Source: an uncultured Atribacterota bacterium
GTDB taxonomy: Bacteria > Atribacterota > Atribacteria > Atribacterales > Thermatribacteraceae
Assembly (NCBI GenBank): GCA_964570785.1
Contig: CAZMZG010000003.1
Location: 87-64,086, forward strand
Reading direction: 5' to 3'
DNA length: 64,000 nt
Positions within the stretch are counted from its first letter, which is position 1. Each line of letters starts with the position of its first letter. The notes below the pieces were generated by a model. It was not told the origin of the DNA, searched no databases, and was given only the letters and a program-made list of their open reading frames with translations. The position numbers and the translations under genes were made by a program. Below are positions 1-64,000 of this stretch, one piece after another.

Positions 1-648
1 TCATTGTTCCACCACTTCCACCTTTTTGCAGTGGCTTTCAACTGGACACTCTCCACAGCGGGGGTTGCGAGGAAGGCAGATATTCTGACCAAACAAAACC
101 AAAGTATGGTTTAACTCTTTCCACCATTTTTTAGGAATGACTTTGCGCAGTTCTTTTTCGGTTTCTTCGGGGGTCTTCGTGGAAATCATACTCATGCGGT
201 TGGCAATACGGTGAACGTGAGTGTCCACGGCAATGGCGTCTTTGTCAAAAGAAGTGCTGAGTACCAGGTTGGCTGTTTTCCTTCCCACTCCAGGAAGCTG
301 CAGCAGCTCTTCAAGCGAAGAGGGAACTTTGCCTCCATATTTTCCCAGGAGGATTTTTGAGATTTCCCTCAGAGTTCTGGCTTTCTTGCGGTAAAAGCCC
401 ACCGGATAAATTATTCTACTCAATTCGTCTTCGGAGAGCTTGAGGATAGCTTCTGGTGAGGGAGCGAGCTGAAACAGTTTTTCAGCTGCCTTATGGGTAA
501 CCGCATCCTTGGTACGCTGACTCAAGATACAACCTAACAACACACAGAAAGGGTCTTTTTCTCTGGAGGAGAGGGTATAATCTTGCCACTCCTTCTTTTT
601 ATCCTGTAAAATGGTTAAAATTTTCTCTATTGTGGCAGCATCAAGCAT
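1..648 (-). CDS. nth: Endonuclease III (HhH-GPD DNA glycosylase/AP lyase with [4Fe-4S] loop)
   Basis: 215-aa ORF with its stop at the window edge. Helix-hairpin-helix LPGVGRKTANLVL, DTHVHR region, C-terminal Cx6Cx2Cx5C (CLPRNPRCGECPVESHC). Confidence 0.9.
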   Translation of the reverse strand: MLDAATIEKILTILQDKKKEWQDYTLSSREKDPFCVLLGCILSQRTKDAVTHKAAEKLFQLAPSPEAILKLSEDELSRIIYPVGFYRKKARTLREISKILLGKYGGKVPSSLEELLQLPGVGRKTANLVLSTSFDKDAIAVDTHVHRIANRMSMISTKTPEETEKELRKVIPKKWWKELNHTLVLFGQNICLPRNPRCGECPVESHCKKVEVVEQ

Positions 649-683
649 AAATTTATAATAACGGGGAGGGAGGCTAAAAGCAA

Positions 684-2099
684 GTGAAAGCGCTTGTTCT
701 GGTCTTGTATGTGGTTTGCATGCTGTTTATTGGTTATTACAGCATGCGGAAGACGAAGTCTCTGGATGGTTTTTTTCTCGCCAATCGGAGCCTGGGCCCT
801 TGGGTTTCTGCTTTTGCTTACGGCACAACTTATTTTAGTGCAGTGCTTTTTATAGGTTATGCAGGGCGCATAGGTTGGAACTTTGGTCTTTCCAGCTTGT
901 GGATTGTGGTAGGAAATACCCTGGTAGGTTCTCTGCTCGCCTGGTTACTGCTTGCCAGGAGGACTCGCCAGGTCACTGAAAAAATGAACGTTATGACTAT
1001 GCCCGAGTTTTTGGGTGCCCGCTACGGCGATCCTTACTTGAAAGCTTTTTCGGCCGTCGTAGTTTTTATTTTTTTGGTTCCTTATTCAGCTTCGGTCTAC
1101 ATGGGTTTGAGCTACCTTTTTGATGTGGTAATGGGCATTCCTTATGTTTTCGCTCTGCTTTTAATAGCTGCGCTGACTGGTGTATACCTGGTGATGGGGG
1201 GATATTTTGCAGTTGCATTGACTGATTTGGTTCAGGGAAGCATAATGTTTTTCGGAGCCATATTCATGGTCTTCTACCTTCTGGCTCATCCCCAGGTTGG
1301 TGGTTTGACTGCTGCGGTAGGCAAGTTGCAAAGCATAAACCCTTCTCTGGTGAATCTGATCGGCCCTCCGGGTTTCTGGCCACTTTTTGGACTGGTGGTT
1401 TTGACCAGTCTTGGTCCCTGGGGACTTCCTCAGATGATTCAAAAATTCTATTCTCTAAGAAACGAGAGAATTGTTTTTACAGCTACGGTAGTCAGTACGA
1501 TATTTGCCCTGGTTTGTGCCTTCAGTGCTTATTTTTCTGGTTCGCTTACCCGGCTTTTTTTCGCCAAACTGCCCCAGATGGGTGGTGTGCCCAATGCTGA
1601 TTTGCTTATGCCTAACCTTATCGTGAAAGTCATGCCCCAGGCTTTTACTCTAATTTTCTTGCTGCTCGTTTTTTCTGCTTCTATGTCCACCCTTTCCTCT
1701 CTGGTACTGGTTTCCTCTTCAGCCATCGTGGTGGATCTCTTCCCGAAGCCCTGGAAGAAAAATTCCCTTTTCTGGATGCGTTTTTTGTGTGGTCTGTTTG
1801 TTTTTCTGTCTTTGCTGATTGCTTTTAAAAGGAGTACTTTCATTGTTAACCTGATGTCCATTTCCTGGGGGGCAACGGCAGGAAGTTTTCTAGCACCCTA
1901 TATTTATGGCCTTTACTGGAAGAGGGGTACTCGCCAGGCGGCCTGGGCATCGATGCTCTCTGGTCTAATAATTGCGGTTGGATTTTCCTGGTACTTCGGT
2001 TTTCGCTCTCAACTTGTGCCTCTGGTTGGCTCTCTGGCTATGCTGATACCCTTGGGCGTGTTTCCAGTGGTATCTTTGATTTCAGGAGGTGAGAAGTAA
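684..2099 (+). CDS. Sodium:solute symporter family (SSF) permease, substrate unknown
   Basis: 471-aa very hydrophobic ORF with many TM stretches. GTG start 10 nt after GGGAGGGAGG. SSF-like GPWGLPQMIQKFYS segment. Confidence 0.75.
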   Translation: MKALVLVLYVVCMLFIGYYSMRKTKSLDGFFLANRSLGPWVSAFAYGTTYFSAVLFIGYAGRIGWNFGLSSLWIVVGNTLVGSLLAWLLLARRTRQVTEKMNVMTMPEFLGARYGDPYLKAFSAVVVFIFLVPYSASVYMGLSYLFDVVMGIPYVFALLLIAALTGVYLVMGGYFAVALTDLVQGSIMFFGAIFMVFYLLAHPQVGGLTAAVGKLQSINPSLVNLIGPPGFWPLFGLVVLTSLGPWGLPQMIQKFYSLRNERIVFTATVVSTIFALVCAFSAYFSGSLTRLFFAKLPQMGGVPNADLLMPNLIVKVMPQAFTLIFLLLVFSASMSTLSSLVLVSSSAIVVDLFPKPWKKNSLFWMRFLCGLFVFLSLLIAFKRSTFIVNLMSISWGATAGSFLAPYIYGLYWKRGTRQAAWASMLSGLIIAVGFSWYFGFRSQLVPLVGSLAMLIPLGVFPVVSLISGGEK

Positions 2100-2100
2100 G

Positions 2101-3114
2101 GTGTTAGCCTGTGTTTTCAAAGCCAAGAACAGCTGGGTTGTTGAAGAAGTAGCAGAACCTGAGTGTGCACCTGATGAAGTAATAGTGAGAGTAAAAGCGT
2201 GTGGAATCTGCGGTACGGATTTACATATTTTACAGGCTGAATATTTTTCGGATTTTCCTATTATTGCGGGACATGAGTTTTCAGGAGTTGTGGAACAAGT
2301 TGGAGAAAAGGTGACCCAGTTTAAGCCGGGTGATTGGGTTACCGCGGACCCCAATATTTTTTGTGACCGGTGCTACTACTGTAAGATTAACAAAAACAAT
2401 CACTGCCTCAACCTTCAGGCAGTAGGAGTAACCAGGAACGGTGCCTTTGCAGAGCTGGTCGCTGTTCCAGAGAAATGTCTTTTCCATATTCCTGAAGGGT
2501 TAAGCTTTCAAGAGGCGGCTATGGCTGAGCCTCTTGCCTGTGTAATTTATGGAATTCAAAGGAGTAATATCCGCCCCGGAGAAAAAGTGCTCATTTTCGG
2601 TGCAGGTCCCATAGGGCTTTTGCTGCTTTGTGCTTTTCAGAAAAGTGGCGCTTCTCTGGTCACGATGGTTGACATTAGCGAAAAGAAACTTAACCTGGCC
2701 CAGGAGCTTGGAGCCTGTGCGGTGGTGCTTGCAGATGGTTCTGAAGGTTCCAAACTGCGCAAGATCGCTCCTCTGGGTTTTGAAGTGGTGGTCGATGCTA
2801 CGGGCATACCTGCAGTGCAGGAAAAAGCCCTGCACTTTGTTCAACCCGACGGTACCTACCTGCTGTTTGGGGTAGCGCCTCGGGGAGCCACGATGAGAGT
2901 AGAACCCTACACCATCTTCAGAAACGATTTGCATATTGTTGGTTCTTTTGCGGTCAAAAAAACCATGCAGTATTCACTTAACTTGCTGGCAAGTGGTGCC
3001 ATCCCCGCGAACAGGTTGATTTCAGCTTCCTTTGTGCTGAAAGATTTTGGTTTGGCTCTTTCCGAGGTTTTGAATAATCCCGATCATCTCAAGGTGCAGA
3101 TCGTTTTTCCTTGA
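2101..3114 (+). CDS. Zn-dependent medium-chain alcohol/polyol dehydrogenase (threonine/sorbitol dehydrogenase-like)
   Basis: CGICGTDLH and GHEFSGVV catalytic-Zn motifs, structural-Zn Cys4 (CDRCYYCKINKNNHC), Rossmann GAGPIGLL. I prefer GTG 2101 (AGGAGG at 2084-2089) over the ORF-track GTG 2089. Confidence 0.85.
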   Translation: MLACVFKAKNSWVVEEVAEPECAPDEVIVRVKACGICGTDLHILQAEYFSDFPIIAGHEFSGVVEQVGEKVTQFKPGDWVTADPNIFCDRCYYCKINKNNHCLNLQAVGVTRNGAFAELVAVPEKCLFHIPEGLSFQEAAMAEPLACVIYGIQRSNIRPGEKVLIFGAGPIGLLLLCAFQKSGASLVTMVDISEKKLNLAQELGACAVVLADGSEGSKLRKIAPLGFEVVVDATGIPAVQEKALHFVQPDGTYLLFGVAPRGATMRVEPYTIFRNDLHIVGSFAVKKTMQYSLNLLASGAIPANRLISASFVLKDFGLALSEVLNNPDHLKVQIVFP

Positions 3115-3126
3115 TAATTTTGCAAC

Positions 3127-4128
3127 ATGCCAGAGGTGCTGAACTTCCAGTGGCACTTTACGAATCGCTGTAATCTACGCTGCAGGCATTGTTATCAGGA
3201 CGTTTTTCTGGATACTTCTTCTGTCGATCCGGTTTCGGTTGGGGGAAGGCTCCTTGATGACCTTGCCCGACATAACCTAAAGGCTACTTTTGCGCTTACT
3301 GGGGGAGAACCACTCCTGGTGTGCGATAAGCTTTTCGCAATCCTTGAACTCTTGGAAACCCACCCTTCGGCGGCAGGGGTCAACATCATCACCAATGCTA
3401 CTCTTTTCAATGAAAAATTACTTGATGAGTTTTCCCGCTTTAAAAAGTTGACCTCCTTTAAGGTTTCTTTGGAAGGGGCAGGTCCGAAAAGCAACGATTT
3501 TATCCGTGGTAGAGGTAACTTCGAGAGGGTTGTTGAAAGCCTGAAGATGGTTTGTGTTCGGGGACGGTTTGAGATATATGTCATGTATACCCTGCATCGT
3601 GGCAACTTTCTGGAATGGCAGGCTCTCTTTCCTTTATTGGATGAATTAGGGGTTACGGGTCTAATTTTAGAGCGTTTTATCCCAGAGGGGAAAGGTGAGC
3701 TAATGAGAGAACTGGTCCTTGATAAGTCGATGTGGAGAGAACTGCTTCAAACACTTGTTTCTTTTTGTCGGCTGGGCGAGGTGGATCCCGCGCAACTTTC
3801 GCCCTACAAGGCCTTTATGATCTTTGTGAAAGAGCGTTTGCTTTTCGGGGCCTTGTGTGAGCTGGGAAGCTCTTTCTGCATCATGCCTGACTCTGCTCTT
3901 TTTCCATGCCGCCGCTTACCTTTGCCCCTTGGTTATCTGGACAGAGAAGATTTTATAGATATCCTGGAAGGCAGTGCTTTACTTTCCAGCCTTAGGGATA
4001 AGTCAAAAATGGGTGGTAAGTGCAGGGGTTGCTCTTTCGACTTTTGTGTGGGTTGTCGCGCTCTTGCCTATGCGCTTTTTGGTGACCCTCTTGCAGAAGA
4101 TATCCAGTGTTTTCTGGATGCTTCCTGA
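3127..4128 (+). CDS. Radical SAM enzyme with C-terminal SPASM/twitch-like auxiliary Cys cluster
   Basis: CxxxCxxC near the N-terminus (NRCNLRCRHCY). C-terminal Cys-rich region (CELGSSFCIMPDSALFPC ... CRGCSFDFCVGC). Confidence 0.8.
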   Translation: MPEVLNFQWHFTNRCNLRCRHCYQDVFLDTSSVDPVSVGGRLLDDLARHNLKATFALTGGEPLLVCDKLFAILELLETHPSAAGVNIITNATLFNEKLLDEFSRFKKLTSFKVSLEGAGPKSNDFIRGRGNFERVVESLKMVCVRGRFEIYVMYTLHRGNFLEWQALFPLLDELGVTGLILERFIPEGKGELMRELVLDKSMWRELLQTLVSFCRLGEVDPAQLSPYKAFMIFVKERLLFGALCELGSSFCIMPDSALFPCRRLPLPLGYLDREDFIDILEGSALLSSLRDKSKMGGKCRGCSFDFCVGCRALAYALFGDPLAEDIQCFLDAS

Positions 4129-4133
4129 GTTGC

Positions 4134-5117
4134 TCAATGAGTGTGGATTTCCACCACATCTCCGTCTTCGAGCTGGTAATCGATGGGGACGTATTGACCT
4201 TCAAATTTGGCTGAGCCCCATACTCTCGCCCCTCGAGTGGAGCTGGCAACTTCTTTATGAATAAGTTCGGCAAGGTCCATCACAGTTTGTCCTCTGAGAA
4301 GTACAAAAGGGCGAGACATATCCGGTGGTCGGTTGGGTGGTTTGCTATACACCCTGATGATTCCTGCAATTTCAAAGATGCGTCTTTTAAGCTTTCTTTT
4401 CTTCTTTTCATCAATGTTCTTGAGGGATATTCCCCAAACCGGAAATTCTTCTCTCCATAACTCTTCAATTAGGGAGAGAGTTTCCTGGTCTTCCGGGCTT
4501 TCTACCTTGTTGCAGAGGAGTAGCGTTTGCAGATTATGCCATCCCGGTACTTCTTTACCAAGAGAAATGTGGTGTTTTTCCAATTTATTTCGAACGTTTT
4601 CTATTTCCTCGAGTAAGGTGGTGCTTTTTATGTCCACAACGAGTATGCAAGCACGCACCCGGTGCAGGGCTGAGGCAAAGTTGCCTTCTAACTCTTTTTC
4701 AGAGATAGGAGGAAAATCGATAAGCTGAATCTGGATATTTTCGTAGCCCATCATTCCTGGCAGGGGTCGATAGGTGGTAAAGGGATAATCTGCAATTTGA
4801 GGAGAAGCGTTGGTCAGAGTTGCAAGAAGGGTGGATTTTCCACTATTAGGCGGGCCAATTATGGCTATCTGAGTGGCTCCTGCTTTCTCAATATAAAAGG
4901 GGTTAAAAGTGCTCCCTTTCCTGAGTTTTTCTCTCTGGAGGCCTTTTCGCAAGCGGGAAATCTTTTGTTTAATCTCTGCCTGCAGTTTTTCAGTGCCTTT
5001 GTGTTTGGGTATTGTGCGAAGCATTTCTTCGAGAGCTTGGAGCTTCTCGGCTTCGCTTTTAGCCTCTCGATATTTTCTTTCCACTTCGAAATACTGAGGG
5101 GGTAAATTGGCAGGCAT
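4134..5117 (-). CDS. DRG/Rbg-type (Obg-superfamily) GTPase with C-terminal TGS domain
   Basis: N-terminal helical segment typical of DRG (KHKGTEKLQAEIKQKISRLRK). G1 GPPNSGKS, G2 YPFTT. C-terminal TGS-like IRVYSKPP...DGDVVEI. SD AAGAGG 8 nt upstream of the ATG. Confidence 0.75.
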   Translation of the reverse strand: MPANLPPQYFEVERKYREAKSEAEKLQALEEMLRTIPKHKGTEKLQAEIKQKISRLRKGLQREKLRKGSTFNPFYIEKAGATQIAIIGPPNSGKSTLLATLTNASPQIADYPFTTYRPLPGMMGYENIQIQLIDFPPISEKELEGNFASALHRVRACILVVDIKSTTLLEEIENVRNKLEKHHISLGKEVPGWHNLQTLLLCNKVESPEDQETLSLIEELWREEFPVWGISLKNIDEKKKRKLKRRIFEIAGIIRVYSKPPNRPPDMSRPFVLLRGQTVMDLAELIHKEVASSTRGARVWGSAKFEGQYVPIDYQLEDGDVVEIHTH

Positions 5118-5278
5118 TTCCTAAACCTCTTTAAATTTCTCGTTTTTCAGGTTTAGAATACTAAATAAAATCAATGCCCACTTGACGCTTCAGAAATATA
5201 CAGCTAACATTAACATAAACGGGCTATTTTATTCTACCATGCTTTTTCTTATTTTTGAACAGAGGGCTATTATAGGTA

Positions 5279-6097
5279 GTGGGGGATGCGATGCGTATTG
5301 TTGCTGTGGCTAACCAGAAGGGAGGGGTGGCGAAGACCACAACCACCATCAACCTTGGCGCTTCTTTAGCTTATCATGCTCGTAAAGTTTTAATCATTGA
5401 TATGGACCCTCAGGCCCACTCCACGCTGGGTTTAGGCTTTGAACCCAACGAGTTTGAGAAAACCATCCTGAACGTGCTGGAACCCCCGCGCAGTCCTTAT
5501 AAGCTTCCCTTACGCGAGGTCATTGTTCCCACCAGGACTACCAATCTTTATCTTGTCCCTGCCAATATTGACCTTGCGGGTGCAGAATATCGATTGATTG
5601 ACAAGCTGGGAAGGGAGGATTTTCTTAACTCCAGTATCCAGAAGAGTAGCCTCGACTTCGACTACATCCTTATTGATTGCCCTCCGTCCCTGGGGATACT
5701 CACCATTAACGCTTTGAAAGCGGCCCGTGAGGTCATCGTTACCATACAGCCTCACTACTTTGCTTTGCGGGGCATTGAAGAGTTTATGGAAACTATTGAC
5801 CTGATGCGCGAGAACTTGAGGCACGAGCCAGAAGTGTTTGTGCTTATAACCATCGCTGATGTGAGAACCAATCTCTACAAGGAAGTGATAGGGGAGATTA
5901 AAAGGTATTTTGGTGATCGGATGTTTAAGACCGTCATCCATAAAAACATCGCCCTTGCTGAAGCTACCAGCCATGGCATGCCAGTTATTGAATATGAGCC
6001 TACCTCAAGTGGTGCTCAAAACTATTTATCTCTGGCAAAGGAGGTGATTCGCTTTGAAAAAGAAAAGCCTAAAGCGCGGCTTCTCAGAAAGAATTGA
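5279..6097 (+). CDS. ParA/Soj-family deviant Walker-A ATPase (no parB seen nearby)
   Basis: NQKGGVAKTTTTINL deviant Walker A, DMDPQ, IDCPPSLG. The start may be ATG 5291 rather than GTG 5279. Confidence 0.9.
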   Translation: MGDAMRIVAVANQKGGVAKTTTTINLGASLAYHARKVLIIDMDPQAHSTLGLGFEPNEFEKTILNVLEPPRSPYKLPLREVIVPTRTTNLYLVPANIDLAGAEYRLIDKLGREDFLNSSIQKSSLDFDYILIDCPPSLGILTINALKAAREVIVTIQPHYFALRGIEEFMETIDLMRENLRHEPEVFVLITIADVRTNLYKEVIGEIKRYFGDRMFKTVIHKNIALAEATSHGMPVIEYEPTSSGAQNYLSLAKEVIRFEKEKPKARLLRKN

Positions 6098-7367
6098 TTT
6101 TAAGAGAGAGCTCATTAGAGACACAACACGTGGCTTTAATCCGGAAGAGGCAGTGCAGGAAGAAACTCCGTCGGCACCTAAAAAGTCGACGCCCAGAAAA
6201 GCTTCTTCTCGCACTAAAAAGAAGGAGACTTCAGAAAAAATAGCTACCATCAAGGTGATTGGTGTTGGAGGAGGGGGAACTAACGCTATAAACCAGATGA
6301 TAGAAGCGGGAATAGAAAATGTTGATCTGATAGTTATTAACACGGATATTCAGTCTTTACAGTGCTCTCTGGCGCCCCAAAAAATTCAAATTGGAGCTTC
6401 GCTAACCAGAGGTTTGGGAACCGGTGGAAATCCCAAACTGGGAGAGGACGCCGCCCGGATGGACAAGGAAAGAATTGCTCGGCTTGTGGAGGGAGCGGAC
6501 CTGGTTTTTATAACTGCCTGTATGGGAGGAGGCACGGGTACTGGTGCTTCTCCGGTGATAGCGGAACTGGCCCGTGAGGTTGGAGCCCTAACTGTAGGAG
6601 TAGTGACTAAGCCCTTTGGTTTTGAGGGAGCACGTCGGGCGAGACAGGCAGCAGAGGGTATTGAAAATTTGCGCAAAGTGGTGGATGCGCTTATCGTCAT
6701 TCCCAATGATCGCCTGATGGAGATAGCCGATCGAGATACTTCATTGGGAGAAGCTTTCAAAAAGGCCGATTTTGTTCTCTACCAGGCGGTAAGAGGCATA
6801 GCTGATCTCATTACTTCGCCTCAGGATATAAACTTGGATCTCGCTGATTTGCGGACAGTACTTACTGGAGCGGGGACGGTTCTTATCGGCATTGGTCATG
6901 GTCGAGGCAAAGATAAAGCCAAGCAGGCTGCGGAAATGGCTATTTCCAGTCCTTTGCTGGAAGTTTCCATCAAAGGCGCTCGTTCTATCCTTTTGAGCAT
7001 TACTGGCGGTCCGGATACAGGTATTCATGAGGTCAAGCAAATCGTTGATGTTATCAATAAGGCTGCAGGTACCGAAACGGACCTTCTTTTTGGTAACAAA
7101 ATAGATCCTGAGTTGAGCAACGAAATACTGGTAACACTGGTAGCAACTCGCTTTGAGTCTTCCCCTGAGAAGGAATCGGAAGAGATTCCTCCCCTGGTCG
7201 AGAAAATAGCAGTTGATGCTCTGGAAAGCGATATTGATGATAAGCTCATCATTGAGGATGATCTTGATATCCCTGCTTTCTTAAGAGAAGAGCAGAAAAA
7301 AGATTCAGAAGGAAAAAGCCGGCTGGACGAAGTGCTGGGGATTTTTAAGAGATCGAGGAAGGAGTGA
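6054..7367 (+). CDS. ftsZ: Cell-division GTPase FtsZ with N-terminal basic extension and long post-CTP tail
   Basis: GVGGGGTNAIN and GGGTGTGASPVIA tubulin signatures; C-terminal DIPAFLR peptide. TTG start 9 nt after AAGGAGG, lying inside the parA 3' end. Confidence 0.95.
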   Translation: MKKKSLKRGFSERIDFKRELIRDTTRGFNPEEAVQEETPSAPKKSTPRKASSRTKKKETSEKIATIKVIGVGGGGTNAINQMIEAGIENVDLIVINTDIQSLQCSLAPQKIQIGASLTRGLGTGGNPKLGEDAARMDKERIARLVEGADLVFITACMGGGTGTGASPVIAELAREVGALTVGVVTKPFGFEGARRARQAAEGIENLRKVVDALIVIPNDRLMEIADRDTSLGEAFKKADFVLYQAVRGIADLITSPQDINLDLADLRTVLTGAGTVLIGIGHGRGKDKAKQAAEMAISSPLLEVSIKGARSILLSITGGPDTGIHEVKQIVDVINKAAGTETDLLFGNKIDPELSNEILVTLVATRFESSPEKESEEIPPLVEKIAVDALESDIDDKLIIEDDLDIPAFLREEQKKDSEGKSRLDEVLGIFKRSRKE

Positions 7368-7373
7368 CCGAAC

Positions 7374-8462
7374 ATGACTTTTCTTTTTGGTAAAGAGTTA
7401 ACCAGGGAAGAGATATTGAAGAGAGTGGGTGATATTTCTCAGATTGGAGGGGTAAGATTAGCCTGTCTTGCCGATGGGGCGGAACGAGGAGTACGCATAG
7501 CAGAAGTAAACACCGGAGGAGGGCTTTATTACACCGTTTTACTGGATCGGGGCATGGACATTGCCTGGACTTCTTATAAGGGAATAAGCATAGCCTGGCG
7601 CTCGGCGACTGGTAATCTTTCGCCTTTTTTCTTTGAACCAGAAGGCCTGGGATGGTTGCGCGGTTTCCATGGGGGGTTGATGAACACCTGCGGTCTTACC
7701 TATCATGGAGCTCCCTGCAAAGATAAGAGCACTCATCCCTTTCTCGAAGAGGAAGAGCTGGGTCTTCACGGAAGGGCTTCCTTTACTCCTGCAAGTTGTG
7801 TTTGGGTTGATGGAGAATGGCAAGGAGACCAGTATATTTTCTGGGTTCAGGGCAAAGTTCGTGAAGCCATTGTATTTGGTGACAAACTGGTTCTGTACCG
7901 CAAAATCTGGGGTCGTTTGGGAGAAAACATTATTTACATCGAGGATAGAGTGCGCAACGAAGGTTCTCAGGAAAGTCCTTTCATGATTCTGTACCATGTT
8001 AATGTTGGCTACCCAGTTCTTGACGAAGGTAGTCGTTTGCTTTTACCAGTTACCAAAACTGTTCCCCGGGACAAGCATGCTGAAGAAGGCAAGGAAAACT
8101 GGGATGCTTTTGCGGCTCCCCAGAAAGGTTACTTTGAAAAAGTGTATTTGCACTATCCAAAAATCCTCGAAGATGGCAAATCTGCTTCTTTACTTTTAAA
8201 CGAGAAAATGCAACTTGGGGTTTACCTCAAGTTTGATGTTGAAGCTTTGCCCTACTTTACGGAGTGGAAGATGCTGGGTGAGGGAGAATACGTTCTGGGT
8301 ATGGAACCTGGAAATGCCTTTCCGCTGGGGAGGAGTAAAGAACGCGTTGAGGGAAGGCTCCGGTTTTTGAAGCCTGGCGAGGAACAGCGCATTACTCTTG
8401 AGATAGGTATTCTTGATGCTACGGACCAGATAAGGGAGTTTCGCAAGTACCTGGGGATTTAA
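7374..8462 (+). CDS. Aldose 1-epimerase-like (DUF4432-type) protein
   Basis: 362-aa ORF 6 nt after ftsZ. Resembles the galactose-mutarotase-like DUF4432 family (LYHVNVGYP, GLHGR segments). Assignment from memory of the family. Confidence 0.6.
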   Translation: MTFLFGKELTREEILKRVGDISQIGGVRLACLADGAERGVRIAEVNTGGGLYYTVLLDRGMDIAWTSYKGISIAWRSATGNLSPFFFEPEGLGWLRGFHGGLMNTCGLTYHGAPCKDKSTHPFLEEEELGLHGRASFTPASCVWVDGEWQGDQYIFWVQGKVREAIVFGDKLVLYRKIWGRLGENIIYIEDRVRNEGSQESPFMILYHVNVGYPVLDEGSRLLLPVTKTVPRDKHAEEGKENWDAFAAPQKGYFEKVYLHYPKILEDGKSASLLLNEKMQLGVYLKFDVEALPYFTEWKMLGEGEYVLGMEPGNAFPLGRSKERVEGRLRFLKPGEEQRITLEIGILDATDQIREFRKYLGI

Positions 8463-8463
8463 C

Positions 8464-10572
8464 TTAAAAAAGTTGCTGGATTGAGAAATAGCCTTTCCAT
8501 ATTAAGGAGTAATAAAAGTAATTGACAAGCACTTTTTCAAGGTATCCTTTGGTTTCCGAAAAGGGAATACTTTCAAAGAAGAAATCGGGATCGGCTGGAT
8601 ACCTCTGAAGCCATTGTTGTACTCTGCCTGGCCCAGCGTTGTAAGAGCAGATGACTTGAACGAGTTTTTCCTCAAACTGCTTTAAAAGATAATCAAGATA
8701 AGCAACGCCGATGTGGATGTTAATTTCAGGATTAAGTAAGCTTTCCTCGTCGACTGTTTCAAGCGTGAGTTTTGTTTTGCCAGTTTCCAGCATCCACTGT
8801 GCTGTTTGGGGCATGAGTTGAGTAAGTCCCAGGGCCCCTGCCCGGGATTTAATGTTGACCTCGAAGAAGCTTTCAGCACGAATTACCGAAAGCACCAGGT
8901 AAGGGTCCACTCCCCTGAAGAGATGGGTGGCTTTTTCCACTTTTTCTTTGAAGAAGAGGGGATAGAGGTTTCTAAGCAAAATCAAGTTTTGGCCTGCTTG
9001 AGGGAAGTTCTGTTGAAGGTATAAAGCATGGAGAATGGCTTTGCGGTACTCACTTAGACTGATGTAGAGCTTTACGAGCTCAAAATGTAAAAGCTTTACC
9101 GAGGGATTTTTGTAGTGTAAAAAGAGTAGCTCTATTTCTGCGTTTCGGTAAAAACCTTTTTCTTTAAGAAAAAGATAGGTTTCCCAGTGCTTTTCGGCTC
9201 TTTTGAGTTGAGAGGACAAACTCTGGGGATAGTTTTCTATTTCTGGAGGTGGATGATTTTCAATCTTAAAACGTTTCTGAGGGTCATAACCTCTCCGTGT
9301 TAATTCCTGCCAGCTGCGCACGAAGTAGTAGTCAATGTTTCCACCTTCGATGATTTCCCAGAGAAGTTCTGGTTTGTCATTTTTGCTCAGTTTGTAGGAC
9401 CAGAAAAGGACCTGGTTTTTATGCTGCGGGAACTTTTGCAAGCCTTCCAGTGCCTCTTCGATTTGATCAAAGTTGCCTTCCCCGAGAGCCTTGTGGAACC
9501 ATTCAAGGTAAAAAGTGTCCTTGTGAGGGAAAAGCTCCAACGCTTTGTGGAGAACAGTTGAATAGTTTTTGTCGTCTCCCAAGGCCAGGTAACAGGCGAG
9601 GAGATTGAGATAGACACTGAAAAGGTAAGAGGAATGGGGATAATCTTGGAGCAGCTTCTGGTAATGGTTTATAGCTTCCGGGTAGTTTGCAGAACGCTGA
9701 TTTAGAACTCCTCGGTAAAAGAGTAGCATTTCCTGAAAATAGGCTTCCTGGCTATATTTTTCAAGAAGCTCCTGCAGTCCAGATAAGTTGTTTGTGGCGA
9801 GTAAGTACCGTATTTGCAGCACAAGGAAGTTTTCTTCTTGCGAGGGTTTGAGGGTGTGTTTTTTTATTTCTTCGAGTATGCTTCTGGTTTCTTGAAGAAG
9901 GTTCAGAGAAAGTGCGAATGAAGCTAACTCAAGAAGCGAACCCCCAGACAGGGTTTCCAGATTTAATCTAGGGAAAATTTGTGTAAACAGGTCCCTGGTT
10001 GAAGCATATTTTTGCGTGGGGTATTTTTTGAAGATGGTTTTTAAGAGTAGACCTGCTTCATTAGTTTTGCCTTTTTGAAGGAGTGTTTCTACCATCAGTG
10101 CCAGAGATTGCTGGTGCTGTTCATCTGAGAAAGCATACTGCAAAGCTTTTATGTTGTAATTTAGGGCCTGTTGAGGATAACCACTTTTGAGGTATCTTTC
10201 TGCGCTCTGATAGTAGATTGAGAAAAGGAGGGGGGAATTTGGAAAAAACTTTTCGGCAAGCAAGAGCCAGAGAGGGGCTTTTTGTAAGAACGATTTTTCG
10301 GGAAGAGCAAAAAGCCAGAGGTACAGCGCGTGATCGATGCAAAATGGATCTCCTGCTCCAAGGCTTTTTAGAATCAATACTTCAGCCTCATTTACTTTCC
10401 CTTTCTTGATCAGGGAGGCTATTTTCAGAAAGTTTTCTTGATTTACTGCTCTACAGGATGATTTCCAGAAAAAAAGCAGAGTAGCTAAAATTAATAGCGA
10501 AAGAACAATAGTGGTAATCTTTTTTGGGAATGGATAAAGTGAAGACGTTATCATTTTCTTCCTGTTTTTCAT
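8464..10572 (-). CDS. Slt70-like lytic transglycosylase with N-terminal membrane anchor and helical-repeat domain
   Basis: C-terminal AESFFEVNIKSRAGALGLTQLMPQTA and SYNAGPGRV motifs. N-terminal hydrophobic segment. Long alpha-helical repeat region. Confidence 0.8.
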   Translation of the reverse strand: MKNRKKMITSSLYPFPKKITTIVLSLLILATLLFFWKSSCRAVNQENFLKIASLIKKGKVNEAEVLILKSLGAGDPFCIDHALYLWLFALPEKSFLQKAPLWLLLAEKFFPNSPLLFSIYYQSAERYLKSGYPQQALNYNIKALQYAFSDEQHQQSLALMVETLLQKGKTNEAGLLLKTIFKKYPTQKYASTRDLFTQIFPRLNLETLSGGSLLELASFALSLNLLQETRSILEEIKKHTLKPSQEENFLVLQIRYLLATNNLSGLQELLEKYSQEAYFQEMLLFYRGVLNQRSANYPEAINHYQKLLQDYPHSSYLFSVYLNLLACYLALGDDKNYSTVLHKALELFPHKDTFYLEWFHKALGEGNFDQIEEALEGLQKFPQHKNQVLFWSYKLSKNDKPELLWEIIEGGNIDYYFVRSWQELTRRGYDPQKRFKIENHPPPEIENYPQSLSSQLKRAEKHWETYLFLKEKGFYRNAEIELLFLHYKNPSVKLLHFELVKLYISLSEYRKAILHALYLQQNFPQAGQNLILLRNLYPLFFKEKVEKATHLFRGVDPYLVLSVIRAESFFEVNIKSRAGALGLTQLMPQTAQWMLETGKTKLTLETVDEESLLNPEINIHIGVAYLDYLLKQFEEKLVQVICSYNAGPGRVQQWLQRYPADPDFFFESIPFSETKGYLEKVLVNYFYYSLIWKGYFSIQQLF

Positions 10573-10623
10573 TTTGAGTTATGATAACATGTTAATCAGG
10601 GGTTGCAAAGGGGATGGAGAGTT

Positions 10624-12375
10624 ATGAGAAACCAGGAAGTGGCTAGGGTGCTTCGGGACATAGCTACTCTTCTCGAAATCAAAGGTGAGAATCGCTTTAG
10701 AGTGGTTGCTCATGAAGAGGCTGCACGACGTATAGAGTCTTGGCCAGAGCCGATTGAAGAAGTGTGGCGGAAGGGCGAGCTTACCAAAATACCAGGCATT
10801 GGGGCAAGTATTGCTGCGAAGATTTCAGAGTACCTGCAAACAGGAAAAATGCAATACCTTGAGGAACTGACCCGGGAAGTACCTCCTGAGTTAATAGAAC
10901 TAACCAGGGTTCCGGGGGTTGGCCCCAAGCTTGCCAAATTGCTTTACGAAGAACTGGGAATAAAAAGCCTGGAAGAGCTGGAGAGGGCAATAGCTGAGCA
11001 AAAACTACGGAATCTCCCCCGTTTGGGGGTCAAAAGCGAGGAAAAAATTAAAAAAGGTCTTGAGATGTTGAAGCGTCAAAAAGGGAGAATGCTTCTTGGC
11101 CAGGTCCTTCCGGTTGTTGAAGAAATCGTAGCCCTGCTTAAGGAAAAAACCGGTGTTGAAAACGTAAGCCCTGCAGGTAGTGTACGCCGCATGAAGGAGA
11201 CTATAGGAGATATAGATATTCTGGTGGCCAGTTCTCAGGCAGAAAAAATAATGGACGTGTTTGTCGCTTTGCCCCTGGTAAGGGAGGTTCTTGCCAAGGG
11301 AGCTACCAAGTCGAGCGTTGTGCTTCATGATGGATTGCAGGTTGACCTGAGGGTGGTGGAGCCGATTTCTTTTGGGGCAGCGCTTCAGTATTTTACCGGT
11401 TCAAAAGCTCATAATATCAGATTGCGAGAGATTGCGATCAAGAAAGGTCTTAAGGTGAATGAATACGGAGTTTTCAAGATAGACAATGGCCAGCGAGTGG
11501 GTGGAGAAAGGGAGGAGGAGATTTATGAGATTTTGGGGATGGAGTGGATTCCACCGGAGTTACGCGAGGATCAGGGAGAAATCGAGGCTGCGCTCGAAAA
11601 GAGACTGCCGGTTTTGATAGAGCTTTCAGATATCAAGGGAGATTTGCATGTGCATTCTCGCTGGAGTGATGGATTGAACTCTATAGAAGAAATGGCCGAA
11701 GCAGCCTTGAAAAGAGGTTACCAGTATCTTGCTATTTGTGATCACACTCAGTCTCTTGCAGTCGCTTCTGGACTTGGTCCTGAAGAACTAAGAGAGCGGA
11801 GCAAAGAAATTCAGAGATGGAACACTGAAGGGAGAGGGCTTTTACTCCTTTCAGGTGTGGAAGTAAACATATTGAGCGACGGTTCTCTGGATCTTTCTCA
11901 GGAAAACCTCTCGGAACTCGATGTGGTAATAGGAGGCTTGCATTCGGGATTGAACCAGTCAAAAGATAAAATAATGATGCGTCTTCAAAAGGCTATGTAC
12001 AATCCTTATGTTCAGGTAATCAGCCATCCTACGGGAAGACTCATCAATAAGAGAGAAGCTTACAATGTGGATCTGGATAAGTTGCTGGCATTGGCAATCC
12101 ATACGGGTACCTTCCTGGAGATAAATGCCCAGCCGGAGCGTCTGGATCTGCGTGATATAGATGCTCGCAAGGCTAAAGAGAGTTTCGGTCTAAGGATGAT
12201 TATCTCTACCGATGCTCACGAACCCAAATCTCTGGACTACATGCGTTTGGGAGTAGCCCAGGCCAGAAGAGCCTGGCTTACTGCTGAAGACGTTTTAAAC
12301 ACTTACAACCTGGAAAAACTTCTGGACTATTTGTCTCGGAAGAGAAAAACCAGGGCAAAAAGTATTCCTGGTTGA
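10624..12375 (+). CDS. polX: Family X DNA polymerase with C-terminal PHP phosphoesterase domain
   Basis: HhH motifs (IPGIGASIAAKI, VPGVGPKLAKLL), GSVRRMKETIGDIDILV nucleotidyltransferase motif, PHP DLHVHSRWSDG. ATG 10624 preferred over TTG 10603. Confidence 0.9.
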   Translation: MRNQEVARVLRDIATLLEIKGENRFRVVAHEEAARRIESWPEPIEEVWRKGELTKIPGIGASIAAKISEYLQTGKMQYLEELTREVPPELIELTRVPGVGPKLAKLLYEELGIKSLEELERAIAEQKLRNLPRLGVKSEEKIKKGLEMLKRQKGRMLLGQVLPVVEEIVALLKEKTGVENVSPAGSVRRMKETIGDIDILVASSQAEKIMDVFVALPLVREVLAKGATKSSVVLHDGLQVDLRVVEPISFGAALQYFTGSKAHNIRLREIAIKKGLKVNEYGVFKIDNGQRVGGEREEEIYEILGMEWIPPELREDQGEIEAALEKRLPVLIELSDIKGDLHVHSRWSDGLNSIEEMAEAALKRGYQYLAICDHTQSLAVASGLGPEELRERSKEIQRWNTEGRGLLLLSGVEVNILSDGSLDLSQENLSELDVVIGGLHSGLNQSKDKIMMRLQKAMYNPYVQVISHPTGRLINKREAYNVDLDKLLALAIHTGTFLEINAQPERLDLRDIDARKAKESFGLRMIISTDAHEPKSLDYMRLGVAQARRAWLTAEDVLNTYNLEKLLDYLSRKRKTRAKSIPG

Positions 12376-14103
12376 TCAGGTTTCTCGGAAGCGATTAGTT
12401 ATGGGCATTCTCCAGTCTTTGCCGAAAGCACGAGTTGATATTTTTATACCCACTGGGGCCTGTTTTCTTTTGTATTCGCTTTTTCTGAGCATTTCAATGG
12501 TTTGTAGGATGATATTCCTTGCAAAACCCTTATCCACTATTTCTTCAGGATCGAGGTTTTCCTCAATATAGTATTTCAAAATTTCGTCAAGAACTTCGTA
12601 AGGGGGTAGCTTTTCCTGATCGGTCTGGTTGGGCCTGAGTTCGGCTGAGGGAGCTTTTTCGAAGACCCTTTTGGGGATAATTGCTGCTCCTTTTTTTCGG
12701 TTGTACCATCTGCCTATGCGATATACATCAGTTTTGTAAACGTCTTTTATAACAGCGAGGCCCCCTGCCATGTCGCCGTAAAGAGTTGCGTAACCGGTAG
12801 CCATTTCGCTTTTGTTACCAGTGGTGAGCACCAGCCACCCGAACTTGTTGGATAGGGCCATCAGATAGTTGCCTCTGATTCTGGCCTGTATGTTTTCCTC
12901 TGTGGTGTCAGGGCTTGCTTTCTTAAAGGCCTCCTCCAGGACCTTAAGGTAAGATTCAAAAACCCTGTCTATGGGAATGGTTAGCATCTCTATTTTCAAG
13001 TTTCGAGCTAACTGATGGGCATCTTCAAGACTTTCTTGCGAAGTATAAGGAGAGGGCATAAGAACTCCTTTAACGTTTTCGCTACCCAGGGCTTCTGTGG
13101 CTATAGTGGCTACCAGAGAAGAATCCATCCCTCCGCTCAAACCAACTACCACCTTTTTAAAGCCATTTTTCCTTACGTAGTCTCTTACTCCAGTGACCAG
13201 GCCTTTAAAGATTTCTTCTTCTCTTTCCAGTGAAGAACCGGGTTTTTTTGGATATCTCTCCTTTTTGGGTTTTGGGGATGGTAACTCCAAAACCTTGAAA
13301 GGAAGATTCTGGGGGGATATGTATCTTCGTCTGGGGTCCAGGAGGTTTATCCTGAGGTTTTCATCGAGGTCGATATCTATGGTGGCTATTTCTTCTGCGA
13401 AGGTTTCTCCCCTGAGTACGAGTTTTCCATTGGGATTACTCACTAAGCTTGTTCCGTCAAAAAGCAGCTCATCCTGTCCTCCTACCATGTTGCAGTAAGC
13501 GATAGCTACGTGGTAGTCATAAGCTTTCATAGAAAGGTATTTTGCCCTGAGGAGGGGCTTGCCGATGTGGTAGGGCGAAGCTGAGATGTTAGCTACAAGA
13601 TGCACACCGTAGCCCAGGGTTAATGAAGCCAGTGGTTCTGCAGGGTTCCATATGTCTTCACAGATGGTGATGCCTATTTTTATTTCTCCCATTTTTAAAA
13701 TCATCATTTCCTGGCCAGGTTTGAAGTATCGATGCTCGTCGAAAACTCCATAGTTGGGGAGGGAAAGCTTGTGGTAAATACCCAGAATTTTGCCGTCCTG
13801 GATTACGGCTGCCGAGTTGTAGGCATCTTCCTGGCAGTCTATAAACCCAACTATTGTAGTCACCTGCTTACCATTGCTGAAGGAGGCAAGCTCTTCCAGC
13901 GAGGCCCGGTTTTCCTTGAGAAAGGAAAGTTTAAGCATGAGGTCTTCGGGTGGATAGCCTGAGAGAAACAGCTCAGGAAGCAGCAAAAGATCGCTCTCCC
14001 TTTGCTCTGCTACCTCCAGAGCCCTCTTGGCTTTTTCGAGGTTTCCCTGGAAATCTCCTAAGATAGGATTCAGTTGGGCAAGGGTTACTCTCAGCTTTTT
14101 CAA
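12376..14103 (-). CDS. nadE: Glutamine-dependent NAD+ synthetase (CN-hydrolase + PP-loop domains)
   Basis: N-terminal nitrilase-like domain (ITICEDIW) and C-terminal GLSGGMDSS PP-loop. TTG start with AAGGGG SD. Confidence 0.9.
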   Translation of the reverse strand: MKKLRVTLAQLNPILGDFQGNLEKAKRALEVAEQRESDLLLLPELFLSGYPPEDLMLKLSFLKENRASLEELASFSNGKQVTTIVGFIDCQEDAYNSAAVIQDGKILGIYHKLSLPNYGVFDEHRYFKPGQEMMILKMGEIKIGITICEDIWNPAEPLASLTLGYGVHLVANISASPYHIGKPLLRAKYLSMKAYDYHVAIAYCNMVGGQDELLFDGTSLVSNPNGKLVLRGETFAEEIATIDIDLDENLRINLLDPRRRYISPQNLPFKVLELPSPKPKKERYPKKPGSSLEREEEIFKGLVTGVRDYVRKNGFKKVVVGLSGGMDSSLVATIATEALGSENVKGVLMPSPYTSQESLEDAHQLARNLKIEMLTIPIDRVFESYLKVLEEAFKKASPDTTEENIQARIRGNYLMALSNKFGWLVLTTGNKSEMATGYATLYGDMAGGLAVIKDVYKTDVYRIGRWYNRKKGAAIIPKRVFEKAPSAELRPNQTDQEKLPPYEVLDEILKYYIEENLDPEEIVDKGFARNIILQTIEMLRKSEYKRKQAPVGIKISTRAFGKDWRMPITNRFRET

Positions 14104-14212
14104 GACTCATAACCCCTTTTGTACTCTTTCTATGAACTTATACACTATTTTTGTGGTTTTGGCAATTTGGAGGTAAACAGCCTAATGAGGTGGCGGGTGA
14201 GTCATTATTTAA

Positions 14213-14242
14213 TTGACTTTCTTCTCAGGCTTGGGGTATTAT
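14213..14242 (+). promoter_or_regulatory. Putative sigma70-type promoter for leuCD-glyA
   Basis: TTGACT (14213-14218), 18-nt spacer, TATTAT (14237-14242), about 45 nt upstream of the leuC start. Confidence 0.45.
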
Positions 14243-14286
14243 TTGGGAAACGCTAAGTGGAGGATTGGAAGCAAGGAGCGATGAAA

Positions 14287-15543
14287 ATGGGTAAGACAAT
14301 GGCTGAAAAAATTTTCGAATTAAAAAGCGGTAAAGCGGTAAAGGCTGGGGACCTGGTAATTGCTTCGGTTGATTTTGCGATGGGGCAGGATGGTACTACT
14401 CCGCTGGCCATCCGTTCATTTCAGGAGATGGAGGGTAAGAGCGTTTTTGATCCGCAAAGAATCGCTTTTATTATAGACCACAATGCCCCCAGCCCTCTGG
14501 AATCGGTATCCCGCCTTCATGATTTAATGCGTGAGTTTGCTCATGCTTTCGGTATTAGAGTTTTTGACGTGGGTTGGGGAGTTTGTCACGAACTTATGGT
14601 TGCTCAAGGGCTGGTAATGCCTGGAGATCTGGTGGTGGGTGCTGATTCTCACACCTGCACTTATGGGGCAATAGGGGCTTTTTCCACCGGGATTGGCAGC
14701 ACAGAGCTGGCTGCGGTAATGATTTCGGGAAAGCTCTGGTTTAAAGTTCCCGAAACCATTAAGGTTAATTTTGCAGGCCATCTGCCCGAAGGCGTTTATT
14801 CCAAGGACTTGATTCTTTATCTGGCTGGGAAAATGGGCGCTGATGGTGCAACTTATAAAGCGCTTGAATTTCATGGCTCGGTGATTGAGCAGCTCGAAGT
14901 AGAGGAGCGCCTTACTATATCCAACATGGCAGTGGAAGTGGGTGCCAAAGCTGGCCTTATGCCGCCTGACGAGAAAACCCTGACCTGGGTTAAAAAGCGG
15001 GCACAAAGACCTTTTGAGCCAGTTTACCCGGATGCTTCGGCTCAGTATGCAGAGACCATTGAAATTGATTGCTCACAACTTGTGCCTCAGGTGGCATTGC
15101 CGCACAGAGTGGACAACGTGAAGCCAGTTAATGAAGTGGAGGGTCTTCCTGTTAAGGAAGTGTTTATCGGGACCTGTACCAACGGACGGGCGGTAGACAT
15201 TGAAGTTGTCGCTTCCATTTTGAAAGGGCGAAAAGTGCACCCCGAAGTTCGCCTTATTGTGGCACCTGCTTCGAGAGAAATCCTGGTGCAGGCAATTCGT
15301 GAAGGATGGGCCGAGACCATTGTTGAGGCAGGGGGTACGCTGGTTACTCCGGGTTGTGGACCCTGTGTTGGAACCCATCAGGGGGTGCCTGGTGATGGCT
15401 GGAATGTTGTATCCACAGCAAACAGGAATTTTAAGGGCAGGATGGGTAACAACAAGGCATTCATTTATCTTGCTTCTCCTGCTACCTGTGCTGCTTCGGC
15501 AATTGAAGGTAAGATCGCTGATCCCAGAAAGTACTTGAGGTGA
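14287..15543 (+). CDS. leuC: Aconitase-family dehydratase large subunit (3-isopropylmalate / homoaconitate / citramalate isomerase type)
   Basis: GADSHTCTYGA, GTCTNGR and GCGPCVG Fe-S ligand motifs. AAGGAG SD 9 nt before ATG 14287; ATG 14281 is also possible. Confidence 0.85.
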   Translation: MGKTMAEKIFELKSGKAVKAGDLVIASVDFAMGQDGTTPLAIRSFQEMEGKSVFDPQRIAFIIDHNAPSPLESVSRLHDLMREFAHAFGIRVFDVGWGVCHELMVAQGLVMPGDLVVGADSHTCTYGAIGAFSTGIGSTELAAVMISGKLWFKVPETIKVNFAGHLPEGVYSKDLILYLAGKMGADGATYKALEFHGSVIEQLEVEERLTISNMAVEVGAKAGLMPPDEKTLTWVKKRAQRPFEPVYPDASAQYAETIEIDCSQLVPQVALPHRVDNVKPVNEVEGLPVKEVFIGTCTNGRAVDIEVVASILKGRKVHPEVRLIVAPASREILVQAIREGWAETIVEAGGTLVTPGCGPCVGTHQGVPGDGWNVVSTANRNFKGRMGNNKAFIYLASPATCAASAIEGKIADPRKYLR

Positions 15544-15548
15544 TTGTG

Positions 15549-16049
15549 ATGAAATTAAAAGGTAAAGTGCATAAATTTGGAGACGATATTAATACTGATT
15601 ACATTATTTCTGGTAAGTACAAGTTTAAAACTCTGGACATGCAGGAGCTTGCCAAACATGTTATGGAGGATATCGACCCGGATTTTTATAAGAAGGTTTC
15701 TCCGGGGGATTTCATCGTTGCAGGTAAGAATTTTGGTTGCGGCTCTTCCCGGGAACAGGCTCCTCGAGCTCTTTTGGCCAGCGGTATAAAGGGTGTTCTG
15801 GCCAAATCATTTGCTCGTATCTTTTTCCGTAACGCCATTAATTGCGGTTTGCTTGTTTTGGAGTGTGATACCTCTCCTATTGAAGCTGGGGATGAGTTGG
15901 AGGTGGACCTGAAACAAGGTCTGGTTGTAGACCTCAGTCGTAACCTGGAAATAAAGACTCAGCCTCTTCCAGGGGTTATGATTCGCATTTTGGGAGAAGG
16001 CGGATTGGTGCCTTATTTTAAGAAATATGGCTCTTTTCAGGGGGTTTAG
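15549..16049 (+). CDS. leuD: Aconitase-family dehydratase small subunit
   Basis: GKNFGCGSSREQAP motif. ATG 15549 sits 6 nt after GAGGTGA, which spans the leuC stop. Confidence 0.85.
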   Translation: MKLKGKVHKFGDDINTDYIISGKYKFKTLDMQELAKHVMEDIDPDFYKKVSPGDFIVAGKNFGCGSSREQAPRALLASGIKGVLAKSFARIFFRNAINCGLLVLECDTSPIEAGDELEVDLKQGLVVDLSRNLEIKTQPLPGVMIRILGEGGLVPYFKKYGSFQGV

Positions 16050-16058
16050 AAACGACTT

Positions 16059-17315
16059 ATGTGGTCAAAACTTAGAACTACGGATCCCGAAGTATACAAA
16101 TGGGTGGTAAAAGAGCTGGAAAGACAACGCGACAAGCTGGAGCTCATAGCTTCTGAGAACTTTACCAGTATTGCGGTTCTTGAAACCCAGGGTAGCGTAT
16201 TGACCAACAAATATGCCGAGGGTTACCCAGCGAGACGCTACTACGGTGGGTGTGAATTTGTAGACCAGGTTGAACGGCTGGCCATAGATCGAGCAAAAGC
16301 CCTTTTTGAAGCCGAGCATGCTAATGTGCAGCCTCATTCTGGTTCGCAGGCCAACATGGCAGTTTACCTGGCGACTCTTAAATATGGCGATGTGGTTATG
16401 GGGATGGATCTGGCTCACGGGGGGCACCTTACCCATGGTAGTCCGGTTAACTTCTCTGGAAAATGGTATCGCTTTGTTCCCTACGGGGTTTCTCCTGATA
16501 CAGAGACTATAGATTATGACCAGCTGGAAGAAAAAGCTAAAGAAGTGAAACCCCGAATGATTATAGCCGGGGCGAGTGCCTATCCACGTTTTATAGACTT
16601 TGAGCACTTGCGCTCCATTTGTGATGAAGTGGGTGCTCTCCTAATGGTGGATATGGCCCATATTGCAGGTCTGGTAGCCACTTCTCTCCATCCCAATCCC
16701 TGTCCGCATGCTCACTTGGTTACTACGACCACCCATAAGACTCTCCGTGGGCCTCGGGGAGGGATGATACTCTGTAAGGAAGAATTTGCAAAAGCAGTTG
16801 ACAAGGCAGTTTTTCCTGGTACCCAGGGGGGTCCTTTGATGCATGTCATTGCTGCTAAGGCGGTGGCCCTTAAAGAAGCTGCAACACCTGAGTTCGTGGA
16901 CTATCAGAAGCAGGTTGTTAAAAATGCCAAATCGCTTGCCAAGGCTTTACAGGAGAGGGGTTATCGTTTGGTTTCCGGAGGCACTGATAATCACCTTTTG
17001 CTGGTAGACCTGAGAAATATTGGAATTACTGGTAGAGAGGCAGAGCTTATCTTGGATCAGGTAGGTATTACAGTAAACAAGAATGCCATTCCTTTTGATC
17101 CCCATAAACCTACGGTAACCAGCGGTATCAGGCTGGGCACTCCAGCTTGTACTTCTCGAGGTATGAAGGAAGAGGAAATGCAGCTTATAGCCGAGTTAAT
17201 TGACCGAGCGCTGCGAGGAAGAAGCTGCGAAATGACTTTGCAAAAGATTAAAGAGGAAGTACGCAGCCTTTGTAATCGCTTTCCACTTTATCCAGAGTTG
17301 GCTGTTGAGGAATAA
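16059..17315 (+). CDS. glyA: Serine hydroxymethyltransferase
   Basis: [17 protein letters not shown]-lysine motif; full-length 418 aa. Confidence 0.97.
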
Positions 17316-17384
17316 GAGTTGAGGCTTTTGGTTTTACTTGACAAAACAAGACAAGATTTCAAGATTTAGAGGGAGGTTCATTTT

Positions 17385-17603
17385 GTGAGAGAACGTGTTG
17401 AGAAAGCCCTGGAAAAAGTAAGACAATATTTACAGTTTGAAGGTGGAGACGTTGAGTTGGTAGGCATTGAGAATGGTGTGGTGAAAGTTCGTTTAAAGGG
17501 GATGTGTAGTTCCTGTCCCATGTCCTATATAACCCTGAAAGATGGTATTGAGAGAGTAGTCAAGGAAGAAGTTCCCGAAGTAAAGTCCGTTGAAGCGGTT
17601 TAG
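17385..17603 (+). CDS. NifU C-terminal (Nfu-type) Fe-S scaffold domain protein
   Basis: 72 aa with a CSSCPMS CxxC motif. GTG start after GGAGG. Confidence 0.75.
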   Translation: MRERVEKALEKVRQYLQFEGGDVELVGIENGVVKVRLKGMCSSCPMSYITLKDGIERVVKEEVPEVKSVEAV

Positions 17604-17612
17604 GGAATTTGT

Positions 17613-17652
17613 AAAGAAAGGGGCTGAGAAAACTTTCTCAGCCCCTTTCTTT
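17613..17652. terminator. Bidirectional intrinsic terminator (perfect 19-nt inverted repeat) between nfu and the FNT gene
   Basis: AAAGAAAGGGGCTGAGAAA / TTTCTCAGCCCCTTTCTTT arms. The right arm overlaps the last codons of the minus-strand FNT gene. Confidence 0.75.
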
Positions 17653-18468
17653 AAGCCAGTACAGAAGACCTACCATTACCACTCCGCCCACTATGTTGCC
17701 CAAGGTTACAGGGGTTAGATTATTTGCGATGCCTAACAAGGTTATTGGTGTACTGGTATCTTGCAGGGTGTTCTGGGCAAAAGCCCCCGCTAAGAGAAAA
17801 TACATGTTAGCTACGCTGTGCTCATAACCAAGTGCTACAAAAGTGGCAATGGGTCCAGGAATAACCAGCAACCGGGTAAGGTTGTTCTCTGCATAGATAC
17901 AAAGCAACACCGCTAAACATACTAGCCAGTTACAAAGTATACCTCTTGCGAAGGCTTGGGTAAAAGGAATTTGAGTTTTGATGAGCGCTATCTGATATGC
18001 ATGCTGTGCTATCACTCCTCCGCTTTGATTGAGGAGTCCGGTTGAAGCATAAATCCCGGCTAAAAGGGCGGATCCTACAAAGTTACCCAGATATACCAGA
18101 CCCCAGGTCTTGAAGGTTCTTGTGATACGGTTTTTGAAGGTGAAGCAGGAGTAACTAAGCAAGCAGTGGCCGGTAAATAGCTCTGCTTTCCCCAGTACGA
18201 CCAGAATCAGTCCTACCGAAAAAACTGTCCCCCCCAGAAGCTGCTTGACTCCGGTTGTAAGCGCAGCAGTGGTTACTAAAGTAAATAGTTGCGAAGCAAA
18301 TCCTATGTAAGACCCTGCCAGAATGGCTCCAATGAAAAGGGATAAATAATTTTTCTGAAGCTTGTTTTCACACCAGATATGAAGGGCATCCATTAATCGA
18401 ACCTCCTTTGGGGCGATTTTTGGTTGAAATTTATTAAAATAATAATATAATTTTTCTATAAAATCCAA
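17638..18468 (-). CDS. Formate/nitrite transporter (FNT) family channel
   Basis: 276-aa ORF with six hydrophobic segments and FocA/NirC-like sequence (AELFTGH..., GNIVGG near the C-terminus). Confidence 0.85.
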   Translation of the reverse strand: MDFIEKLYYYFNKFQPKIAPKEVRLMDALHIWCENKLQKNYLSLFIGAILAGSYIGFASQLFTLVTTAALTTGVKQLLGGTVFSVGLILVVLGKAELFTGHCLLSYSCFTFKNRITRTFKTWGLVYLGNFVGSALLAGIYASTGLLNQSGGVIAQHAYQIALIKTQIPFTQAFARGILCNWLVCLAVLLCIYAENNLTRLLVIPGPIATFVALGYEHSVANMYFLLAGAFAQNTLQDTSTPITLLGIANNLTPVTLGNIVGGVVMVGLLYWLKERG

Positions 18469-18493
18469 AAATTATAGTTTTTTTAAAAGTAAT

Positions 18494-18523
18494 TTGTTAA
18501 AATTGGATGCAGAGGGCTATTTA
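18494..18523 (+). promoter_or_regulatory. Putative promoter of the corrinoid-protein gene
   Basis: TTGTTA (18494-18499), 18-nt spacer, TATTTA (18518-18523). Overlaps the shared CAGAGGGCTATT motif. Confidence 0.35.
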
Positions 18524-18549
18524 TTCTAAGAGAGGGAGGGTAAGGTAAG

Positions 18550-19191
18550 ATGAGTGATATTCTCGAACAAATTGCTAAAGAATTATTTGCGGGTAATGCA
18601 AAAGCTGTGAGCGAACTAACCCAGAAAGCGCTTGATGAAGGTTTTTCGCCACAGGAAGTTCTTAATGGCGGTTTGATAAAGGGTATGAACCAGGTTGGAG
18701 AAAAGTTTAAGGCAAACGAGATTTATGTTCCGGAAGTACTGATTGCTGCCCGAGCTATGAAGGCAGGCATGGAAATCCTGAAACCCAAACTTGCAGAGAC
18801 TGGCGTAGAACCGGTGGCTAAACTTGTTATTGGCACCGTGAAGGGTGACCTTCACGATATCGGCAAGAATCTGGTAGCCATGATGATGGAAGGAGCAGGA
18901 TTTGAAGTAGTTGATCTGGGTATTGATGTACCTGCTGAAAAGTTCATTCAGGCCATTAAAGAACACAAGCCTCAGCTAGTTGGTATGTCGGCTTTACTTA
19001 CCACTACCATGATTCAAATCAGAGAGAACCTCAAGGCTTTTCAAGAAGCTGGAGTTAGGGATCGGGTTAAAGTCATGATTGGCGGTGCTCCGGTTACTCA
19101 AAAATTTGCCGACGAAGTTAGTGCTGATGGTTATGCGCCAGACGCTGCATCAGCAGTAGATAAAGCTAAAGAGCTTTTGAGCCTTAATTAA
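18550..19191 (+). CDS. Small corrinoid (B12-binding) protein of the MtaC/MtbC/MttC type
   Basis: DxHxxG (GDLHDIGKN), SALLTTT and GGAPV motifs of the cobalamin-binding Rossmann domain, plus an N-terminal helical cap. Confidence 0.85.
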   Translation: MSDILEQIAKELFAGNAKAVSELTQKALDEGFSPQEVLNGGLIKGMNQVGEKFKANEIYVPEVLIAARAMKAGMEILKPKLAETGVEPVAKLVIGTVKGDLHDIGKNLVAMMMEGAGFEVVDLGIDVPAEKFIQAIKEHKPQLVGMSALLTTTMIQIRENLKAFQEAGVRDRVKVMIGGAPVTQKFADEVSADGYAPDAASAVDKAKELLSLN

Positions 19192-19202
19192 GCCGATAGT
19201 AT

Positions 19203-19230
19203 AAGGGGGAGAGTCTTCTCCCCTTTCTTT
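19203..19230 (+). terminator. Intrinsic terminator after the corrinoid-protein gene
   Basis: AAGGGGGAGA-gtct-TCTCCCCTTT hairpin followed by a T-rich tract (CTTT). Confidence 0.65.
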
Positions 19231-19298
19231 GTGAGGAACAATAATTAAATTGTTTATTGAAGGTTATTTCTAATAATTTATATAAAGGAGGGCAAAAG

Positions 19299-20993
19299 AT
19301 GTTAAGCGATCTGGAAATTGCCCAACGGGCTTCTATGAGACCCATAGTTGAAATTGCCCAAGGAATGGGGCTTGAAGAAGGGGACATCGAGCTTTATGGT
19401 AGGTACAAGGCAAAAGTATCTCTGGAAGTTCTTGAAAAACTTCGAGACAAGCCGCTTGGCAAATATATTGATGTTACCGCCATAACACCCACACCTCTTG
19501 GAGAGGGTAAGACGGTTACCACTATAGGTCTTTCCATGGCTCTAAACAAAATAGGCAAAAAGAGCGTCGTATGCATCAGACAGCCTTCACTGGGTCCGGT
19601 TTTTGGTATTAAAGGTGGTGCTGCTGGGGGTGGTTATTCTCAGGTTGTGCCCATGGAAGACTTTAATCTTCACTTGACTGGAGATACTCATGCTGTTGCT
19701 GCAGCACACAATTTGCTGGCTGCTTTTATAGACAACCATCTGCTTCACGGGAATGAATTGAACATTGATCCCTTCACGATAAGCTGGCCCAGAGTAGTGG
19801 ATATAAGTGACAGGGCATTGCGCAGGATTGTCATTGGCTTGGGGGGGAAAGCGAATGGCATACCCCGTGAAAGCAGTTTTGATATTGCAGTGGCTTCAGA
19901 GGTAATGGCTATTCTGGCTTTGACCACCGATATTTTTGATTTGCGTGAACGTTTGGGGAGAATTGTGGTAGCTTACAATCGCCAAAAAGAGCCAGTTGCT
20001 GCTGAAGACCTCAAGTGTGCTGGAGCTATGGCTGTTTTAATGAAGGATGCCATAAAACCAAATCTTCTTCAAACACTTGAAAACACGCCCTGTTTTGTTC
20101 ATGCTGGTCCTTTTGCTAATATCGCTCATGGCAATAGCTCTATTATTGCTGATCAGATCGCTTTGCGCCTTGCTGATTACGTGGTGACCGAGAGCGGCTT
20201 CGGTGCAGATTGTGGTATGGAAAAGTTCATGAATATTAAATGTCGTTATAGTGGTCTTCACCCTGATTGTGTGGTTATGGTGTGCTCTATTCGTGCCCTC
20301 AAGATGCACAGTGGGAAGTATAAGGTGGTTCCTGGAAAGCCCCTGGATCCGGCAATCCTCGAAGAAGATATCGATGCTCTGGTGAAAGGGTCGGAAAACC
20401 TTATCAAACAGATTGAAAATGCAAGACTTTTTGGTGTCCCGGTTGTGGTAGCGATTAACGTCTTTTCGACAGATACTGAACGTGAGATAGAGACAGTTAG
20501 AAAAATAGCTCTTGATAATGGAGCTTTTGAAGCGTGTGTTTCTGAGGTTTGGGCTAAAGGTGGAGAAGGTGGTAAAGAACTGGCTGAAGCTGTTGTGAAA
20601 GCTTGCGATGCTCCAAATAACTTTGACTTCCTTTATCCTTTGGATGTTCCGATCAAGGATAAGATTGAAACTATAGCTACCAAAATTTATGGAGCAGATG
20701 GAGTAGTTTACGAACCAGAAGCCGAAAAGAAAATAGCCCGCTATACTGAATTAGGTTGGGATAAGCTACCCATCTGTATGGCTAAGACCCATCTTTCTCT
20801 CTCGCATGATCCCAAATTGAAAGGCCGCCCACGTGGCTTTAAGCTTCCCATAAAAGATATTCGTCCCTCCATTGGCGCAGGTTTCCTATATCCGTTGTGT
20901 GGTGAGATGCGTACTATGCCAGGCTTACCTTCTCGACCAGCGGGGATGAACATAGATATTGATTCTGAAGGTAGGATTGTCGGTCTGTTTTAG
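19299..20993 (+). CDS. fhs: Formate--tetrahydrofolate ligase
   Basis: [16 protein letters not shown]-loop; 564 aa from ATG 19299, preceded by AAGGAGGG. The ORF-track start 19257 is rejected. Confidence 0.97.
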
Positions 20994-21065
20994 CAGTGAT
21001 ATATTTAGAGTCTAAAAATAACTAATAACCGGATTTTTCTTCTTGCAGATGGGTGGGATAAAAAG

Positions 21066-22052
21066 TTGGAATGCGATTTCCTGGTGATAGGTGCTGGACC
21101 AGCGGGTCTTTCTCTTGGAGAAAAGCTGGCTGGCTATGGGGAAGTCTTAATTCTCGAGAAGGATAACAAGATCGGAGGGCTTGCTGCTACCTTAGGTTGT
21201 AAGGCTCGTCAGAGCTGCCTTTATTGTGGAATCTGCAGGAACACAGACCTGATAAGACGAGTGGCCAAGTTCCAGTTTCCGATACTTTGCTCGAGAGATA
21301 TTTTGGGAGTAGAACGATCCGTTGAGGGGTTTCGAATTTTTACCAATCGTGAGGAGATAAAAACCAGATACGTGGCAATTGCTACTGGAGCTGAACCTTT
21401 TGATGCCAGGAAACTCCCTAATCTGGGTTACGGCAGATTACAGGGCGTTTTTACTGGATTGGATATTGAACAAGCCATAAACAGTGGCGAAATATTTCGA
21501 CTTCTTCCAGAACGAGGGAAAGTTGCTTTTGTACAGTGTGTTGGTTCGCGTAGTTTTAAAGAAAAACGAGGTTACTGTTCACAGATCTGTTGTCGCTATG
21601 CCTTGAGGGCTCTGGATTTTTTGAGTTACTTTTTGCCAAGCCTTGAGTTCAAGATGTTTTATATGGACCTCCAGATCTTTGGTCCCAAAAGCTGTTATCT
21701 TTGGGAAGTAGCTCGAAGCAAGGTGTTGTTGATAAGGTCCATACCCTTCCGAATAGAGGGAGAGAATGGAAGCTTAGAAGTTTTTTATGAAGATGAAAAT
21801 GGTCAGGCAGTCAAGGAAGAATTCGACCGGGTGGTCCTTTCCATAGGTCTGTCTTCCGGAAGCTCGACCAAAAACCTGGCTCGAGCTTTTTACCTTGAGC
21901 TCGATGACTGGGGATTTATTAAAAATTTTGGTGGAGGCAGGACCAGTAACCCGGGTGTTTTTGTGTGTGGCACGGCAGGAGGTCCCAAAGATGTGGAAAC
22001 CACTATTTTTGAGGCTTATCAGGTTGCAGAAAGTATACTTAACTTGAGATAG
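21066..22052 (+). CDS. Short HdrA-like flavoprotein (thioredoxin-reductase fold with HdrA Cys motif)
   Basis: GAGPAGLS dinucleotide motif, FVQCVGSRSFKEKRGYCSQICCRYA (HdrA CxGxR...CSxxCC signature), C-terminal GVFVCGTAGGPKD. Confidence 0.7.
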   Translation: MECDFLVIGAGPAGLSLGEKLAGYGEVLILEKDNKIGGLAATLGCKARQSCLYCGICRNTDLIRRVAKFQFPILCSRDILGVERSVEGFRIFTNREEIKTRYVAIATGAEPFDARKLPNLGYGRLQGVFTGLDIEQAINSGEIFRLLPERGKVAFVQCVGSRSFKEKRGYCSQICCRYALRALDFLSYFLPSLEFKMFYMDLQIFGPKSCYLWEVARSKVLLIRSIPFRIEGENGSLEVFYEDENGQAVKEEFDRVVLSIGLSSGSSTKNLARAFYLELDDWGFIKNFGGGRTSNPGVFVCGTAGGPKDVETTIFEAYQVAESILNLR

Positions 22053-22066
22053 CGGGATGATGGAAA

Positions 22067-23485
22067 TTGAAAAAAGTACTTGTATTATTCCGTCCTGAAT
22101 ATGCACGCGTGAAGCCCTTACTCGATGCCATCGGTGATTTTTCGAAAGAACTGGACCTGCAAGTTTACTCCTGCTCAGAGTGGTTAGACAAGGTAAATAA
22201 AAGCATGCAGGACTTTGAAAAAGTTTTTTTGTTGGTTGAAGATATTGAAGCCAATATCGAGTTGTTGTCTGAGTTTTGTGATTCAGTAGAAAACCTTGAA
22301 AAATTTAAGATTTTTGGGCTTCCCCCAGGTGTGGTTTCACCTCAACTGGTTGCCTGGTGGAAAAATTATTTCCGGGAGGAGCTTGTTTTAGGGCGTGATT
22401 CCCCGGTTAAAAGCGCTTTTTTAAAGCCGGAGAAGAGGGTGCTGGTCGTTGCTGAAGAAAATGAAAACACAGAGAAAGTAGAAAAAGCTCTTCAGAAAAA
22501 GAAAATACCTTTCTTTATTACCAGGAAAAAAGTGGCTATTTCCCGCGATGGAATTAATTTTAAAATTACTCACCATCCGGATGGCGAGCTGTGTTTTGGG
22601 GCAGTGATTTTCTTACCAAAAAAGCGAATACTCTCTTTCGGTTTCCCTCGAGAGGTTGAAGATACAGGGAGAGCGTTTTTTGTGGATGAATTATCACGGA
22701 AATATAACCATCGTAATTTCTGGAAAAAGAGTGTTGCCTTCCTGGTGCACGAGCTTGCTTCTCCCTTACAGTGGAGGAAGGCTCTCTGCTGGTCTGTCCG
22801 TATTCGCAGGGATTTTTGTTCGGAAGTTCTCTTTTTGTGTGAACAGGTTGGTGTTGCACTGGAAAACTCAGAACTGGCTTATCGAGAAGCAAGGCAAATC
22901 GGGGTTCGTTTTGAAAAAGTTCGATTTAAGAATTTTTCCTGCCAAGCCACTGAGAGCATGCAGAAAATCATCCTTAAGTTTGTTTCGGAAAAGGACCTTC
23001 GCGAAGCCTCATACCTGGTGGATTGGCTGGTTGTTGTGCCTTCTTTTGAGGTGCAGCCCATAGCGTTAGAGAAATACTTTATGATTGACCGTGGAAACCT
23101 GAGAGTTGCCCCGCTTCCCAATCCAGTCATCGATAAGTATTCTACCTGCTGGAGGGGTGTTTTTTGTGCTCCTCTTGAGGAGACTGGCAAGGAGTGGGAA
23201 CATTTGGTGCATTCGGTGATGCAGTATCTGGAGAAAGGGCAGTTGAAACTGAAAGAACGTGGTTCTGTTGATGAAGAGAAATGCGTACTTTGTTTGACCT
23301 GTTTGCGCTCCTGCCCCTTTGGGGCCGTAAAAATAGAGGGAGAGAACAAGCGCAAAAAAGCCATGATAGATTGGACTCTTTGTCAGGGATGTGGTATCTG
23401 CACTTCTCTGTGCCCTGCTGGTGCGATAAAGATTGTGGACTTCAAAAATGGTCAGTACCTTTTTGGTCCGCGTTTGTGGGGTTGA
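22067..23485 (+). CDS. Degenerate HdrA-like protein retaining only the C-terminal 2x[4Fe-4S] ferredoxin domain
   Basis: Aligns by eye with the second HdrA unit of 25921-30402, but GxGxxG is VVAEENE and the CVGSR/CSxxCC Cys residues are lost. The C-terminus keeps CVLCLTCLRSCP and CQGCGICTSLCP. Confidence 0.55.
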   Translation: MKKVLVLFRPEYARVKPLLDAIGDFSKELDLQVYSCSEWLDKVNKSMQDFEKVFLLVEDIEANIELLSEFCDSVENLEKFKIFGLPPGVVSPQLVAWWKNYFREELVLGRDSPVKSAFLKPEKRVLVVAEENENTEKVEKALQKKKIPFFITRKKVAISRDGINFKITHHPDGELCFGAVIFLPKKRILSFGFPREVEDTGRAFFVDELSRKYNHRNFWKKSVAFLVHELASPLQWRKALCWSVRIRRDFCSEVLFLCEQVGVALENSELAYREARQIGVRFEKVRFKNFSCQATESMQKIILKFVSEKDLREASYLVDWLVVVPSFEVQPIALEKYFMIDRGNLRVAPLPNPVIDKYSTCWRGVFCAPLEETGKEWEHLVHSVMQYLEKGQLKLKERGSVDEEKCVLCLTCLRSCPFGAVKIEGENKRKKAMIDWTLCQGCGICTSLCPAGAIKIVDFKNGQYLFGPRLWG

Positions 23486-23490
23486 TAGGC

Positions 23491-23877
23491 ATGAGACTGG
23501 TAGCTCTTGGTTGTGAAAGGAATGGTTATCCGGCGCTTTTACGCTATTTCCATAGGGTTTCTTTGCCGTCGGGATGGGAACTGAAGGAACTTTCTGTAAT
23601 TCCCTGTCTGGGGTTTATCAGAGAAGAGACAATTTTTTCTATTTTGGAAGAAAAAGCTGATGTTTTGTTGCTGGCTGGCTGTCCGCTGGATGCCTGTAAA
23701 AACGTTAAAGGTAGTGATGTTGGCTTGCGTAAAGTGACCAGGGTCAATGCTCTTCTTGAAGAAGCGCAAGTAAACAAGAAGGTGGCTCTGGCTTTAGTTA
23801 CTCCTGACAAGACCGGTGAAATAGAAAGAATGCTTACCGAGATCTTTGGCTTTTTTGGAGGTTCAAATAAACGATGA
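23491..23877 (+). CDS. Divergent MvhD/FlpD-like protein
   Basis: LVALGCERNG...VIPCLG...AGCPLDACKN is colinear with the canonical MvhD at 30399 (AFLCHWCSY...VPCSG...SGCHPGDCHY). ATG 23491 is 5 nt after the preceding stop. Confidence 0.55.
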   Translation: MRLVALGCERNGYPALLRYFHRVSLPSGWELKELSVIPCLGFIREETIFSILEEKADVLLLAGCPLDACKNVKGSDVGLRKVTRVNALLEEAQVNKKVALALVTPDKTGEIERMLTEIFGFFGGSNKR

Positions 23878-24524
23878 TTGTTGGTGAAAGAAAACCCCTC
23901 CCTGAGATAGTAAAACTTTTAGATGGTTTTAAAAAAGTGCTGGTTCTGGGTTGCGGAACCTGTGTTACTGTTTGTATGTCGGGTGGTGAAAAGGAAGCCA
24001 AAGAACTTGCCTCCCTGCTGAGGCTTAAAGGTTTTGATGCTTGGAGCGCCACGGTGGAGAGACAGTGCGAGCCAGAGTTTAACCAGCTAATTAGAGAAGA
24101 AGTTGAAAGAGCGGAAGCAATCCTTTCTCTGGCCTGCGGGATCGGAGTGCAGGCTTTAGCGGAACTTTATTTTCAAAAACCAGTCTATCCTGCTTTGAAC
24201 ACCACTTTTATGGGATTACCTGTTGAACAGGGTCTGTGGGAAGAGCGGTGTGCTGGTTGTGGCGACTGTATAGTCCATCTTTTTGGAGGTATCTGTCCGA
24301 TAGCTCGTTGTGCTAAGAGTCTTCTGAATGGTCCCTGTGGTGGTTCCAAAAATGGTAAGTGCGAAGTAAAGCCTGAACGTGATTGTGCTTGGCAACTTAT
24401 TTTTGAACGGCTCAAGGCCTTAGGCAAGGTCGAGCAACTTTTGCGGGTCGAGCCTCCCAAGGATTGGTCATATTCGCGTTACGGTGGGCATCGTAAAATG
24501 GTAAGGGAGGATGTCAGACTGTGA
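23874..24524 (+). CDS. metV: Methylene-THF reductase small Zn/Fe-S subunit MetV (MTHFR C-terminal-like domain)
   Basis: LLNGPCGGSKNGKCE hallmark and Cys-rich GCGTCVTVC / CAGCGDC segments. ATGA overlap with the upstream gene. Confidence 0.85.
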   Translation: MIVGERKPLPEIVKLLDGFKKVLVLGCGTCVTVCMSGGEKEAKELASLLRLKGFDAWSATVERQCEPEFNQLIREEVERAEAILSLACGIGVQALAELYFQKPVYPALNTTFMGLPVEQGLWEERCAGCGDCIVHLFGGICPIARCAKSLLNGPCGGSKNGKCEVKPERDCAWQLIFERLKALGKVEQLLRVEPPKDWSYSRYGGHRKMVREDVRL

Positions 24525-25447
24525 GCTGGCTACAAAAGGTGCTTGAGGAAGGAAACTTTGCGGTTACCTGTGAAATTGGCCCGCCAAAAAGCAGTGATTT
24601 TTCGGTGGTTACCAAAAAGTGCGATTGGGTAAGAAATTTTGTAGATGCGGTGAATGTGACCGACAATCAGACTGCTATTGTAAGGATGTCAAGCTTTGCC
24701 AGTTGTTTGATTGCTTCTCGCCAGAATGTTGAACCCATCATGCAGATGGTATGCAGAGATAGAAACCGCATTGCTTTGCAGAGTGACTTTTTGGGAGCCT
24801 GTGCTCTGGGTATAGAAAACTTTCTTTGCTTGAGTGGTGATCATCAGAGCATGGGTAATCATCCTCAGGCAAAAAATGTTTTTGATGTGGATTCAATACA
24901 GCTTTTGCAAATTTTTAAGAATATGCGCGATGAGAAAGTTTTTCAAAATGGCGAACCGATTAAAGGAGAGATCAAAGCTTTTCTTGGGGCAGGAGCAAAT
25001 CCCTTTGCTGATCCTCTGGAGTTGAGGGTGTTGCGACTGGCCAAGAAAATTGAGGCCGGAGCTCAGTTTATTCAGACGCAAGCGGTTTTTGATCTGGAAA
25101 GATTTGCAAGGTGGATGGAAGAGGTGAGGGAATGGGGCTTGCATCGCAAAGCTTTTATTATGGCTGGAGTGATTCCTGTTAAGTCTGTTCGTGCTCTGAA
25201 ATATATGAAGGAAGAAGTACCTGGACTTGAGATTCCTGACTATTTCTTGGAAAGGATGCGAAAAGCTAAGGATCCAAAGGAGGAAGGGGTACAGATTTGT
25301 ACAGAAATCATTAACGAAGTGCAAAAGATAAAAGGAGTAAGCGGTGTGCATATTATGGCTATCGCTTGGGAAAGTGTTGTACCCGAGATTGTCAAGAGAT
25401 GTGGTCTATACCCAAGACCGGTGAGAGAGGTAAAGAGAAATGAGTGA
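24521..25447 (+). CDS. metF: 5,10-methylenetetrahydrofolate reductase
   Basis: 308-aa MTHFR TIM-barrel sequence (VTCEIGPPK, VNVTDNQTAIVRMSS, FIQTQAVFD). GTGA overlap with metV. Confidence 0.9.
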   Translation: MSWLQKVLEEGNFAVTCEIGPPKSSDFSVVTKKCDWVRNFVDAVNVTDNQTAIVRMSSFASCLIASRQNVEPIMQMVCRDRNRIALQSDFLGACALGIENFLCLSGDHQSMGNHPQAKNVFDVDSIQLLQIFKNMRDEKVFQNGEPIKGEIKAFLGAGANPFADPLELRVLRLAKKIEAGAQFIQTQAVFDLERFARWMEEVREWGLHRKAFIMAGVIPVKSVRALKYMKEEVPGLEIPDYFLERMRKAKDPKEEGVQICTEIINEVQKIKGVSGVHIMAIAWESVVPEIVKRCGLYPRPVREVKRNE

Positions 25448-25934
25448 AGCGAAACTTCTTGATCACCAGTTTAAATATCGGATTGCTTCTCGGCCTGGAG
25501 GTGAGGGGCTGCTTGCTTGTTTTGCCTGTGGGGTTTGTACAGCAGCCTGCCCGGTGAGTGAAGTTGAAAAGGACTTTAACCCGCGTCGGATCATCCATCA
25601 AATTTTGCTTGGCGAGAGTGAAGAGCTTTTGCGGTCTGAACGCATGTGGTTGTGTGTGGGTTGCTATCGTTGCAGTGCTCACTGCCCACAGGATGTTGAG
25701 TTTACCAACCTTTTGAAAGTGTTGCGAGAACTTGCTGTAGAAGAAGGTACCGTTTCTGTGGAATGGAAAAAAGTAATTGATGAAGTCGACCGCAGAACTC
25801 AAGAATTACGACGCAAACTCATCAAGTATCTCTGGAATAAAGGAATTAATTCTCTGGGAGAGTTTGAGAGGTTTTATCAGAGAGAAATTGCAAAGCTGGA
25901 TTGGATTAAAGGGGATAGTGATGATGCACGGTAA
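25440..25934 (+). CDS. hdrC: HdrC-like 2x[4Fe-4S] protein
   Basis: CFACGVCTAACP and CVGCYRCSAHCP motifs in a 164-aa protein. The start overlaps the metF stop by 8 nt. Confidence 0.7.
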   Translation: MSEAKLLDHQFKYRIASRPGGEGLLACFACGVCTAACPVSEVEKDFNPRRIIHQILLGESEELLRSERMWLCVGCYRCSAHCPQDVEFTNLLKVLRELAVEEGTVSVEWKKVIDEVDRRTQELRRKLIKYLWNKGINSLGEFERFYQREIAKLDWIKGDSDDAR

Positions 25935-28900
25935 AACCCGAGGTAGCGTGATGGTGGTTGGAGGAGGAATAGCAGGCATCCAGAGCGCTCTGGATCTGGC
26001 CAATGCAGGTTTCAAGGTCTATTTGGTAGAGGATTCAACTGCTATTGGAGGTCTTATGGCGAGGCTGGATAAGACCTTTCCAACCAACGATTGCGCAATG
26101 TGCATTCTTTCTCCGAAGCTCGTTGAGTGTGGTAGACATCTGAATATAGAGGTTATTACCTGTGCCAGCTTGGAGTCTGTTGAGGGGGTACCTGGTGATT
26201 TCCGAGTCAAGGTCAGACGCAAACCCCGTTATGTTGATCCTTTGAAGTGCACTGGATGTGGTGATTGTGCAGAGGTTTGCCCGGTAAGCTTGTCTAACGA
26301 TTTTGAGGGCGGTTTGAGCAAGAAAAAGGCTATTTACCGTCTTTTCCCCCAAGCCTTTCCCAGTGCTTTTGCAATCGAAAAAAAAGGTTTACCTAACTGC
26401 CAGGCAGCCTGCCCCCTGGAACAAAAAGCTCAGGGTTATGTGGCTTTGATTCGGGAAGGAAAATTTGAAGAAGCCTTACAAACGGTACGTATGGATAATC
26501 CTTTTCCTGGAATTTGTGGGCGAGCCTGTCATCATCCTTGTATGGAAGATTGCCAGCGTGGACTTCTTGATGAACCAGTTGGTATTCCTTACTTGAAAAG
26601 ATTTTTAGCAGATTATGAAGTTAGAAATAACTTGAAGCCTGTTTTGGGCAAGCAAGAGGATAAAGGCAAGAAGGTAGCCATTATTGGAGCTGGTCCCAGT
26701 GGATTGAGTTGTGCTTATTTTCTGGTTAGAAAAGGTTATCAGGTTTGTGTTTATGAAGCCAAAGAGCAACCTGGAGGTATGATGAGTTACGGCATACCTC
26801 CTTATCGCTTGCCCCGTGATGTTGTGAAATATGAAATTGAGCTCCTGAAAGAACTGGGGATTAACTTTGTTTTTGGCAAGGCCTGGGGTAAAGATTTCGG
26901 AATTGATGATCTTTTCAGAGAGGGCTATGCCGCTTTATATGTTGCTTGCGGAGCCTGGCAGACTATAAAACTGGGCATCGAAGGCGAAGACTACCCCGAA
27001 GTTATGGATGGACTTGACTATCTGATCAAAGTTAACAGTTCTCAGGAAGTGCCTCAGGCCGAAGAGGTTGTAGTCATTGGTGGGGGAAACGTGGCTATTG
27101 ACTGTGCACGTTCCGCTTTGCGAAAGGGAGCGAAAAAGGTTTCTGTTTACTATAGGCGTTCCCGAGAAGAAATGCCGGCAAGAGCGGAGGAAGTAGAAGA
27201 AGCCCTGGAAGAGGGGGTTGAATTTTATTTTTGCGCGGCACCTAAGAGGTTTATAAAGCGAAATGGAAGAGTAATTCTGGAGTTCAACGCGGTTCGCTTA
27301 TGTGCTCCTGATGCTTCAGGAAGAAGGAAGCCAGAAATCGTGCCTGATGTGGTTTACGAAGTGGAAGCAGACCTTTTCCTGGTGGCAATAGGTCAGCGGG
27401 TGCGGATACCCGAAGGGAAATTAGAGCTTACCGGTTGGGGAACTATTAAGGTTAATGAGGAAATGCAGACTTCTTTCAAGGGTGTTTTTGCTGGAGGAGA
27501 TGCAGTGCTCGGTCCGGCTACGCTGGTTGAGGCCATTGCTCATGGAAAAAGAGCTGCTCGGGCTATTGATGCTTATCTTCAGGGAAAAGAAATTCGAGAT
27601 TTTGAAAAACGTAAGGCTCCTATTAACATACCCTGGCAGGAACCCAAGAAGCTTCGAGTTGGCTTAAAAAAACTGGATCCCCGGGAAAGGGTTTTAGGGT
27701 TTTATGAGGTGGTCAGAGGTTATACTGAAGAGGAAGCAAAGGAAGAAGCTCGACGTTGTCTTTCCTGTGGTGGCTGTTCGGAGTGTATGCAATGTGTTTC
27801 CGCCTGTCAGAGAGAGGCCATTTTGCATCAGGATTCTGAGGAGATCCTGGAGATCGCGGTTGGCGCGGTTATCTTTGCCAGCGGAACTTCAGTTATTGAC
27901 CCTGCCCAAAAATATAGGGAGTTTGGATATCGGAAGTTTGCTAATGTGATTACCAGTTTGGATTTTGAACGAATATTAAGTGCTTCTGGTCCCACTCAGG
28001 GCAAAGTGGTTCGCCCTTCAGATGACAAAGTGCCCCGCAAAATCGCTTTTGTACAGTGTGTAGGATCCAGAGATGTAAAGCGCGGCAAGCCTTATTGTTC
28101 TGCTGTTTGCTGTATGTATGCCATCAAAGAGGCTCTGGTGGCCAGGGAACACTTGCTTATTGAAGAAAGGGAGGAAGCGCTATGTGAGTGTGGAATAGAC
28201 ACTGTTGCCCATAGCTTTGGAAAAGACCCTGGTGCTGAGGGTTCGCAGCTGGATGTAGCTATTTTTATGATTGACATGCGTTCACCGGGAAAAGATTTTG
28301 AACGTTACTTTGAACGCGCCAAAGAAGAGGGTATTCGCTTTATAAGGAGCAAAGTGGGTAAAATAGAAGAACTGGACAATGGGGATTTGAGGGTTTACTT
28401 TGTTGATGAAAGTGGTTGCTCCCGGGAAGAGATTTTTGATTTGGTGATTCTTTCGGTGGGCTTTGAGGTCTCTTCTTATAATCGAGAAATGTTTGCTAAA
28501 GCAGGAGTAGCCCTGCAGGACAATGGATTTCCTTACACCGATGCACTTGACAAAACTTTGACTATGCAGGATGGTGTTTTTGTCTGTGGCACAGCTTCGG
28601 GACCCAAGGATATACCGGAAACAGTTGTTGAGGCCAGCGCAGCAAGTTGCAATGTTTCTTCCTTATTGGATGAGGCGCGTTTTTCAGAAATTACTTACAA
28701 GCAGTATCCTCCAGAGCGTAATGTAGAAATTGAGCCTTTAAAAATAGGTGTTTTTGTATGTCATTGCGGAATTAACATTGGGGGAGTAGTAAATGTAAAA
28801 GAAGTTGTTGACTGGGTTAAGGATTTGCCTGGAGTGATTTATGCTGAGGAAAATTTGTATACTTGCTCTCAGGATACTCAAGAACGAATTAAGCAGAAGA

Positions 28901-30402
28901 TCGTGGAGTTAGGAATTAACCGGGTGGTGGTGGCTTCCTGTTCTCCAAGGACACATGAACCTCTTTTTAGAGAAACCCTGCGCGAGGCAGGTCTTAATCC
29001 CTATCTTTTTGAGATGGCCAACATTCGGGATCAGTGTTCCTGGGTGCATCAACGAACACCTCAGATGGCCACTGAGAAAGCTAAGGAACTAGTTTCCATG
29101 GCAATTGCAAAAGTTTCTCTTAAGCGCCCCCTACAGCCAGCTTTCCTTTCAGTTGAAAAATCGGTTTTGATAATAGGCGGTGGCTTGAGCGGGATGACTG
29201 CGGCCCTGGAAGCTCGCAAACAGGGAGTCAAAGTTTTTCTGGTGGAGAAGGAACCTGAGCTGGGTGGTTATGCTTCTAAATTTGAGTGCTGGTTTACGCC
29301 TTTTGGAGAGGATATCACCGATAGAATTAATGAGTTGAAGAGCAAGATTTTGGAAGACCCTGGTATAGAGGTGTTTCTCAATTCTCGCGTTTCAGAAATT
29401 AATGGATTTGTAGGCAATTTCGAGTCGGTTATTTGTATTGGGGATGAGAAGAAAAAATTGAAGCACGGAGCCTTAATTGTTGCTACTGGAGGCATAGAGT
29501 ATCTCCCTCAGAAGGGAGAGTTTGGTTATGGTCTGGACCCGAGAATTGTGACTCAGTCCGAGCTCGAACATAGCTTCGAGAAGGTACCTTCTTTCAAACG
29601 GGTGGTAATGATTCAATGTGTGGGTTCCAGAAACGATGACCATCCCTGGTGTAGTAGGACTTGTTGTTCGAGAACTATACGCAATGCCCTGAGGCTAAAG
29701 GAAATAAACCCTGAAATTGAAGTTTTTGTCCTTTATAGAGACATTCGAACTTTTGGTTTCTTGGAAGAGCTGTATCGTAAGGCTCGTGAGAAGGGCATTA
29801 TTTTTGTGCGTTTTGAGGACAATAAACCTCCCCAGGTTGCCATAGATGATCAGGAAAAGATAATTGTAAGAGTATTTCTCTCTTCTTTGGGGGAAGAGGT
29901 TCTTTTTTCTCCAGACCTAGTGGTCCTTTCCACCGGCATCATGCCCCAAGATGGAAATCGAGAACTTGCCAAAAAGCTTAAAGTTCCTTTGAATCAGGAT
30001 GGTTTCTTCCTGGAGGCTCATGTTAAATTGCGACCAGTAGATTTTGCTACTGACGGTATTTTTGTTTGTGGTCTTGCTCATAGTCCAAAATTTGCCCATG
30101 AATGTGTGTTGCAGGCTAAGGCAGCTGTTTCTCGCATGATGACCGTGCTCAGCAAGGAAAAAATCACCGCAGAGGCCGAAGTAGCTATTGTGGATGAGCA
30201 AAAATGCACTGGTTGTGGAGATTGCGAGAGGCTGTGCCAGTTTGGAGCTGTGAAAGTGAATTCGGAAAGAAAAATTGCTGAAGTTAACTCGGCTCTTTGC
30301 AAGGGATGTGGTTTATGCAGTGCTTCCTGCAAAAGTGGCGCTATTAAAGTCCAAGGTTTCGCTCCTGAACAGATTATGGCGGAGGTGGAATATCTTTTAT
30401 GA
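25921..30402 (+). CDS. hdrA: Giant HdrA-GltD/NfnB-HdrA fusion flavoprotein (HdrL-like)
   Basis: 1493 aa from ATG 25921. Unit 1: GGGIAG and FPTNDCAMC. Inserted ferredoxin half: CTGCGDCAEVCP. GltD-like insert 26389-27740: IIGAGPSGL, VIGGGNVAIDCA, FAGGDA. Then CLSCGGCSEC...C and FVQCVGSRD...CSAVCC. Unit 2 from 28738: GVFVCHCGINIGG, CSPRTHEP, IIGGGLSG, IQCVGSRNDDHPWCSRTCC, and terminal CTGCGDCERLC / CKGCGLCSASC. Confidence 0.8.
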   Translation: MMHGKTRGSVMVVGGGIAGIQSALDLANAGFKVYLVEDSTAIGGLMARLDKTFPTNDCAMCILSPKLVECGRHLNIEVITCASLESVEGVPGDFRVKVRRKPRYVDPLKCTGCGDCAEVCPVSLSNDFEGGLSKKKAIYRLFPQAFPSAFAIEKKGLPNCQAACPLEQKAQGYVALIREGKFEEALQTVRMDNPFPGICGRACHHPCMEDCQRGLLDEPVGIPYLKRFLADYEVRNNLKPVLGKQEDKGKKVAIIGAGPSGLSCAYFLVRKGYQVCVYEAKEQPGGMMSYGIPPYRLPRDVVKYEIELLKELGINFVFGKAWGKDFGIDDLFREGYAALYVACGAWQTIKLGIEGEDYPEVMDGLDYLIKVNSSQEVPQAEEVVVIGGGNVAIDCARSALRKGAKKVSVYYRRSREEMPARAEEVEEALEEGVEFYFCAAPKRFIKRNGRVILEFNAVRLCAPDASGRRKPEIVPDVVYEVEADLFLVAIGQRVRIPEGKLELTGWGTIKVNEEMQTSFKGVFAGGDAVLGPATLVEAIAHGKRAARAIDAYLQGKEIRDFEKRKAPINIPWQEPKKLRVGLKKLDPRERVLGFYEVVRGYTEEEAKEEARRCLSCGGCSECMQCVSACQREAILHQDSEEILEIAVGAVIFASGTSVIDPAQKYREFGYRKFANVITSLDFERILSASGPTQGKVVRPSDDKVPRKIAFVQCVGSRDVKRGKPYCSAVCCMYAIKEALVAREHLLIEEREEALCECGIDTVAHSFGKDPGAEGSQLDVAIFMIDMRSPGKDFERYFERAKEEGIRFIRSKVGKIEELDNGDLRVYFVDESGCSREEIFDLVILSVGFEVSSYNREMFAKAGVALQDNGFPYTDALDKTLTMQDGVFVCGTASGPKDIPETVVEASAASCNVSSLLDEARFSEITYKQYPPERNVEIEPLKIGVFVCHCGINIGGVVNVKEVVDWVKDLPGVIYAEENLYTCSQDTQERIKQKIVELGINRVVVASCSPRTHEPLFRETLREAGLNPYLFEMANIRDQCSWVHQRTPQMATEKAKELVSMAIAKVSLKRPLQPAFLSVEKSVLIIGGGLSGMTAALEARKQGVKVFLVEKEPELGGYASKFECWFTPFGEDITDRINELKSKILEDPGIEVFLNSRVSEINGFVGNFESVICIGDEKKKLKHGALIVATGGIEYLPQKGEFGYGLDPRIVTQSELEHSFEKVPSFKRVVMIQCVGSRNDDHPWCSRTCCSRTIRNALRLKEINPEIEVFVLYRDIRTFGFLEELYRKAREKGIIFVRFEDNKPPQVAIDDQEKIIVRVFLSSLGEEVLFSPDLVVLSTGIMPQDGNRELAKKLKVPLNQDGFFLEAHVKLRPVDFATDGIFVCGLAHSPKFAHECVLQAKAAVSRMMTVLSKEKITAEAEVAIVDEQKCTGCGDCERLCQFGAVKVNSERKIAEVNSALCKGCGLCSASCKSGAIKVQGFAPEQIMAEVEYLL

Positions 30403-30821
30403 GTGAAGAATGGGAACCTAAAATAGTGGCCTTTCTTTGTCACTGGTGCAGCTACGCAGGTGCTGACCTGGCGGGAGTTAGTCGTCTCCAGTATCCTCCA
30501 AACATCAGAGTTATCAGAGTTCCCTGTTCGGGAGCAGTTAATCCTCTTTACATTCTTAAAGCTTTACGGGAAGGAGCGGATGGAGTGCTGGTTTCGGGTT
30601 GCCATCCGGGGGACTGTCACTATATTGGGGGCAATTATTTTGCGCGCAGAAAATTTCTGGTTTTGAAGGAAATACTCAAATGGGTTGGTGTTGAAGAGGA
30701 GAGAGTGCAGTTTTCGTGGGTTTCAGCTTCTGAAGGCCAAAAATTTTCTAAGGTAGTGGAGAAAGTAGTTGAAGGAGTCAAAAGGGTTGGTCCTGCATCC
30801 AGGCTGGTAAAGGAGTTTTGA
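30399..30821 (+). CDS. mvhD: MvhD/FlpD-type [2Fe-2S] electron-transfer subunit
   Basis: IVAFLCHWCSYAGADLAG, RVPCSG and SGCHPGDCHY motifs. ATGA overlap with the hdrA fusion. Confidence 0.85.
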   Translation: MSEEWEPKIVAFLCHWCSYAGADLAGVSRLQYPPNIRVIRVPCSGAVNPLYILKALREGADGVLVSGCHPGDCHYIGGNYFARRKFLVLKEILKWVGVEEERVQFSWVSASEGQKFSKVVEKVVEGVKRVGPASRLVKEF

Positions 30822-30824
30822 GTC

Positions 30825-31769
30825 ATGTTTTCTGGGGAACTGCGAGAAATTGCCAGAAAGTTGCTTTTGGAGAAAGAAGTGGACATTATTATCGGTTACC
30901 AGTGGGGTTCTCTTCCTTTCCGAACTTCGCCTTTATTTATTGAAGAACCTCGGGATGTTGAAAAGATGATCTTTAATCCGCTATGTTCAGTTAATCTTTC
31001 CAGGTACCTTCAGCGCTATAGAAATAGCGGTAAAAAACTGGGTATCGTTGCTAAGGGATGCGACGCGCGATCGTTGGTAGTTCTTCTTCTTGAGGGACAA
31101 TTTGAGCGTGAACATCTTAAAATAATCGGTGTGCCATGCAAGGGCGTCTTGAACTGGAAGAAAATTCGGGATTCCTTTGAGACCTTTCCTCGGGATGTGG
31201 TTTTCTGGGGGGAAGATTTTTTTGTTGTCAACGGAAAGAAGTATCATTATCGGGATTTTATGGAGAACACCTGCCTCCGCTGTAAATATCCCAACCCCCC
31301 TCTCTATGACTTTTTGGTTGGAGAACCCCTCGAAGAGAGTAATTGGGAAAAGTTTGGTCTGGACTATGTCCAGGATATGGATTCGAAAACCGCCGAGGAA
31401 CGTTTTGAAGAGCTTTACAGGGAGCTCAGTTCCTGTATTCGCTGTTATGCCTGCCGCGAGGCATGTCCTCTCTGTTACTGTAAAGAGTGTTTTGTGGAAA
31501 GTACCCGTCCTCGCTGGACAACTCCCTGTCCAACTTTCTCGGACAACTTTGTTTTTCATATAGGTCGCGCCATGCATCTTGCTGGGCGCTGTGTAGAATG
31601 TGGAGCTTGTGAGCGGTCTTGCCCGGTGGGGATCCCCATTGCACTTTTAACTATTAAAATAGAAAACATTGTTAAGGAACATTTTGGGTTTGAAGCAGGA
31701 CTGAGTCTTGAAGAAGAAGCTCCTTTGCTTACCTACAGGGAAAATGACCCTGACGAATTTATAAAGTGA
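30825..31769 (+). CDS. Fe-S protein, FlxC-like
   Basis: CIRCYACREACPLCYC and CVECGACERSCP cluster motifs in 314 aa. Positioned between mvhD and the next two module genes. Confidence 0.55.
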   Translation: MFSGELREIARKLLLEKEVDIIIGYQWGSLPFRTSPLFIEEPRDVEKMIFNPLCSVNLSRYLQRYRNSGKKLGIVAKGCDARSLVVLLLEGQFEREHLKIIGVPCKGVLNWKKIRDSFETFPRDVVFWGEDFFVVNGKKYHYRDFMENTCLRCKYPNPPLYDFLVGEPLEESNWEKFGLDYVQDMDSKTAEERFEELYRELSSCIRCYACREACPLCYCKECFVESTRPRWTTPCPTFSDNFVFHIGRAMHLAGRCVECGACERSCPVGIPIALLTIKIENIVKEHFGFEAGLSLEEEAPLLTYRENDPDEFIK

Positions 31770-31782
31770 GAGGTTAGGGATA

Positions 31783-32784
31783 ATGAAAAAGGGTTACTGG
31801 GAGAAGGAAAGATTTAGAGAGTGGGTTGCTGCTGAAAAGGGTAGGATCTGGCTTACAGAGAGACTGAAGAATAAATATCCTGACCTTTTTATAGATCTGG
31901 ACAGAGAGTTGCGAACTGTGAAAGAAGCTTTCTATCCCCAGTGGCGTAAGGTTTGTCGCTTCTTGTGGGATAAAAAAAGGTGGTTGGTGGAAGACTTACC
32001 GGACGAGAAGAAGCCGGTGCCTTCTCTTGTTTTTGCTTTGCCCTGTGAGGCAAGGGCGGTTCTGGATGTTTTAGATAAGATTTTTATTAAGAAAGAGCCC
32101 TCGGATGGTTTTTACCTTTCGCGTCGTGCCTCCTCCTTAGTAGTGATTGTAGCTTGTCTTTTTCCTGAAGAGGTCTGTTTCTGCAATTGGGTGGGTGGCG
32201 GGCCTTTTTGGCATACTGATAATTCTCCCTTCCTGGTACCCTTGGAAAAAGGGTTGTATCTGGAAGATCCTGTTGGTGTTTTTCCGCCAACTTATGAAGA
32301 AGCAAGTGTTGAGCTTAACGAAAAAGTTGAAAAACTAAAGGAACAGGCTGAACTCTCTCTGGGAGAGCCATTTACTATAGACAGAGATTTTCCAAAAAAG
32401 CTTTATGATAATTTCTACAGTGAAAGCTGGGAGAAACTTGCTCAAAAGTGTCTTAATTGCGGAGCATGCACCTTTTTGTGCCCTACCTGTTACTGTTTTG
32501 ATCTTGTGGTGGATGGGGCTTTGAGGGGTTATCAGCTTTGCACCTGGGATAGCTGTATGTTTGCCAAATTCACTCTCCATGCTTCAGGTCATAACCCGCG
32601 CCCCGGCTATACAGAGAGAGTCCGTCAGAGGGTTCTTCATAAGTTTTCCTATTTCCCGATGCGCGAAGGTAGCTTTGGATGTGTTGGTTGTGGAGCTTGT
32701 ATAACTGCCTGTCCGGTTAACTGGGACATTAGGGAAGTGATAAAAGAGATGTTCCAAGAGGTGGGTGACAAAAAAGGTGAGTGA
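31783..32784 (+). CDS. Fe-S protein, FlxB / sulfhydrogenase-beta / AsrA-like
   Basis: CLNCGACTFLCPTCYC and CVGCGACITACP motifs in 333 aa. Confidence 0.6.
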   Translation: MKKGYWEKERFREWVAAEKGRIWLTERLKNKYPDLFIDLDRELRTVKEAFYPQWRKVCRFLWDKKRWLVEDLPDEKKPVPSLVFALPCEARAVLDVLDKIFIKKEPSDGFYLSRRASSLVVIVACLFPEEVCFCNWVGGGPFWHTDNSPFLVPLEKGLYLEDPVGVFPPTYEEASVELNEKVEKLKEQAELSLGEPFTIDRDFPKKLYDNFYSESWEKLAQKCLNCGACTFLCPTCYCFDLVVDGALRGYQLCTWDSCMFAKFTLHASGHNPRPGYTERVRQRVLHKFSYFPMREGSFGCVGCGACITACPVNWDIREVIKEMFQEVGDKKGE

Positions 32785-33616
32785 AGCTAAAAATATTTAT
32801 CTTCCCCGGCTTTGTGTTATAAAAGAAGTGATTCCAGAAACCCCCGATATAAAAACTTTTCGGGTGGAAATTCCTGATGATTTTCACTTTGATTATATTC
32901 CGGGTCAGTTTGCAGAAGTTTTCCTTCCCGGCAAGGGAGAAGCTCCTTTCTCGATAGCTTCTTCGCCCACTCAAAGAGGGATTATCGAGTTTAGTATCAA
33001 AAGGGTAGGATTAGTTACTGAAGCTATTCACCAGCAGGTTCCAGGAAGTCAGATAGGTATTCGAGGTCCTTATGGAAATGGCTTTCCCCTTAAAGAGCTG
33101 GAAGGAAAGGATCTGCTTTTTGTTGGAGGTGGTATCGGCCTGGCTCCTTTGCGATCGCTCATCAACTATGTTCTTGACTCAGACCATCGTCCTCACTTCG
33201 GAAGGGTTATCATTCTTTATGGAGCCAGGACCCCTCAAGATTTGGTTTTTAAGTGGGAACTCGAAAGGTGGTCAAAAAGAGATGATGTGGAAGTTTTGAT
33301 TACTGTGGATAAGGGAGACCATACCTGGAGCGGCAAGGTGGGCTTGGTACCCCAGGTGCTAAAAGAGTGTATTGCAATAGATGATAGCGAGCCACCCACT
33401 TCCATTGTTTGCGGACCACCAATTATGATCAAATTCACTATTAAGGCGTTGCTTGAGATGGGTTGTTGTCCTCACGACATCATCACCACTTTGGAGATGA
33501 GAATGAAATGTGGCCTGGGAAAGTGTGGTCGTTGTAATATTGGTCCTTATTACGTATGTAAAGATGGCCCGGTTTTTAGATATGACCTTCTCAGCACACT
33601 GCCAGAGGAATACTGA
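32765..33616 (+). CDS. FAD/NAD(P)H-binding oxidoreductase with C-terminal [2Fe-2S] (FlxA / HydG / AsrB / PyrK-like)
   Basis: Ferredoxin-reductase-type segments (GQFAEV, APFSI, GGGIGLAPL) and C-terminal CGLGKCGRCNIGPYYVCKDGPVF. The start is uncertain: GTG 32765 or GTG 32777. Confidence 0.8.
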   Translation: MTKKVSEAKNIYLPRLCVIKEVIPETPDIKTFRVEIPDDFHFDYIPGQFAEVFLPGKGEAPFSIASSPTQRGIIEFSIKRVGLVTEAIHQQVPGSQIGIRGPYGNGFPLKELEGKDLLFVGGGIGLAPLRSLINYVLDSDHRPHFGRVIILYGARTPQDLVFKWELERWSKRDDVEVLITVDKGDHTWSGKVGLVPQVLKECIAIDDSEPPTSIVCGPPIMIKFTIKALLEMGCCPHDIITTLEMRMKCGLGKCGRCNIGPYYVCKDGPVFRYDLLSTLPEEY

Positions 33617-33625
33617 GGTCAAGCT

Positions 33626-34960
33626 ATGTTGTATCAGCAAGCTCTACGTTACCTGTATGGTTTGATTAACTATGAGAAAGTCGGCTTTTCCTATTCTGAT
33701 TTAAAACTCGAGCGCATGCAGGAGTTGATGGATCGTCTGGGGAACCCTCATTGCAAGGTACCAACTATCCTGATTGCTGGAACGAAAGGCAAAGGTTCTA
33801 CCTCCTACTTTCTGCACAGGTTATTTTCAGCCTATGGCTTTAGTTGTGGTCTTTATTCCAAACCCCATCTTGTGACCTATCGGGAGCGTATAAGAGTTAA
33901 CGATACCTTTATTGGTGAGGATGAGTTAGGATTGCTGATAAATCGCATTCAGCCCATTGTTGAGGAAATGGGTCGCAGATCTCCTTTGGGCAAACCCACT
34001 TATTTTGAGGTTTCAGTAGCTCTTGCTTTTCTTTACTTTCTCGAAAGAAAGGTTGATTTAGCTGTTTTTGAAGTTGGTTTGGGTGGGCGTCTTGATGCCA
34101 CCAATGTGTCTTGCCCGAGCTTAACTGCTATAACCCCAATTAGTATGGATCATATGGATGTTTTGGGAAATTCCGTAAAGGAGATTGCCAGAGAAAAAGC
34201 CGGCATTATTCGCCCTGGAGTAACTACTGTGTTGGCTCTGCAAAACCCAGAAGCCAGAAGAGTAGTCCTGGAGGTTGCATATTTGCGAAACTCTCCGGTG
34301 GTCCAGTTTGAGAAAGAGTGTCTCTTTGAGATTTTATCAAGAAGTTCCTCGGGTTCCCGGTTATGGTGGGAGGTAAAGGATTGGGGAAAAGGGGAGTCTT
34401 TGCTTCCTGTGCTGGGTGACCATCAGGTTTCTAATTTTTTGACGGCTCTGCTTATATTGCGGGAATGGGGTCTGGGTTTTCGAAGAGATGCGGTGGAAAG
34501 TGCACTTTCAGGAGTGAGCTGGCCGGGAAGAATCCAGATAATTTCGACTAACCCTTTGGTAGTTTTCGATGTGGCCCATAACCGCGATTCTTTTTTGGCT
34601 TTGCTTGACACTCTCCGCAGTTACCTGGGAATTGAAAAGAGTGTTTTTCTTCTAGGTTTTGTAAAGGGGAAAGACGTAGGTTCTATTGCAGAAGTTCTGG
34701 GTAGTTTTGCGGAGGCAATAGTTATTACCCAACCTTACACTCCTCGAGCTTTGGCGCCTGGTGATTTGATTTCCCTATTTGAAACAGTGGCTCCTGCTCT
34801 GGTTGTGAAAGACCCAGCAGTGGCTTACACTTTTGCAAGGGACCAGGCTGCAAAGAGAGGATTGCCCCTGGTTGTGGTTGGTTCTTTTTACCTGGCTCGG
34901 CTCTTTGGCGAAGAGATTAATCGGATTTTTAATATTAGTGAGGAGGTTGAATTATGCTGA
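33626..34960 (+). CDS. folC: Folylpolyglutamate synthase / dihydrofolate synthase
   Basis: IAGTKGKGST P-loop and Mur-ligase-like organisation; 444 aa. Confidence 0.9.
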   Translation: MLYQQALRYLYGLINYEKVGFSYSDLKLERMQELMDRLGNPHCKVPTILIAGTKGKGSTSYFLHRLFSAYGFSCGLYSKPHLVTYRERIRVNDTFIGEDELGLLINRIQPIVEEMGRRSPLGKPTYFEVSVALAFLYFLERKVDLAVFEVGLGGRLDATNVSCPSLTAITPISMDHMDVLGNSVKEIAREKAGIIRPGVTTVLALQNPEARRVVLEVAYLRNSPVVQFEKECLFEILSRSSSGSRLWWEVKDWGKGESLLPVLGDHQVSNFLTALLILREWGLGFRRDAVESALSGVSWPGRIQIISTNPLVVFDVAHNRDSFLALLDTLRSYLGIEKSVFLLGFVKGKDVGSIAEVLGSFAEAIVITQPYTPRALAPGDLISLFETVAPALVVKDPAVAYTFARDQAAKRGLPLVVVGSFYLARLFGEEINRIFNISEEVELC

Positions 34961-35757
34961 TTATCATCGGAGAACGTATCAATGCTACACGTAAGCCTAT
35001 AAGGGAGGCTTTGGAAAGAAAAGATGTGCAGTTTTTTGTTGAGGAGGCCAAAAAACAGGAACAGGCAGGAGCGCACTTTATAGATGTTAATGCTGGTACC
35101 GATGCCACTTCAGAAATTGAAAACCTACCCTGGTTGGTAGAAATAATTCAGGATGAGGTGGAAGTGCCTCTCTGCTTTGACTCTGCTAATGAGAAAGCGT
35201 TAGAGAGAGCTTTAAAAGTTTATAAAAAGAAAGGGTTGATTATTAACTCTTTTACGGCTGAGGAAGAAAAGATAAAAGCACTGCTACCCCTTGCTAAAGA
35301 GTGGAATGCTTACATAGTTGGTCTGGCCATGGGTGAAGGGGGAATACCCCAGACTGGTGAGGAGCGCATGAAATTGGTAGATAAATTGCTGGAAGCTGTG
35401 CATCTCTATGGCATCCCTGAGGAACGGCTTTTTATCGATCCTCTGGTTATTCCCGTTGGCACTGATTCTACTCAGGGGAAACTTTTTCTGGAAACTTTAA
35501 AGAGTATTAAAGATAAGTTTCCTGAAGTGAAGACGGTTTGTGGTTTGTCCAATGTTTCTTTTGGTTTACCAAACAGGAGGCTTCTAAACAGAACTTTTGC
35601 AGTGCTTTGTCTTGCTTTTGGCCTGGATGCAGCAATTATAGACCCCTTGGATAAGGAATTGATGGCTTCCATTTATGCTACCGAAGTGCTTTTGGGAATT
35701 GATGAGTTTTGTATGGGGTATCTTAACGCTTTCAGAGAGGGCAAGCTTAACCTTTAA
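34954..35757 (+). CDS. acsE: Methyl-THF:corrinoid methyltransferase (pterin-binding TIM barrel, AcsE/MeTr type)
   Basis: Colinear with Moorella AcsE as I recall it (MLIIGERIN..., FIDVNAG, LCFDS, INS, IDPLV, GLSNVSFG, NRTF). Overlaps the folC stop by 7 nt. Confidence 0.8.
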   Translation: MLIIIGERINATRKPIREALERKDVQFFVEEAKKQEQAGAHFIDVNAGTDATSEIENLPWLVEIIQDEVEVPLCFDSANEKALERALKVYKKKGLIINSFTAEEEKIKALLPLAKEWNAYIVGLAMGEGGIPQTGEERMKLVDKLLEAVHLYGIPEERLFIDPLVIPVGTDSTQGKLFLETLKSIKDKFPEVKTVCGLSNVSFGLPNRRLLNRTFAVLCLAFGLDAAIIDPLDKELMASIYATEVLLGIDEFCMGYLNAFREGKLNL

Positions 35758-35804
35758 AAGGCAATTGTGTTATTATAAAAGTGAAATAAAAAGAAAGGCT
35801 TTTA

Positions 35805-36665
35805 GTGTGTTGCTTTATGCGTAGAATGTGGTTTTTTGCAATTTTAATGCTTGTGTTGGGTATGGTTTTCCCTCTGGCAAGAGCGAGTGAGTTGTCTCCT
35901 GCTTTGGGAGTGTTGGACTATGCGCTCTGCAGAGGACTTGACCAGGACGGGCTTCCTCTGGAGCGCGTTGAGCAGTTCTCCACGGAGGATGGAAAAATAA
36001 TCTGTTGGGTTTTTCTGGAAGAAGTTTCAGGTGGTGAAACTCTGCGCTGGGAGTTTATTTCACCCGAAGGAACAGTTTTTGAAAGTATTTTGGTAATTGA
36101 AGAACCCAAAAAATATATAGGAGCGCAGGGTATACTGGATCTTCTGTCTAATGCCTCAAAAATTGTTCCCGGAGAGTGGAAAGTCAAGTTTTATGTAAAT
36201 GACTGTTTTGTTTTTGAGACCAGGTTTACCTTAATTGAAAGCAATGTGTTGGGTAGCAAAGATATTGACGAAGCAATTCAGCGCACCCTTCTTCTTTTGG
36301 AAGATTTTGGGTACCAGGTTTTTAATATAGGTTTTTCAGAGGATAAGCAGGCTTTTGTTCAAATGCAAATGGTAAGCAAGAATCTCTCTCAAGCGGTGTG
36401 GAATCAAATCGGTTTCGGCTTTGAGTGCTTGCGCCGTCTTTTTCCGAAAGCTTCCTGGTTTCTGGTTCAACTCGTTATGGATGGAGAGTATGCCTTGAGT
36501 TTTCAGGTCAGAGCTCTTGATTTCTTGCTGTGGCGAGAAGGTAAATTAAGCGCAGACGAATTCTGGAAGAAAAAAGTAATTCGTTATGTTTATAATATAA
36601 GGGGAAAAAAAGAAATAGAGGATGTCTCTCAGTTTTTCTTTGAGAAATTTGGAGTGGTGTATTGA
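35805..36665 (+). CDS. Hypothetical secreted protein (signal peptide), no recognised domain
   Basis: N-terminal MRRMWFFAILMLVLGMVFPLARA-SE signal-like sequence. Same strand, 47 nt after acsE. Confidence 0.5.
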   Translation: MCCFMRRMWFFAILMLVLGMVFPLARASELSPALGVLDYALCRGLDQDGLPLERVEQFSTEDGKIICWVFLEEVSGGETLRWEFISPEGTVFESILVIEEPKKYIGAQGILDLLSNASKIVPGEWKVKFYVNDCFVFETRFTLIESNVLGSKDIDEAIQRTLLLLEDFGYQVFNIGFSEDKQAFVQMQMVSKNLSQAVWNQIGFGFECLRRLFPKASWFLVQLVMDGEYALSFQVRALDFLLWREGKLSADEFWKKKVIRYVYNIRGKKEIEDVSQFFFEKFGVVY

Positions 36666-36671
36666 TAAGTT

Positions 36672-37487
36672 ATGCGCCGGGTTTTTAAAAAATTTGTTCC
36701 TGAAGATTTTCAATACCTGGCAAAGGTTTTTTCTAAACGGGGTACTTCGCACTTTTTAGATTTAGTTAAAGATGATTACCGGGTGCTGGATGTAGTTTTG
36801 GACGATGAAAATGTCTTTAAAAAGCTTGTCCTTGATGAACATCTTTTTTTGAAAGTAAGCCCTTATTTTTACTTTGAGCTTCTCCTGAGGCAAGCAATAA
36901 GGGACATTAAGCGGGAAAGCTACACCTTAGAGCGCATAGGATACAGGGAGCGAGTGCCTGTATTTGATGGCCCCAGAGTTATAGAAGCCGTTTCGAGAGA
37001 AGATATAAGAGATTATCTGGTTGAGCTTCTGGTTTCTTTTGTGAAGGTGAGCAACATTACCATCTACATTCGCAAGGGTCAGGGTATATATCTCAAAAGG
37101 TCCATAAGTGATATGGACTTTGATTTAATGCTTGAAATAGGCGAAAAAGCTGAGGAACCCTATCGCTTTATCTTTTTAAAGAGAGCTGGAGATATAGCGC
37201 TTTTTCTGAGTGGGGTTTTTCCGGAGCAATTGTTTGGTAGTCCTTTCCCTTTGCGCCGTAAGCCGTTTTTGCCTGTTTTAGTGAGTAGCGGCGAAGAGCT
37301 GGAAAGGAAGGGCAAGGAAGTTTATCGTCTTGCTGGACAAAGTAGGATTGCCCAGGAACACCAGCTGGATTCCACGCTCGACTTTCTTGCTAACCATTTT
37401 GAGGCAGTCAAAAAGCCTCTCAACGTCATGACCGACCGGTATCTTCACTTCAGGAAGTATGATATCTTTCGCCTTTTGCAAAACTGA
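36672..37487 (+). CDS. Hypothetical cytoplasmic protein, no recognised domain
   Basis: 271-aa ORF starting 6 nt after the previous one. No motif I recognise. Confidence 0.5.
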   Translation: MRRVFKKFVPEDFQYLAKVFSKRGTSHFLDLVKDDYRVLDVVLDDENVFKKLVLDEHLFLKVSPYFYFELLLRQAIRDIKRESYTLERIGYRERVPVFDGPRVIEAVSREDIRDYLVELLVSFVKVSNITIYIRKGQGIYLKRSISDMDFDLMLEIGEKAEEPYRFIFLKRAGDIALFLSGVFPEQLFGSPFPLRRKPFLPVLVSSGEELERKGKEVYRLAGQSRIAQEHQLDSTLDFLANHFEAVKKPLNVMTDRYLHFRKYDIFRLLQN

Positions 37488-38747
37488 TCACAGCGACCAT
37501 TTTCCACCTATTCGATTGAAAGCACTGGTTGGAAAGTTTGTGAACTGCAGTTTTACTTGCATTTCAGGAAAAACTTCAAGCACCTTAGGGAAGAGCCCCT
37601 GCAGGTAAGCAATGGTTATTCCATAGTTGGTAATGGGTACGTTTTCTCTTTTCGCAGTCAGTATGCGGTAATACATTTCCTTAGGGTTTAGCATGCAGGC
37701 TCCACAGTGAATTATCAACTGGTACTGGGAAAGGTTTTCTGGAAAACTCGCCCCAACATTTACATCAATTTTTAGCTCAAAACCCAGCTTTTGTCTGAGC
37801 CAACGCGGTATTTTTATTCTTCCAATATCATCAGGCATAGGATGATGGGTACAGGCTTCTGAAATCAAAACTTTATCTCCAGGCTTGAGTCTTTCGATAG
37901 CTTCTACTCCTTCTACAAAAGTCAAGAGATCTCCTTTGTAGCGAGCAAAAAGGATTGAAAAGCTGGTAAGAGGTATTCCTGAAGGCACTGCACCCGCTAC
38001 CTTATGAAATACCTGGGAGTCAGTAACTACCATGCGAGGTGGTTTTTTCAGCCCTTGCAAGGTTTCGACCAGTTCTCTTTCCTTGGTGATTACAGCTATT
38101 GCTTCTGAATCAAGTAACTCTCGAATGGTCTGTACCTGGGGAAGGATTAGTCTGCCCTTGGGGGCTCCAAGATCTATAGGTACCACCAGCACCACTATGT
38201 CCCCAGTGGCCACTAGGTCTTTGATCAAAGGTTTTTCCTGGTAAGAACGTTGCAGTATGGATATCAAAGCTTTTTTCAGTTCTTCTATGCCTTCCCCAGT
38301 TCTGGCACTTACTCTGAAGGTAGGTATCTGGTGGTCAATCAAAATATTGGCATTAGCTTCCAGGTCGATTTTATTTTGCACCCCAATAACGGTTATACCG
38401 TTCTCTTTTAGAAGTTCAATTAGCTGTTTTTCGAAAGTAAAATCTGAAGCATAGTCCCATACTACGAGTGCCAGATCGCAACGTCTCAATATCTCCAGGG
38501 TCTTCTTTTTGCGGAGTTCCCCCAGGAAGCCCTCATCATCCAGGCCCGCTGTGTCGATAAGGGTTACTGGCCCAAAAGGGAGGAGTTCGACAGCCTTGAA
38601 AACGGGATCAGTGGTAGTTCCGGGTACTTCCGATACAATGGCTACCTCCTGCTGGGTGAGGGCGTTGATCAAAGAAGATTTGCCAGCGTTTCTCCTGCCA
38701 AAAATACCTATGTGGGGCCTTAGACCGCGTGGTGTTGTTTGCTTCAA
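37488..38747 (-). CDS. hydF: [FeFe]-hydrogenase maturation GTPase HydF
   Basis: G1 GRRNAGKSSLINAL, DTAG, NKID. C-terminal CTHH...(about 50 aa)...HCGACM Fe-S motif (CxHx46-53HCxxC). Confidence 0.85.
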   Translation of the reverse strand: MKQTTPRGLRPHIGIFGRRNAGKSSLINALTQQEVAIVSEVPGTTTDPVFKAVELLPFGPVTLIDTAGLDDEGFLGELRKKKTLEILRRCDLALVVWDYASDFTFEKQLIELLKENGITVIGVQNKIDLEANANILIDHQIPTFRVSARTGEGIEELKKALISILQRSYQEKPLIKDLVATGDIVVLVVPIDLGAPKGRLILPQVQTIRELLDSEAIAVITKERELVETLQGLKKPPRMVVTDSQVFHKVAGAVPSGIPLTSFSILFARYKGDLLTFVEGVEAIERLKPGDKVLISEACTHHPMPDDIGRIKIPRWLRQKLGFELKIDVNVGASFPENLSQYQLIIHCGACMLNPKEMYYRILTAKRENVPITNYGITIAYLQGLFPKVLEVFPEMQVKLQFTNFPTSAFNRIGGKWSL

Positions 38748-40171
38748 GGTTTTTTCACCTCTACTTTCCCGAAACCTGGAATTCCGGGTCTTGAAATTTC
38801 TAAAGGATTTAAGATGTTTTTCAGCTCTTCCTCAGAAAAGATTTTCCGTTCGATCAGAAAATCTCTGAAATTTTTGCCTTCTCTAAAGCATTCCTGAACC
38901 AGCTCTGAAGTGCGCTCATGGCCCAGGTAGGGGACTATGCAGGTTGCTAAAGCGAAGCTTTTTTCGAGCAACTTGCTACAACGTTCCTGATTGACTTTTA
39001 CTCCTCGTAGGCATTTTTCCGTAAAGGCGTTTATACTCAATTTGAGTTCTTCTACCATTTCCAGTATGTGATTGGCAATAAAAGGTCCAAGATGGTTCAA
39101 CTCCAGTTGCCCACTAGAGCAGTAAAAAGCTATGGTCTGATCTTTGCCCATTATATCTATGGCGATTCCCTCTATATATTCGCACATAACAGGGTTGACT
39201 TTTCCAGGCATTATCGAGGATCCTTCCTGCAGGGGGGGTAAGTTGATTTCGTTAATACCGGCTCGTGGACCCATGGATAGAAGACGCAGGTCATTAACTA
39301 TTTTACGCAAGTTAACGGCTAGTGAGCGCAAGAGGCCCGATACCTCGGAGAAAACATCCAGATTCTGGGTGTTTTCGAAAAGATTCATGGCTTTGGCCAG
39401 GGGTAGGCCAGTTATTTCATTCAAATAGACGATTGCTCTGGCAATGTATTCAGGGTGGGCATTCAGACCGGTTCCTACCGCAGTTCCACCGAGATTAACT
39501 TCTTTTATTCGCTCTCTGCTTTTCCAGAGTCTCCAGCGGTCACGGGCGATAGCTTCGGCAAAGGCACCAAATTCCATTCCCAGAGTAATGGGTACGGCAT
39601 CCTGAAGCTCGGTTCGTCCCACTTTTAGTACTGAAGCAAACTCTTTTTCTTTTTGCTGGAGTGCTTCCTGGAGGTTGATTATTTCTTTTTCCAGCTCTTC
39701 AAGCTGCCAGAGCGTAGCTACCTTAACTGCAGTCATGAAAGTGTCGTTGGTGGATTGACTCAAGTTTACATTGTCAAAGGGGTTAACCACCTGATAATTC
39801 CCTTTGGCGTAGCCAAGTATTTCCAGAGCACGATTGGCCAGTATTTCGTTGATGTTCATGTTGAGAGAGGTTCCAGCTCCACCCTGAAAGATGGGCACGA
39901 TAACTTCTTCGTTGAATCTGCCTTCCATACCTTCCTCACAGGCTTTCAATATGGCGTTGCCTACTCTTTCTTCAAGAAGACCTACTTCCATGTTGGCCTT
40001 GGTGCAGGACCATTTCACGGCAAAGTAGGCTTTGATCAGAGGGAAAGGAACCCTTTTTTGGAAAGGAAAGTTGTCTCTAGCTCTTTTGGAATGAATGCCC
40101 CAGTAAGCATTTTGAGGTATCGGCTCTTCTCCTAAAAGGTCCTTTTCTTTCCGAAAGATTTCTTTTTTCAA
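38744..40171 (-). CDS. Aspartate ammonia-lyase family protein (class II fumarase/aspartase fold)
   Basis: GSSIMPGKVNP signature, QSTNDTF, TELQDAVPITLG. N-terminus colinear with E. coli AspA when started at TTG 40171 (AAGAGG SD 8 nt upstream). Its stop overlaps the hydF start by 4 nt. Confidence 0.85.
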   Translation of the reverse strand: MKKEIFRKEKDLLGEEPIPQNAYWGIHSKRARDNFPFQKRVPFPLIKAYFAVKWSCTKANMEVGLLEERVGNAILKACEEGMEGRFNEEVIVPIFQGGAGTSLNMNINEILANRALEILGYAKGNYQVVNPFDNVNLSQSTNDTFMTAVKVATLWQLEELEKEIINLQEALQQKEKEFASVLKVGRTELQDAVPITLGMEFGAFAEAIARDRWRLWKSRERIKEVNLGGTAVGTGLNAHPEYIARAIVYLNEITGLPLAKAMNLFENTQNLDVFSEVSGLLRSLAVNLRKIVNDLRLLSMGPRAGINEINLPPLQEGSSIMPGKVNPVMCEYIEGIAIDIMGKDQTIAFYCSSGQLELNHLGPFIANHILEMVEELKLSINAFTEKCLRGVKVNQERCSKLLEKSFALATCIVPYLGHERTSELVQECFREGKNFRDFLIERKIFSEEELKNILNPLEISRPGIPGFGKVEVKKP

Positions 40172-40300
40172 ATTTTCAACCTCTTTTCTACTCGATGTTG
40201 TGTTTCTTTTTATTTTAAGAAAACCAGGCAAACTTCTTTTCATTTCAGGTCTGGCAGAAGGAAACGAAAATATTATAATAGTATTCAGGGGGGGAATAAA

Positions 40301-40660
40301 TTGGAAGATAAAGTTCCTAAGGGAAGGTTGTTTCGTAATTATGTGGAGGAAAATTACGCTTTTGGTGAGTTTGCTCTTGTCAGAGTGCGTGGAGATAGGG
40401 CCGAGGTGGGTTTTGTCCTTGCCGAAGAAGATGTCTCTAAATGGCCAGAGCTTCAGCGCCAAACTCTGGATATGGCCAATTATTTAATGCGCAGAATTAA
40501 AGAAGAAGGACTTTCGGAGCTGGCAATTGCAGGAGTGGGCAAAGATTTGGATTTTTTTACCGTATCCATAGTGGTGGATCTGACAGGAATGAAGAAAGAA
40601 GAGATTTTCGCTCTGGCGAGAAAAGTGATGGATATATTGCAAGAAATCAATCCCTATTAG
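40301..40660 (+). CDS. Hypothetical 119-aa protein
   Basis: TTG start after GGGGGG. Divergent from aspA-hydF. No recognised motif. Confidence 0.4.
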   Translation: MEDKVPKGRLFRNYVEENYAFGEFALVRVRGDRAEVGFVLAEEDVSKWPELQRQTLDMANYLMRRIKEEGLSELAIAGVGKDLDFFTVSIVVDLTGMKKEEIFALARKVMDILQEINPY

Positions 40661-40703
40661 TTGGGGTGAGGGGGCAATTTGAATTTGAAAGGAGGCGTTT
40701 TGG

Positions 40704-41903
40704 ATGGCTGAGAAGGTTGGATTTGTGACCATGGGTGAGAAAAAGGGGGTAACCAAAGATATTCCCGAGCTGGGCATTGGCATGCTGGGCTATGCTTTTA
40801 TGGGTAAAGCGCATACCAATGCTTATAAGAAGTACTCTTATATTTTCTGGCCTCCAATTGCTTTCCCCCGGCTGGTTGCGATATGTGGGCGAAATGAGGA
40901 AGCAGTTAAAGAAGCGAAGATCCGCTATGGGTACGAAAAGTACTATACTGACTGGAGGGCGATGCTTCAAGATAGTGAAGTGCAAATCTTTGATAATAGT
41001 GGGCCTAACAATTTGCATGCTGAACCTTGTATTGAAGCTTTGAAACTGGGGAAACATGTTTTTTGTGAAAAGCCACTTGCTGCTACTGCTGAGGAAGCTC
41101 AAAAAATGTGGGAAGCGGCAAAAGCTTCTCCAGCTAAAGCGATGGTTTGTTTTAATTATCGTTTCGTTCCTGCCTTGCGTCTGGCCAAGGAACTGATAAA
41201 AGAGGGAAGGCTGGGAGAGATATACCATTTCCGTGCTCAGTATTTACAAGAGTGGATTATGGATCCCAATTTCCCAGCTGTATGGAGATTGCAAAGAGGA
41301 GTGTCTGGCTCTGGGGCTCTTGGAGACCTTGGTTCCCACATCATAGATCTGGCGCGTTTTCTGGTAGGAGAAATTGCTTCGGTAAGTGCTCTGACCCGTA
41401 CTTTTATTAAAGAGCGCCCTTCTCTTGAGGATCCCCAGAAGAAGGTTTCTGTTGATGTGGATGATGCCTTTGTGGCTATCGTTGAATTTGAAGGGGGTGC
41501 CATTGGTACTCTGGAAGCTTCTCGATTTTGCGGTGGGCGCAAGAACTATCAGGTGATAGAAATCAACGGTTCTAAAGGAAGTTTGCGTTTTAACCTGGAG
41601 CGACTTAACGAACTTGAGGTGTATCTGGTTGATGAAGAACCAAGAGTTGTGCGCGGTTTCCACGACGTGCTGGTTACAGAAAGCTATCATCCTTTTTATG
41701 ATAAATGGTGGCCTCATGGTCACATTATTGGTTGGGAACACACTTTTATACACGCCATAGCGCACTTCCTGGATGCTGTGGTAAATAACCGTTCTATTGC
41801 TCCCTATGGAGCTACTTTTGAAGATGGATACCGCTGTGCTCTGGTTTGTGATACTATTTTAAAATCCGCGGAAACTGGGAAGAAAGAGTTGATACAGTAC
41901 TAG
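40704..41903 (+). CDS. Gfo/Idh/MocA-family NAD(P)-dependent oxidoreductase
   Basis: N-terminal Rossmann GIGMLGYAFMGKAH, EKPLA motif, 399 aa. Confidence 0.85.
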   Translation: MAEKVGFVTMGEKKGVTKDIPELGIGMLGYAFMGKAHTNAYKKYSYIFWPPIAFPRLVAICGRNEEAVKEAKIRYGYEKYYTDWRAMLQDSEVQIFDNSGPNNLHAEPCIEALKLGKHVFCEKPLAATAEEAQKMWEAAKASPAKAMVCFNYRFVPALRLAKELIKEGRLGEIYHFRAQYLQEWIMDPNFPAVWRLQRGVSGSGALGDLGSHIIDLARFLVGEIASVSALTRTFIKERPSLEDPQKKVSVDVDDAFVAIVEFEGGAIGTLEASRFCGGRKNYQVIEINGSKGSLRFNLERLNELEVYLVDEEPRVVRGFHDVLVTESYHPFYDKWWPHGHIIGWEHTFIHAIAHFLDAVVNNRSIAPYGATFEDGYRCALVCDTILKSAETGKKELIQY

Positions 41904-41908
41904 AGACC

Positions 41909-41938
41909 AAAAGGCACGGAGAAAACTCCGTGCCTTTT
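41909..41938 (+). terminator. Intrinsic terminator upstream of purS
   Basis: AAAAGGCACGGAG-aaaa-CTCCGTGCCTTTT perfect 13-bp hairpin ending in a T run, followed directly by the purS SD GAAGGAGG. Confidence 0.7.
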
Positions 41939-41952
41939 GAAGGAGGAGTAGT

Positions 41953-42207
41953 ATGAAATATCGGGGTAAGGTAATAGTTACTTTAAAGGGTGGGGTTTTC
42001 GACCCCCAGGGAGTCACTATTAAGAACGCCTTACATTCACTTTCTTTTGAAAATGTAGAGGAAGTCAAGACAGGTAAGTTCTTTGAGGTCCTGTTTTGTG
42101 CTGAAAGCGATGCTGAGGCTGAGAAGCTTCTGAAAGAGATGTGTCGTCAACTTCTGGCTAATCCCATTATTGAGGACTTTTCTTTCTCTTTAGAAAAAAT
42201 GCAGTAA
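41953..42207 (+). CDS. purS: Phosphoribosylformylglycinamidine synthase subunit PurS
   Basis: 84-aa protein immediately upstream of purQ/purL. GVFDPQG motif. Confidence 0.9.
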
Positions 42208-42217
42208 GGAGCAGACT

Positions 42218-42940
42218 ATGCGTTTTGGAGTTGTCGTTTTTCCTGGTTCTAACTGTGATCGAGATTGCTTTCATGTTTTAGGTGAGGTGTTAGGAGTAGA
42301 GACCGTATATCTTTGGCACGCAGAAAGGGATTTGAAAGATTGCGATTGTATTGTACTGCCGGGCGGGTTTAGCTATGGTGATTACTTGCGAGCTGGCGCC
42401 ATAGCCGCTTACGCTCCTATAATGCTCAGCATTCGAGAGTTTGCTGAACAAGGAGGGCTGGTTCTGGGTATTTGCAATGGTTTTCAGATTCTCGTTGAGG
42501 CTGGCCTATTGCCTGGGGTACTTTTGCCCAACACCAGCGGTCATTTTATATGTCGCTGGGTTTATCTTAGGGTAGAGAATAATCGGACGCCCTTTACCAG
42601 AATGTACTCTCAGGGAGAGGTTGTTAGAATGCCAATTGCGCACCAGCAAGGTAATTTTTTTGTTCCCCATTCTATATTTGAAGAGTTGGAACAAAAAAAT
42701 TTAATTGCATTCAGGTATTGTAATGCTCAGGGTGGAATCAGCTCAGATGCTAATCCTAACGGTTCTGTGGGAAATATCGCCGGGGTGATTTCGCCTTCGG
42801 GGAACGTGCTGGGTATGATGCCTCACCCCGAACGCTGTGCAGAATCAATTCTGGGTTCAGAAGACGGAAAGAAAGTTTTTCAATCTATTATTAGATGGTT
42901 GGAGGAGAAAAAGTGCAGCAAAGAAGCAGTAAAGAAATAG
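42218..42940 (+). CDS. purQ: Phosphoribosylformylglycinamidine synthase glutaminase subunit PurQ
   Basis: GICNGFQIL nucleophile-Cys motif and MMPHPER. Confidence 0.95.
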
Positions 42941-45111
42941 CCTTAAGTTTGGGTTTGCGGGAAGAAGACTATCGAAAAATTTTGGAAATTCTGGGAAGAG
43001 ATCCAACCCCCACTGAGGTAGCAATGTTCTCTGTAGAATGGTCGGAACATTGTGGCTATACTCATTCCAGGAACTGGTTCAAATTTCTTCCCCGTCAGGG
43101 GAGGTTTCAGGCCCTGGTTGGAGAGGATGCAGGGGGAATAGTTTATGACGGGTTGGCCCTGGTTTTCAAGATGGAGAGCCACAATCATCCTTCCCAAGTA
43201 GAACCAAAACAGGGTGCAGCAACAGGTGTGGGAGGCATAATTCGTGATATCTTAGGAAGTGGTGCTCGCCCAATTGCGTGCCTGGATTCGCTACGTTTTG
43301 CTCCCCCTGATGAAAACCGTTCCAGGTACATTTTTCGGGGTGTGATAGACGGAATTGCCTTTTATGGGAATTGCGTTGGAGTGCCAACGGTTGCTGGAGA
43401 ACTTTATTTTCATCCTTCTTTTCGAGGTAATTGTCTGGTAAATGTTATGTGTATTGGTCTGGTACCTGAAGGTGGTTTAATGCGGGCTGTGGCTAAGGGT
43501 GAAGGCAACGCCATAATCTATGTAGGTAACAAGACGGGAAGGGACGGCATTGGTGGTTGCAGTATTTTGGCTTCTCAGGAGTTTGCAGGTAATGAGGAGA
43601 AAAGGCCGAGTGTTCAGATTGGTGACCCTTTCAGCGAAAAGTGCCTTATTGAAGCCACTCTGGAGGCCATAAAGAGCGGTAGAGTAGTTGGGATAAAAGA
43701 CATGGGTGCAGCAGGTCTTACCTGCTCCACAAGTGAAATAGCTGCAGCCGGTGACTCCGGGATGGAGGTAGATTTGGATCGAGTTCCAGTACGTGAAAAA
43801 GGCATGGAGGCCTGGGAGATTATGATGTCTGAGTCGCAGGAGCGTATGCTTCTTTGTGTTGAGAAGGGATACGAAGAAAGAATATGTGACATTTTCAGGA
43901 AATGGGGTCTTGAAGCAGAAGTTATTGGTCGAGTTGTTAACTCAGGAAGGGTTACTATACGTTACCGGGGAGAAGTTGTAGCTGATATTCCAGCCAAAGC
44001 TTTAACTACACCTCCTTCCTGTGTGCCTCCCTTCTACGAGCCTCCTTACTTTCAGGAAATCAATAGTTTTTCTTTTGAAGCACTACCCGTTCCTGAAGAT
44101 TTTAATCAAACTTTTCTATCTCTCCTTGCTTCACCGAATTTATGTTCCCGTCGTTTCGTTTACGAACAATATGATCACATGGTCCAGACCAACACTGTAA
44201 TCTACCCGGGTTCGGGAACTGTGGTGCTGCGGGTGAAGGGTAAAAGCTGGGGCATAGCAGTGACCACTGATTGCAATCCCCTTTATTGTTTCTTAAATCC
44301 TTACCAGGGTGCTCAAATGGCAGTTGCTGAAGCTGCGAGGAACCTGGTTTGTTGTGGGGCTATTCCTGCTGGCATTACTGATTGTTTGAATTTTGGTAAT
44401 CCTGAGAAACCGGACCGCTACTGGCAATTTGTGGAAGCTGTGAAGGGCTTGAGTGAGGCTGCCGGGTATTTCGATGTTCCCGTAGTCAGTGGCAACGTCT
44501 CTTTTTATAACGAAAGTCTGGAGGGTTCAATTTATCCCACACCTACTGTTGGGATGATAGGCATTGTGGAAGATGTTTCCAGAGTTATCCCTTCGTGTTT
44601 CAGTAGGGAAAACTTACTGATTGTGTTGCTTGGCGAGTGTCGTGATGGCCTCGGTGGTAGCGAGTATTTGAGGGTAATTCATAATCTGGAGGTTGGTCCC
44701 CTTCCACATTTTGATATGAAGATGGAAAGAAAGCTTCAGGAAGTTTTAATCGAGCTTGTTAAAGAGAGGTGTCTTTGCTCGGCAACTGATGTTAGCGAGG
44801 GTGGTCTGGCTATGGCTCTTGCTGAAGCTTCCTTGAGTGCAGAAGTGGCGGTGGGATTCAATGTTGATATCAGTGATTGTGGCGATTTAAGGGAAGACGT
44901 AATACTATTTGGAGAAGCTGGAGGCAGGGCCGTAGTTACGATTAAAGAAGAAAACTTCCCGAAGCTTGAAAAAATTCTCCTTAGCAGAAGGTTCCCTTTC
45001 TGTGTTTTGGGAAAGAGCGGAGGGAGATATTTAATTTTTCGCAAGGGAGAAAAAGAGTTGATCAGAATTAGTACAGAAGTTGCCAAAAAACACTGGGAAG
45101 CAACTTTTTGA
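42913..45111 (+). CDS. purL: Phosphoribosylformylglycinamidine synthase subunit PurL
   Basis: EWSEHCGY and ESHNHPS motifs. GTG 42913 sits 5 nt after GGAGGAG and is preferred over ORF-track start 42895. Confidence 0.93.
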
Positions 45112-45148
45112 GTTTTTGGAAATTTCTTCAGAAAGACAGGAGGATTTC

Positions 45149-46540
45149 TTGGTGGGTTTAAAAGAGAGTTGCGGTGTTTTTGGAGTTTTTGGATTATCCA
45201 ATGCTGCGGAAATAACTTATTTGGGGCTTTTCTCGCTCCAGCACCGTGGTCAGGAGAGTGCAGGTATTGTTGCTTCGGATGGGAAAAGCTTGCGAGAGAA
45301 AAAGGGCATGGGCCTGGTTAGCGAGGTTTTTCATTCTTCAGACTTTAAAGAGCTCAGGGGACATGTTGCCCTGGGTCATGTCCGTTATTCAACAACCGGT
45401 TCTTCTTCCATAAAAAATGCACAACCCTTTTTGGGAGATTGTCGCTTTGGAGAACTGGCTATAGCCCACAACGGCAATTTGACCAATGCTTTTTACCTCC
45501 GCAAGCAACTCACCCGTTTGGGGTCTGTTTTTCGTTCTTCCATGGATACCGAACTAATTTTGCATTTAATCGCTCGCAGCCAGTTTGATAATCTCGAAGA
45601 CTCCGTTAAGGAAGCTTTGTGGCAGATGAGAGGTGCCTTTTCCCTGGGTATCATTGCCCCTTGCCGCCTGATAGCAATTAGGGATCCCTGGGGTTTTAGA
45701 CCGCTTGCTTTAGGCAGGTTAAACGGGGGTTATGTAATAAGTTCGGAGACTTGTGCTTTTGATGTTCTGGGAGCTGAATTAATAAGGGAAATTGCTCCGG
45801 GTGAAATGGTGGTCATCGATGAAAATGGAGTTCGTTCTTTCTTTTATGCTTATTCTTCAAGAAAAGCTTTTTGTGTTTTTGAGCTGATATATTTTGCTCG
45901 TCCAGACAGCCTGGTTTTTGGAAACAGCGTTTATGAGGCGCGTAAGAGGATGGGTCAAAAGCTGGCTGCCAAGGAATTCATCACTGCCGATATGGTAATT
46001 CCCGTGCCTGATTCTGGGATGTGTGCAGCCCTGGGTTTTACTGAATTTTCTGGAATACCTATAGAACTGGGTTTTATCCGCAATCCTTATGTTGGTCGTA
46101 CCTTTATCCGTCCCTGTCAGGACGAAAGAGAGCTGGCAATAGATATAAAATTGAACCCCCTCAGGGGTTTGTTGAAGGATAAGAGGGTGATAGTAATCGA
46201 AGATTCAATTGTAAGGGGGAATACTTCGAGAAGAAGAATAGCCACCTTGAAAAGAGCTGGAGTCAAAGAGGTTCACATGCGGGTTAGCTCTCCTCCTCAC
46301 CGCTTTCCATGTTTTTACGGAGTGGATTTTCCCAGTTCTTCCGAGCTTGTTGCTTTTGGGAAAAGCGTTGAAGAGATAAGGCAATGTTTGGGTCTTGATA
46401 GCTTGCAGTATCTTGACATTGAGGACTTGAAAGAAATAGTTGGAGAATCAGGCAATAATTTCTGTTTTGCCTGTTTTAATGGTGATTACCCGGTGCAGAC
46501 AGAGAAGGAATTTGCAAAAAACATCTTTGAAAGTATATAA
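45149..46540 (+). CDS. purF: Amidophosphoribosyltransferase (Fe-S type, short propeptide)
   Basis: CGVFGVFG N-terminal nucleophile preceded by a short propeptide. DSIVRGNT PRPP motif. Cys ligands CVFE, FPCFYG, CFACF. TTG 45149 or GTG 45152 follows AGGAGG. Confidence 0.9.
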   Translation: MVGLKESCGVFGVFGLSNAAEITYLGLFSLQHRGQESAGIVASDGKSLREKKGMGLVSEVFHSSDFKELRGHVALGHVRYSTTGSSSIKNAQPFLGDCRFGELAIAHNGNLTNAFYLRKQLTRLGSVFRSSMDTELILHLIARSQFDNLEDSVKEALWQMRGAFSLGIIAPCRLIAIRDPWGFRPLALGRLNGGYVISSETCAFDVLGAELIREIAPGEMVVIDENGVRSFFYAYSSRKAFCVFELIYFARPDSLVFGNSVYEARKRMGQKLAAKEFITADMVIPVPDSGMCAALGFTEFSGIPIELGFIRNPYVGRTFIRPCQDERELAIDIKLNPLRGLLKDKRVIVIEDSIVRGNTSRRRIATLKRAGVKEVHMRVSSPPHRFPCFYGVDFPSSSELVAFGKSVEEIRQCLGLDSLQYLDIEDLKEIVGESGNNFCFACFNGDYPVQTEKEFAKNIFESI

Positions 46541-47246
46541 ATTTATTGCAGGAATAGATCTTTCCTGGAGCTTAAAGAAGGATTCATGGGTTGCTCTTGC
46601 TGAGTTAAGAGATTCTTTTTATAGGTTTTGTGGTATTTTTACTTTAAAAACCCTTGTGGATTTTGATTACTTCTTTGCTTCCTATCCTTCCTTGTTGATA
46701 GCTGTCGACGCTCCGTTGCGGATTCCTGATTCTTGTTCCAATCGGAGACCAGAGAGAGAGCTTCTCCCACTTTTAAAAAAAGTGGGATGGGGCATACTGC
46801 CCATTAATCGTTCTTTTGTCTTTAGCAAATTTCCCATGCTTTTTGAGTTCCAGGATCTTTTGGAGAAACATTGTTTTTGGGTGGTTCCTGCTCCGGGTTG
46901 CTCTAAGAAGCGTGTGGCTATAGAAGTTTTTGCGTCCCTGAGCGCTATATCCTTATGTGGTGAGGTGGAGGCTGTTCGCCAGAGGAGTGAGGTATTTTGG
47001 GAAAAACTGTTTCCACGCTTCAAGGAAGAAGCTGGTTCTTTGTTCGCTGGCAACTTGGAAGAAGTCGTTCGTTCTTTACTTTTAGAAAGGCAAAAAAGCC
47101 GGGATGTGGTAGATGCACTTCTGTGTCTTTATACAGCCTGGGCTGCAGTGGTGTGTCCCGGACGAACCAGAGTTTTTGGAAATTCCAAGGAAGGATTTAT
47201 TGTTGTTCCTTTATCAAGGTCTTCCCCAGCTTGGCTAATTCTTTAG
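46527..47246 (+). CDS. DUF429-like protein (predicted RNase H-fold nuclease)
   Basis: IAGIDLSWS, IAVDAPLRIP and DVVDALLCLYTAWAA segments resemble DUF429 as I recall it. The start is uncertain (TTG 46527, overlapping the purF end). The 3' end overlaps the convergent flavodoxin gene by 50 nt. Confidence 0.5.
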   Translation: MKVYKFIAGIDLSWSLKKDSWVALAELRDSFYRFCGIFTLKTLVDFDYFFASYPSLLIAVDAPLRIPDSCSNRRPERELLPLLKKVGWGILPINRSFVFSKFPMLFEFQDLLEKHCFWVVPAPGCSKKRVAIEVFASLSAISLCGEVEAVRQRSEVFWEKLFPRFKEEAGSLFAGNLEEVVRSLLLERQKSRDVVDALLCLYTAWAAVVCPGRTRVFGNSKEGFIVVPLSRSSPAWLIL

Positions 47247-47679
47247 CATGCGCTATGCATTCTTTTCGGGTATCTTCTTCAAATGAGCCTACTGCTACAG
47301 GACCATAGTGATTTCCTGAATGGGTTCCTTTTATGATCATTCCGTGAATTAGTAGTGCAGAGAGTATTGACCAGATGGTGGTTTCATTGCCTCCTGCTAC
47401 ATTGCCTGAGGAAGTGAATGCTCCCCCAATTTTGCCGTCCAGCTTTCCATGGAGGCGGACACTCTCATCAAGTATCTGTTTTATTTCTGCAGCCATGGTT
47501 CCGTAATAGGTTGGTGAACCTACTACAATTATTTGGTATTCAGGTAATCTATCTACTGAAAAATTTTTTGCTTCCACAAGGTCGGTTTCGATACCTTCTT
47601 CTTCAAGAGCTTTGCTTATGGTTTCGGCCATTTTCTGGGTTATTCCAGTCCTGGTATAGTATAGTACCAGTGCTTTCAT
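47197..47679 (-). CDS. Flavodoxin-fold FMN protein (multimeric flavodoxin/WrbA-like)
   Basis: MKALVLYYTRTGITQKMAE, VGSPTYYG and GGAFTSSG motifs. ATG 47679 sits 8 nt after GAGGGGG. Confidence 0.8.
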   Translation of the reverse strand: MKALVLYYTRTGITQKMAETISKALEEEGIETDLVEAKNFSVDRLPEYQIIVVGSPTYYGTMAAEIKQILDESVRLHGKLDGKIGGAFTSSGNVAGGNETTIWSILSALLIHGMIIKGTHSGNHYGPVAVGSFEEDTRKECIAHAKELAKLGKTLIKEQQ

Positions 47680-47759
47680 TTTCACTACCCCCTCGCTCAT
47701 TTTTTTGATTTCTAATTGATAATTTTATCACGATATTATTGTAATTGAGGCAAGGGTTT

Positions 47760-47768
47760 GGTAAAATC
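47760..47768 (+). promoter_or_regulatory. Putative extended -10 promoter element of the V-ATPase operon
   Basis: TGgTAAAAT, 36 nt upstream of the first ATPase gene. No good -35 seen. Confidence 0.4.
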
Positions 47769-47803
47769 ACGAAGGTTATCATGAGGTCGGGAGGCTAACT
47801 TAG

Positions 47804-48116
47804 ATGGTTGTTAATGTTGTTGAGAGGATACGGGAGCTTGAGAAGAAGAAGGAGCAGGAAATCAGGGAAGCGGAAAGAGAAGCCACCAGGATTCTCCGGG
47901 AAGCAGATGTTAAGATCCGGGAGATAGGGGAAAAGCTTTTTCAAGAGACCCAGAAAGAGATAGAATCGATGAGAAAAAATAGAATGAAGGAAATTCAAAG
48001 GGAAGTGGCTCGTATACGGAAAGTTTATGAAGAGCAAGCGATGAGTTTTGAACGCCATTTTGCAGGTCGGCTTCCCGAAATGGTTGACTTTTTACTGGAG
48101 AAGGTGTGGGTAGAAT

Positions 48117-48130
<14 letters not shown>
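47804..48130 (+). CDS. V/A-type ATPase peripheral-stalk subunit (G/H-like; NtpF-like position)
   Basis: 108-aa charged coiled-coil protein as first gene of the operon. GGGAGG SD. Confidence 0.65.
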
Positions 48131-50596
<2,466 letters not shown>

Positions 50597-50610
50597 GGGC
50601 GTGCTTTTTT

Positions 50611-51201
50611 ATGTCTGTGGAGGATATCCTTCGTAAAATAGAGGAAGAGGCAGATTCAAGGAAAAAGTCCATCATTGAAGGAGCATATCTTGAAGCGGAG
50701 CGCAAGATAGAAAGTGCCGAAAAGGAGATAAAAAAGAAAATGCAGGCGCTCCTTGAAGAGGCAAGGTCGAAGATCGAGCTTGAGGGTCAGCGCTATCTTG
50801 CCGAAGCTCGCTTGCAGGGTAAAACTCTGCTTAGTGAAGCTAAATATAAACTGTTAAAAGAATTGCGTGAGGGCTTGAAAAAGGCCTTTTTTGAAAAAAT
50901 TGAAGAGGTGTATTCTCAGTGGTGTAAAAAGCTTTTGCTTGAGAATGTCCAGCAGGGTGACGAGATTTTTATGGCACCCGAAGAGCTTGAGCGGCTTGGC
51001 AATGACTTTGTTAAGGAACTGAGCGATGAGAGTTCGCTGAAGCTTGGTTTTGGAGGTAGGGCAGAAAAAATAGAAAGAGGCTTTTTGATTCGACGTGGAG
51101 GTTGTTTTATAAATTTAAGCTTTGAGGCTATTGTCGAAGACTTTTTGCGTCGAAATGAACAACTGGTTTCTCAGTTGCTTGCTCAGGGTGTTGCTCAATG
51201 A
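50611..51201 (+). CDS. atpE: V/A-type ATPase subunit E
   Basis: 196-aa protein with a long N-terminal charged helix and a globular C-terminus, in the expected operon position. Confidence 0.85.
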   Translation: MSVEDILRKIEEEADSRKKSIIEGAYLEAERKIESAEKEIKKKMQALLEEARSKIELEGQRYLAEARLQGKTLLSEAKYKLLKELREGLKKAFFEKIEEVYSQWCKKLLLENVQQGDEIFMAPEELERLGNDFVKELSDESSLKLGFGGRAEKIERGFLIRRGGCFINLSFEAIVEDFLRRNEQLVSQLLAQGVAQ

Positions 51202-52229
51202 AAACTTTTCTTCAAGTGCGTCCTGAAAGAAGCAGTAAATACGGTTATTTAATAGGTAGAGTTCGGGTTCTGGAGAAGAGCCTTTTAAGCGAAAAGATAC
51301 TGGAGTCCATGCTTAAAGCGGAATCTCTGGAACAGGCAATTAGGGTGGTTCAAGAGATTCCTTATCTTGGAGAAAAATTTCAGGCTTTGGAGTATAGACT
51401 GGAAGATCTCAACAGAACACTTAATGAACATCACTTCTGGGTAGTGAACGAAATAGCTTCTCACAAACTTGGCGAGAGCCTGGCGCAGTTTTTCACAATG
51501 CAATTCAACTTTTTGAGTTTAAAGCTGCAACTTAAAGCTTTCTTGGCTAAGAAAAATATAGAAAAGCCTCTAATGGGTACACTACAATGGTCAAGGATTC
51601 TGCGTTTTATAAATGGCGAGGCAGGAGAGTTTGTTCCAGAGCCTTACCGTTCAGCCATTCAGGAAGCAATGGCTCTCTATGAAGAATATTCTAACATTCA
51701 GGCTGTTGAGCTGGTCATGGATAGGTTTTACTTAGCAGAGCTGCTGAAGTTTTATAGTGAGTCCAGCAACAAAGTTATTCGTAACTGGTATTTGGCTTAC
51801 GTGGTTTTGAGCTTACTACAAGTTGCTCTAAGGTTGCGTCTTCAGCAGAGGAAGCTTGATTTTGCGATGAATATTTTTCTGGAGAATTCCTTTCTAAAAT
51901 CCTCTGATTTTAAGGTTTTGGTTACCGGTTCTCCCGAAAAAGTTCCGGAGGTCTTCGGTTCTTTGGGTTTGGCGTTTCTTTTACCCGAAGAAGATTCATA
52001 TCGTGATGATCCAGCTTTTTTGGCAGACATGGAAAGAAACATAGATAACTATCTTTTGGAACATTTAAAGCCCTATCGCATTGTTTCTACTGGTCCTGAG
52101 CCCATTTTCGGGTTTCTCTTTGCCAAGGCCTTAGACATCAAGAATTTACGCATTGTTTTGCAGGGTAAGTATTTTGGGTTACCCGAGAATGTTTTACGCC
52201 GGAAAATTCGGGAGTGTTACTATGAGTAA
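51198..52229 (+). CDS. atpC: V/A-type ATPase subunit C (d-type)
   Basis: 343 aa, YGYLIGRVRVLEKSLL N-terminus. ATGA overlap with atpE. Confidence 0.85.
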   Translation: MKTFLQVRPERSSKYGYLIGRVRVLEKSLLSEKILESMLKAESLEQAIRVVQEIPYLGEKFQALEYRLEDLNRTLNEHHFWVVNEIASHKLGESLAQFFTMQFNFLSLKLQLKAFLAKKNIEKPLMGTLQWSRILRFINGEAGEFVPEPYRSAIQEAMALYEEYSNIQAVELVMDRFYLAELLKFYSESSNKVIRNWYLAYVVLSLLQVALRLRLQQRKLDFAMNIFLENSFLKSSDFKVLVTGSPEKVPEVFGSLGLAFLLPEEDSYRDDPAFLADMERNIDNYLLEHLKPYRIVSTGPEPIFGFLFAKALDIKNLRIVLQGKYFGLPENVLRRKIRECYYE

Positions 52230-52551
52230 GATAAAGCTTGCTTTTGTGGGTGGAGAGGAAAATACCCTTTGTTTTCGAGGTATGGGTTTTGATGTTTTCG
52301 TGGTTAAGGAAAATTTGGAATTGCGGGAAATGCTCCAGGAGATAAGGAGTGCCAATTATGCTATTATTTTTACCGAATGGCGTTTTTATCCAGCATTGAA
52401 GGCTTTTTTTGAGGATTTACGCTCTGAGGCATTGCCGGTGATTTGCCCTATTCCTACCAGAAGGGCTGAAATTGGCAAGGGTGCAGATACTATTAAGAAG
52501 CTAGTAGAACTTGCTATTGGAAGCAAAATATTGCTTCAGGGAGAGGAATGA
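52222..52551 (+). CDS. atpF: V/A-type ATPase subunit F
   Basis: [23 protein letters not shown]-terminus. ATG 52222 overlaps the atpC stop. Confidence 0.85.
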
Positions 52552-54344
52552 TGATGGAGTTGAAAGATCAGAGAGCGGGGCGTGTATTTAGTGTCAATGG
52601 TCCGGTGGTGATTGCCGAAGACCTTTATGGAGCCAAAATGTATGATATGGTTAAAGTTGGTGAAAAAGGCCTTTTTGGAGAGATTATAGGGGTTGAAGGT
52701 AATAAGGTAACCATTCAGGTTTACGAGGAAACCGCAGGTATCAGACCTGCGGAACCAGTGGTGAGTACTTATGAACCGCTGAGCGTTGAGCTTGGCCCAG
52801 GCCTCGTAGGGTGTATTTTCGATGGAACACAACGCCCTCTGGAGTTGATAAGGGAAAGTTCAGGAGACTTTATTGCTCGGGGTGTAGAGCTTCCTGCTCT
52901 CAGGCGTGACAAGAAGTGGGAGTTTAAACCACTGGTTAAAGAAGGCAGTGAAGTGGAGCCTGGAGACATTCTTGGAGAAGTGCAGGAGACGACGACCATT
53001 AAGCATCGTATTATGGTGCCTCCTGGTATTGGGGGTAGAATTGTGGAAATAAAAGAAGGAGCATTTACTGTTGAGGAGGTTATAGCAGTTGTAGAGGATA
53101 AAGAGGGCAGGAACCAGGAAATTAAAATGTTACAGAAGTGGCCGGTCAGAACTCCTCGTCCTTATCGTAGGAAACTGCCCCTTAGTGAACCTTTGTTGAC
53201 TGGCCAGAGAGTTATAGACACTTTCTTCCCAATTGCTAAGGGTGGAGTGGCCTGTATTCCAGGGCCCTTTGGTAGCGGTAAAACGGTGGTACAGCATCAG
53301 CTTGCCAAGTGGTCTAACGCTGATCTGGTCGTTTTTATAGGTTGCGGTGAACGGGGTAACGAAATGACAGACGTTTTGATGGAGTTTCCCGAGCTTATTG
53401 ACCCCTATACTGGCGAGCCCCTTATGAAAAGGACAGTTTTGATAGCCAACACTTCCAACATGCCAGTTGCAGCTCGCGAGGCTTCGGTTTATACAGGCAT
53501 AACCATTGCTGAATACTATAGAGATATGGGTTACAGTGTTGCCCTGATGGCTGATTCTACTTCGCGCTGGGCCGAAGCAATGCGCGAAATATCCGGTCGT
53601 CTTGAGGAAATGCCTGGTGAAGAGGGTTTCCCAGCCTATTTGGGCACGAGAATTGCCAGCTTTTACGAACGGGCAGGTAAAGTCCAGTGTCTGGGGAGTG
53701 AGGGACGTTCAGGTTCTCTAAGCGTTATAGGTGCAGTCTCTCCTCCAGGAGGTGATCTTTCCGAACCGGTTACCCAGAACACTTTACGAGTGGTGCAGGT
53801 TTTCTGGGGACTTGAGGATCGTTTAGCATACCGTCGACATTTCCCTGCCATCAACTGGTTAATCAGTTATTCGCTTTATTTGCAGCACCTTGAGGAGTAC
53901 TGTAAAAAGGAAGTAGCTGCTGATTTTTCGAGTAAGCGTGCTGAAGCGATGCGAATTCTGCAGCAAGAAGCTGAGCTGGAAGAAGTTGTACGTCTGGTTG
54001 GTGTTGAGTCGCTTTCTTCACGAGAAAGGTTTGTTCTTGAAATAGCGCGCTCTATCCGTGAAGATTTTCTCCAGCAGAATGCTTTTCAGGAAATTGATAC
54101 CTATACTTCCTTGAAAAAACAGTATCTCATGTTGAGCGCTATTCTGATTTATTATCGGGAAGGGATGCAGGCCATTGAGCGGGGGTTATCATTGAAAGAG
54201 TTGCTGACTATCCCGGCTCGGGAAAAAATTGGGAGGATGAAGTATATTCCTGAAGAGGAGCTGGAAAAGATAGAGCGGCTTGCTGAGGAAATTCGGAGTC
54301 AGATTCAAGAAAAACTGCAGGGTGAGGTTGAAAGCAATGTATAA
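52548..54344 (+). CDS. atpA: V/A-type ATPase catalytic subunit A
   Basis: GPFGSGKTV Walker A, non-homologous-region insert, 598 aa. ATGA overlap with atpF. Confidence 0.97.
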
Positions 54345-55731
54345 GGAATTTACCTCTGTTTCCGAGATTCATGGACCCTTGCTGGTAGTTGAAGAAGTTC
54401 AGGATGCCCGTTACATGGAGATTGTGGAGATAGAGCTTCAGGATGGCTCTATTAAGAGAGGGCAAGTTTTAATGACCAGCGCGGGCAGAGCGCTTGTGCA
54501 GGTTTTTGAAGGAACGGAAGGTATTGGTGTTGGTCAGACCAAGGTGCGTTTTCTGGGAAGAATTATGGAGTTACCAGTTTCTGAGGATATCTTGGGTAGA
54601 ATCTTCAGCGGTTCTGGTGTCCCCATAGATGGAGGGCCTCCCGTTGTTCCTGATGCCCGGATGGACATTAACGGTAACCCCATCAATCCGGTGGCACGTG
54701 ATTATCCCGTTGATTTTATTCAAACTGGTATTTCTGCAATTGATGGTCTTAATACTCTGGTTAGGGGACAAAAACTACCCATATTTTCTGGATCGGGACT
54801 TCCTCACGCCCGTCTTGCAGCACAGATAGCTCGACAGTCCAGAGTACTGGGAGAAGAAGAAAAGTTTGCTGTAGTGTTTGGTGCTTTAGGTATTACCTTT
54901 GAAGAGGCTAATTATTTCATATCTGAGCTAAGGAACACGGGGGCTATAGAGCGCTCAATTCTTTTTGTAAACCTGGCTAACGACCCTGCCATAGAAAGAA
55001 TAATCACTCCTCGAATGGCTCTTACTGCTGCTGAGTTTTTGGCCTTTGAGATGGATATGCAAGTTCTGGTTGTTCTGACCGACATGACTAACTATTGTGA
55101 AGCGTTGCGTGAGGTTTCAGCAGCACGAAGAGAAGTGCCTGGTCGTAGAGGTTATCCAGGCTATCTTTATACTGACCTTGCTACTATGTACGAGCGGGCT
55201 GGGAGAATAAGAGGTAAGAGGGGCTCTATTACTCAAATTCCGATTTTGACCATGCCTGAGGACGATAAAACTCATCCCATACCTGACCTTACTGGATACA
55301 TTACTGAAGGACAAATCATTCTCAGTAGGCAACTCCATCGCAGAGGTATTTATCCACCAATTGATGTTTTGCCTTCTCTCTCTCGTTTAAGAGATAAAGG
55401 TATTGGTTCTGGTAAAACTCGGGAAGACCACGCGGATGTGGCTAATCAGCTGTTTGCTGCTTATGCGAGAGGCAGGGAAGCTGCGGAACTGGCAGCAATC
55501 CTTGGGGAGAGTTCGCTTACGGATCTAGACCGCTTGTATATGAAGTTTGCAGATGCTTTTGAAGATAGGTTTGTTCGACAGGGAGAATACGAAAACAGAA
55601 GCATAGAGCAAACTCTTGAAATTGGATGGAATCTGCTTCGGATGCTCCCAAGGGAAGAGTTGAAACGTATTAGAGATGCCTATCTTGATAGATTTTATGG
55701 AAAGAAAGCTTCTGAAGGTGAGGGTGCGTAG
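54337..55731 (+). CDS. atpB: V/A-type ATPase subunit B
   Basis: 464 aa from ATG 54337, overlapping the atpA stop. Typical B-subunit sequence ([15 protein letters not shown]). Confidence 0.95.
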
Positions 55732-55734
55732 TCG

Positions 55735-56349
55735 ATGCGTTTAAATGTAAATCCTAATCGCATGCAGCTGATGAAGTTGAGAAATAGGCTTTCCATGGCT
55801 CGCAGGGGTCATAAACTATTAAAGGACAAACTGGAAGCCTTGATTCAGGATTTTGTGAAAATACTCAGAGAAAACAGCACCCTTCGCCAGCAAATTGAAG
55901 CAGAAATCGTAAAAGCTTTTGAAGCTCAAAGCAAAGCTGCCTTAATGCTTCGCTCTGAAGATAAGGAATTAATTACTGTCTTCCCTCAACAGAGATTAGA
56001 ATTGGAAATGGAAGTACGATTCATAACCGGAGTAAGGGTTCCACATTTTGAAGTACGTGTAGAGGGAGACCCTTACACTTATGGGGTTATTCACACTCCA
56101 GCAGAGGTTGATGAAGCTTTTAGTTCTTTCTTTAGGGTCTTGCCTTTGATGATTCGTCTTGCTGAAGCTGAGAAAGCCATTGAGCTTTTAGCTGTTGAGA
56201 TAGAGAAAACTCGGAGGCGGGTTAACGCTTTGGAATACGTGCTGATTCCCAATTTAGAAGAGACAATAAAATATATAACCCTTAAACTTGACGAGCTGGC
56301 CCGTTCCTCCCTGACCAGCATCATGAGGATAAAAGGGTCGTTGCGTTAA
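55735..56349 (+). CDS. atpD: V/A-type ATPase central-stalk subunit D
   Basis: NPNRMQLMKLRNRLSMARRGHKLLKDK N-terminus, 204 aa. Confidence 0.9.
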   Translation: MRLNVNPNRMQLMKLRNRLSMARRGHKLLKDKLEALIQDFVKILRENSTLRQQIEAEIVKAFEAQSKAALMLRSEDKELITVFPQQRLELEMEVRFITGVRVPHFEVRVEGDPYTYGVIHTPAEVDEAFSSFFRVLPLMIRLAEAEKAIELLAVEIEKTRRRVNALEYVLIPNLEETIKYITLKLDELARSSLTSIMRIKGSLR

Positions 56350-57084
56350 TTGCGCATAGCGTTACTTGCTGATGTTCATGGGAACTTAGATGCCCTGCAG
56401 GCTATAGCTGGATTTCTTAAGGATATTGATTCTCTGTATGTTTTGGGAGATGTTATTGGTTATGGTCCGCAGCCCGCTGAGTGTCTAAGCTGGCTTAAGG
56501 AAAGAAGAGCAAAAATCCTGATGGGCAACCACGAAGCTGCATGCGTAGGCATTATCCCCCTGGAGTGGTTTAATCCTGTCGCCCACGAAGCCCTGGCCTG
56601 GACCAGAAAAGTTCTTCCTGCTAAGGATCTGAGGTTTATTCAGTCCCTTCCGCTCCGCGAAGTTTTGGCAGAGGGAATTCTGGGAGTTCATGGTACCCTT
56701 AGTAATCCCCTCGAGGAATACCTCACTGATTACAGGCAGGCGCTAAGAGATTTGAAGCATTTTTCTTTTAAGGTCTGTCTTTTTGCTCACACTCATGTTG
56801 CTGAGGGATATGTTTGGGATGAGGAGCAGAAAGCAATCCGCAAATTTTCTATGAAAGAGGGAGGAGAACTTCTTTTAGAAGAAGGCAAAAGATATCTTGT
56901 GAATTGTGGTAGTGTAGGACAACCGCGTGATGGCGATTCCAGGGCTTGTTTTTCAATATTTGATACCTATGAAAAAAAGATTTATGTGAAGCGAGTACAT
57001 TATCCCATCGAGGAAACAGCTTCAAAAATTTTGAAAGCCGGTCTTCCTGCTGTTCTTGCCATGCGTCTTTTCCAGGGAAGATAG
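56350..57084 (+). CDS. Metallophosphoesterase (calcineurin-like, YfcE/MJ0936-type)
   Basis: DVHGN, GDVIGYG, GNHE, GVHGT and HTH motifs. The TTG start abuts the atpD stop. Confidence 0.8.
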   Translation: MRIALLADVHGNLDALQAIAGFLKDIDSLYVLGDVIGYGPQPAECLSWLKERRAKILMGNHEAACVGIIPLEWFNPVAHEALAWTRKVLPAKDLRFIQSLPLREVLAEGILGVHGTLSNPLEEYLTDYRQALRDLKHFSFKVCLFAHTHVAEGYVWDEEQKAIRKFSMKEGGELLLEEGKRYLVNCGSVGQPRDGDSRACFSIFDTYEKKIYVKRVHYPIEETASKILKAGLPAVLAMRLFQGR

Positions 57085-57140
57085 ATATATAGGTATTAGA
57101 TATAGACCCCATCAGCTTCCTAAAAATTTTGAAAAATTTG

Positions 57141-57169
57141 TTGACACTAATTGACAAATCTTCTATAAT
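57141..57169 (+). promoter_or_regulatory. Consensus sigma70-type promoter upstream of rpoB
   Basis: TTGACA (57141-57146), exactly 17-nt spacer, TATAAT (57164-57169). About 140 nt upstream of the rpoB GTG. Confidence 0.7.
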
Positions 57170-57311
57170 AGGCCCTTGCTTGTTCTGGTGCTTTGAAAAA
57201 TGGAGAGTGTTGGTGTTTTCTTCTTTAAGAAATTCCATTTGGTTCTTATTATTTCGATCTTGCATGACATATGCCCGATTTAAGCCTAATCCCTCAAAGG
57301 TGGTGTAGTGG

Positions 57312-60300
57312 GTGAGCACAAGATATATTGAAAGGCAAAGCTTTGCCAAACTTACCTCTTCTTTCCCTTTGCCTGACTTTGTGGAGATTCAGAAAGAATC
57401 TTTCCGGTGGTTTTTGCAGAAAGATGTACCCCCAGAGCAAAGGAAGAAACAGGGTTTGCATGAGGTTTTTATGGAGGTTTTCCCGGTCCAGGATTTTACT
57501 GGTAACTTGGTTCTTGAATACTTGGGTTACCGCGTGGAAGAGCCTCCTTATTCAGTTAGAGAGTGCAAGGAGCGGGGTAGGACTTACGCTTCTCCTCTAT
57601 ATGTGAGAATTCGCCTTATTGACCGCAGAACTGGTGAAATAAAAGAACAGGATGTTTATATGGGAGATCTTCCCATCATGACGGAGCGGGGGACTTTTGT
57701 TGTTAACGGTGCGGAAAGAGTTGTGGTGACCCAGTTGATACGTTCCCCAGGAATGTTTTTTTCTAAGGAAATAACCCAAACTGGCAAGGTAGAGTATGGC
57801 TTTAAAATCGTTCCCAACCGCGGTGCCTGGCTGGAATTTGGTGTTGACCCTGGAGACGTGATTTTTGTCAGAATCGATAAACGTAGGAAGATAAATGCAG
57901 TAACCCTGGTGCGAGCACTTGGCTTTAGTGATGATGAAGAAATTCTTGCCCTTTTTGATTACCATCCTTTTATTCGCAGAACCTTGGAAAGGGATAATAC
58001 CGAGAACACCAGGGAAGCGGTCGTGGATATTTTCAGAAGGCTACGACCCAGTGAGCCACCCACCGAGGAAAATACGCGCAACTTTATAAGATATTTGTTT
58101 TTTGATCCCCGTCATTACGACCTGGGAAAAGTGGGAAGATACAAGATTAACAACAAGTTGAAACTCGAAGAGCGGCTGGTGGGAATTGAAGAATTGGCTG
58201 TGGCAGAAGATGTGATTCTGGACCTTGAAGAACGCAGGGTCATTCGAGATTTTAACCTCATTGCCGATGATTCCAATAGTGGGCGTTTTCAGACTGTGGT
58301 ACGGGTGGGAGACCGTGTAGATCGAGAACTTGCCTGGAAACTGGAAGAACTAAATTTTGAATTCCCTATAGAGTATGTAAAAATCCTCAATGAGGAAGGC
58401 TTACCGGTTAAGGTTTATATAGAGAAAGACTTTACTGAGGAGGCGCTTTCTGAGGAACTTGAAGGAAGAGTACTCAGCAAAGATGTTGTTGATCTGGAAA
58501 CCGGTGAAGTCTTTTTGAAGGCCGGAGAAGAGCTTACTATAGAGAGCATTCATTATCTTATGCGGGCTGGGGTGGAGAAGGTTGTAGTGAAGAAAGGTAG
58601 GACACTTACTCCCCAGGATGTTGTGGGTGGTTTGAGATATCTTCTGAACCTTATAGACGGCATAGGATATGACGATGATATCGACCACTTGGGTAACAGA
58701 CGAGCCCGCCCGGTGGGAGAGCTTTTACAGAATCAGTTCCGCACTGGTTTGCTAAGAGTCGAAAAAGTTATTCGAGAAAGAATGACTATCCAGAATGATT
58801 CTGAATCAATTACTCCTCAGAGCCTAATTAACATTCGCCCTGTAGTTGCTGCTATTCGTGAGTTCTTTGGTAGCAACCCCTTGTCGCAGTTTATGGATCA
58901 GGTGAACCCTCTTTCCGAGTTGACTCATAAAAGAAGGTTGAGCGCACTTGGTCCAGGGGGTTTACAGCGTGATCGTGCAGGCTTTGAGGTCAGAGATGTT
59001 CATTATACTCATTATGGGAGAATGTGCCCTATCGAGACCCCCGAAGGGCCTAACATTGGTTTAATTTCCTCTCTTTGTGTTTACGCAAGGGTGAATGAGT
59101 TTGGATTTTTGGAGACCCCTTATCGGCGTGTTGTCAATGGTAAAGTTACCGATGAGGTGGTGTATCTCTCTGCTGACGAAGAGGACAGGTATCATATTGC
59201 TCCCTGCGATGTGGAGGTTGATGCTGAGGGTCGAATTGTTAAGGAGAAGGCCGTAGTTCGTTTTAGAGGCAAGATTGTAGAAGTTTCTCGCGAGAAAGTT
59301 GAATTTATGGATGTTTCGCCACAGCAGATTATCAGTGCTTCGGCTTCCTTGATTCCTTTTCTGGAACACAACGACGCGAACCGAGCTTTGATGGGCACTA
59401 ACATGCAACGTCAGGCAGTTCCCCTTCTTAGGACCCAGCCTCCTTATGTGGGCACTGGTATAGAATACAAAGTTGCCCAGGATTCGGGAGCTACAGTTGT
59501 GGCTCGCAATAGTGGTGTTGTCAGGAAGGTGGATGCTTCAAAGATAGAAGTAGAAACTGATTCGGGTTTGATGGACATTTACTGGTTGGATAAGTTTCAA
59601 CGTTCCAATCAGAGTACCTGCATCAATCATAAACCTTTGGTTCGAGTCGGCGATCGGGTGGAGGTAGGTCAGATAATTGCTGATGGCCCATGCACCTCTA
59701 TGGGTGAAATTGCTCTGGGTAGAAATGTTCTGGTAGCTTTTATGCCTTGGGAAGGGGAGAACTTTGAAGACGCTATATTAATTAGCGAACGCCTGGTTAA
59801 GGAAGATATTTTTACTTCCGTTCACATTGAAGAATATGAAGTGGAGGCGCGTGATACCAAGCTGGGTCCCGAAGAAATCACCAGAGATATACCTAACTTG
59901 GGAGAAGAAGCGTTGAGAGACCTTGATGAAGAGGGAATCATAAGAATTGGGGCCAATGTAAAGCCAGGTGATATCCTGGTTGGCAAAGTTACTCCAAAAG
60001 GAGAGACGGAGCTAACCCCGGAGGAGCGTTTGCTGCGGGCTATTTTTGGCGAGAAAGCCCGTGAGGTTCGTGACACTTCTTTGCGAGTTCCCCACGGAGA
60101 ATATGGCAAGGTAATAGATGTTAAGGTGTTTTCTCGTGAAGCGGGGGACGAATTAGCTCCGGGAGTCAACAAGCTGGTTAAGGTTTATGTTGCCCAGAAG
60201 AGAAAGATTACCGTGGGAGACAAGATGGCTGGAAGGCATGGCAATAAGGGAGTTATTGCTCGTATTCTTCCTGAAGAGGACATGCCCTTTTTGCCGGATG

Positions 60301-61040
60301 GAACACCGGTGGATATAGTATTAAATCCTCTTGGCGTTCCTTCACGAATGAATATTGGTCAAATTTTAGAAACTCATCTGGGATGGGTTGCTAACAGAGA
60401 AAGGAAATTTGTTGCCAGTCCTCCTTTTGATGGAGCCAAGGAATGGGAAATTTTAGAAGCTTTGAGTCGAAGCAAAGCCATGACGAACACACCCCAGGAA
60501 CACTTATTTGATACCAGAGTTTCTCCTGATTTGGAAATTCTACCTTATGGTAAAATCACTCTTTTTGATGGTAGAACTGGAGAACCCTTCGATAACGAGG
60601 TCACGGTTGGATATATATATATGATGAAGCTTGCCCATTTGGTTGAAACCAAAATCCACGCTCGCTCCACGGGTCCCTATTCTCTGGTTACTCAGCAACC
60701 ACTGGGTGGAAAAGCGCAGTTTGGGGGACAACGCTTTGGAGAGATGGAGGTCTGGGCTCTTGAGGGTTATGGAGCTGCTTATACCCTTCAGGAGATGCTT
60801 ACCGTTAAGTCTGATGATATTATGGGAAGGGTCAAAGCTTATGAGGCTATTGTGAAAGGGCAGAATGTCCTTAAGCCTTCGGTGCCTGAATCGTTTAAGG
60901 TTTTGGTCAAGGAATTACAAAGTCTGGCTCTGGATGTAAGGGTTTATGATTCTAGGAAAAGAGAAATCTCTCTTGAAGAAATGGAAAATTCTGATGAAGA
61001 TACTCCCACCCTGGGAGCAAATCTAAGGAGTAAAAAGTGA
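57312..61040 (+). CDS. rpoB: DNA-directed RNA polymerase beta subunit
   Basis: 1242 aa. Rif-region [57 protein letters not shown]. Confidence 0.98.
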
Positions 61041-61058
61041 GCAAAGGAGGAGGCTTTC

Positions 61059-64000
61059 TTGATAGACGTTAATGACCTGGGTGCGGTGAAAATTGCTCTG
61101 GCCTCTCCAGAGCAGATCCGTAAGTGGTCTCATGGAGAGGTTAAAAAACCGGAGACCATAAACTACCGAACTCTTAAACCGGAAAAGGACGGTCTTTTCT
61201 GTGAGAAGATTTTTGGACCTACCAAGGACTGGGAATGTTATTGCGGTAAATACAAAAGGATTCGCAACAAAGGTGTAGTTTGTGATCGTTGTGGGGTTGA
61301 AATTACTCGTTCGGTGGTGCGAAGAGAACGTTTGGGACACATTGAACTGGCTGCACCAGTTTCACACATTTGGTATTTTAAGAGCATTCCCAGTAAAATG
61401 GCTCTACTTCTGGGTATTTTGCCTAAAAACCTGGAGAAAGTTCTCTACTTCGCCTCGGGTAGAAAAACCGAAGATTGTTACAAAATTATTAATCCTGGCT
61501 CTACCGACTTGAAGGAAGAACAGATTATTCGCAAAACCGAATATGATATTTACCGCAAGTATGACTTTGATTTTGTTGCTGAGCCTGCTTATAGAATCAC
61601 CGAGGTCCATGAACTGCCTTTTTCGGTAGGCGATCGTCTCAACCTCAAGGAGTATACCCGCTACCGCTCCAAGTATAAAAACAGTTTCTCAGTAGAGGAA
61701 GTAGATGGAGAGCATTTTGAAGTAGTTGATGTGAGGGTCTTTCCTTACCAAAGAGATGAGGTTCTATCTGAATCCGAGGTGCAGAAACTCAGGGAAACTT
61801 TTGGCAACCTTTTTGAAGAAACACCACTTACTGATACGGTTGAGGAACCCTGTTACATCATCATCGACCCGGGCAAAACAGGTCTCAAAAAGGCTCAGAT
61901 GATTCTTGAAACTGAGGCCAAGTTGCTTTCCAGGTATGATCCTGACTTTAAAGCGGGAGTGGGAGCCGAGGCGGTACGAGAAATTCTAAAGGGCATAGAT
62001 GTTCATCAATTGGCAAGAGAGTTACGCAAAGAACTTAAGGAAGCCTCGGGTCAAAAAGCCAAAAAAATTATCAAGAGACTGGAAGTTGTTGAAGCTTTTT
62101 GCAAATCAGGAAGCAAGCCCGAATGGATGATTCTTGAGGTTATACCCGTTCTTCCGCCGGATCTCCGACCCATGGTGCAACTTGACGGTGGTCGCTTTGC
62201 TACTTCGGACCTTAATGACCTTTATCGCCGGGTGATTAACCGCAACAATCGTTTAAAGAGGTTGTTACAGTTGGGGGCTCCGGAAATCATTATTAAAAAT
62301 GAAAAAAGGATGCTCCAGGAAGCAGTTGATGCACTCTTTGACAATGGACGCAGAGGGAGAGCGGTTTTGGGTACTGGAAATCGGCCACTTAAGTCTTTAA
62401 GTGATATGCTTAGAGGCAAAAAGGGTCGCTTCCGTCAAAACCTTCTGGGTAAGCGAGTGGACTATTCTGGGCGCTCGGTAATTGTTTCCGGGCCACGCTT
62501 GCGATTTGACCAGTGTGGTTTGCCCAAGAAGATGGCTCTGGAGCTTTTCAAGCCTTTTGTGATGAAAAAACTGGTGGATAAGGGTTATGCTCATAATATA
62601 AAAAGCGCCAAGCGCATGGTCGACAAAGCCAGGGATGAAGTGTGGGAAGCGCTGGAAGAGGTTATTACAGAACATCCAGTGTTGCTTAACCGAGCTCCTA
62701 CCTTACATCGCTTAAGTATTCAGGCCTTCCAGCCGGTTTTAGTGGAGGGTAACGCTATTCAGTTGCATCCCTTGGTTTGCCCTCCCTTTAATGCAGACTT
62801 TGACGGTGATCAGATGGCAGTCCATGTTCCTCTTTCTCTTGAGGCTCAGGCTGAGGCTCAGATAATCATGCTTTCTTCGCATAATATCCTTTCTCCCGCC
62901 AATGGTAATCCGGTGGCAGTGCCTGGGCAGGATATGGTGCTTGGTTGTTACTACATGACTTTGCTGAGTTCGAAAAACGGTGAAAAGAATAAAGCCTTCT
63001 TAACCATTGATGATGCCTTGCTTGCCTACGACTTTGGGAAGGTAGACCTTCATGAGCCTGTCAAGATCAGGGAGGTTGCTCAGAAGTACCCGGAGGTAGA
63101 ATTCACCACTGTAGGCAGGGTTATTTTTAACCAGTTGTTGCCCGAAGGAATGCCTTATTATAATGAGCCAATAACCAAAAAGAAGCTGCTGGAAATAATT
63201 AGCCTTTGTTATCGGAAATTTGGTAATCAGGTTACAGTAGAAATGTTAGACCGCATTAAAGAAACAGGTTTCCACTATGCAACTCGCTCTGGTTCAACTA
63301 TTGGAGTATTGGATCTTGAAGTACCTTCCCAGAAAGCTGAGATAATTGAAGAAGCAACGAGAAAGGTAGAAGAAATTAACGAGCACTATAGCGAAGGACT
63401 GATTACTTCGGAGGAAAGAGAACAAAAAGTTATAGATGTCTGGACTGAGGCTTCAAACAAAATAGCTGATGCCATACTTCGCAACCTGGATGATTTCAAT
63501 CCTGTTAATATGATGGCCACTTCAGGAGCCAGGGGAAGTATCCGCCAGGTTAGTCAACTTGCAGGAATGCGAGGGCTTATGGCAGATCCTTCCGGCAGAA
63601 TCATTGATTATCCCATAAAGGCTAACTTCCGGGAGGGTTTGAGCGTTCTTGAGTACTTTATTTCCACCCACGGTGCAAGAAAAGGACTTGCCGACACTGC
63701 CTTAAGAACTGCAAAATCCGGCTATCTGACTCGTCGCTTGGTTGATGTAGCTCAGGATGTCATTGTTAGAGAGTACGACTGTGGTGTGGATGATGGTATT
63801 TTGGTTACTGATTTACTGGATGAAAACAAGAATGTTGTTGAGTCCTTTGAGGAACGCGTTCTGGGGAGAACAGCGTTGCGAGATATTCGGGATCCCGAAA
63901 CTGGAGAAGTCATTGTTAAGGCTGGAGAAGAAATAGATGAAGACGCTATTACCAAAATGAAAGATAAAGGCATCAGGGAAGCCTGGGTACGTTCGGTTCT
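61059..64000 (+). CDS. rpoC: DNA-directed RNA polymerase beta-prime subunit (5' partial, runs off the window)
   Basis: Not in the ORF track. My translation from TTG 61059 (AAAGGAGGAGG SD) gives [38 protein letters not shown], the Zn-finger [22 protein letters not shown], and NADFDGDQM at 62790-62816. The frame stays open to 64000 at every point I checked. Confidence 0.95.

Follow-up and report, generated by a model that had tools for sequence, protein, structure and literature searches.

The HdrA of Moorella thermoacetica is a protein of 1487 amino acids (162.8 kDa) that has a GltD insert, contains three FAD and eight [4Fe-4S] clusters and oxidizes NADH (PMC9430772). On the donor side of related complexes, the arm leading from ElpB/FdhB via MvhD/ElpC to the FAD of HdrA has been structurally established (PMC12350162). 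Clusters of metVF, hdrA and mvhD that lack hdrB have been noted in type I Acetothermia (PMC9586279) and in Ca. Syntrophoarchaeum (PMC9012536). Here we describe a locus from an Atribacterota bacterium in which these elements meet in one HdrB-free block.

Gene content and coupling of the locus

The window, i.e., the whole 64-kb stretch of DNA that was analyzed, comes from a heat-loving, Thermatribacter-like sugar fermenter, the closest cultured relative of which is Thermatribacter velox. The gene block forms one tightly packed operon, in which MetFV is joined to electron-splitting flavoprotein modules of two known types. The features of the locus are:

17638..18468, minus strand: FocA-like formate/nitrite channel (Pfam Form_Nir_trans, 215 bits)
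18550..19191, plus strand: methyltransferase-cognate corrinoid protein, MtgC/MtbC/MetH-B12-domain-like (Pfam B12-binding_2 and B12-binding)
19299..20993, plus strand: fhs, formate-tetrahydrofolate ligase (Pfam FTHFS, 886 bits; ATG after AAGGAGG)
21066..22052, plus strand: A1, compact sHdrA-like flavoprotein (PDB 6tjr_A, E 1.3e-30, full length)
22067..23485, plus strand: A2, degenerate HdrA ("pseudo-HdrA"; Pfam Fer4 only, residues 400-455)
23482..23877, plus strand: D1, divergent MvhD-like protein (Pfam FlpD, E 1.5e-11)
23874..24524, plus strand: MetV (Pfam DUF5981/MTHFR_C, 130 bits)
24521..25447, plus strand: MetF, catalytic subunit of methylene-THF reductase (Pfam MTHFR, 140 bits, full length)
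25440..25934, plus strand: HdrC-like 2x[4Fe-4S] protein without HdrB partner (TIGR03290 HdrC on top, 83 bits, cut-off 160)
25951..30402, plus strand: HdrL/Moorella-type HdrA, 1483 aa (PDB domain alignments, conserved motifs)
30399..30821, plus strand: canonical MvhD (equivalent to FlxD), [2Fe-2S] connector (Pfam FlpD, 184 bits, full length)
30825..31769, plus strand: FlxC-like Fe-S protein of the FdhB/ElpB/FrhB fold (profile search: 7bkb_E, 7.7e-43)
31783..32784, plus strand: FlxB-like poly-Fe-S protein, sulfhydrogenase-I beta/AsrA-like (Pfam Fer4_22, 101 bits)
32765..33616, plus strand: FlxA-like protein, sulfhydrogenase-I gamma/AsrB-like (Pfam FAD_binding_6, NAD_binding_1 and DHODB_Fe-S_bind)
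33626..34960, plus strand: FolC, folylpolyglutamate synthase (TIGR01499, 331 bits, cut-off 163)
34954..35757, plus strand: methyl-THF:corrinoid methyltransferase, pterin-binding, AcsE/MetH-domain-like (NF005719, 331 bits, cut-off 259)
35805..37487, plus strand: two conserved ORFs of unknown function (286 aa, hydrophobic segment at the N terminus; 271 aa)

The FocA-like gene (NCBIfam tops FocA and fnt, both under cut-off) is divergent from the corrinoid protein gene, downstream of which lies a terminator-like hairpin (19205-19222). A gap of 72 nt separates fhs from 13 translationally coupled genes on the same strand (21066-35757). The original prediction was right about this same-strand run but counted 14 ORFs, while itself naming 13 products. 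Its stop-start and overlap coupling reappeared when the junctions were recomputed: the spacings are +14, -4 (TTGA, 23482), -4 (ATGA, 23874), -4 (GTGA, 24521), -8 (25440) and +16 for genes 1-7, and -4 (ATGA, 30399), +3, +13, -20 (32765), +9 and -7 (34954) for genes 7-13. For the large fusion gene a start at 25921 (-14 overlap) is possible, the gene calls of near-identical contigs using 25951; the FlxA-like gene has an alternative start at 32777.

A complete genome of 2.19 Mb (L007) shares the gene content and order of the block, as do two Atribacteria MAGs that are more distantly related (L010, L012), so that the order is common to four Atribacteria genomes or MAGs. Between the window and the complete genome dN/dS is 0.05-0.15 for all 16 genes, indicating purifying selection throughout. 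The two terminal ORFs (dN/dS 0.15 and 0.05), for which Pfam and NCBIfam scans gave no match, keep their place in the same three relatives and not in other phyla.

Subunits of the predicted reductase and its electron-transfer modules

Every domain call of the original prediction was confirmed by Pfam, NCBIfam, PDB and fold searches, and with them the combination, in one coupled HdrB-free block, of MetV and MetF, an HdrC-like protein, a large HdrA-type protein, MvhD and a trio of NAD(P)H-type Fe-S/flavin proteins. The top NCBIfam match of MetF is the MTHFR half of PRK08645; for MetV the PDB search found no relative at E<=0.01. The HdrC-like protein carries two CxxCxxCxxxC motifs, and its five best PDB matches are all HdrC (first 5odc_C, E 3e-18).

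The 164.2-kDa HdrL begins with a thioredoxin reductase-like (TrxR) domain that has an NfnB/GltD-like insert in its ferredoxin domain. Next come an N-terminal domain of HdrA, another TrxR domain and, at the C terminus, a 2x[4Fe-4S] domain. In PDB alignments residues 1-145, 608-732, 923-1080 and 1243-1481 match methanogen HdrA, and residues 147-616 match NfnB/StnA/GltD. GxGxxG occurs at 4, 246, 377 and 1076, and 43 checked Cys positions are conserved; the motifs account for three FAD and one NAD(P)H (the latter in the insert), and the Cys residues for about eight [4Fe-4S] clusters. The published bifurcation-signature positions are occupied by E673/K726 and E1206/R1244. Canonical MvhD has VhuD and the HdrA2 C-terminus as top NCBIfam matches.

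The original prediction had described 30825-33616 as a Flx trio. The Fe-S/flavin module stood, but its identity was refined: the first protein is an adaptor like FdhB/ElpB, and the other two are homologues of the beta and gamma subunits of sulfhydrogenase I, which bind NADP(H). In profile searches the FlxC-like protein matched 7bkb_E, the FdhB found in the Fdh-Hdr complex, and 8rvu_E, an FdhB-like chain from the Elp-Hdr complex. Its AF2 model (pLDDT 87) gave with Foldseek 7bkb_E (TM 0.76) and 8rvu_E (TM 0.74), then FrhB; it is predicted to be the adaptor to MvhD/HdrA. The FlxB-like protein has AsrA, ShyB and HydB as top NCBIfam matches (PDB 9nez_B, E 7e-24), and the FlxA-like protein (FAD, NAD(P)H, [2Fe-2S]) matches PDB 9nez_C over its full length (E 8.5e-61).

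By their sequences, the first three genes encode a second, partly degenerate set. A1, whose closest PDB match is the HdrA-like subunit of Hyphomicrobium denitrificans (6tjr_A), followed by the thioredoxin reductase-like domains of methanogen HdrA, has GAGPAG at residue 9, retains the CVGSR...CSxxCC motif and is predicted to hold FAD and one [4Fe-4S] cluster. A2 (dN/dS 0.13) aligns with residues 269-463 to HdrA2 435-632 (NCBIfam). In the alignment with HdrA-like relatives it has neither GxGxxG nor the CVGSR...CC motif and keeps only the C-terminal 2x[4Fe-4S] domain, being an HdrA without its flavin and one of its cluster sites. Its AF2 model (pLDDT 74) has methanogen HdrA as best Foldseek matches (E 1e-18, at a low TM of about 0.4). 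D1 (dN/dS 0.14) reaches PDB 5odc_D only at E 0.05, and its four Cys are at 11/42/67/72 versus 14 or 17/43/68/73 in canonical MvhD.

Absence of HdrB

The original prediction that the window lacks HdrB was borne out. PF02754 was found in none of 52 long ORFs scanned with Pfam (nearly all ORFs of at least 150 aa unshadowed by a gene, out to 61040), and two HMMs for CCG proteins, one built from 18 HdrB-type and the other from 9 HmcF/DsrK-type sequences in related loci (of either set one seed was checked against NCBIfam), gave no match at E<=10 in the six-frame ORFs of at least 40 aa of the 64-kb window. The accompanying statement that no long ORF contains a CCG tripeptide was wrong for PurL (42895-45111), which has one, though not a CCG domain.

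An hdrB elsewhere in the genome, which the original prediction had named as counter-evidence, would make the block a canonical Moorella-type MetFV-HdrCBA-MvhD complex, joined by HdrB in trans. There is precedent in type I Acetothermia, which keep metVF-hdrA-mvhD together and hdrBC elsewhere (PMC9586279); a CCG protein lies within 8 kb in 13 of the 21 related loci surveyed (see below), and our direct CCG search covered 64 kb of this genome. We nevertheless regard this as very unlikely. In published data hdrB (K03389/COG2048) is 0 in 24/24 class-Atribacteria genomes and hdrD in 23/24, both being 0 in T. velox B11, whereas most entries for hdrA and hdrC are 1 (PMC11227167 Table S6), the hdrB zeros stemming from others' KO/COG annotation of relatives rather than of the source MAG. 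Moreover, hdrC is retained without hdrB in four independent loci.

One complex or two enzymes

We surveyed 21 species loci in which the fusion gene accompanies metVF and both flanks extend for 6 kb or more. Four of them have hdrC and no hdrB, and these are exactly the HdrB-less carriers of the Flx trio; they belong to two Atribacteria, a termite spirochaete MAG (L050) and a Bacillota MAG (L056), hence to three phyla. A fifth locus with the trio (L036) has an hdrCB fusion. As in the original prediction, two designs seem to have merged in the block, and both modules are found separately elsewhere: fusion-MvhD-FlxCBA occurs without nearby same-strand hdrB or metVF in four Desulfobacterales-type loci (L033, L037, L058 and L068, the last with an hdrCB pair on the opposite strand), and the module of A1-like protein, HdrA, MvhD and MetVF stands alone in L024 and L060. 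Therefore, one operon need not mean one complex.

The operon could accordingly encode two enzymes, a Sporomusa-like, possibly ferredoxin-dependent and non-bifurcating reductase composed of the sHdrA-like protein, pseudo-HdrA, MvhD-like protein and MetVF, and an Nfn-like NADH/NADPH/ferredoxin transhydrogenase composed of HdrC, HdrL, MvhD and FlxCBA, with the NfnB-like insert and an NfnA-like FlxA as pyridine-nucleotide sites. Indeed, NfnB and the Sporomusa transhydrogenase protein StnA align with the insert, FlxA is in the same fold family as NfnA/PyrK, and the fusion protein resembles fusions associated with Flx a little more closely (48-50%) than it does most of those associated with MetVF (44-47%). 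However, hdrC lies between metF and the fusion gene and starts 8 nt inside metF, each of the four hdrC-only loci has the modules side by side, it is not obvious what HdrC would do in a transhydrogenase, and FlxA is far closer to sulfhydrogenase gamma (233 bits) and AsrB (219 bits) than to NfnA-type models (70 bits). We consider two separate enzymes rather unlikely.

On balance, the block probably encodes an Hdr-type ("type IV", Moorella-like) MetVF reductase that is naturally without HdrB, is linked to NAD(P)H and ferredoxin by bifurcation or confurcation and serves the folate C1 hub. We infer complex formation, electron path, direction and nucleotide specificity from gene content and homology. 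NAD(P)H would enter at the FlxA-like subunit, its electrons passing via the FlxB-like and FlxC-like proteins to MvhD; the GltD-like insert may be an additional entry. The electron pair would be split at an HdrL flavin, the low-potential electron going to ferredoxin and the high-potential electron via HdrC, MetV and MetF to methylene-THF (E0' about -200 mV). MetFV would take the place of HdrB and be the only high-potential acceptor, so that no disulfide substrate would be needed. The whole reaction could also go in reverse. The second TrxR domain of HdrL, with R rather than K at the second signature position, counts against this reading.

Function in the host

The original prediction spoke of a Wood-Ljungdahl operon with AcsE. 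The block could then be the methyl branch of a working Wood-Ljungdahl pathway, in acetogenesis or CO2 fixation. Such a pathway has been put forward for Atribacteria in earlier metagenomic papers (PMC7542362), fhs, metVF and an AcsE-like methyltransferase do cluster here, and the same design stands beside folD and fchA in L050 and L056, whose hosts are possibly true acetogens. For this lineage, however, such a role is largely refuted and, in our opinion, extremely improbable. fdhAB is absent from the class Atribacteria and CODH/ACS from nearly all Atribacterota, acsA-E and fdhA being 0 in T. velox and nearly all class-Atribacteria genomes (PMC11227167); Caldatribacterium took up neither 13C-formate nor 13C-bicarbonate (PMC13408713). 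Neither folD nor CODH/ACS genes were found in the 64-kb window. The methyltransferase passes only the generic methyl-THF:corrinoid methyltransferase model and stays under the NCBI AcsE cut-off (CODH_ACS_meth, 168.8 bits vs 370); with the MetH pterin domain it scores 124 bits. Without CODH/ACS and formate dehydrogenase there is no working Wood-Ljungdahl methyl branch, and the enzyme would therefore serve the folate C1 hub (GlyA, Fhs, FolC, FocA) rather than acetogenesis.

The supposed AcsE and the nearby corrinoid protein (TIGR02370, 215.8 bits, cut-off 215.3; MtgC models on top but under cut-off) look more like a split methionine synthase or methyl-transfer pair. The pterin-binding methyltransferase would pass the methyl group of methyl-THF to the corrinoid protein, most likely for making methionine/SAM in the manner of a split MetH. 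In a JS1 MAG, genes for a MetH activation domain, metF, methyltransferase and corrinoid protein lie together (PMC11227167 Table S8), and this MAG has a separate homocysteine S-methyltransferase adjoining SAM synthetase (PMC11227167). Against methionine use counts that neither a homocysteine-binding nor a MetH activation domain was found in the 64-kb window.

An 11-gene flavoprotein machine also looks oversized if the methyl flux is small and anabolic, and would better suit a catabolic one. Such a route would run oxidatively from a methylated substrate via corrinoid to THF (by the pterin-binding methyltransferase), MetVF oxidizing methyl-THF, with confurcation with reduced ferredoxin pulling the reaction towards NAD(P)+; Fhs would yield ATP and FocA would export formate. 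The corrinoid protein belongs to the methyltransferase-cognate group typified by MtgC/MtbC/MtaC (TIGR02370 at cut-off), FocA and fhs adjoin in the window and in L056, and the missing formate dehydrogenase and formate uptake cited above would fit formate as end product. In L050 a URO-D-family protein adjoins methyltransferase and folD; the URO-D family includes corrinoid methyltransferases of O-demethylases. We judge this route improbable all the same: no substrate-specific methyltransferase (MttB-, MtaB- or URO-D-type) was found in the 64-kb window or the Atribacteria loci, descriptions of the cultured relatives present them as sugar fermenters, and the JS1 relative clusters the same pair with a MetH activation domain.

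Comparison with known systems

The HdrA-GltD-HdrA fusion is no new element; it is the known HdrL/Moorella-type HdrA and is found in at least 600 species genomes; that of T. velox B11 is 85% identical to the window's. In size, domain order and E/K signature positions the window's HdrL agrees with the published description of the M. thermoacetica protein (PMC9430772), and it also matches the "HdrL" of Desulfobacterium autotrophicum (PMC2702500). As in the established ElpB/FdhB-MvhD arm, an FdhB-fold protein goes with MvhD, its gene lying directly 3' of mvhD. Nor is the HdrB-less arrangement new, given the metVF-hdrA-mvhD clusters noted earlier. The operon thus represents no new kind of system; its product is a putative HdrB-less form of an enzyme type already known.

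Gene block and host lineage

All genes between 19299 and 37487 lie on the + strand. They are, in order:

19299-20993, +, fhs, with a 72-nt gap to the next gene
21066-35757, +, block of 13 genes with junctions of -20 to +16 nt, among them four 4-nt stop-start overlaps; it contains the following
21066-22052, +, A1, short HdrA-like (sHdrA-like) flavoprotein
22067-23485, +, A2, degenerate HdrA
23482-23877, +, D1, divergent MvhD-like protein
between D1 and hdrC, +, metV and metF
25440-25934, +, hdrC
25951-30402, +, HdrA-GltD-HdrA fusion (HdrL), followed by mvhD
30825-31769, +, FlxC-like protein
31783-32784, +, FlxB-like protein
32765-33616, +, FlxA-like protein
33626-34960, +, FolC
34954-35757, +, methyl-THF:corrinoid methyltransferase
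35805-36665 and 36672-37487, +, two ORFs without Pfam or NCBIfam match, directly 3' of the operon

The original prediction counted 14 ORFs after fhs, with 13 products named in its own list; the actual number is 13, and its coordinates and overlaps were otherwise right. The fusion gene possibly starts at 25951, the choice of the gene callers on near-identical contigs, and not at 25921. The identical gene set in the identical order is found in the complete 2.19-Mb genome CP184673.1 (locus L007) with 86-97% amino-acid identity, and dN/dS relative to this genome is 0.05-0.15 for all 16 genes; the order is likewise kept in the more distant Atribacteria MAGs L010 and L012. The block is evidently no chance run of ORFs. 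The two ORFs at its 3' side occupy the same place in each of the four Atribacteria loci (44-96% identity, purifying selection), but the operon of the spirochaete and of the Bacillota MAG (L050 and L056, see below) does not have them; the first of them (35805-36665) has a hydrophobic segment at the N-terminus.

No Rfam riboswitch or leader RNA (THF, SAM, cobalamin) reached the gathering score in the whole window, and an E-value search for leader RNA in 15900-21300 returned chance-level matches only. The promoter and terminator scan of 18400-38000 yielded counts at the level of shuffled sequence (22 versus 23.7; 28 versus 21.7) and no firm operon limits; the sole well-placed hairpin in the scan lies at 19205-19222, 3' of the corrinoid gene.

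The genes for HydF ([FeFe]-hydrogenase maturation GTPase) and an aspartase/fumarase-family lyase (37488-40462, - strand) converge on the operon end, a pair also found in L007 and L010. Further downstream a V/A-type ATPase operon (48117-56349, +; subunit I, a 161-aa c/K subunit with two ATP-synt_C matches, C/AC39, A, B and D) is followed by genes for a metallophosphoesterase and rpoB. A PolX-type DNA polymerase (10603-12375, +; pol-beta thumb and fingers, PHP domain) and FtsZ (6054-7367, +), the latter preceded by a ParA/MinD-like ATPase, represent housekeeping context.

Metagenome contigs match the window, and the fusion protein shares 92% identity with that of CP184673.1, 85% with WP_369018826.1 from Thermatribacter velox and 61-64% with those of Caldatribacterium (61-62%) and other Atribacteria MAGs. 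On these identities Caldatribacterium, for which a 2026 paper shows a gene neighbourhood of HDR and folate genes, was rejected as the host. The G+C content of the window is about 45%; that of T. velox B11, a cultured thermophilic sugar fermenter, is 45.9% (PMC11227167). Pure cultures exist of T. velox and of two Caldatribacterium species (PMC11227167, PMC13408713), so that the enzyme is open to direct purification and testing.

Subunits of the proposed acceptor side and the lack of HdrB

MetF (PF02219, 140 bits) and MetV (PF12225, DUF5981, 130 bits) are encoded by adjacent genes that overlap by 4 nt, and both family assignments are unambiguous. Among the PDB entries searched there was no structure with MetV. 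The HdrC-like 164-aa protein encoded after metF has its best matches among HdrC models and HdrC chains and retains two intact CxxCxxCxxxC motifs, its score being under the TIGR03290 trusted cut-off. In methanogens HdrC reportedly wires HdrA to its acceptor subunit.

The subunit with two CCG domains (PF02754), HdrB, is lacking in the window. Pfam scans of 52 long ORFs, which are nearly all those of at least 150 aa not shadowed by genes, out to 61040, gave no PF02754 match. Two HMMs made from 27 CCG proteins of related loci, with one seed per set verified as HdrB-type or HmcF/DsrK-type, had no match at E<=10 among the six-frame ORFs of the window. The original prediction had argued from the absence of any CCG tripeptide, which is literally wrong; as a criterion for HdrB the tripeptide is uninformative, since PurL carries one, but the conclusion drawn from it, that the window is without a CCG-domain protein, stands. 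As to the key caveat of that prediction, an hdrB gene outside the window, hdrB (K03389/COG2048) is scored 0 in 24 of 24 class-Atribacteria genomes including T. velox B11 in a published KO/COG table, a third-party annotation of relatives rather than of the host MAG (PMC11227167, Table S6). In the same table hdrD is 0 in 23 of the 24 genomes, hdrA and hdrC are mostly 1, and several JS1 genomes do carry hdrB.

The HdrA-GltD-HdrA fusion

Four segments of the 1483-aa fusion protein (164.2 kDa) align to methanogen HdrA and residues 147-616 to NfnB/StnA/GltD. Dinucleotide motifs are located at 4, 246, 377 and 1076, and the 43 Cys positions checked are conserved. The pair E673/K726, invariant in 15 homologues, is the Glu/Lys bifurcation signature near the flavin (E356/K409 in M. 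thermolithotrophicus numbering, PMC9430772), and by this signature, which is predictive only, the fusion would be a flavin-based electron-bifurcating HdrA. The second TrxR-like domain has E1206/R1244; the second position is Lys in 13 of the 15 aligned sequences and Arg in the host and its closest relative. A canonical MvhD (FlpD, 184 bits) is encoded directly after the fusion.

The fusion, which had been taken for a novel one, is not a new element, because its architecture has already been published as that of Moorella HdrA and of HdrL, the latter named in 2009 for a heterodisulfide-reductase/glutamate-synthase fusion in Desulfobacterium autotrophicum (PMC2702500). M. thermoacetica HdrA (1487 aa, 162.8 kDa) oxidizes NADH and has a TrxR-like domain split by a GltD domain, eight [4Fe-4S] clusters, three FAD, one NAD(P)H site and the pairs E696/K750 and E1204/K1246 (PMC9430772). 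According to a pattern scan the fusion is present in at least 600 species genomes. A longer form of about 1650 aa (170 extra aa; homologues of 1650-1700 aa) is common in metagenomes, and archaeal MAGs, for example the Thermoplasmatota MAG with locus L087, have two fusion copies with hdrC-hdrB and the Flx trio.

The Flx trio and the second Hdr/Mvh set

The 283-aa FlxA-like protein resembles the gamma subunit of Pyrococcus sulfhydrogenase I (9nez_C, E 8.5e-61) and is close to AsrB, the 333-aa FlxB-like protein resembles the beta subunit (9nez_B, E 7e-24) and is close to AsrA, and the 314-aa FlxC-like protein is poorly annotated by Pfam. An NfnA-type assignment of the trio was rejected, the sulfhydrogenase I gamma/AsrB type scoring far better. 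An FlxA-type subunit, two Fe-S subunits and an MvhD-type FlxD are encoded beside hdrA, an assignment at the level of family, fold and synteny only; of the disulfide-reducing HdrBC module only HdrC is present, with no CCG protein. These three proteins are the ones earlier designated the Flx/HydBG-like trio; the FlxC-like protein is now predicted to have an FdhB/ElpB fold, and the other two are homologues of sulfhydrogenase I gamma and beta. The order fusion-mvhD-flxC-hdrC-hdrB-flxB-flxA is frequent among MAGs of Syntrophales and Smithella.

A1, A2 and D1 constitute a further Hdr/Mvh set that is partly degenerate. The alignment of A1 to the compact sHdrA from Hyphomicrobium denitrificans (PDB 6TJR, E 1e-30) covers the whole protein, which retains the FAD and CVGSR...CSxxCC motifs. 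In A2 both GxGxxG and the CVGSR...CSxxCC-type cluster motif are gone and the C-terminal di-cluster domain is kept; the best fold match of a moderate AF2 model is HdrA. The label "pseudo-HdrA" given to A2 earlier was well chosen, because the protein has lost these flavin and cluster motifs yet still has HdrA as its best fold match. A pseudogene was rejected (dN/dS 0.13, frame intact, conserved). D1 is a weak MvhD match with four Cys at MvhD-like spacing. A non-degenerate module (A1-like protein, full HdrA, MvhD, MetV, MetF) is present in the Desulfobacterota MAGs L024 and L060. Duplicated or mirrored fusion-mvhD-metV-metF sets were seen in the Desulfobacterota MAGs L024 and L054, and in several Desulfobacterota loci the fusion is directly preceded by another, divergent metF-like gene (31-36% identity).

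Recurrence in other genomes

Fusion-bearing loci were surveyed with one genome per species; 80 loci were kept, 37 of them flanked on each side by 6 kb or more. The fusion adjoins metVF in 21 of these 37 loci (13 with a CCG protein within 8 kb, 4 with hdrC only, 4 with neither) and flxB/flxA in 13. The Flx trio occurs in five of the 21 fusion-metVF loci, and four of the five are exactly the hdrC-only ones, namely two from Atribacteria, one from a termite-gut spirochaete MAG (L050) and one from a MAG of the Bacillota (L056); in the remaining one (L036) hdrC and hdrB are fused. The order in L050 is folD, URO-D-family gene, methyltransferase, A1, A2, metV, metF, hdrC, fusion, mvhD, flxCBA, and in L056 A1, A2, metV, metF, hdrC, fusion, mvhD, flxCBA, focA-like, fhs, fchA, folD. 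These annotated neighbours confirm the C1 context, and the HdrC-only, Flx- and MetVF-containing design is therefore found in three phyla, always in a formate/folate setting. No description of this design was found in the literature searched; HdrB-less metVF-hdrA-mvhD clusters have been reported before (PMC9586279, PMC9012536). A neighbour-joining tree of 84 fusion proteins places the Atribacteria clade apart from the L050-L056 pair, and with 414 columns and no bootstrap it is a basis for neither a single nor a multiple origin.

The fusion-MvhD-FlxC-FlxB-FlxA module also occurs without same-strand hdrB, hdrC or metVF in the fetched flanks of four Desulfobacterales-type MAGs (L033, L037, L058, L068), in one of which (L068) an hdrCB pair lies upstream on the opposite strand. 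Because this stand-alone module is without a high-potential acceptor subunit, it may be an Nfn-like transhydrogenase.

Pathway context

[quoted passage not shown] From the series fhs, folD/fchA, metF, AcsE and CODH/ACS, the window carries fhs and metF but lacks folD and CODH/ACS, and T. velox and nearly all class-Atribacteria genomes have zero acsA-E and zero fdhA (PMC11227167). The product of 34954-35757, formerly taken for AcsE, reaches 168.8 bits with the AcsE model (cut-off 370); the one model whose cut-off it exceeds is that for generic methyl-THF:corrinoid methyltransferases. 13C-formate and 13C-bicarbonate were hardly incorporated by Caldatribacterium (PMC13408713). These findings correct a recurrent over-reading of Atribacterota fhs-metF clusters as Wood-Ljungdahl pathway.

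A methyltransferase-cognate corrinoid protein of 213 aa (TIGR02370, at cut-off) is encoded upstream of fhs. Its MtgC/MtbC-like gene (18550-19191, +) is divergent from that of a FocA-like formate channel (17638-18468, -), just upstream of fhs; in the Bacillota locus L056 a FocA-like gene adjoins fhs, too. Formate import or export is suggested to be part of the physiology of the unit.

Modules of a split cobalamin-dependent methionine synthase (MetH-like) are represented in the window by a pterin-binding and a B12-binding protein, with no homocysteine or activation module. A JS1 relative has the full MetH-like module set: MetH activation domain, metF, a methyltransferase of the same kind and a corrinoid protein are clustered and expressed, and a homocysteine S-methyltransferase adjoins SAM synthetase. 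The best reading of the gene content is that methyl-THF would feed a split MetH-like methionine route. Catabolic methyl oxidation ending in formate and ATP, a minority alternative, would account for the presence of FocA and Fhs and for so large a machine, but a substrate methyltransferase is missing from the window.

Proposed function

What the sequence shows is the families of the subunits, their cofactor motifs, the coupling and conservation of the genes and the absence of HdrB; all building blocks were already known, and we infer the function from sequence alone. NAD(P)H would enter via the FlxA-like subunit, the GltD-like insert or both, and the electron pair would be bifurcated at an HdrL flavin, the high-potential electron going via HdrC to MetV and MetF and the low-potential electron to ferredoxin. 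The main competing explanation, two separate enzymes from one operon, draws on the fact that either half stands alone in other genomes. We tentatively propose, and consider it rather unlikely, that the atribacterial operon and its spirochaete and Bacillota counterparts encode a single HdrB-free multi-flavin supercomplex, in which an HdrA-type bifurcation passes its high-potential electrons solely to methylene-THF bound at MetVF and its low-potential electrons to ferredoxin, and which is fed from two different pyridine-nucleotide sites, the FlxA-like subunit and the NfnB-like insert. With two such sites the supercomplex would therefore join Nfn-like and Hdr-like bifurcation in tandem.

The Moorella complex oxidized NADH and reduced methylene-THF only via dyes, its second acceptor being unknown since 2014, and attempts to purify the Sporomusa enzyme as a complex did not succeed (PMC5861303, PMC9430772). 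Since the variant in the window has lost HdrB across the class Atribacteria and has its own predicted NAD(P)H-donor arm, it narrows the mechanistic possibilities: were it to bifurcate, the high-potential acceptor would have to be methylene-THF, without involvement of a disulfide. The supercomplex, if it exists, would show in a natural minimal system that Hdr-type methylene-THF reductases do not depend on a disulfide co-substrate. It would also reveal the identity of the "unknown second acceptor" of the Moorella enzyme, open since 2014, and would place this machinery in a non-acetogenic fermenter. The observation of the original prediction is confirmed and its interpretation holds in part, namely for an HdrB-free, Flx-armed, Hdr-type MetVF reductase operon of an otherwise known kind; the novelty of the fusion and the pathway label have been given up.

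Comparison with known systems

The fusion is like Moorella HdrA in build: about 1485 aa, 163-164 kDa, a GltD/NfnB-like NAD(P)H/FAD/Fe-S domain inside the N-terminal TrxR-like domain, a second HdrA without inserted ferredoxin domain, three FAD and about eight [4Fe-4S] clusters. The E/K signature positions are within a few residues of the published Moorella ones, Moorella (Moth_1194) being compared by its published description. HdrL (PMC2702500) and the ANME-1 HdrA-NfnB fusions HdrA9-11 (PMC9012536) are likewise fusions of HdrA with the glutamate synthase small subunit, with mvhD always next, but have been described with DsrABC, Fdh or unknown partners rather than in an HdrC-only operon with Flx and MetVF.

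With the "type IV" MetFV-HdrCBA-MvhD complex of Moorella (Mock et al. 2014, via PMC5861303, PMC9430772) the window shares MetF and MetV side by side, the GltD-bearing HdrA, MvhD and HdrC. The gene order is metV-metF-hdrC-hdrA-mvhD, whereas in Moorella it is hdrC-B-A-mvhD-metV-metF; HdrB is lacking, three Flx-like and three degenerate Hdr/Mvh-like genes are extra, and the host is without CODH/ACS. In Sporomusa ovata HdrCBA-MvhD-MetVF (PMC9430772) the layout of HdrA, an extra TrxR-like domain followed by the HdrA core, resembles A1 plus A2 (plus D1) split over genes. The S. ovata HdrA is a single 942-aa protein; in the window A2 has lost its flavin and cluster motifs, and HdrB is absent; the L024 and L060 modules resemble the Sporomusa-type HdrA (PMC9430772).

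In methanogen Fdh-Hdr-Fmd and Elp-Hdr (PDB 7BKB, 8RVU; PMC12350162) the donor arm FdhB/ElpB -> MvhD/ElpC -> HdrA flavin is structurally established. The FlxC-like protein is predicted to have the FdhB/ElpB fold (TM 0.74-0.76, model), and the position of its gene directly after mvhD mirrors this arm. Unlike in the methanogen complexes, FdhA/ElpA is absent, its place as upstream donor being taken by an NAD(P)H pair of sulfhydrogenase-beta/gamma-like type; F420 biology is not expected, and MetVF would stand on the acceptor side where the methanogens have HdrB. FlxABCD-HdrABC of D. vulgaris (Ramos et al. 2015; Hdr/Flox in syntrophs, PMC5947623) has in common with the window the AsrB/HydG-type FAD/NAD(P)H/[2Fe-2S] subunit, two Fe-S subunits, the MvhD-type FlxD, HdrA and HdrC. 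It differs in that the window has no HdrB and so no DsrC or other disulfide site, that HdrA is of the HdrL type and that MetVF is in the operon.

Follow-up and report, generated by a model that had tools for sequence, protein, structure and literature searches.

The cluster studied here lies on the plus strand of a 64,000-nucleotide stretch of DNA from an uncultured Atribacterota bacterium, which we call the window and from whose first letter all positions are counted. Its core has the order metV-metF-hdrC-hdrL-mvhD, with overlapping stops and starts. The genes metV (23874-24524) and metF (24521-25447) were recognized with Pfam PF12225 (E 2.8e-38) and the NCBIfam PRK08645 and MTHFR models, PF02219 being annotated on the orthologue in locus L001. 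They are followed by an hdrC-like gene for a 2x[4Fe-4S] protein (25440..25934; Pfam Fer4_8 and Fer4_17, and NCBIfam CoB_CoM_SS_C at E 1.7e-23, which is under the family cutoff) that overlaps by 14 nt the start of the gene of interest, an hdrA that we call hdrL (25921..30402, 1493 aa). An AAAGGGG Shine-Dalgarno-like motif lies 5' of the hdrL start, and the hdrL stop forms an ATGA overlap with the start of mvhD (FlpD; 30399..30821; NCBIfam VhuD at E 8.8e-38, and a match to the HdrA2 C-terminus). Directly 3', a trio of genes (30825..33616) encodes an FdhB-like Fe-S protein (30825-31769), a sulfhydrogenase-beta/AsrA-like protein (31783-32784) and a sulfhydrogenase-gamma/PyrK-like FAD-NAD(P)-[2Fe-2S] protein (32765-33616), identified through Pfam and PDB matches (7bkb_E at 4e-28, 9nez_B at 7e-24, 9nez_C at 8.5e-61). 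These FdhB-like and sulfhydrogenase beta/gamma-like genes add a second NAD(P)H site to the cluster. On the 5' side lie a split HdrA-like pair (21066-22052 for the FAD part, 22067-23485 for the part with a C-terminal 2x[4Fe-4S] domain; partial NCBIfam HdrA2 matches) and a second mvhD-like gene (about 23491-23877; Pfam FlpD).

Much of this neighborhood is shared with relatives. The partners hdrC, mvhD, metV and metF are all encoded with hdrL here, and among 80 GTDB loci mvhD is next to the hdrL homologue in 68, almost always directly 3', while metV and metF both adjoin it in 38. A preliminary description had thought the coupling to metVF-hdrC possibly unusual, which these counts do not support, and a metVF-linked HdrA has been published for Moorella thermoacetica (PMC9430772). 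The downstream trio adjoins hdrL homologues in 18/80 GTDB loci and in four of five loci from more distant homologues; the upstream trio (split HdrA pair plus mvhD-like gene, 21066..23877) is kept in L001-L003, L007 and L009. No hdrB (CCG-domain) gene was detected in the cluster by Pfam or in the whole window by a motif scan. By regular-expression searches, hdrB is also missing from related Atribacterota loci and from L003, L004, L048 and L052, and is present in 41 of 86 loci.

The hdrL reading frame runs unbroken from the ATG at 25921 to the TGA at 30402 (4482 nt, zero internal stops). The 80 best of at least 600 genome matches, near full-length and from many phyla, and 120 protein matches, also from many phyla, are nearly all of equal length and colinear. 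Such colinear proteins of about 1460-1500 aa are found in independent genomes and metagenomes, including that of the isolate Desulfotruncus arcticus, and in the complete genome of Candidatus Formimonas warabiya. Because of this conserved length and colinearity, and with an AlphaFold (AF2) model that is confident over the domain junctions, the idea that frameshift or chimeric assembly fused two or three genes is ruled out for practical purposes.

What we observed of HdrL comprises its domain content, its topology, its cofactor motifs with their conservation, and its gene linkage. Profile and PDB searches bear out the HdrA-GltD-HdrA fusion in a single ORF that had been proposed, with E-values for the domain order from 1e-50 to 1e-283, far past chance. 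The motifs that the preliminary description listed were all found where it placed them: GGGIAG, FPTNDCAMC, CTGCGDCAEVCP (residue 110, nt 26248), CLSCGGCSECMQCVSAC (residue 613, nt 27757), IIGAGPSGLSCA, VVIGGGNVAIDCA and FAGGDA, as well as the CVGSR...CC motif in its two copies and the motifs of the N-terminal domain and of the terminal 2x[4Fe-4S] part. Its reading of three flavin sites plus a single NAD(P)H site was correct, as was its assignment to the HdrL class.

The first HdrA unit is interrupted. Its first half (residues 8-154, 25942..26382) aligns to HdrA 8rvu_a 154-298 (residues 10-154 in the profile and PDB searches) and holds, besides the opening half of the TrxR-like FAD domain (GGGIAG), the DCAMC motif (Cys58/Cys61, Cys61 being the equivalent of HdrA Cys197) and ferredoxin motif 1 (C110, C113, C116, C120); its cysteines are invariant in 22 and in 60 homologues. 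The second part (residues 618-932, 27772..28716), which aligns to HdrA 300-423 (residues 618-742) and 418-557, carries ferredoxin motif 2 (C619, C622, C625, C629); it completes the TrxR-like domain, including E683/K736, and also has a [4Fe-4S] motif (C713, C726, C730, C731). Without the body of the intervening module (residues 155-608), what is left of unit 1 is colinear with HdrA 143-557 in the alignment, which bears out the claim that a GltD unit is nested in a split inserted ferredoxin. As had also been noted, unit 1 lacks the HdrA N-terminal domain; beyond what had been noted, its alignments to HdrA show no C-terminal ferredoxin domain either. The AF2 model, which covers residues 1-932 (pLDDT 88.6, pTM 0.85), matches both HdrA and GltD folds: in Foldseek it aligns to HdrA with a TM score of 0.93 (normalized to the target), bridging the insert, and it also matches the NADPH modules of NfnABC, Stn and Nfn. 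All cluster cysteines, together with E683/K736, E1216 and K226, are invariant in an alignment of 22 homologous sequences, and most are so in a second alignment of 60 rows.

The nested module is GltD/NfnB-like by Pfam, NCBIfam and PDB matches. Its body (residues 155-556, 26383..27588) contains C160-x3-C164-P, C199/C203/C207/C211 and K226, an FAD site (IIGAGPSG), an NAD(P)H site (VIGGGNVAID...YYRR) and FAGGDA. It matches Pfam Fer4_20 (positions 30-111) and Pyr_redox_2, and scores 544 bits against NCBIfam PRK12771, above the 516-bit cutoff; residues 157-625 match GltD/NfnB-like proteins, the top PDB matches being 9bov_A, 8oh5_C, 9n5u_A and 4ylf_B (residues 47-462), and Foldseek relates the module to 9bov_A with E 5e-51 and an rmsd of 2.9. 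It is not a plain insert, however. The first 40 or so residues of a GltD unit are placed behind the body, in a segment (RVGLKKLDPRERVLGFYEVVRGYTEEEAKEEARRCLSCG, residues 579-617, 27655..27771) that aligns to T. maritima NfnB 5-43 and to Fer4_20 positions 4-41, and whose C613 and C616, invariant in homologues, are the first two cysteines of a split CxxCxxxxCxxxCP motif. By alignment, then, the module is circularly permuted relative to NfnB, as it is in StnC and Bfu-type NfnA.

It shares with NfnB (4ylf_B at 1.2e-84 and 5jca_L; Foldseek TM scores to target of 0.78-0.81) the GltD fold, the YRR motif, a site each for FAD and NADPH, and two [4Fe-4S] clusters. In NfnB/NfnL, though, the CxxCxxxxCxxxCP motif is N-terminal and contiguous, whereas in HdrL the counterpart of the N-terminal 45 residues has moved to the C-terminal side and the motif is split (C613/C616 behind the body, C160/C164 ahead of it); the cluster ligand is Glu in NfnB and Lys226 here, and HdrL has no clear dedicated NfnA partner, the PyrK-like protein encoded at 32765-33616 being much nearer to sulfhydrogenase gamma. 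StnC (8oh5_C) and the NfnA of NfnABC (9bov_A, 9n5u_A) are closer. By both sequence and fold, they are what residues 157-625 match best, and they are permuted alike, with ...EEA..RCLxCG-C behind the body, share the Lys (K170 in StnC, aligned with K226) and form a cassette embedded in a bigger Fe-S protein. They differ in the host scaffold, NuoG/HydA-like for them and HdrA for HdrL, and StnC Cys114 is Ala or Val in HdrL. This permuted, StnC-like NAD(P)H cassette suggests that the Bfu and Hdr families of bifurcating enzymes have shared and reused a single insertable module.

Unit 2 begins with an N-terminal (MvhD-like) HdrA domain (residues 933-1078, 28717..29154, aligned to HdrA 5-160; the profile and PDB match extends over 933-1088) whose cysteines C947, C949, C982, C1007 and C1039 are invariant in homologues. 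Its TrxR-like FAD domain (residues 1079-1415, 29155..30165) has IIGGGLSG, E1216 and C1233, C1244, C1248, C1249; HdrA 9-240 and 324-651 are aligned and 241-323 skipped. The C-terminal 2x[4Fe-4S] ferredoxin domain (residues 1416-1493, 30166..30399) matches Pfam Fer4_7, Fer4_9 and Fer4_21 over residues 1422-1475 and aligns to the HdrA C-terminus, residues 1253-1491 matching HdrA 416-651. Neither an inserted ferredoxin nor a DCxMC motif (the 'Cys197' ligand) was found in the HdrA alignment and residue checks of unit 2. The earlier description of this unit as a complete canonical HdrA without inserted ferredoxin therefore stands for the ferredoxin, but "complete canonical" was an overstatement, the Cys197-equivalent being missing as well. 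Given these two absences, the units complement each other as the halves of a single pseudo-heterodimer. Canonical methanogen HdrA (type I) has its N-terminal, TrxR, uninterrupted inserted ferredoxin and C-terminal ferredoxin domains in one chain; HdrL spreads them over two units and interrupts the inserted ferredoxin. Of the Glu/Lys 'bifurcating flavin' signature, unit 1 has E683/K736 and unit 2 has E1216, while position 1254 is Arg in this HdrL and its 86%-identical relative, versus Lys in 20 of 22 family members.

The architecture of HdrL is not new: the same large HdrA/"HdrL" subunit is already published, so that ours is not a new kind of protein but an Atribacterota example of a very widespread enzyme subunit. 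The nested topology, which had seemed possibly unusual, has been published both for M. thermoacetica HdrA (PMC9430772) and for ANME-1 HdrA9-11 (PMC9012536). The 1487-aa HdrA (Moth_1194) of the Moorella HdrCBA-MvhD-MetVF methylene-THF reductase (Mock et al., 2014) is described with the same layout (Kremp et al., 2022; PMC9430772): a GltD domain interrupts an N-terminal extra ferredoxin and TrxR-like domain, residues 922-1487 resemble an HdrA without inserted ferredoxin, there are three sites for FAD and one for NAD(P)H, and each TrxR domain has its E/K residues. The enzyme, encoded in hdrCBA-mvhD-metVF, has an NADH:benzyl viologen activity of 190 U/mg (PMC9430772). Set beside that published description, HdrL shares a length of about 1490 aa (1493 versus 1487), the GltD-interrupted N-terminal TrxR/ferredoxin unit, a second unit (from 933 versus 922) with N-terminal domain and C-terminal ferredoxin and without inserted ferredoxin, E/K signature residues (E683/K736 and E1216, with the fourth position, 1254, being Arg) and the linkage to hdrC, mvhD and metVF. 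The two differ in host (an Atribacterota lineage versus an acetogenic Firmicute), in gene order (metVF-hdrC-hdrA-mvhD here), in hdrB, which the Moorella cluster has and the Atribacterota cluster and window lack, in the FdhB-like, sulfhydrogenase beta/gamma-like and split HdrA-like genes added here, and in the lineage-specific 28-aa insertion and the Lys-to-Arg change at 1254.

The name HdrL has been in use since 2009. The HdrL proteins of Desulfobacterium autotrophicum and Syntrophobacter fumaroxidans, likened to ours by fusion content, are large fusions of HdrA and the glutamate synthase small subunit, followed by mvhD, often adjoining an FdhB-like Fe-S protein, and proposed as NADH entry points (PMC2702500, PMC5947623). 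Their loci differ, being tied to dsr/hdrABC and sulfate reduction and not to metVF, and some of them contain selenocysteine. In ANME archaea, an NfnB-like insertion into the inserted ferredoxin (HdrA9-11) and fused complementary HdrA pairs (HdrA3/4) were described in 2022 and 2025 (PMC9012536, PMC12054007). The 'type III' HdrA9-11 of ANME-1 and Bathyarchaeota share with HdrL the insertion, of about 500 aa there, and its site, and the fused 'type II' HdrA3/4 share the complementarity of N-terminal domain and Cys197 between units. HdrL joins both features in one chain. Since its host unit has neither an N- nor a C-terminal domain and a second HdrA unit is fused to it, the protein combines the type II and type III layouts, with the unit order of HdrA3/4 reversed so that the unit without N-terminal domain comes first.

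Our main reading, to which we give a probability of roughly 0.7, is that HdrL is the large HdrA subunit of a Moorella-type (Hdr-type, 'type IV') methylene-THF reductase system with the wiring set out below. In its favor count the intact ORF with its motifs, the domain map and AF2 model, the conserved residues, the agreement with the Moorella description, the metVF-hdrC-hdrL-mvhD linkage, the complementarity proposed for ANME HdrA3/4 and the insertion described in HdrA9-11 (PMC9012536, PMC12054007), and K226, which aligns with K170 of StnC, a protein with a non-bifurcating flavin, where NfnB has Glu (PMC10482914). Its most likely role would be that of a flavin/Fe-S core that oxidizes NAD(P)H in a methylene-THF reductase linked to MetVF and possibly bifurcating; what we infer here is the path of the electrons and their direction, the bifurcation and the specificity for the nucleotide. 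Two divergent HdrA paralogues are fused in it and would make up for each other's gaps, as do the protomers in a methanogen HdrA dimer: the inserted ferredoxin and Cys61, equivalent to Cys197, come from unit 1, the N-terminal-domain cluster and the C-terminal ferredoxin, a docking site for MvhD, from unit 2, and either unit keeps an FAD site and a TrxR-domain [4Fe-4S] cluster toward HdrC. The permuted cassette spliced into the inserted ferredoxin of unit 1, StnC-like and Lys-liganded, with a predicted FAD, an NAD(P)H site and two [4Fe-4S] clusters, would oxidize (or form) NAD(P)H at its flavin. Leaving the two GltD clusters singly, electrons may then travel along the pair of inserted-ferredoxin clusters and the N-terminal-domain cluster until they reach the HdrA flavin. 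There the path would fork: the TrxR cluster, HdrC and MetV would lead to MetF (methylene-THF/methyl-THF), and the C-terminal ferredoxin would serve MvhD along with its partners, which in this cluster are probably the FdhB-like and sulfhydrogenase beta/gamma-like products of the genes directly 3'.

In methanogen HdrA, free ferredoxin docks at the inserted ferredoxin, which is a low-potential exit and not the entry of a mid-potential donor; an NAD(P)H feed via that branch would therefore need the branches to be repurposed. That NAD(P)H oxidized at GltD feeds the HdrA flavin, as the preliminary description also proposed, is a published hypothesis for Moorella HdrA and archaeal 'type III HdrA' (PMC9430772, PMC12054007). 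Other points also count against our main reading. Unlike the Moorella hexamer, the cluster has no hdrB anywhere in the window; HdrL and its closest relative have Arg in place of the 'bifurcation' Lys of unit 2; the YYRR motif looks NADPH-specific, whereas the sole enzyme data, from Moorella, are for NADH; and the Hdr-type enzyme of Sporomusa ovata shows no NADH-dependent bifurcation (PMC9430772).

It is conceivable, though unlikely, that the protein does not bifurcate at all, and that the Fe-S chain, HdrC and MetVF simply carry electrons from NAD(P)H at GltD to methylene-THF, with the HdrA flavins as relay or structural cofactors. Non-bifurcating HdrA homologues are known (6tjr_A-type sHdrA, matched by HdrL searches; PMC9430772), the S. 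ovata enzyme did not use bifurcation to couple the oxidation of NADH to that of methylene-THF reduction (PMC9430772), and the Arg at the Lys409-equivalent position of unit 2 and the missing hdrB would suit such a linear path. However, it would make the conserved branch of MvhD and C-terminal ferredoxin superfluous, and unit 1 has an invariant E683/K736 and unit 2 an invariant E1216, with Lys at 1254 in 20/22 relatives. Moreover, reduction of methylene-THF by NADH alone is strongly exergonic, and the energetics of acetogens favor coupling (PMC9430772).

Quite improbable, in our view, is an arrangement in which the low-potential branch ends at the GltD module, which would pair with the PyrK-like gamma subunit to make an Nfn-like confurcating site. 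NADP+ would there be reduced by electrons of NADH together with low-potential ones delivered by the HdrA flavin, making the system an Hdr-wired transhydrogenase/methylene-THF reductase with two bifurcating flavins. The insertion point, exactly at the ferredoxin docking site of methanogen HdrA, speaks for it, as do the PyrK/NfnA-related FAD-NAD-[2Fe-2S] protein encoded three genes downstream (in 18/80 GTDB loci), the two [4Fe-4S] clusters that serve as low-potential path in NfnB (PMC10482914), and the idea of two bifurcation sites raised by Chadwick et al. (PMC9012536). But position 226 has Lys as in StnC, whose flavin does not bifurcate, in place of the Glu of NfnB (PMC10482914). In addition, the gamma-like protein is far nearer to sulfhydrogenase gamma (8.5e-61) than to NfnA (1e-14) and has a beta-like partner, and the trio is missing in many homologues, reportedly in Moorella too.

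Returning to HdrL as the probable core of a Moorella-type reductase, its worth, as an Atribacterota addition to a widely distributed published class, lies in its gene context and not in the discovery of the protein. Since 2014 a second redox partner has been missing for the Hdr-type methylene-THF reductase, which bears on Wood-Ljungdahl energetics in acetogens, sulfate reducers and many uncultured subsurface phyla. With candidate MvhD-side partners directly 3' and no HdrB, the Atribacterota cluster and its relatives offer a compact, testable variant. As a speculation that we hold to be doubtful, in those clusters of Atribacterota and of some Bacillota and Spirochaetes that lack HdrB, MetVF-HdrC-HdrL-MvhD, the FdhB-like and the sulfhydrogenase beta/gamma-like proteins (perhaps with the upstream split HdrA pair) might form one supercomplex, with two pyridine-nucleotide sites at opposite ends of the HdrA wiring. 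If this were true, the MvhD-side partner would be the long-sought 'second electron acceptor/donor' module of the enzyme, and might couple NADH, NADPH and methylene-THF, with or without ferredoxin.

As a minor feature, unit 1 carries an insertion of some 28 aa (residues 748-775, 28162..28245) that is variable and contains two Cys. It occurs only in the seven closest rows of the 22-sequence alignment (50-86% identity), is absent from the other 15 homologues, and is modeled with pLDDT < 50 at residues 755-774.

The 1493-aa protein encoded by hdrL is a new Atribacterota member of an already known protein class, and it has the architecture and metabolic context of the Moorella thermoacetica HdrA, as judged against the published description of that enzyme (PMC9430772). 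The Moorella protein, a subunit of the HdrCBA-MvhD-MetVF reductase, has 1487 aa (162.8 kDa), eight [4Fe-4S] clusters, three FAD and one NAD(P)H, and shows an NADH:benzyl viologen activity of 190 U/mg; its residues 922-1487 resemble methanogen HdrA without the inserted ferredoxin (Kremp et al., 2022, PMC9430772). The two proteins are thus close in size (1493 versus 1487 aa) and in the start of the second unit (residue 933 versus 922), and E683/K736 and E1216 plus position 1254 of the former compare with E696/K750 and E1204/K1246 of the latter (PMC9430772).

The preliminary description had read this gene as an HdrA-GltD-HdrA fusion, and this structural reading proves right: the Pfam and NCBIfam profiles, the HdrA alignments and the structural model of unit 1 (residues 1-932) all support it, well above chance. 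Profile scans and alignments to HdrA and NfnB identify the central region as GltD/NfnB-like with HdrA units on either side, and every motif quoted earlier was recovered at its coordinates. The fusion class was also correctly suspected not to be new, since HdrL had been defined as an Hdr/glutamate-synthase fusion followed by mvhD (Strittmatter et al., 2009, PMC2702500) and the M. thermoacetica HdrA is likewise described (PMC9430772); with sulfate, S. fumaroxidans contains HdrABC/HdrL in abundance (PMC5947623). What does not hold is the idea that the nested topology and the coupling to metVF are unusual, because both are published and widespread. In HdrA9-11 of ANME-1, the inserted ferredoxin is interrupted by a 500-aa NfnB-like insertion; the same study describes fused HdrA pairs whose units complement each other in the N-terminal domain and Cys197 and which serve as their own heterodimer partner (Chadwick et al., 2022, PMC9012536). 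In a 2025 survey, where the inserted form is called 'type III HdrA', the protein was modelled and GltD was proposed to block ferredoxin access and pass NADH electrons to the flavin (PMC12054007).

The reading frame (25921-30402, + strand) runs through 1493 codons with zero internal stops and is preceded by a Shine-Dalgarno-like AAAGGGG upstream of its ATG. This intact ORF, together with conserved colinear homologues, rules out a frameshift or chimera. Its first 14 nt lie within the end of the upstream hdrC-like gene, and its TGA stop shares bases with the ATG of mvhD downstream (ATGA), so that the three genes are tightly coupled. A promoter and terminator scan of the 18-36 kb region gave the same counts as shuffled sequence and is therefore uninformative on operon boundaries.

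The HdrA2 model matches five stretches of the protein (943 bits in the Pfam/NCBIfam searches), and a search of solved structures aligned it in four pieces to the M. marburgensis HdrA (8rvu_a): residues 10-154, with the first TrxR half and the first half of the inserted ferredoxin, to HdrA 154-298; residues 618-742, with the second half of the inserted ferredoxin and TrxR, to 300-423; residues 933-1088, the N-terminal domain, to 5-160; and residues 1253-1491 to 416-651. Once the GltD module body (residues 155-608) is cut out, unit 1 is colinear with HdrA 143-557, with a junction surplus of just nine residues. Unit 2 (residues 933-1493) on its own aligns to HdrA 9-240 and 324-651, hence skipping the inserted ferredoxin. 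From these alignments, unit 1 is without the N-terminal domain and the C-terminal ferredoxin and contains the DCAMC motif, whose second cysteine, Cys61, is the equivalent of methanogen Cys197, while unit 2 has both of these domains and no inserted ferredoxin or DCxMC. The units are complementary: each accessory element of an HdrA dimer is present exactly once in the two taken together. A recent tandem duplication of HdrA is rejected, since the TrxR domains of both units are only 28% identical in their C-terminal halves; the protein is instead a fusion of divergent paralogues and fits the proposal that archaeal type II HdrA is a fusion of distinct paralogues (PMC12054007). Counting Cys motifs gives up to nine [4Fe-4S] sites: two each in the inserted ferredoxin, the GltD module and the C-terminal ferredoxin, one in the N-terminal domain and two in the TrxR domains.

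Rather than being a plain insert, the GltD module is permuted and interleaved with the ferredoxin that hosts it. Pfam places Fer4_20 at residues 158-236 and Pyr_redox_2 at 250-542, and NCBIfam PRK12771 covers residues 153-647 with 544 bits (cutoff 516). T. maritima NfnB 47-462 aligns to residues 160-556, and the NfnB segment that should precede it, residues 5-43 (…EEALEEAQRCLQCP), matches residues 579-617 (…EEAKEEARRCLSCG), after the module body. The Fer4_20 profile is displaced in the same way, with its positions 30-111 at residues 158-236 and its positions 4-41 at about residues 593-630. As a consequence, the NfnB cluster motif CxxCxxxxCxxxCP is divided, with C160/C164 before the module and C613/C616 after it; two glycines beyond C616 begins the second HdrA ferredoxin motif (C619, C622, C625, C629). 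All eight cysteines are invariant in the 22- and 60-sequence family alignments. This permuted order is colinear with StnC, with the NfnA of Bfu-type NfnABC and with PRK12771, and StnC and Bfu-type NfnA are the top matches to the module both by sequence and by fold. The permuted, interleaved splicing of the NAD(P)H cassette and its StnC-type character seem to go beyond the literature that we consulted.

An AlphaFold2 model of unit 1, built from a 60-sequence alignment, reached a mean pLDDT of 88.6 and a pTM of 0.85, with poor prediction confined to loop 52-56, directly before Cys58/61, and residues 755-774. Foldseek searches of the PDB matched its middle part to the NfnA of NfnABC (9bov_A; E 5e-51, 44% identity, rmsd 2.9 Å), to StnC (8oh5_C) and to NfnL/NfnB at target-normalised TM scores of 0.78-0.81. 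The flanks matched HdrA chains at a target-normalised TM of 0.93 in alignments spanning about 917 columns, so that in the model both HdrA halves close into a single HdrA fold around the inserted module.

Cofactor motifs, topology, conservation and gene linkage are shown by the analysis; the electron steps are inferred. K226 is invariant and aligned to StnC K170, at a position where NfnB has a Glu cluster ligand, and the flavin of the corresponding StnC module has been shown to be non-bifurcating (PMC10482914). Both points suggest that the cassette would serve as an NAD(P)H:Fe-S entry/exit module rather than as a second bifurcation site; a less likely alternative is that its flavin would play an Nfn-like confurcating role. 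In its YYRR motif, which follows the second Rossmann strand, the protein is similar to the NADPH enzymes NfnB and StnC; the Moorella enzyme, by contrast, was assayed with NADH. With the cassette as an entry module, NAD(P)H would be oxidised at the GltD flavin, and single electrons would reach an HdrA flavin by way of both GltD clusters, then both clusters of the inserted ferredoxin and, last, the cluster of the N-terminal domain, probably ligated by three Cys of unit 2 and Cys61 of unit 1. From that flavin, one branch would lead through the TrxR-domain cluster to HdrC, MetV, MetF and methylene-THF, and the other through the unit 2 C-terminal ferredoxin to MvhD and then to the FdhB-like and beta/gamma-like proteins, or to ferredoxin. 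All these steps may be reversed. [quoted passage not shown] The scheme proposed earlier, and also published, in which NAD(P)H oxidation at GltD feeds the HdrA flavin, consequently needs branches with swapped roles. Alternatively, the protein could be a plain, non-bifurcating wire.

Searching 5.8 billion proteins at E<=1e-50 returned 7999 matches. In the best 120 of these, nearly all are 1456-1518 aa long with 98-100% query coverage, apart from three records that are short and partial and a group of longer proteins (about 1650-1700 aa, with about 75% coverage) from Thermoplasmatota and others. Within the same 120, identity is 92% and 85% in Atribacterota, 59-64% for others from Atribacterota/Caldatribacteriaceae, and about 50% for Bacillota, Aerophobetes, WOR-3 and Limnochordia. 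Among the matches listed, the closest relative lies on a 2.19-Mb NCBI chromosome record with an identical gene order, and the second-closest, at 85%, is a Candidatus Atribacteria. A scan of GTDB with one genome per species gave at least 600 matches, and the best 80 loci match over close to the full length in almost every case, with identities of 43-63%. These loci belong to Atribacterota, Clostridia, Syntrophales, Desulfobacterales, Acidobacteriota, Chloroflexota, Planctomycetota, Nitrospinaceae, Spirochaetes, SAR324, Armatimonadota, Thermotogae and Thermoplasmatota; among them are an isolate, Desulfotruncus arcticus, and Candidatus Formimonas warabiya with its complete genome. Some homologues are longer (L005, 6107-11083, L023, L042, L051, L057, L063 and L073 were noted): archaeal and other proteins of about 1650-1700 aa have a single segment covering only about 75% of the query, and tblastn matches at several loci stretch over 5.8-6.7 kb, pointing to additional inserted domains, split genes or ORFs interrupted by selenocysteine.

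The cluster reads fhs, a split HdrA-like pair, an mvhD-like gene, metV, metF, an hdrC-like gene, hdrL, mvhD, FdhB-like, sulfhydrogenase-beta-like and sulfhydrogenase-gamma/PyrK-like genes, folC and a gene for a pterin-binding protein. A literature search on Atribacteria with HdrA and MetF found no description of it. In the split set (21066-23877, +), one HdrA-like protein is FAD/TrxR-like (328 aa) and the other carries 2x[4Fe-4S] at its C-terminus (472 aa); a second mvhD-like (FlpD) gene completes the set, which is kept beside hdrL in other Atribacterota and a Bacillota MAG (L001-L003, L007, L009). Among the best 80 of at least 600 GTDB loci, mvhD adjoins the hdrL homologue in 68, and 38 have both metV and metF as neighbours, mostly arranged as in Moorella (hdrL-mvhD-metV-metF). 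The trio downstream (30825-33616, +) encodes an FdhB-like Fe-S protein (PDB 7bkb_E, 4e-28), a sulfhydrogenase-beta-like protein (9nez_B, 7e-24) and a sulfhydrogenase-gamma/PyrK-like FAD-NAD(P)-[2Fe-2S] protein (9nez_C, 8.5e-61), and would supply a second NAD(P)H-binding site to a putative complex. It follows hdrL-mvhD in 18 of those 80 loci, from several phyla, and occurs together with metVF in Atribacterota, some Bacillota and a Spirochaete.

Scanning the six reading frames for the motif revealed no HdrB (CCG-domain) gene in the cluster or the 64-kb window. Across 86 fetched loci, a CCG-domain regex found HdrB-like ORFs in 41 and none in Atribacterota-type clusters, and hdrC-hdrL stands without a CCG-domain gene at L001, L002, L003, L004, L007, L009, L048 and L052. 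This HdrB-less form coincides with the trio in most cases. Elsewhere, an Aerophobetes homologue sits with hdrCB and lactate-utilisation genes, and an archaeal one with hdrCB, a [NiFe]-hydrogenase and beta/gamma genes; from such differing partners, we conclude that the hdrL-type protein is a portable core combined with different high-potential modules. The HdrB-less cluster type and the conserved downstream trio, which provides candidate MvhD-side partners, likewise seem to go beyond the literature consulted.

Two features are peculiar to the protein and its closer relatives. A variable insertion of about 28 aa in the unit 1 TrxR domain (residues 748-775; 28162-28245, +), with two Cys (…EEREEALCECGIDTVAHSFGKDPGAEGSQ…) and modelled at pLDDT <50, is limited, within the 22-sequence alignment, to the seven rows nearest to the protein, which are 50-86% identical to it. 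Residue 1254 (29680-29682, +), equivalent to the 'bifurcation' Lys409 in unit 2, is Arg here and in an 86%-identical relative, and Lys in the remaining 20 sequences of that alignment.

Around the cluster, a B12-binding-domain protein is encoded upstream of fhs (18550-19191, +), and on the downstream side (33626-35757, +) are genes for a folC-like Mur ligase and a pterin-binding protein of the methyltransferase type. The close relative L001 has glyA, nifU and a formate/nitrite transporter gene further upstream, and these neighbours together suggest a folate/C1 or corrinoid methyl-transfer island. Further on, the L001 orthologue of the gene at 37488-38747 (−) has the Pfam domains of HydF, the [FeFe]-hydrogenase maturation GTPase.
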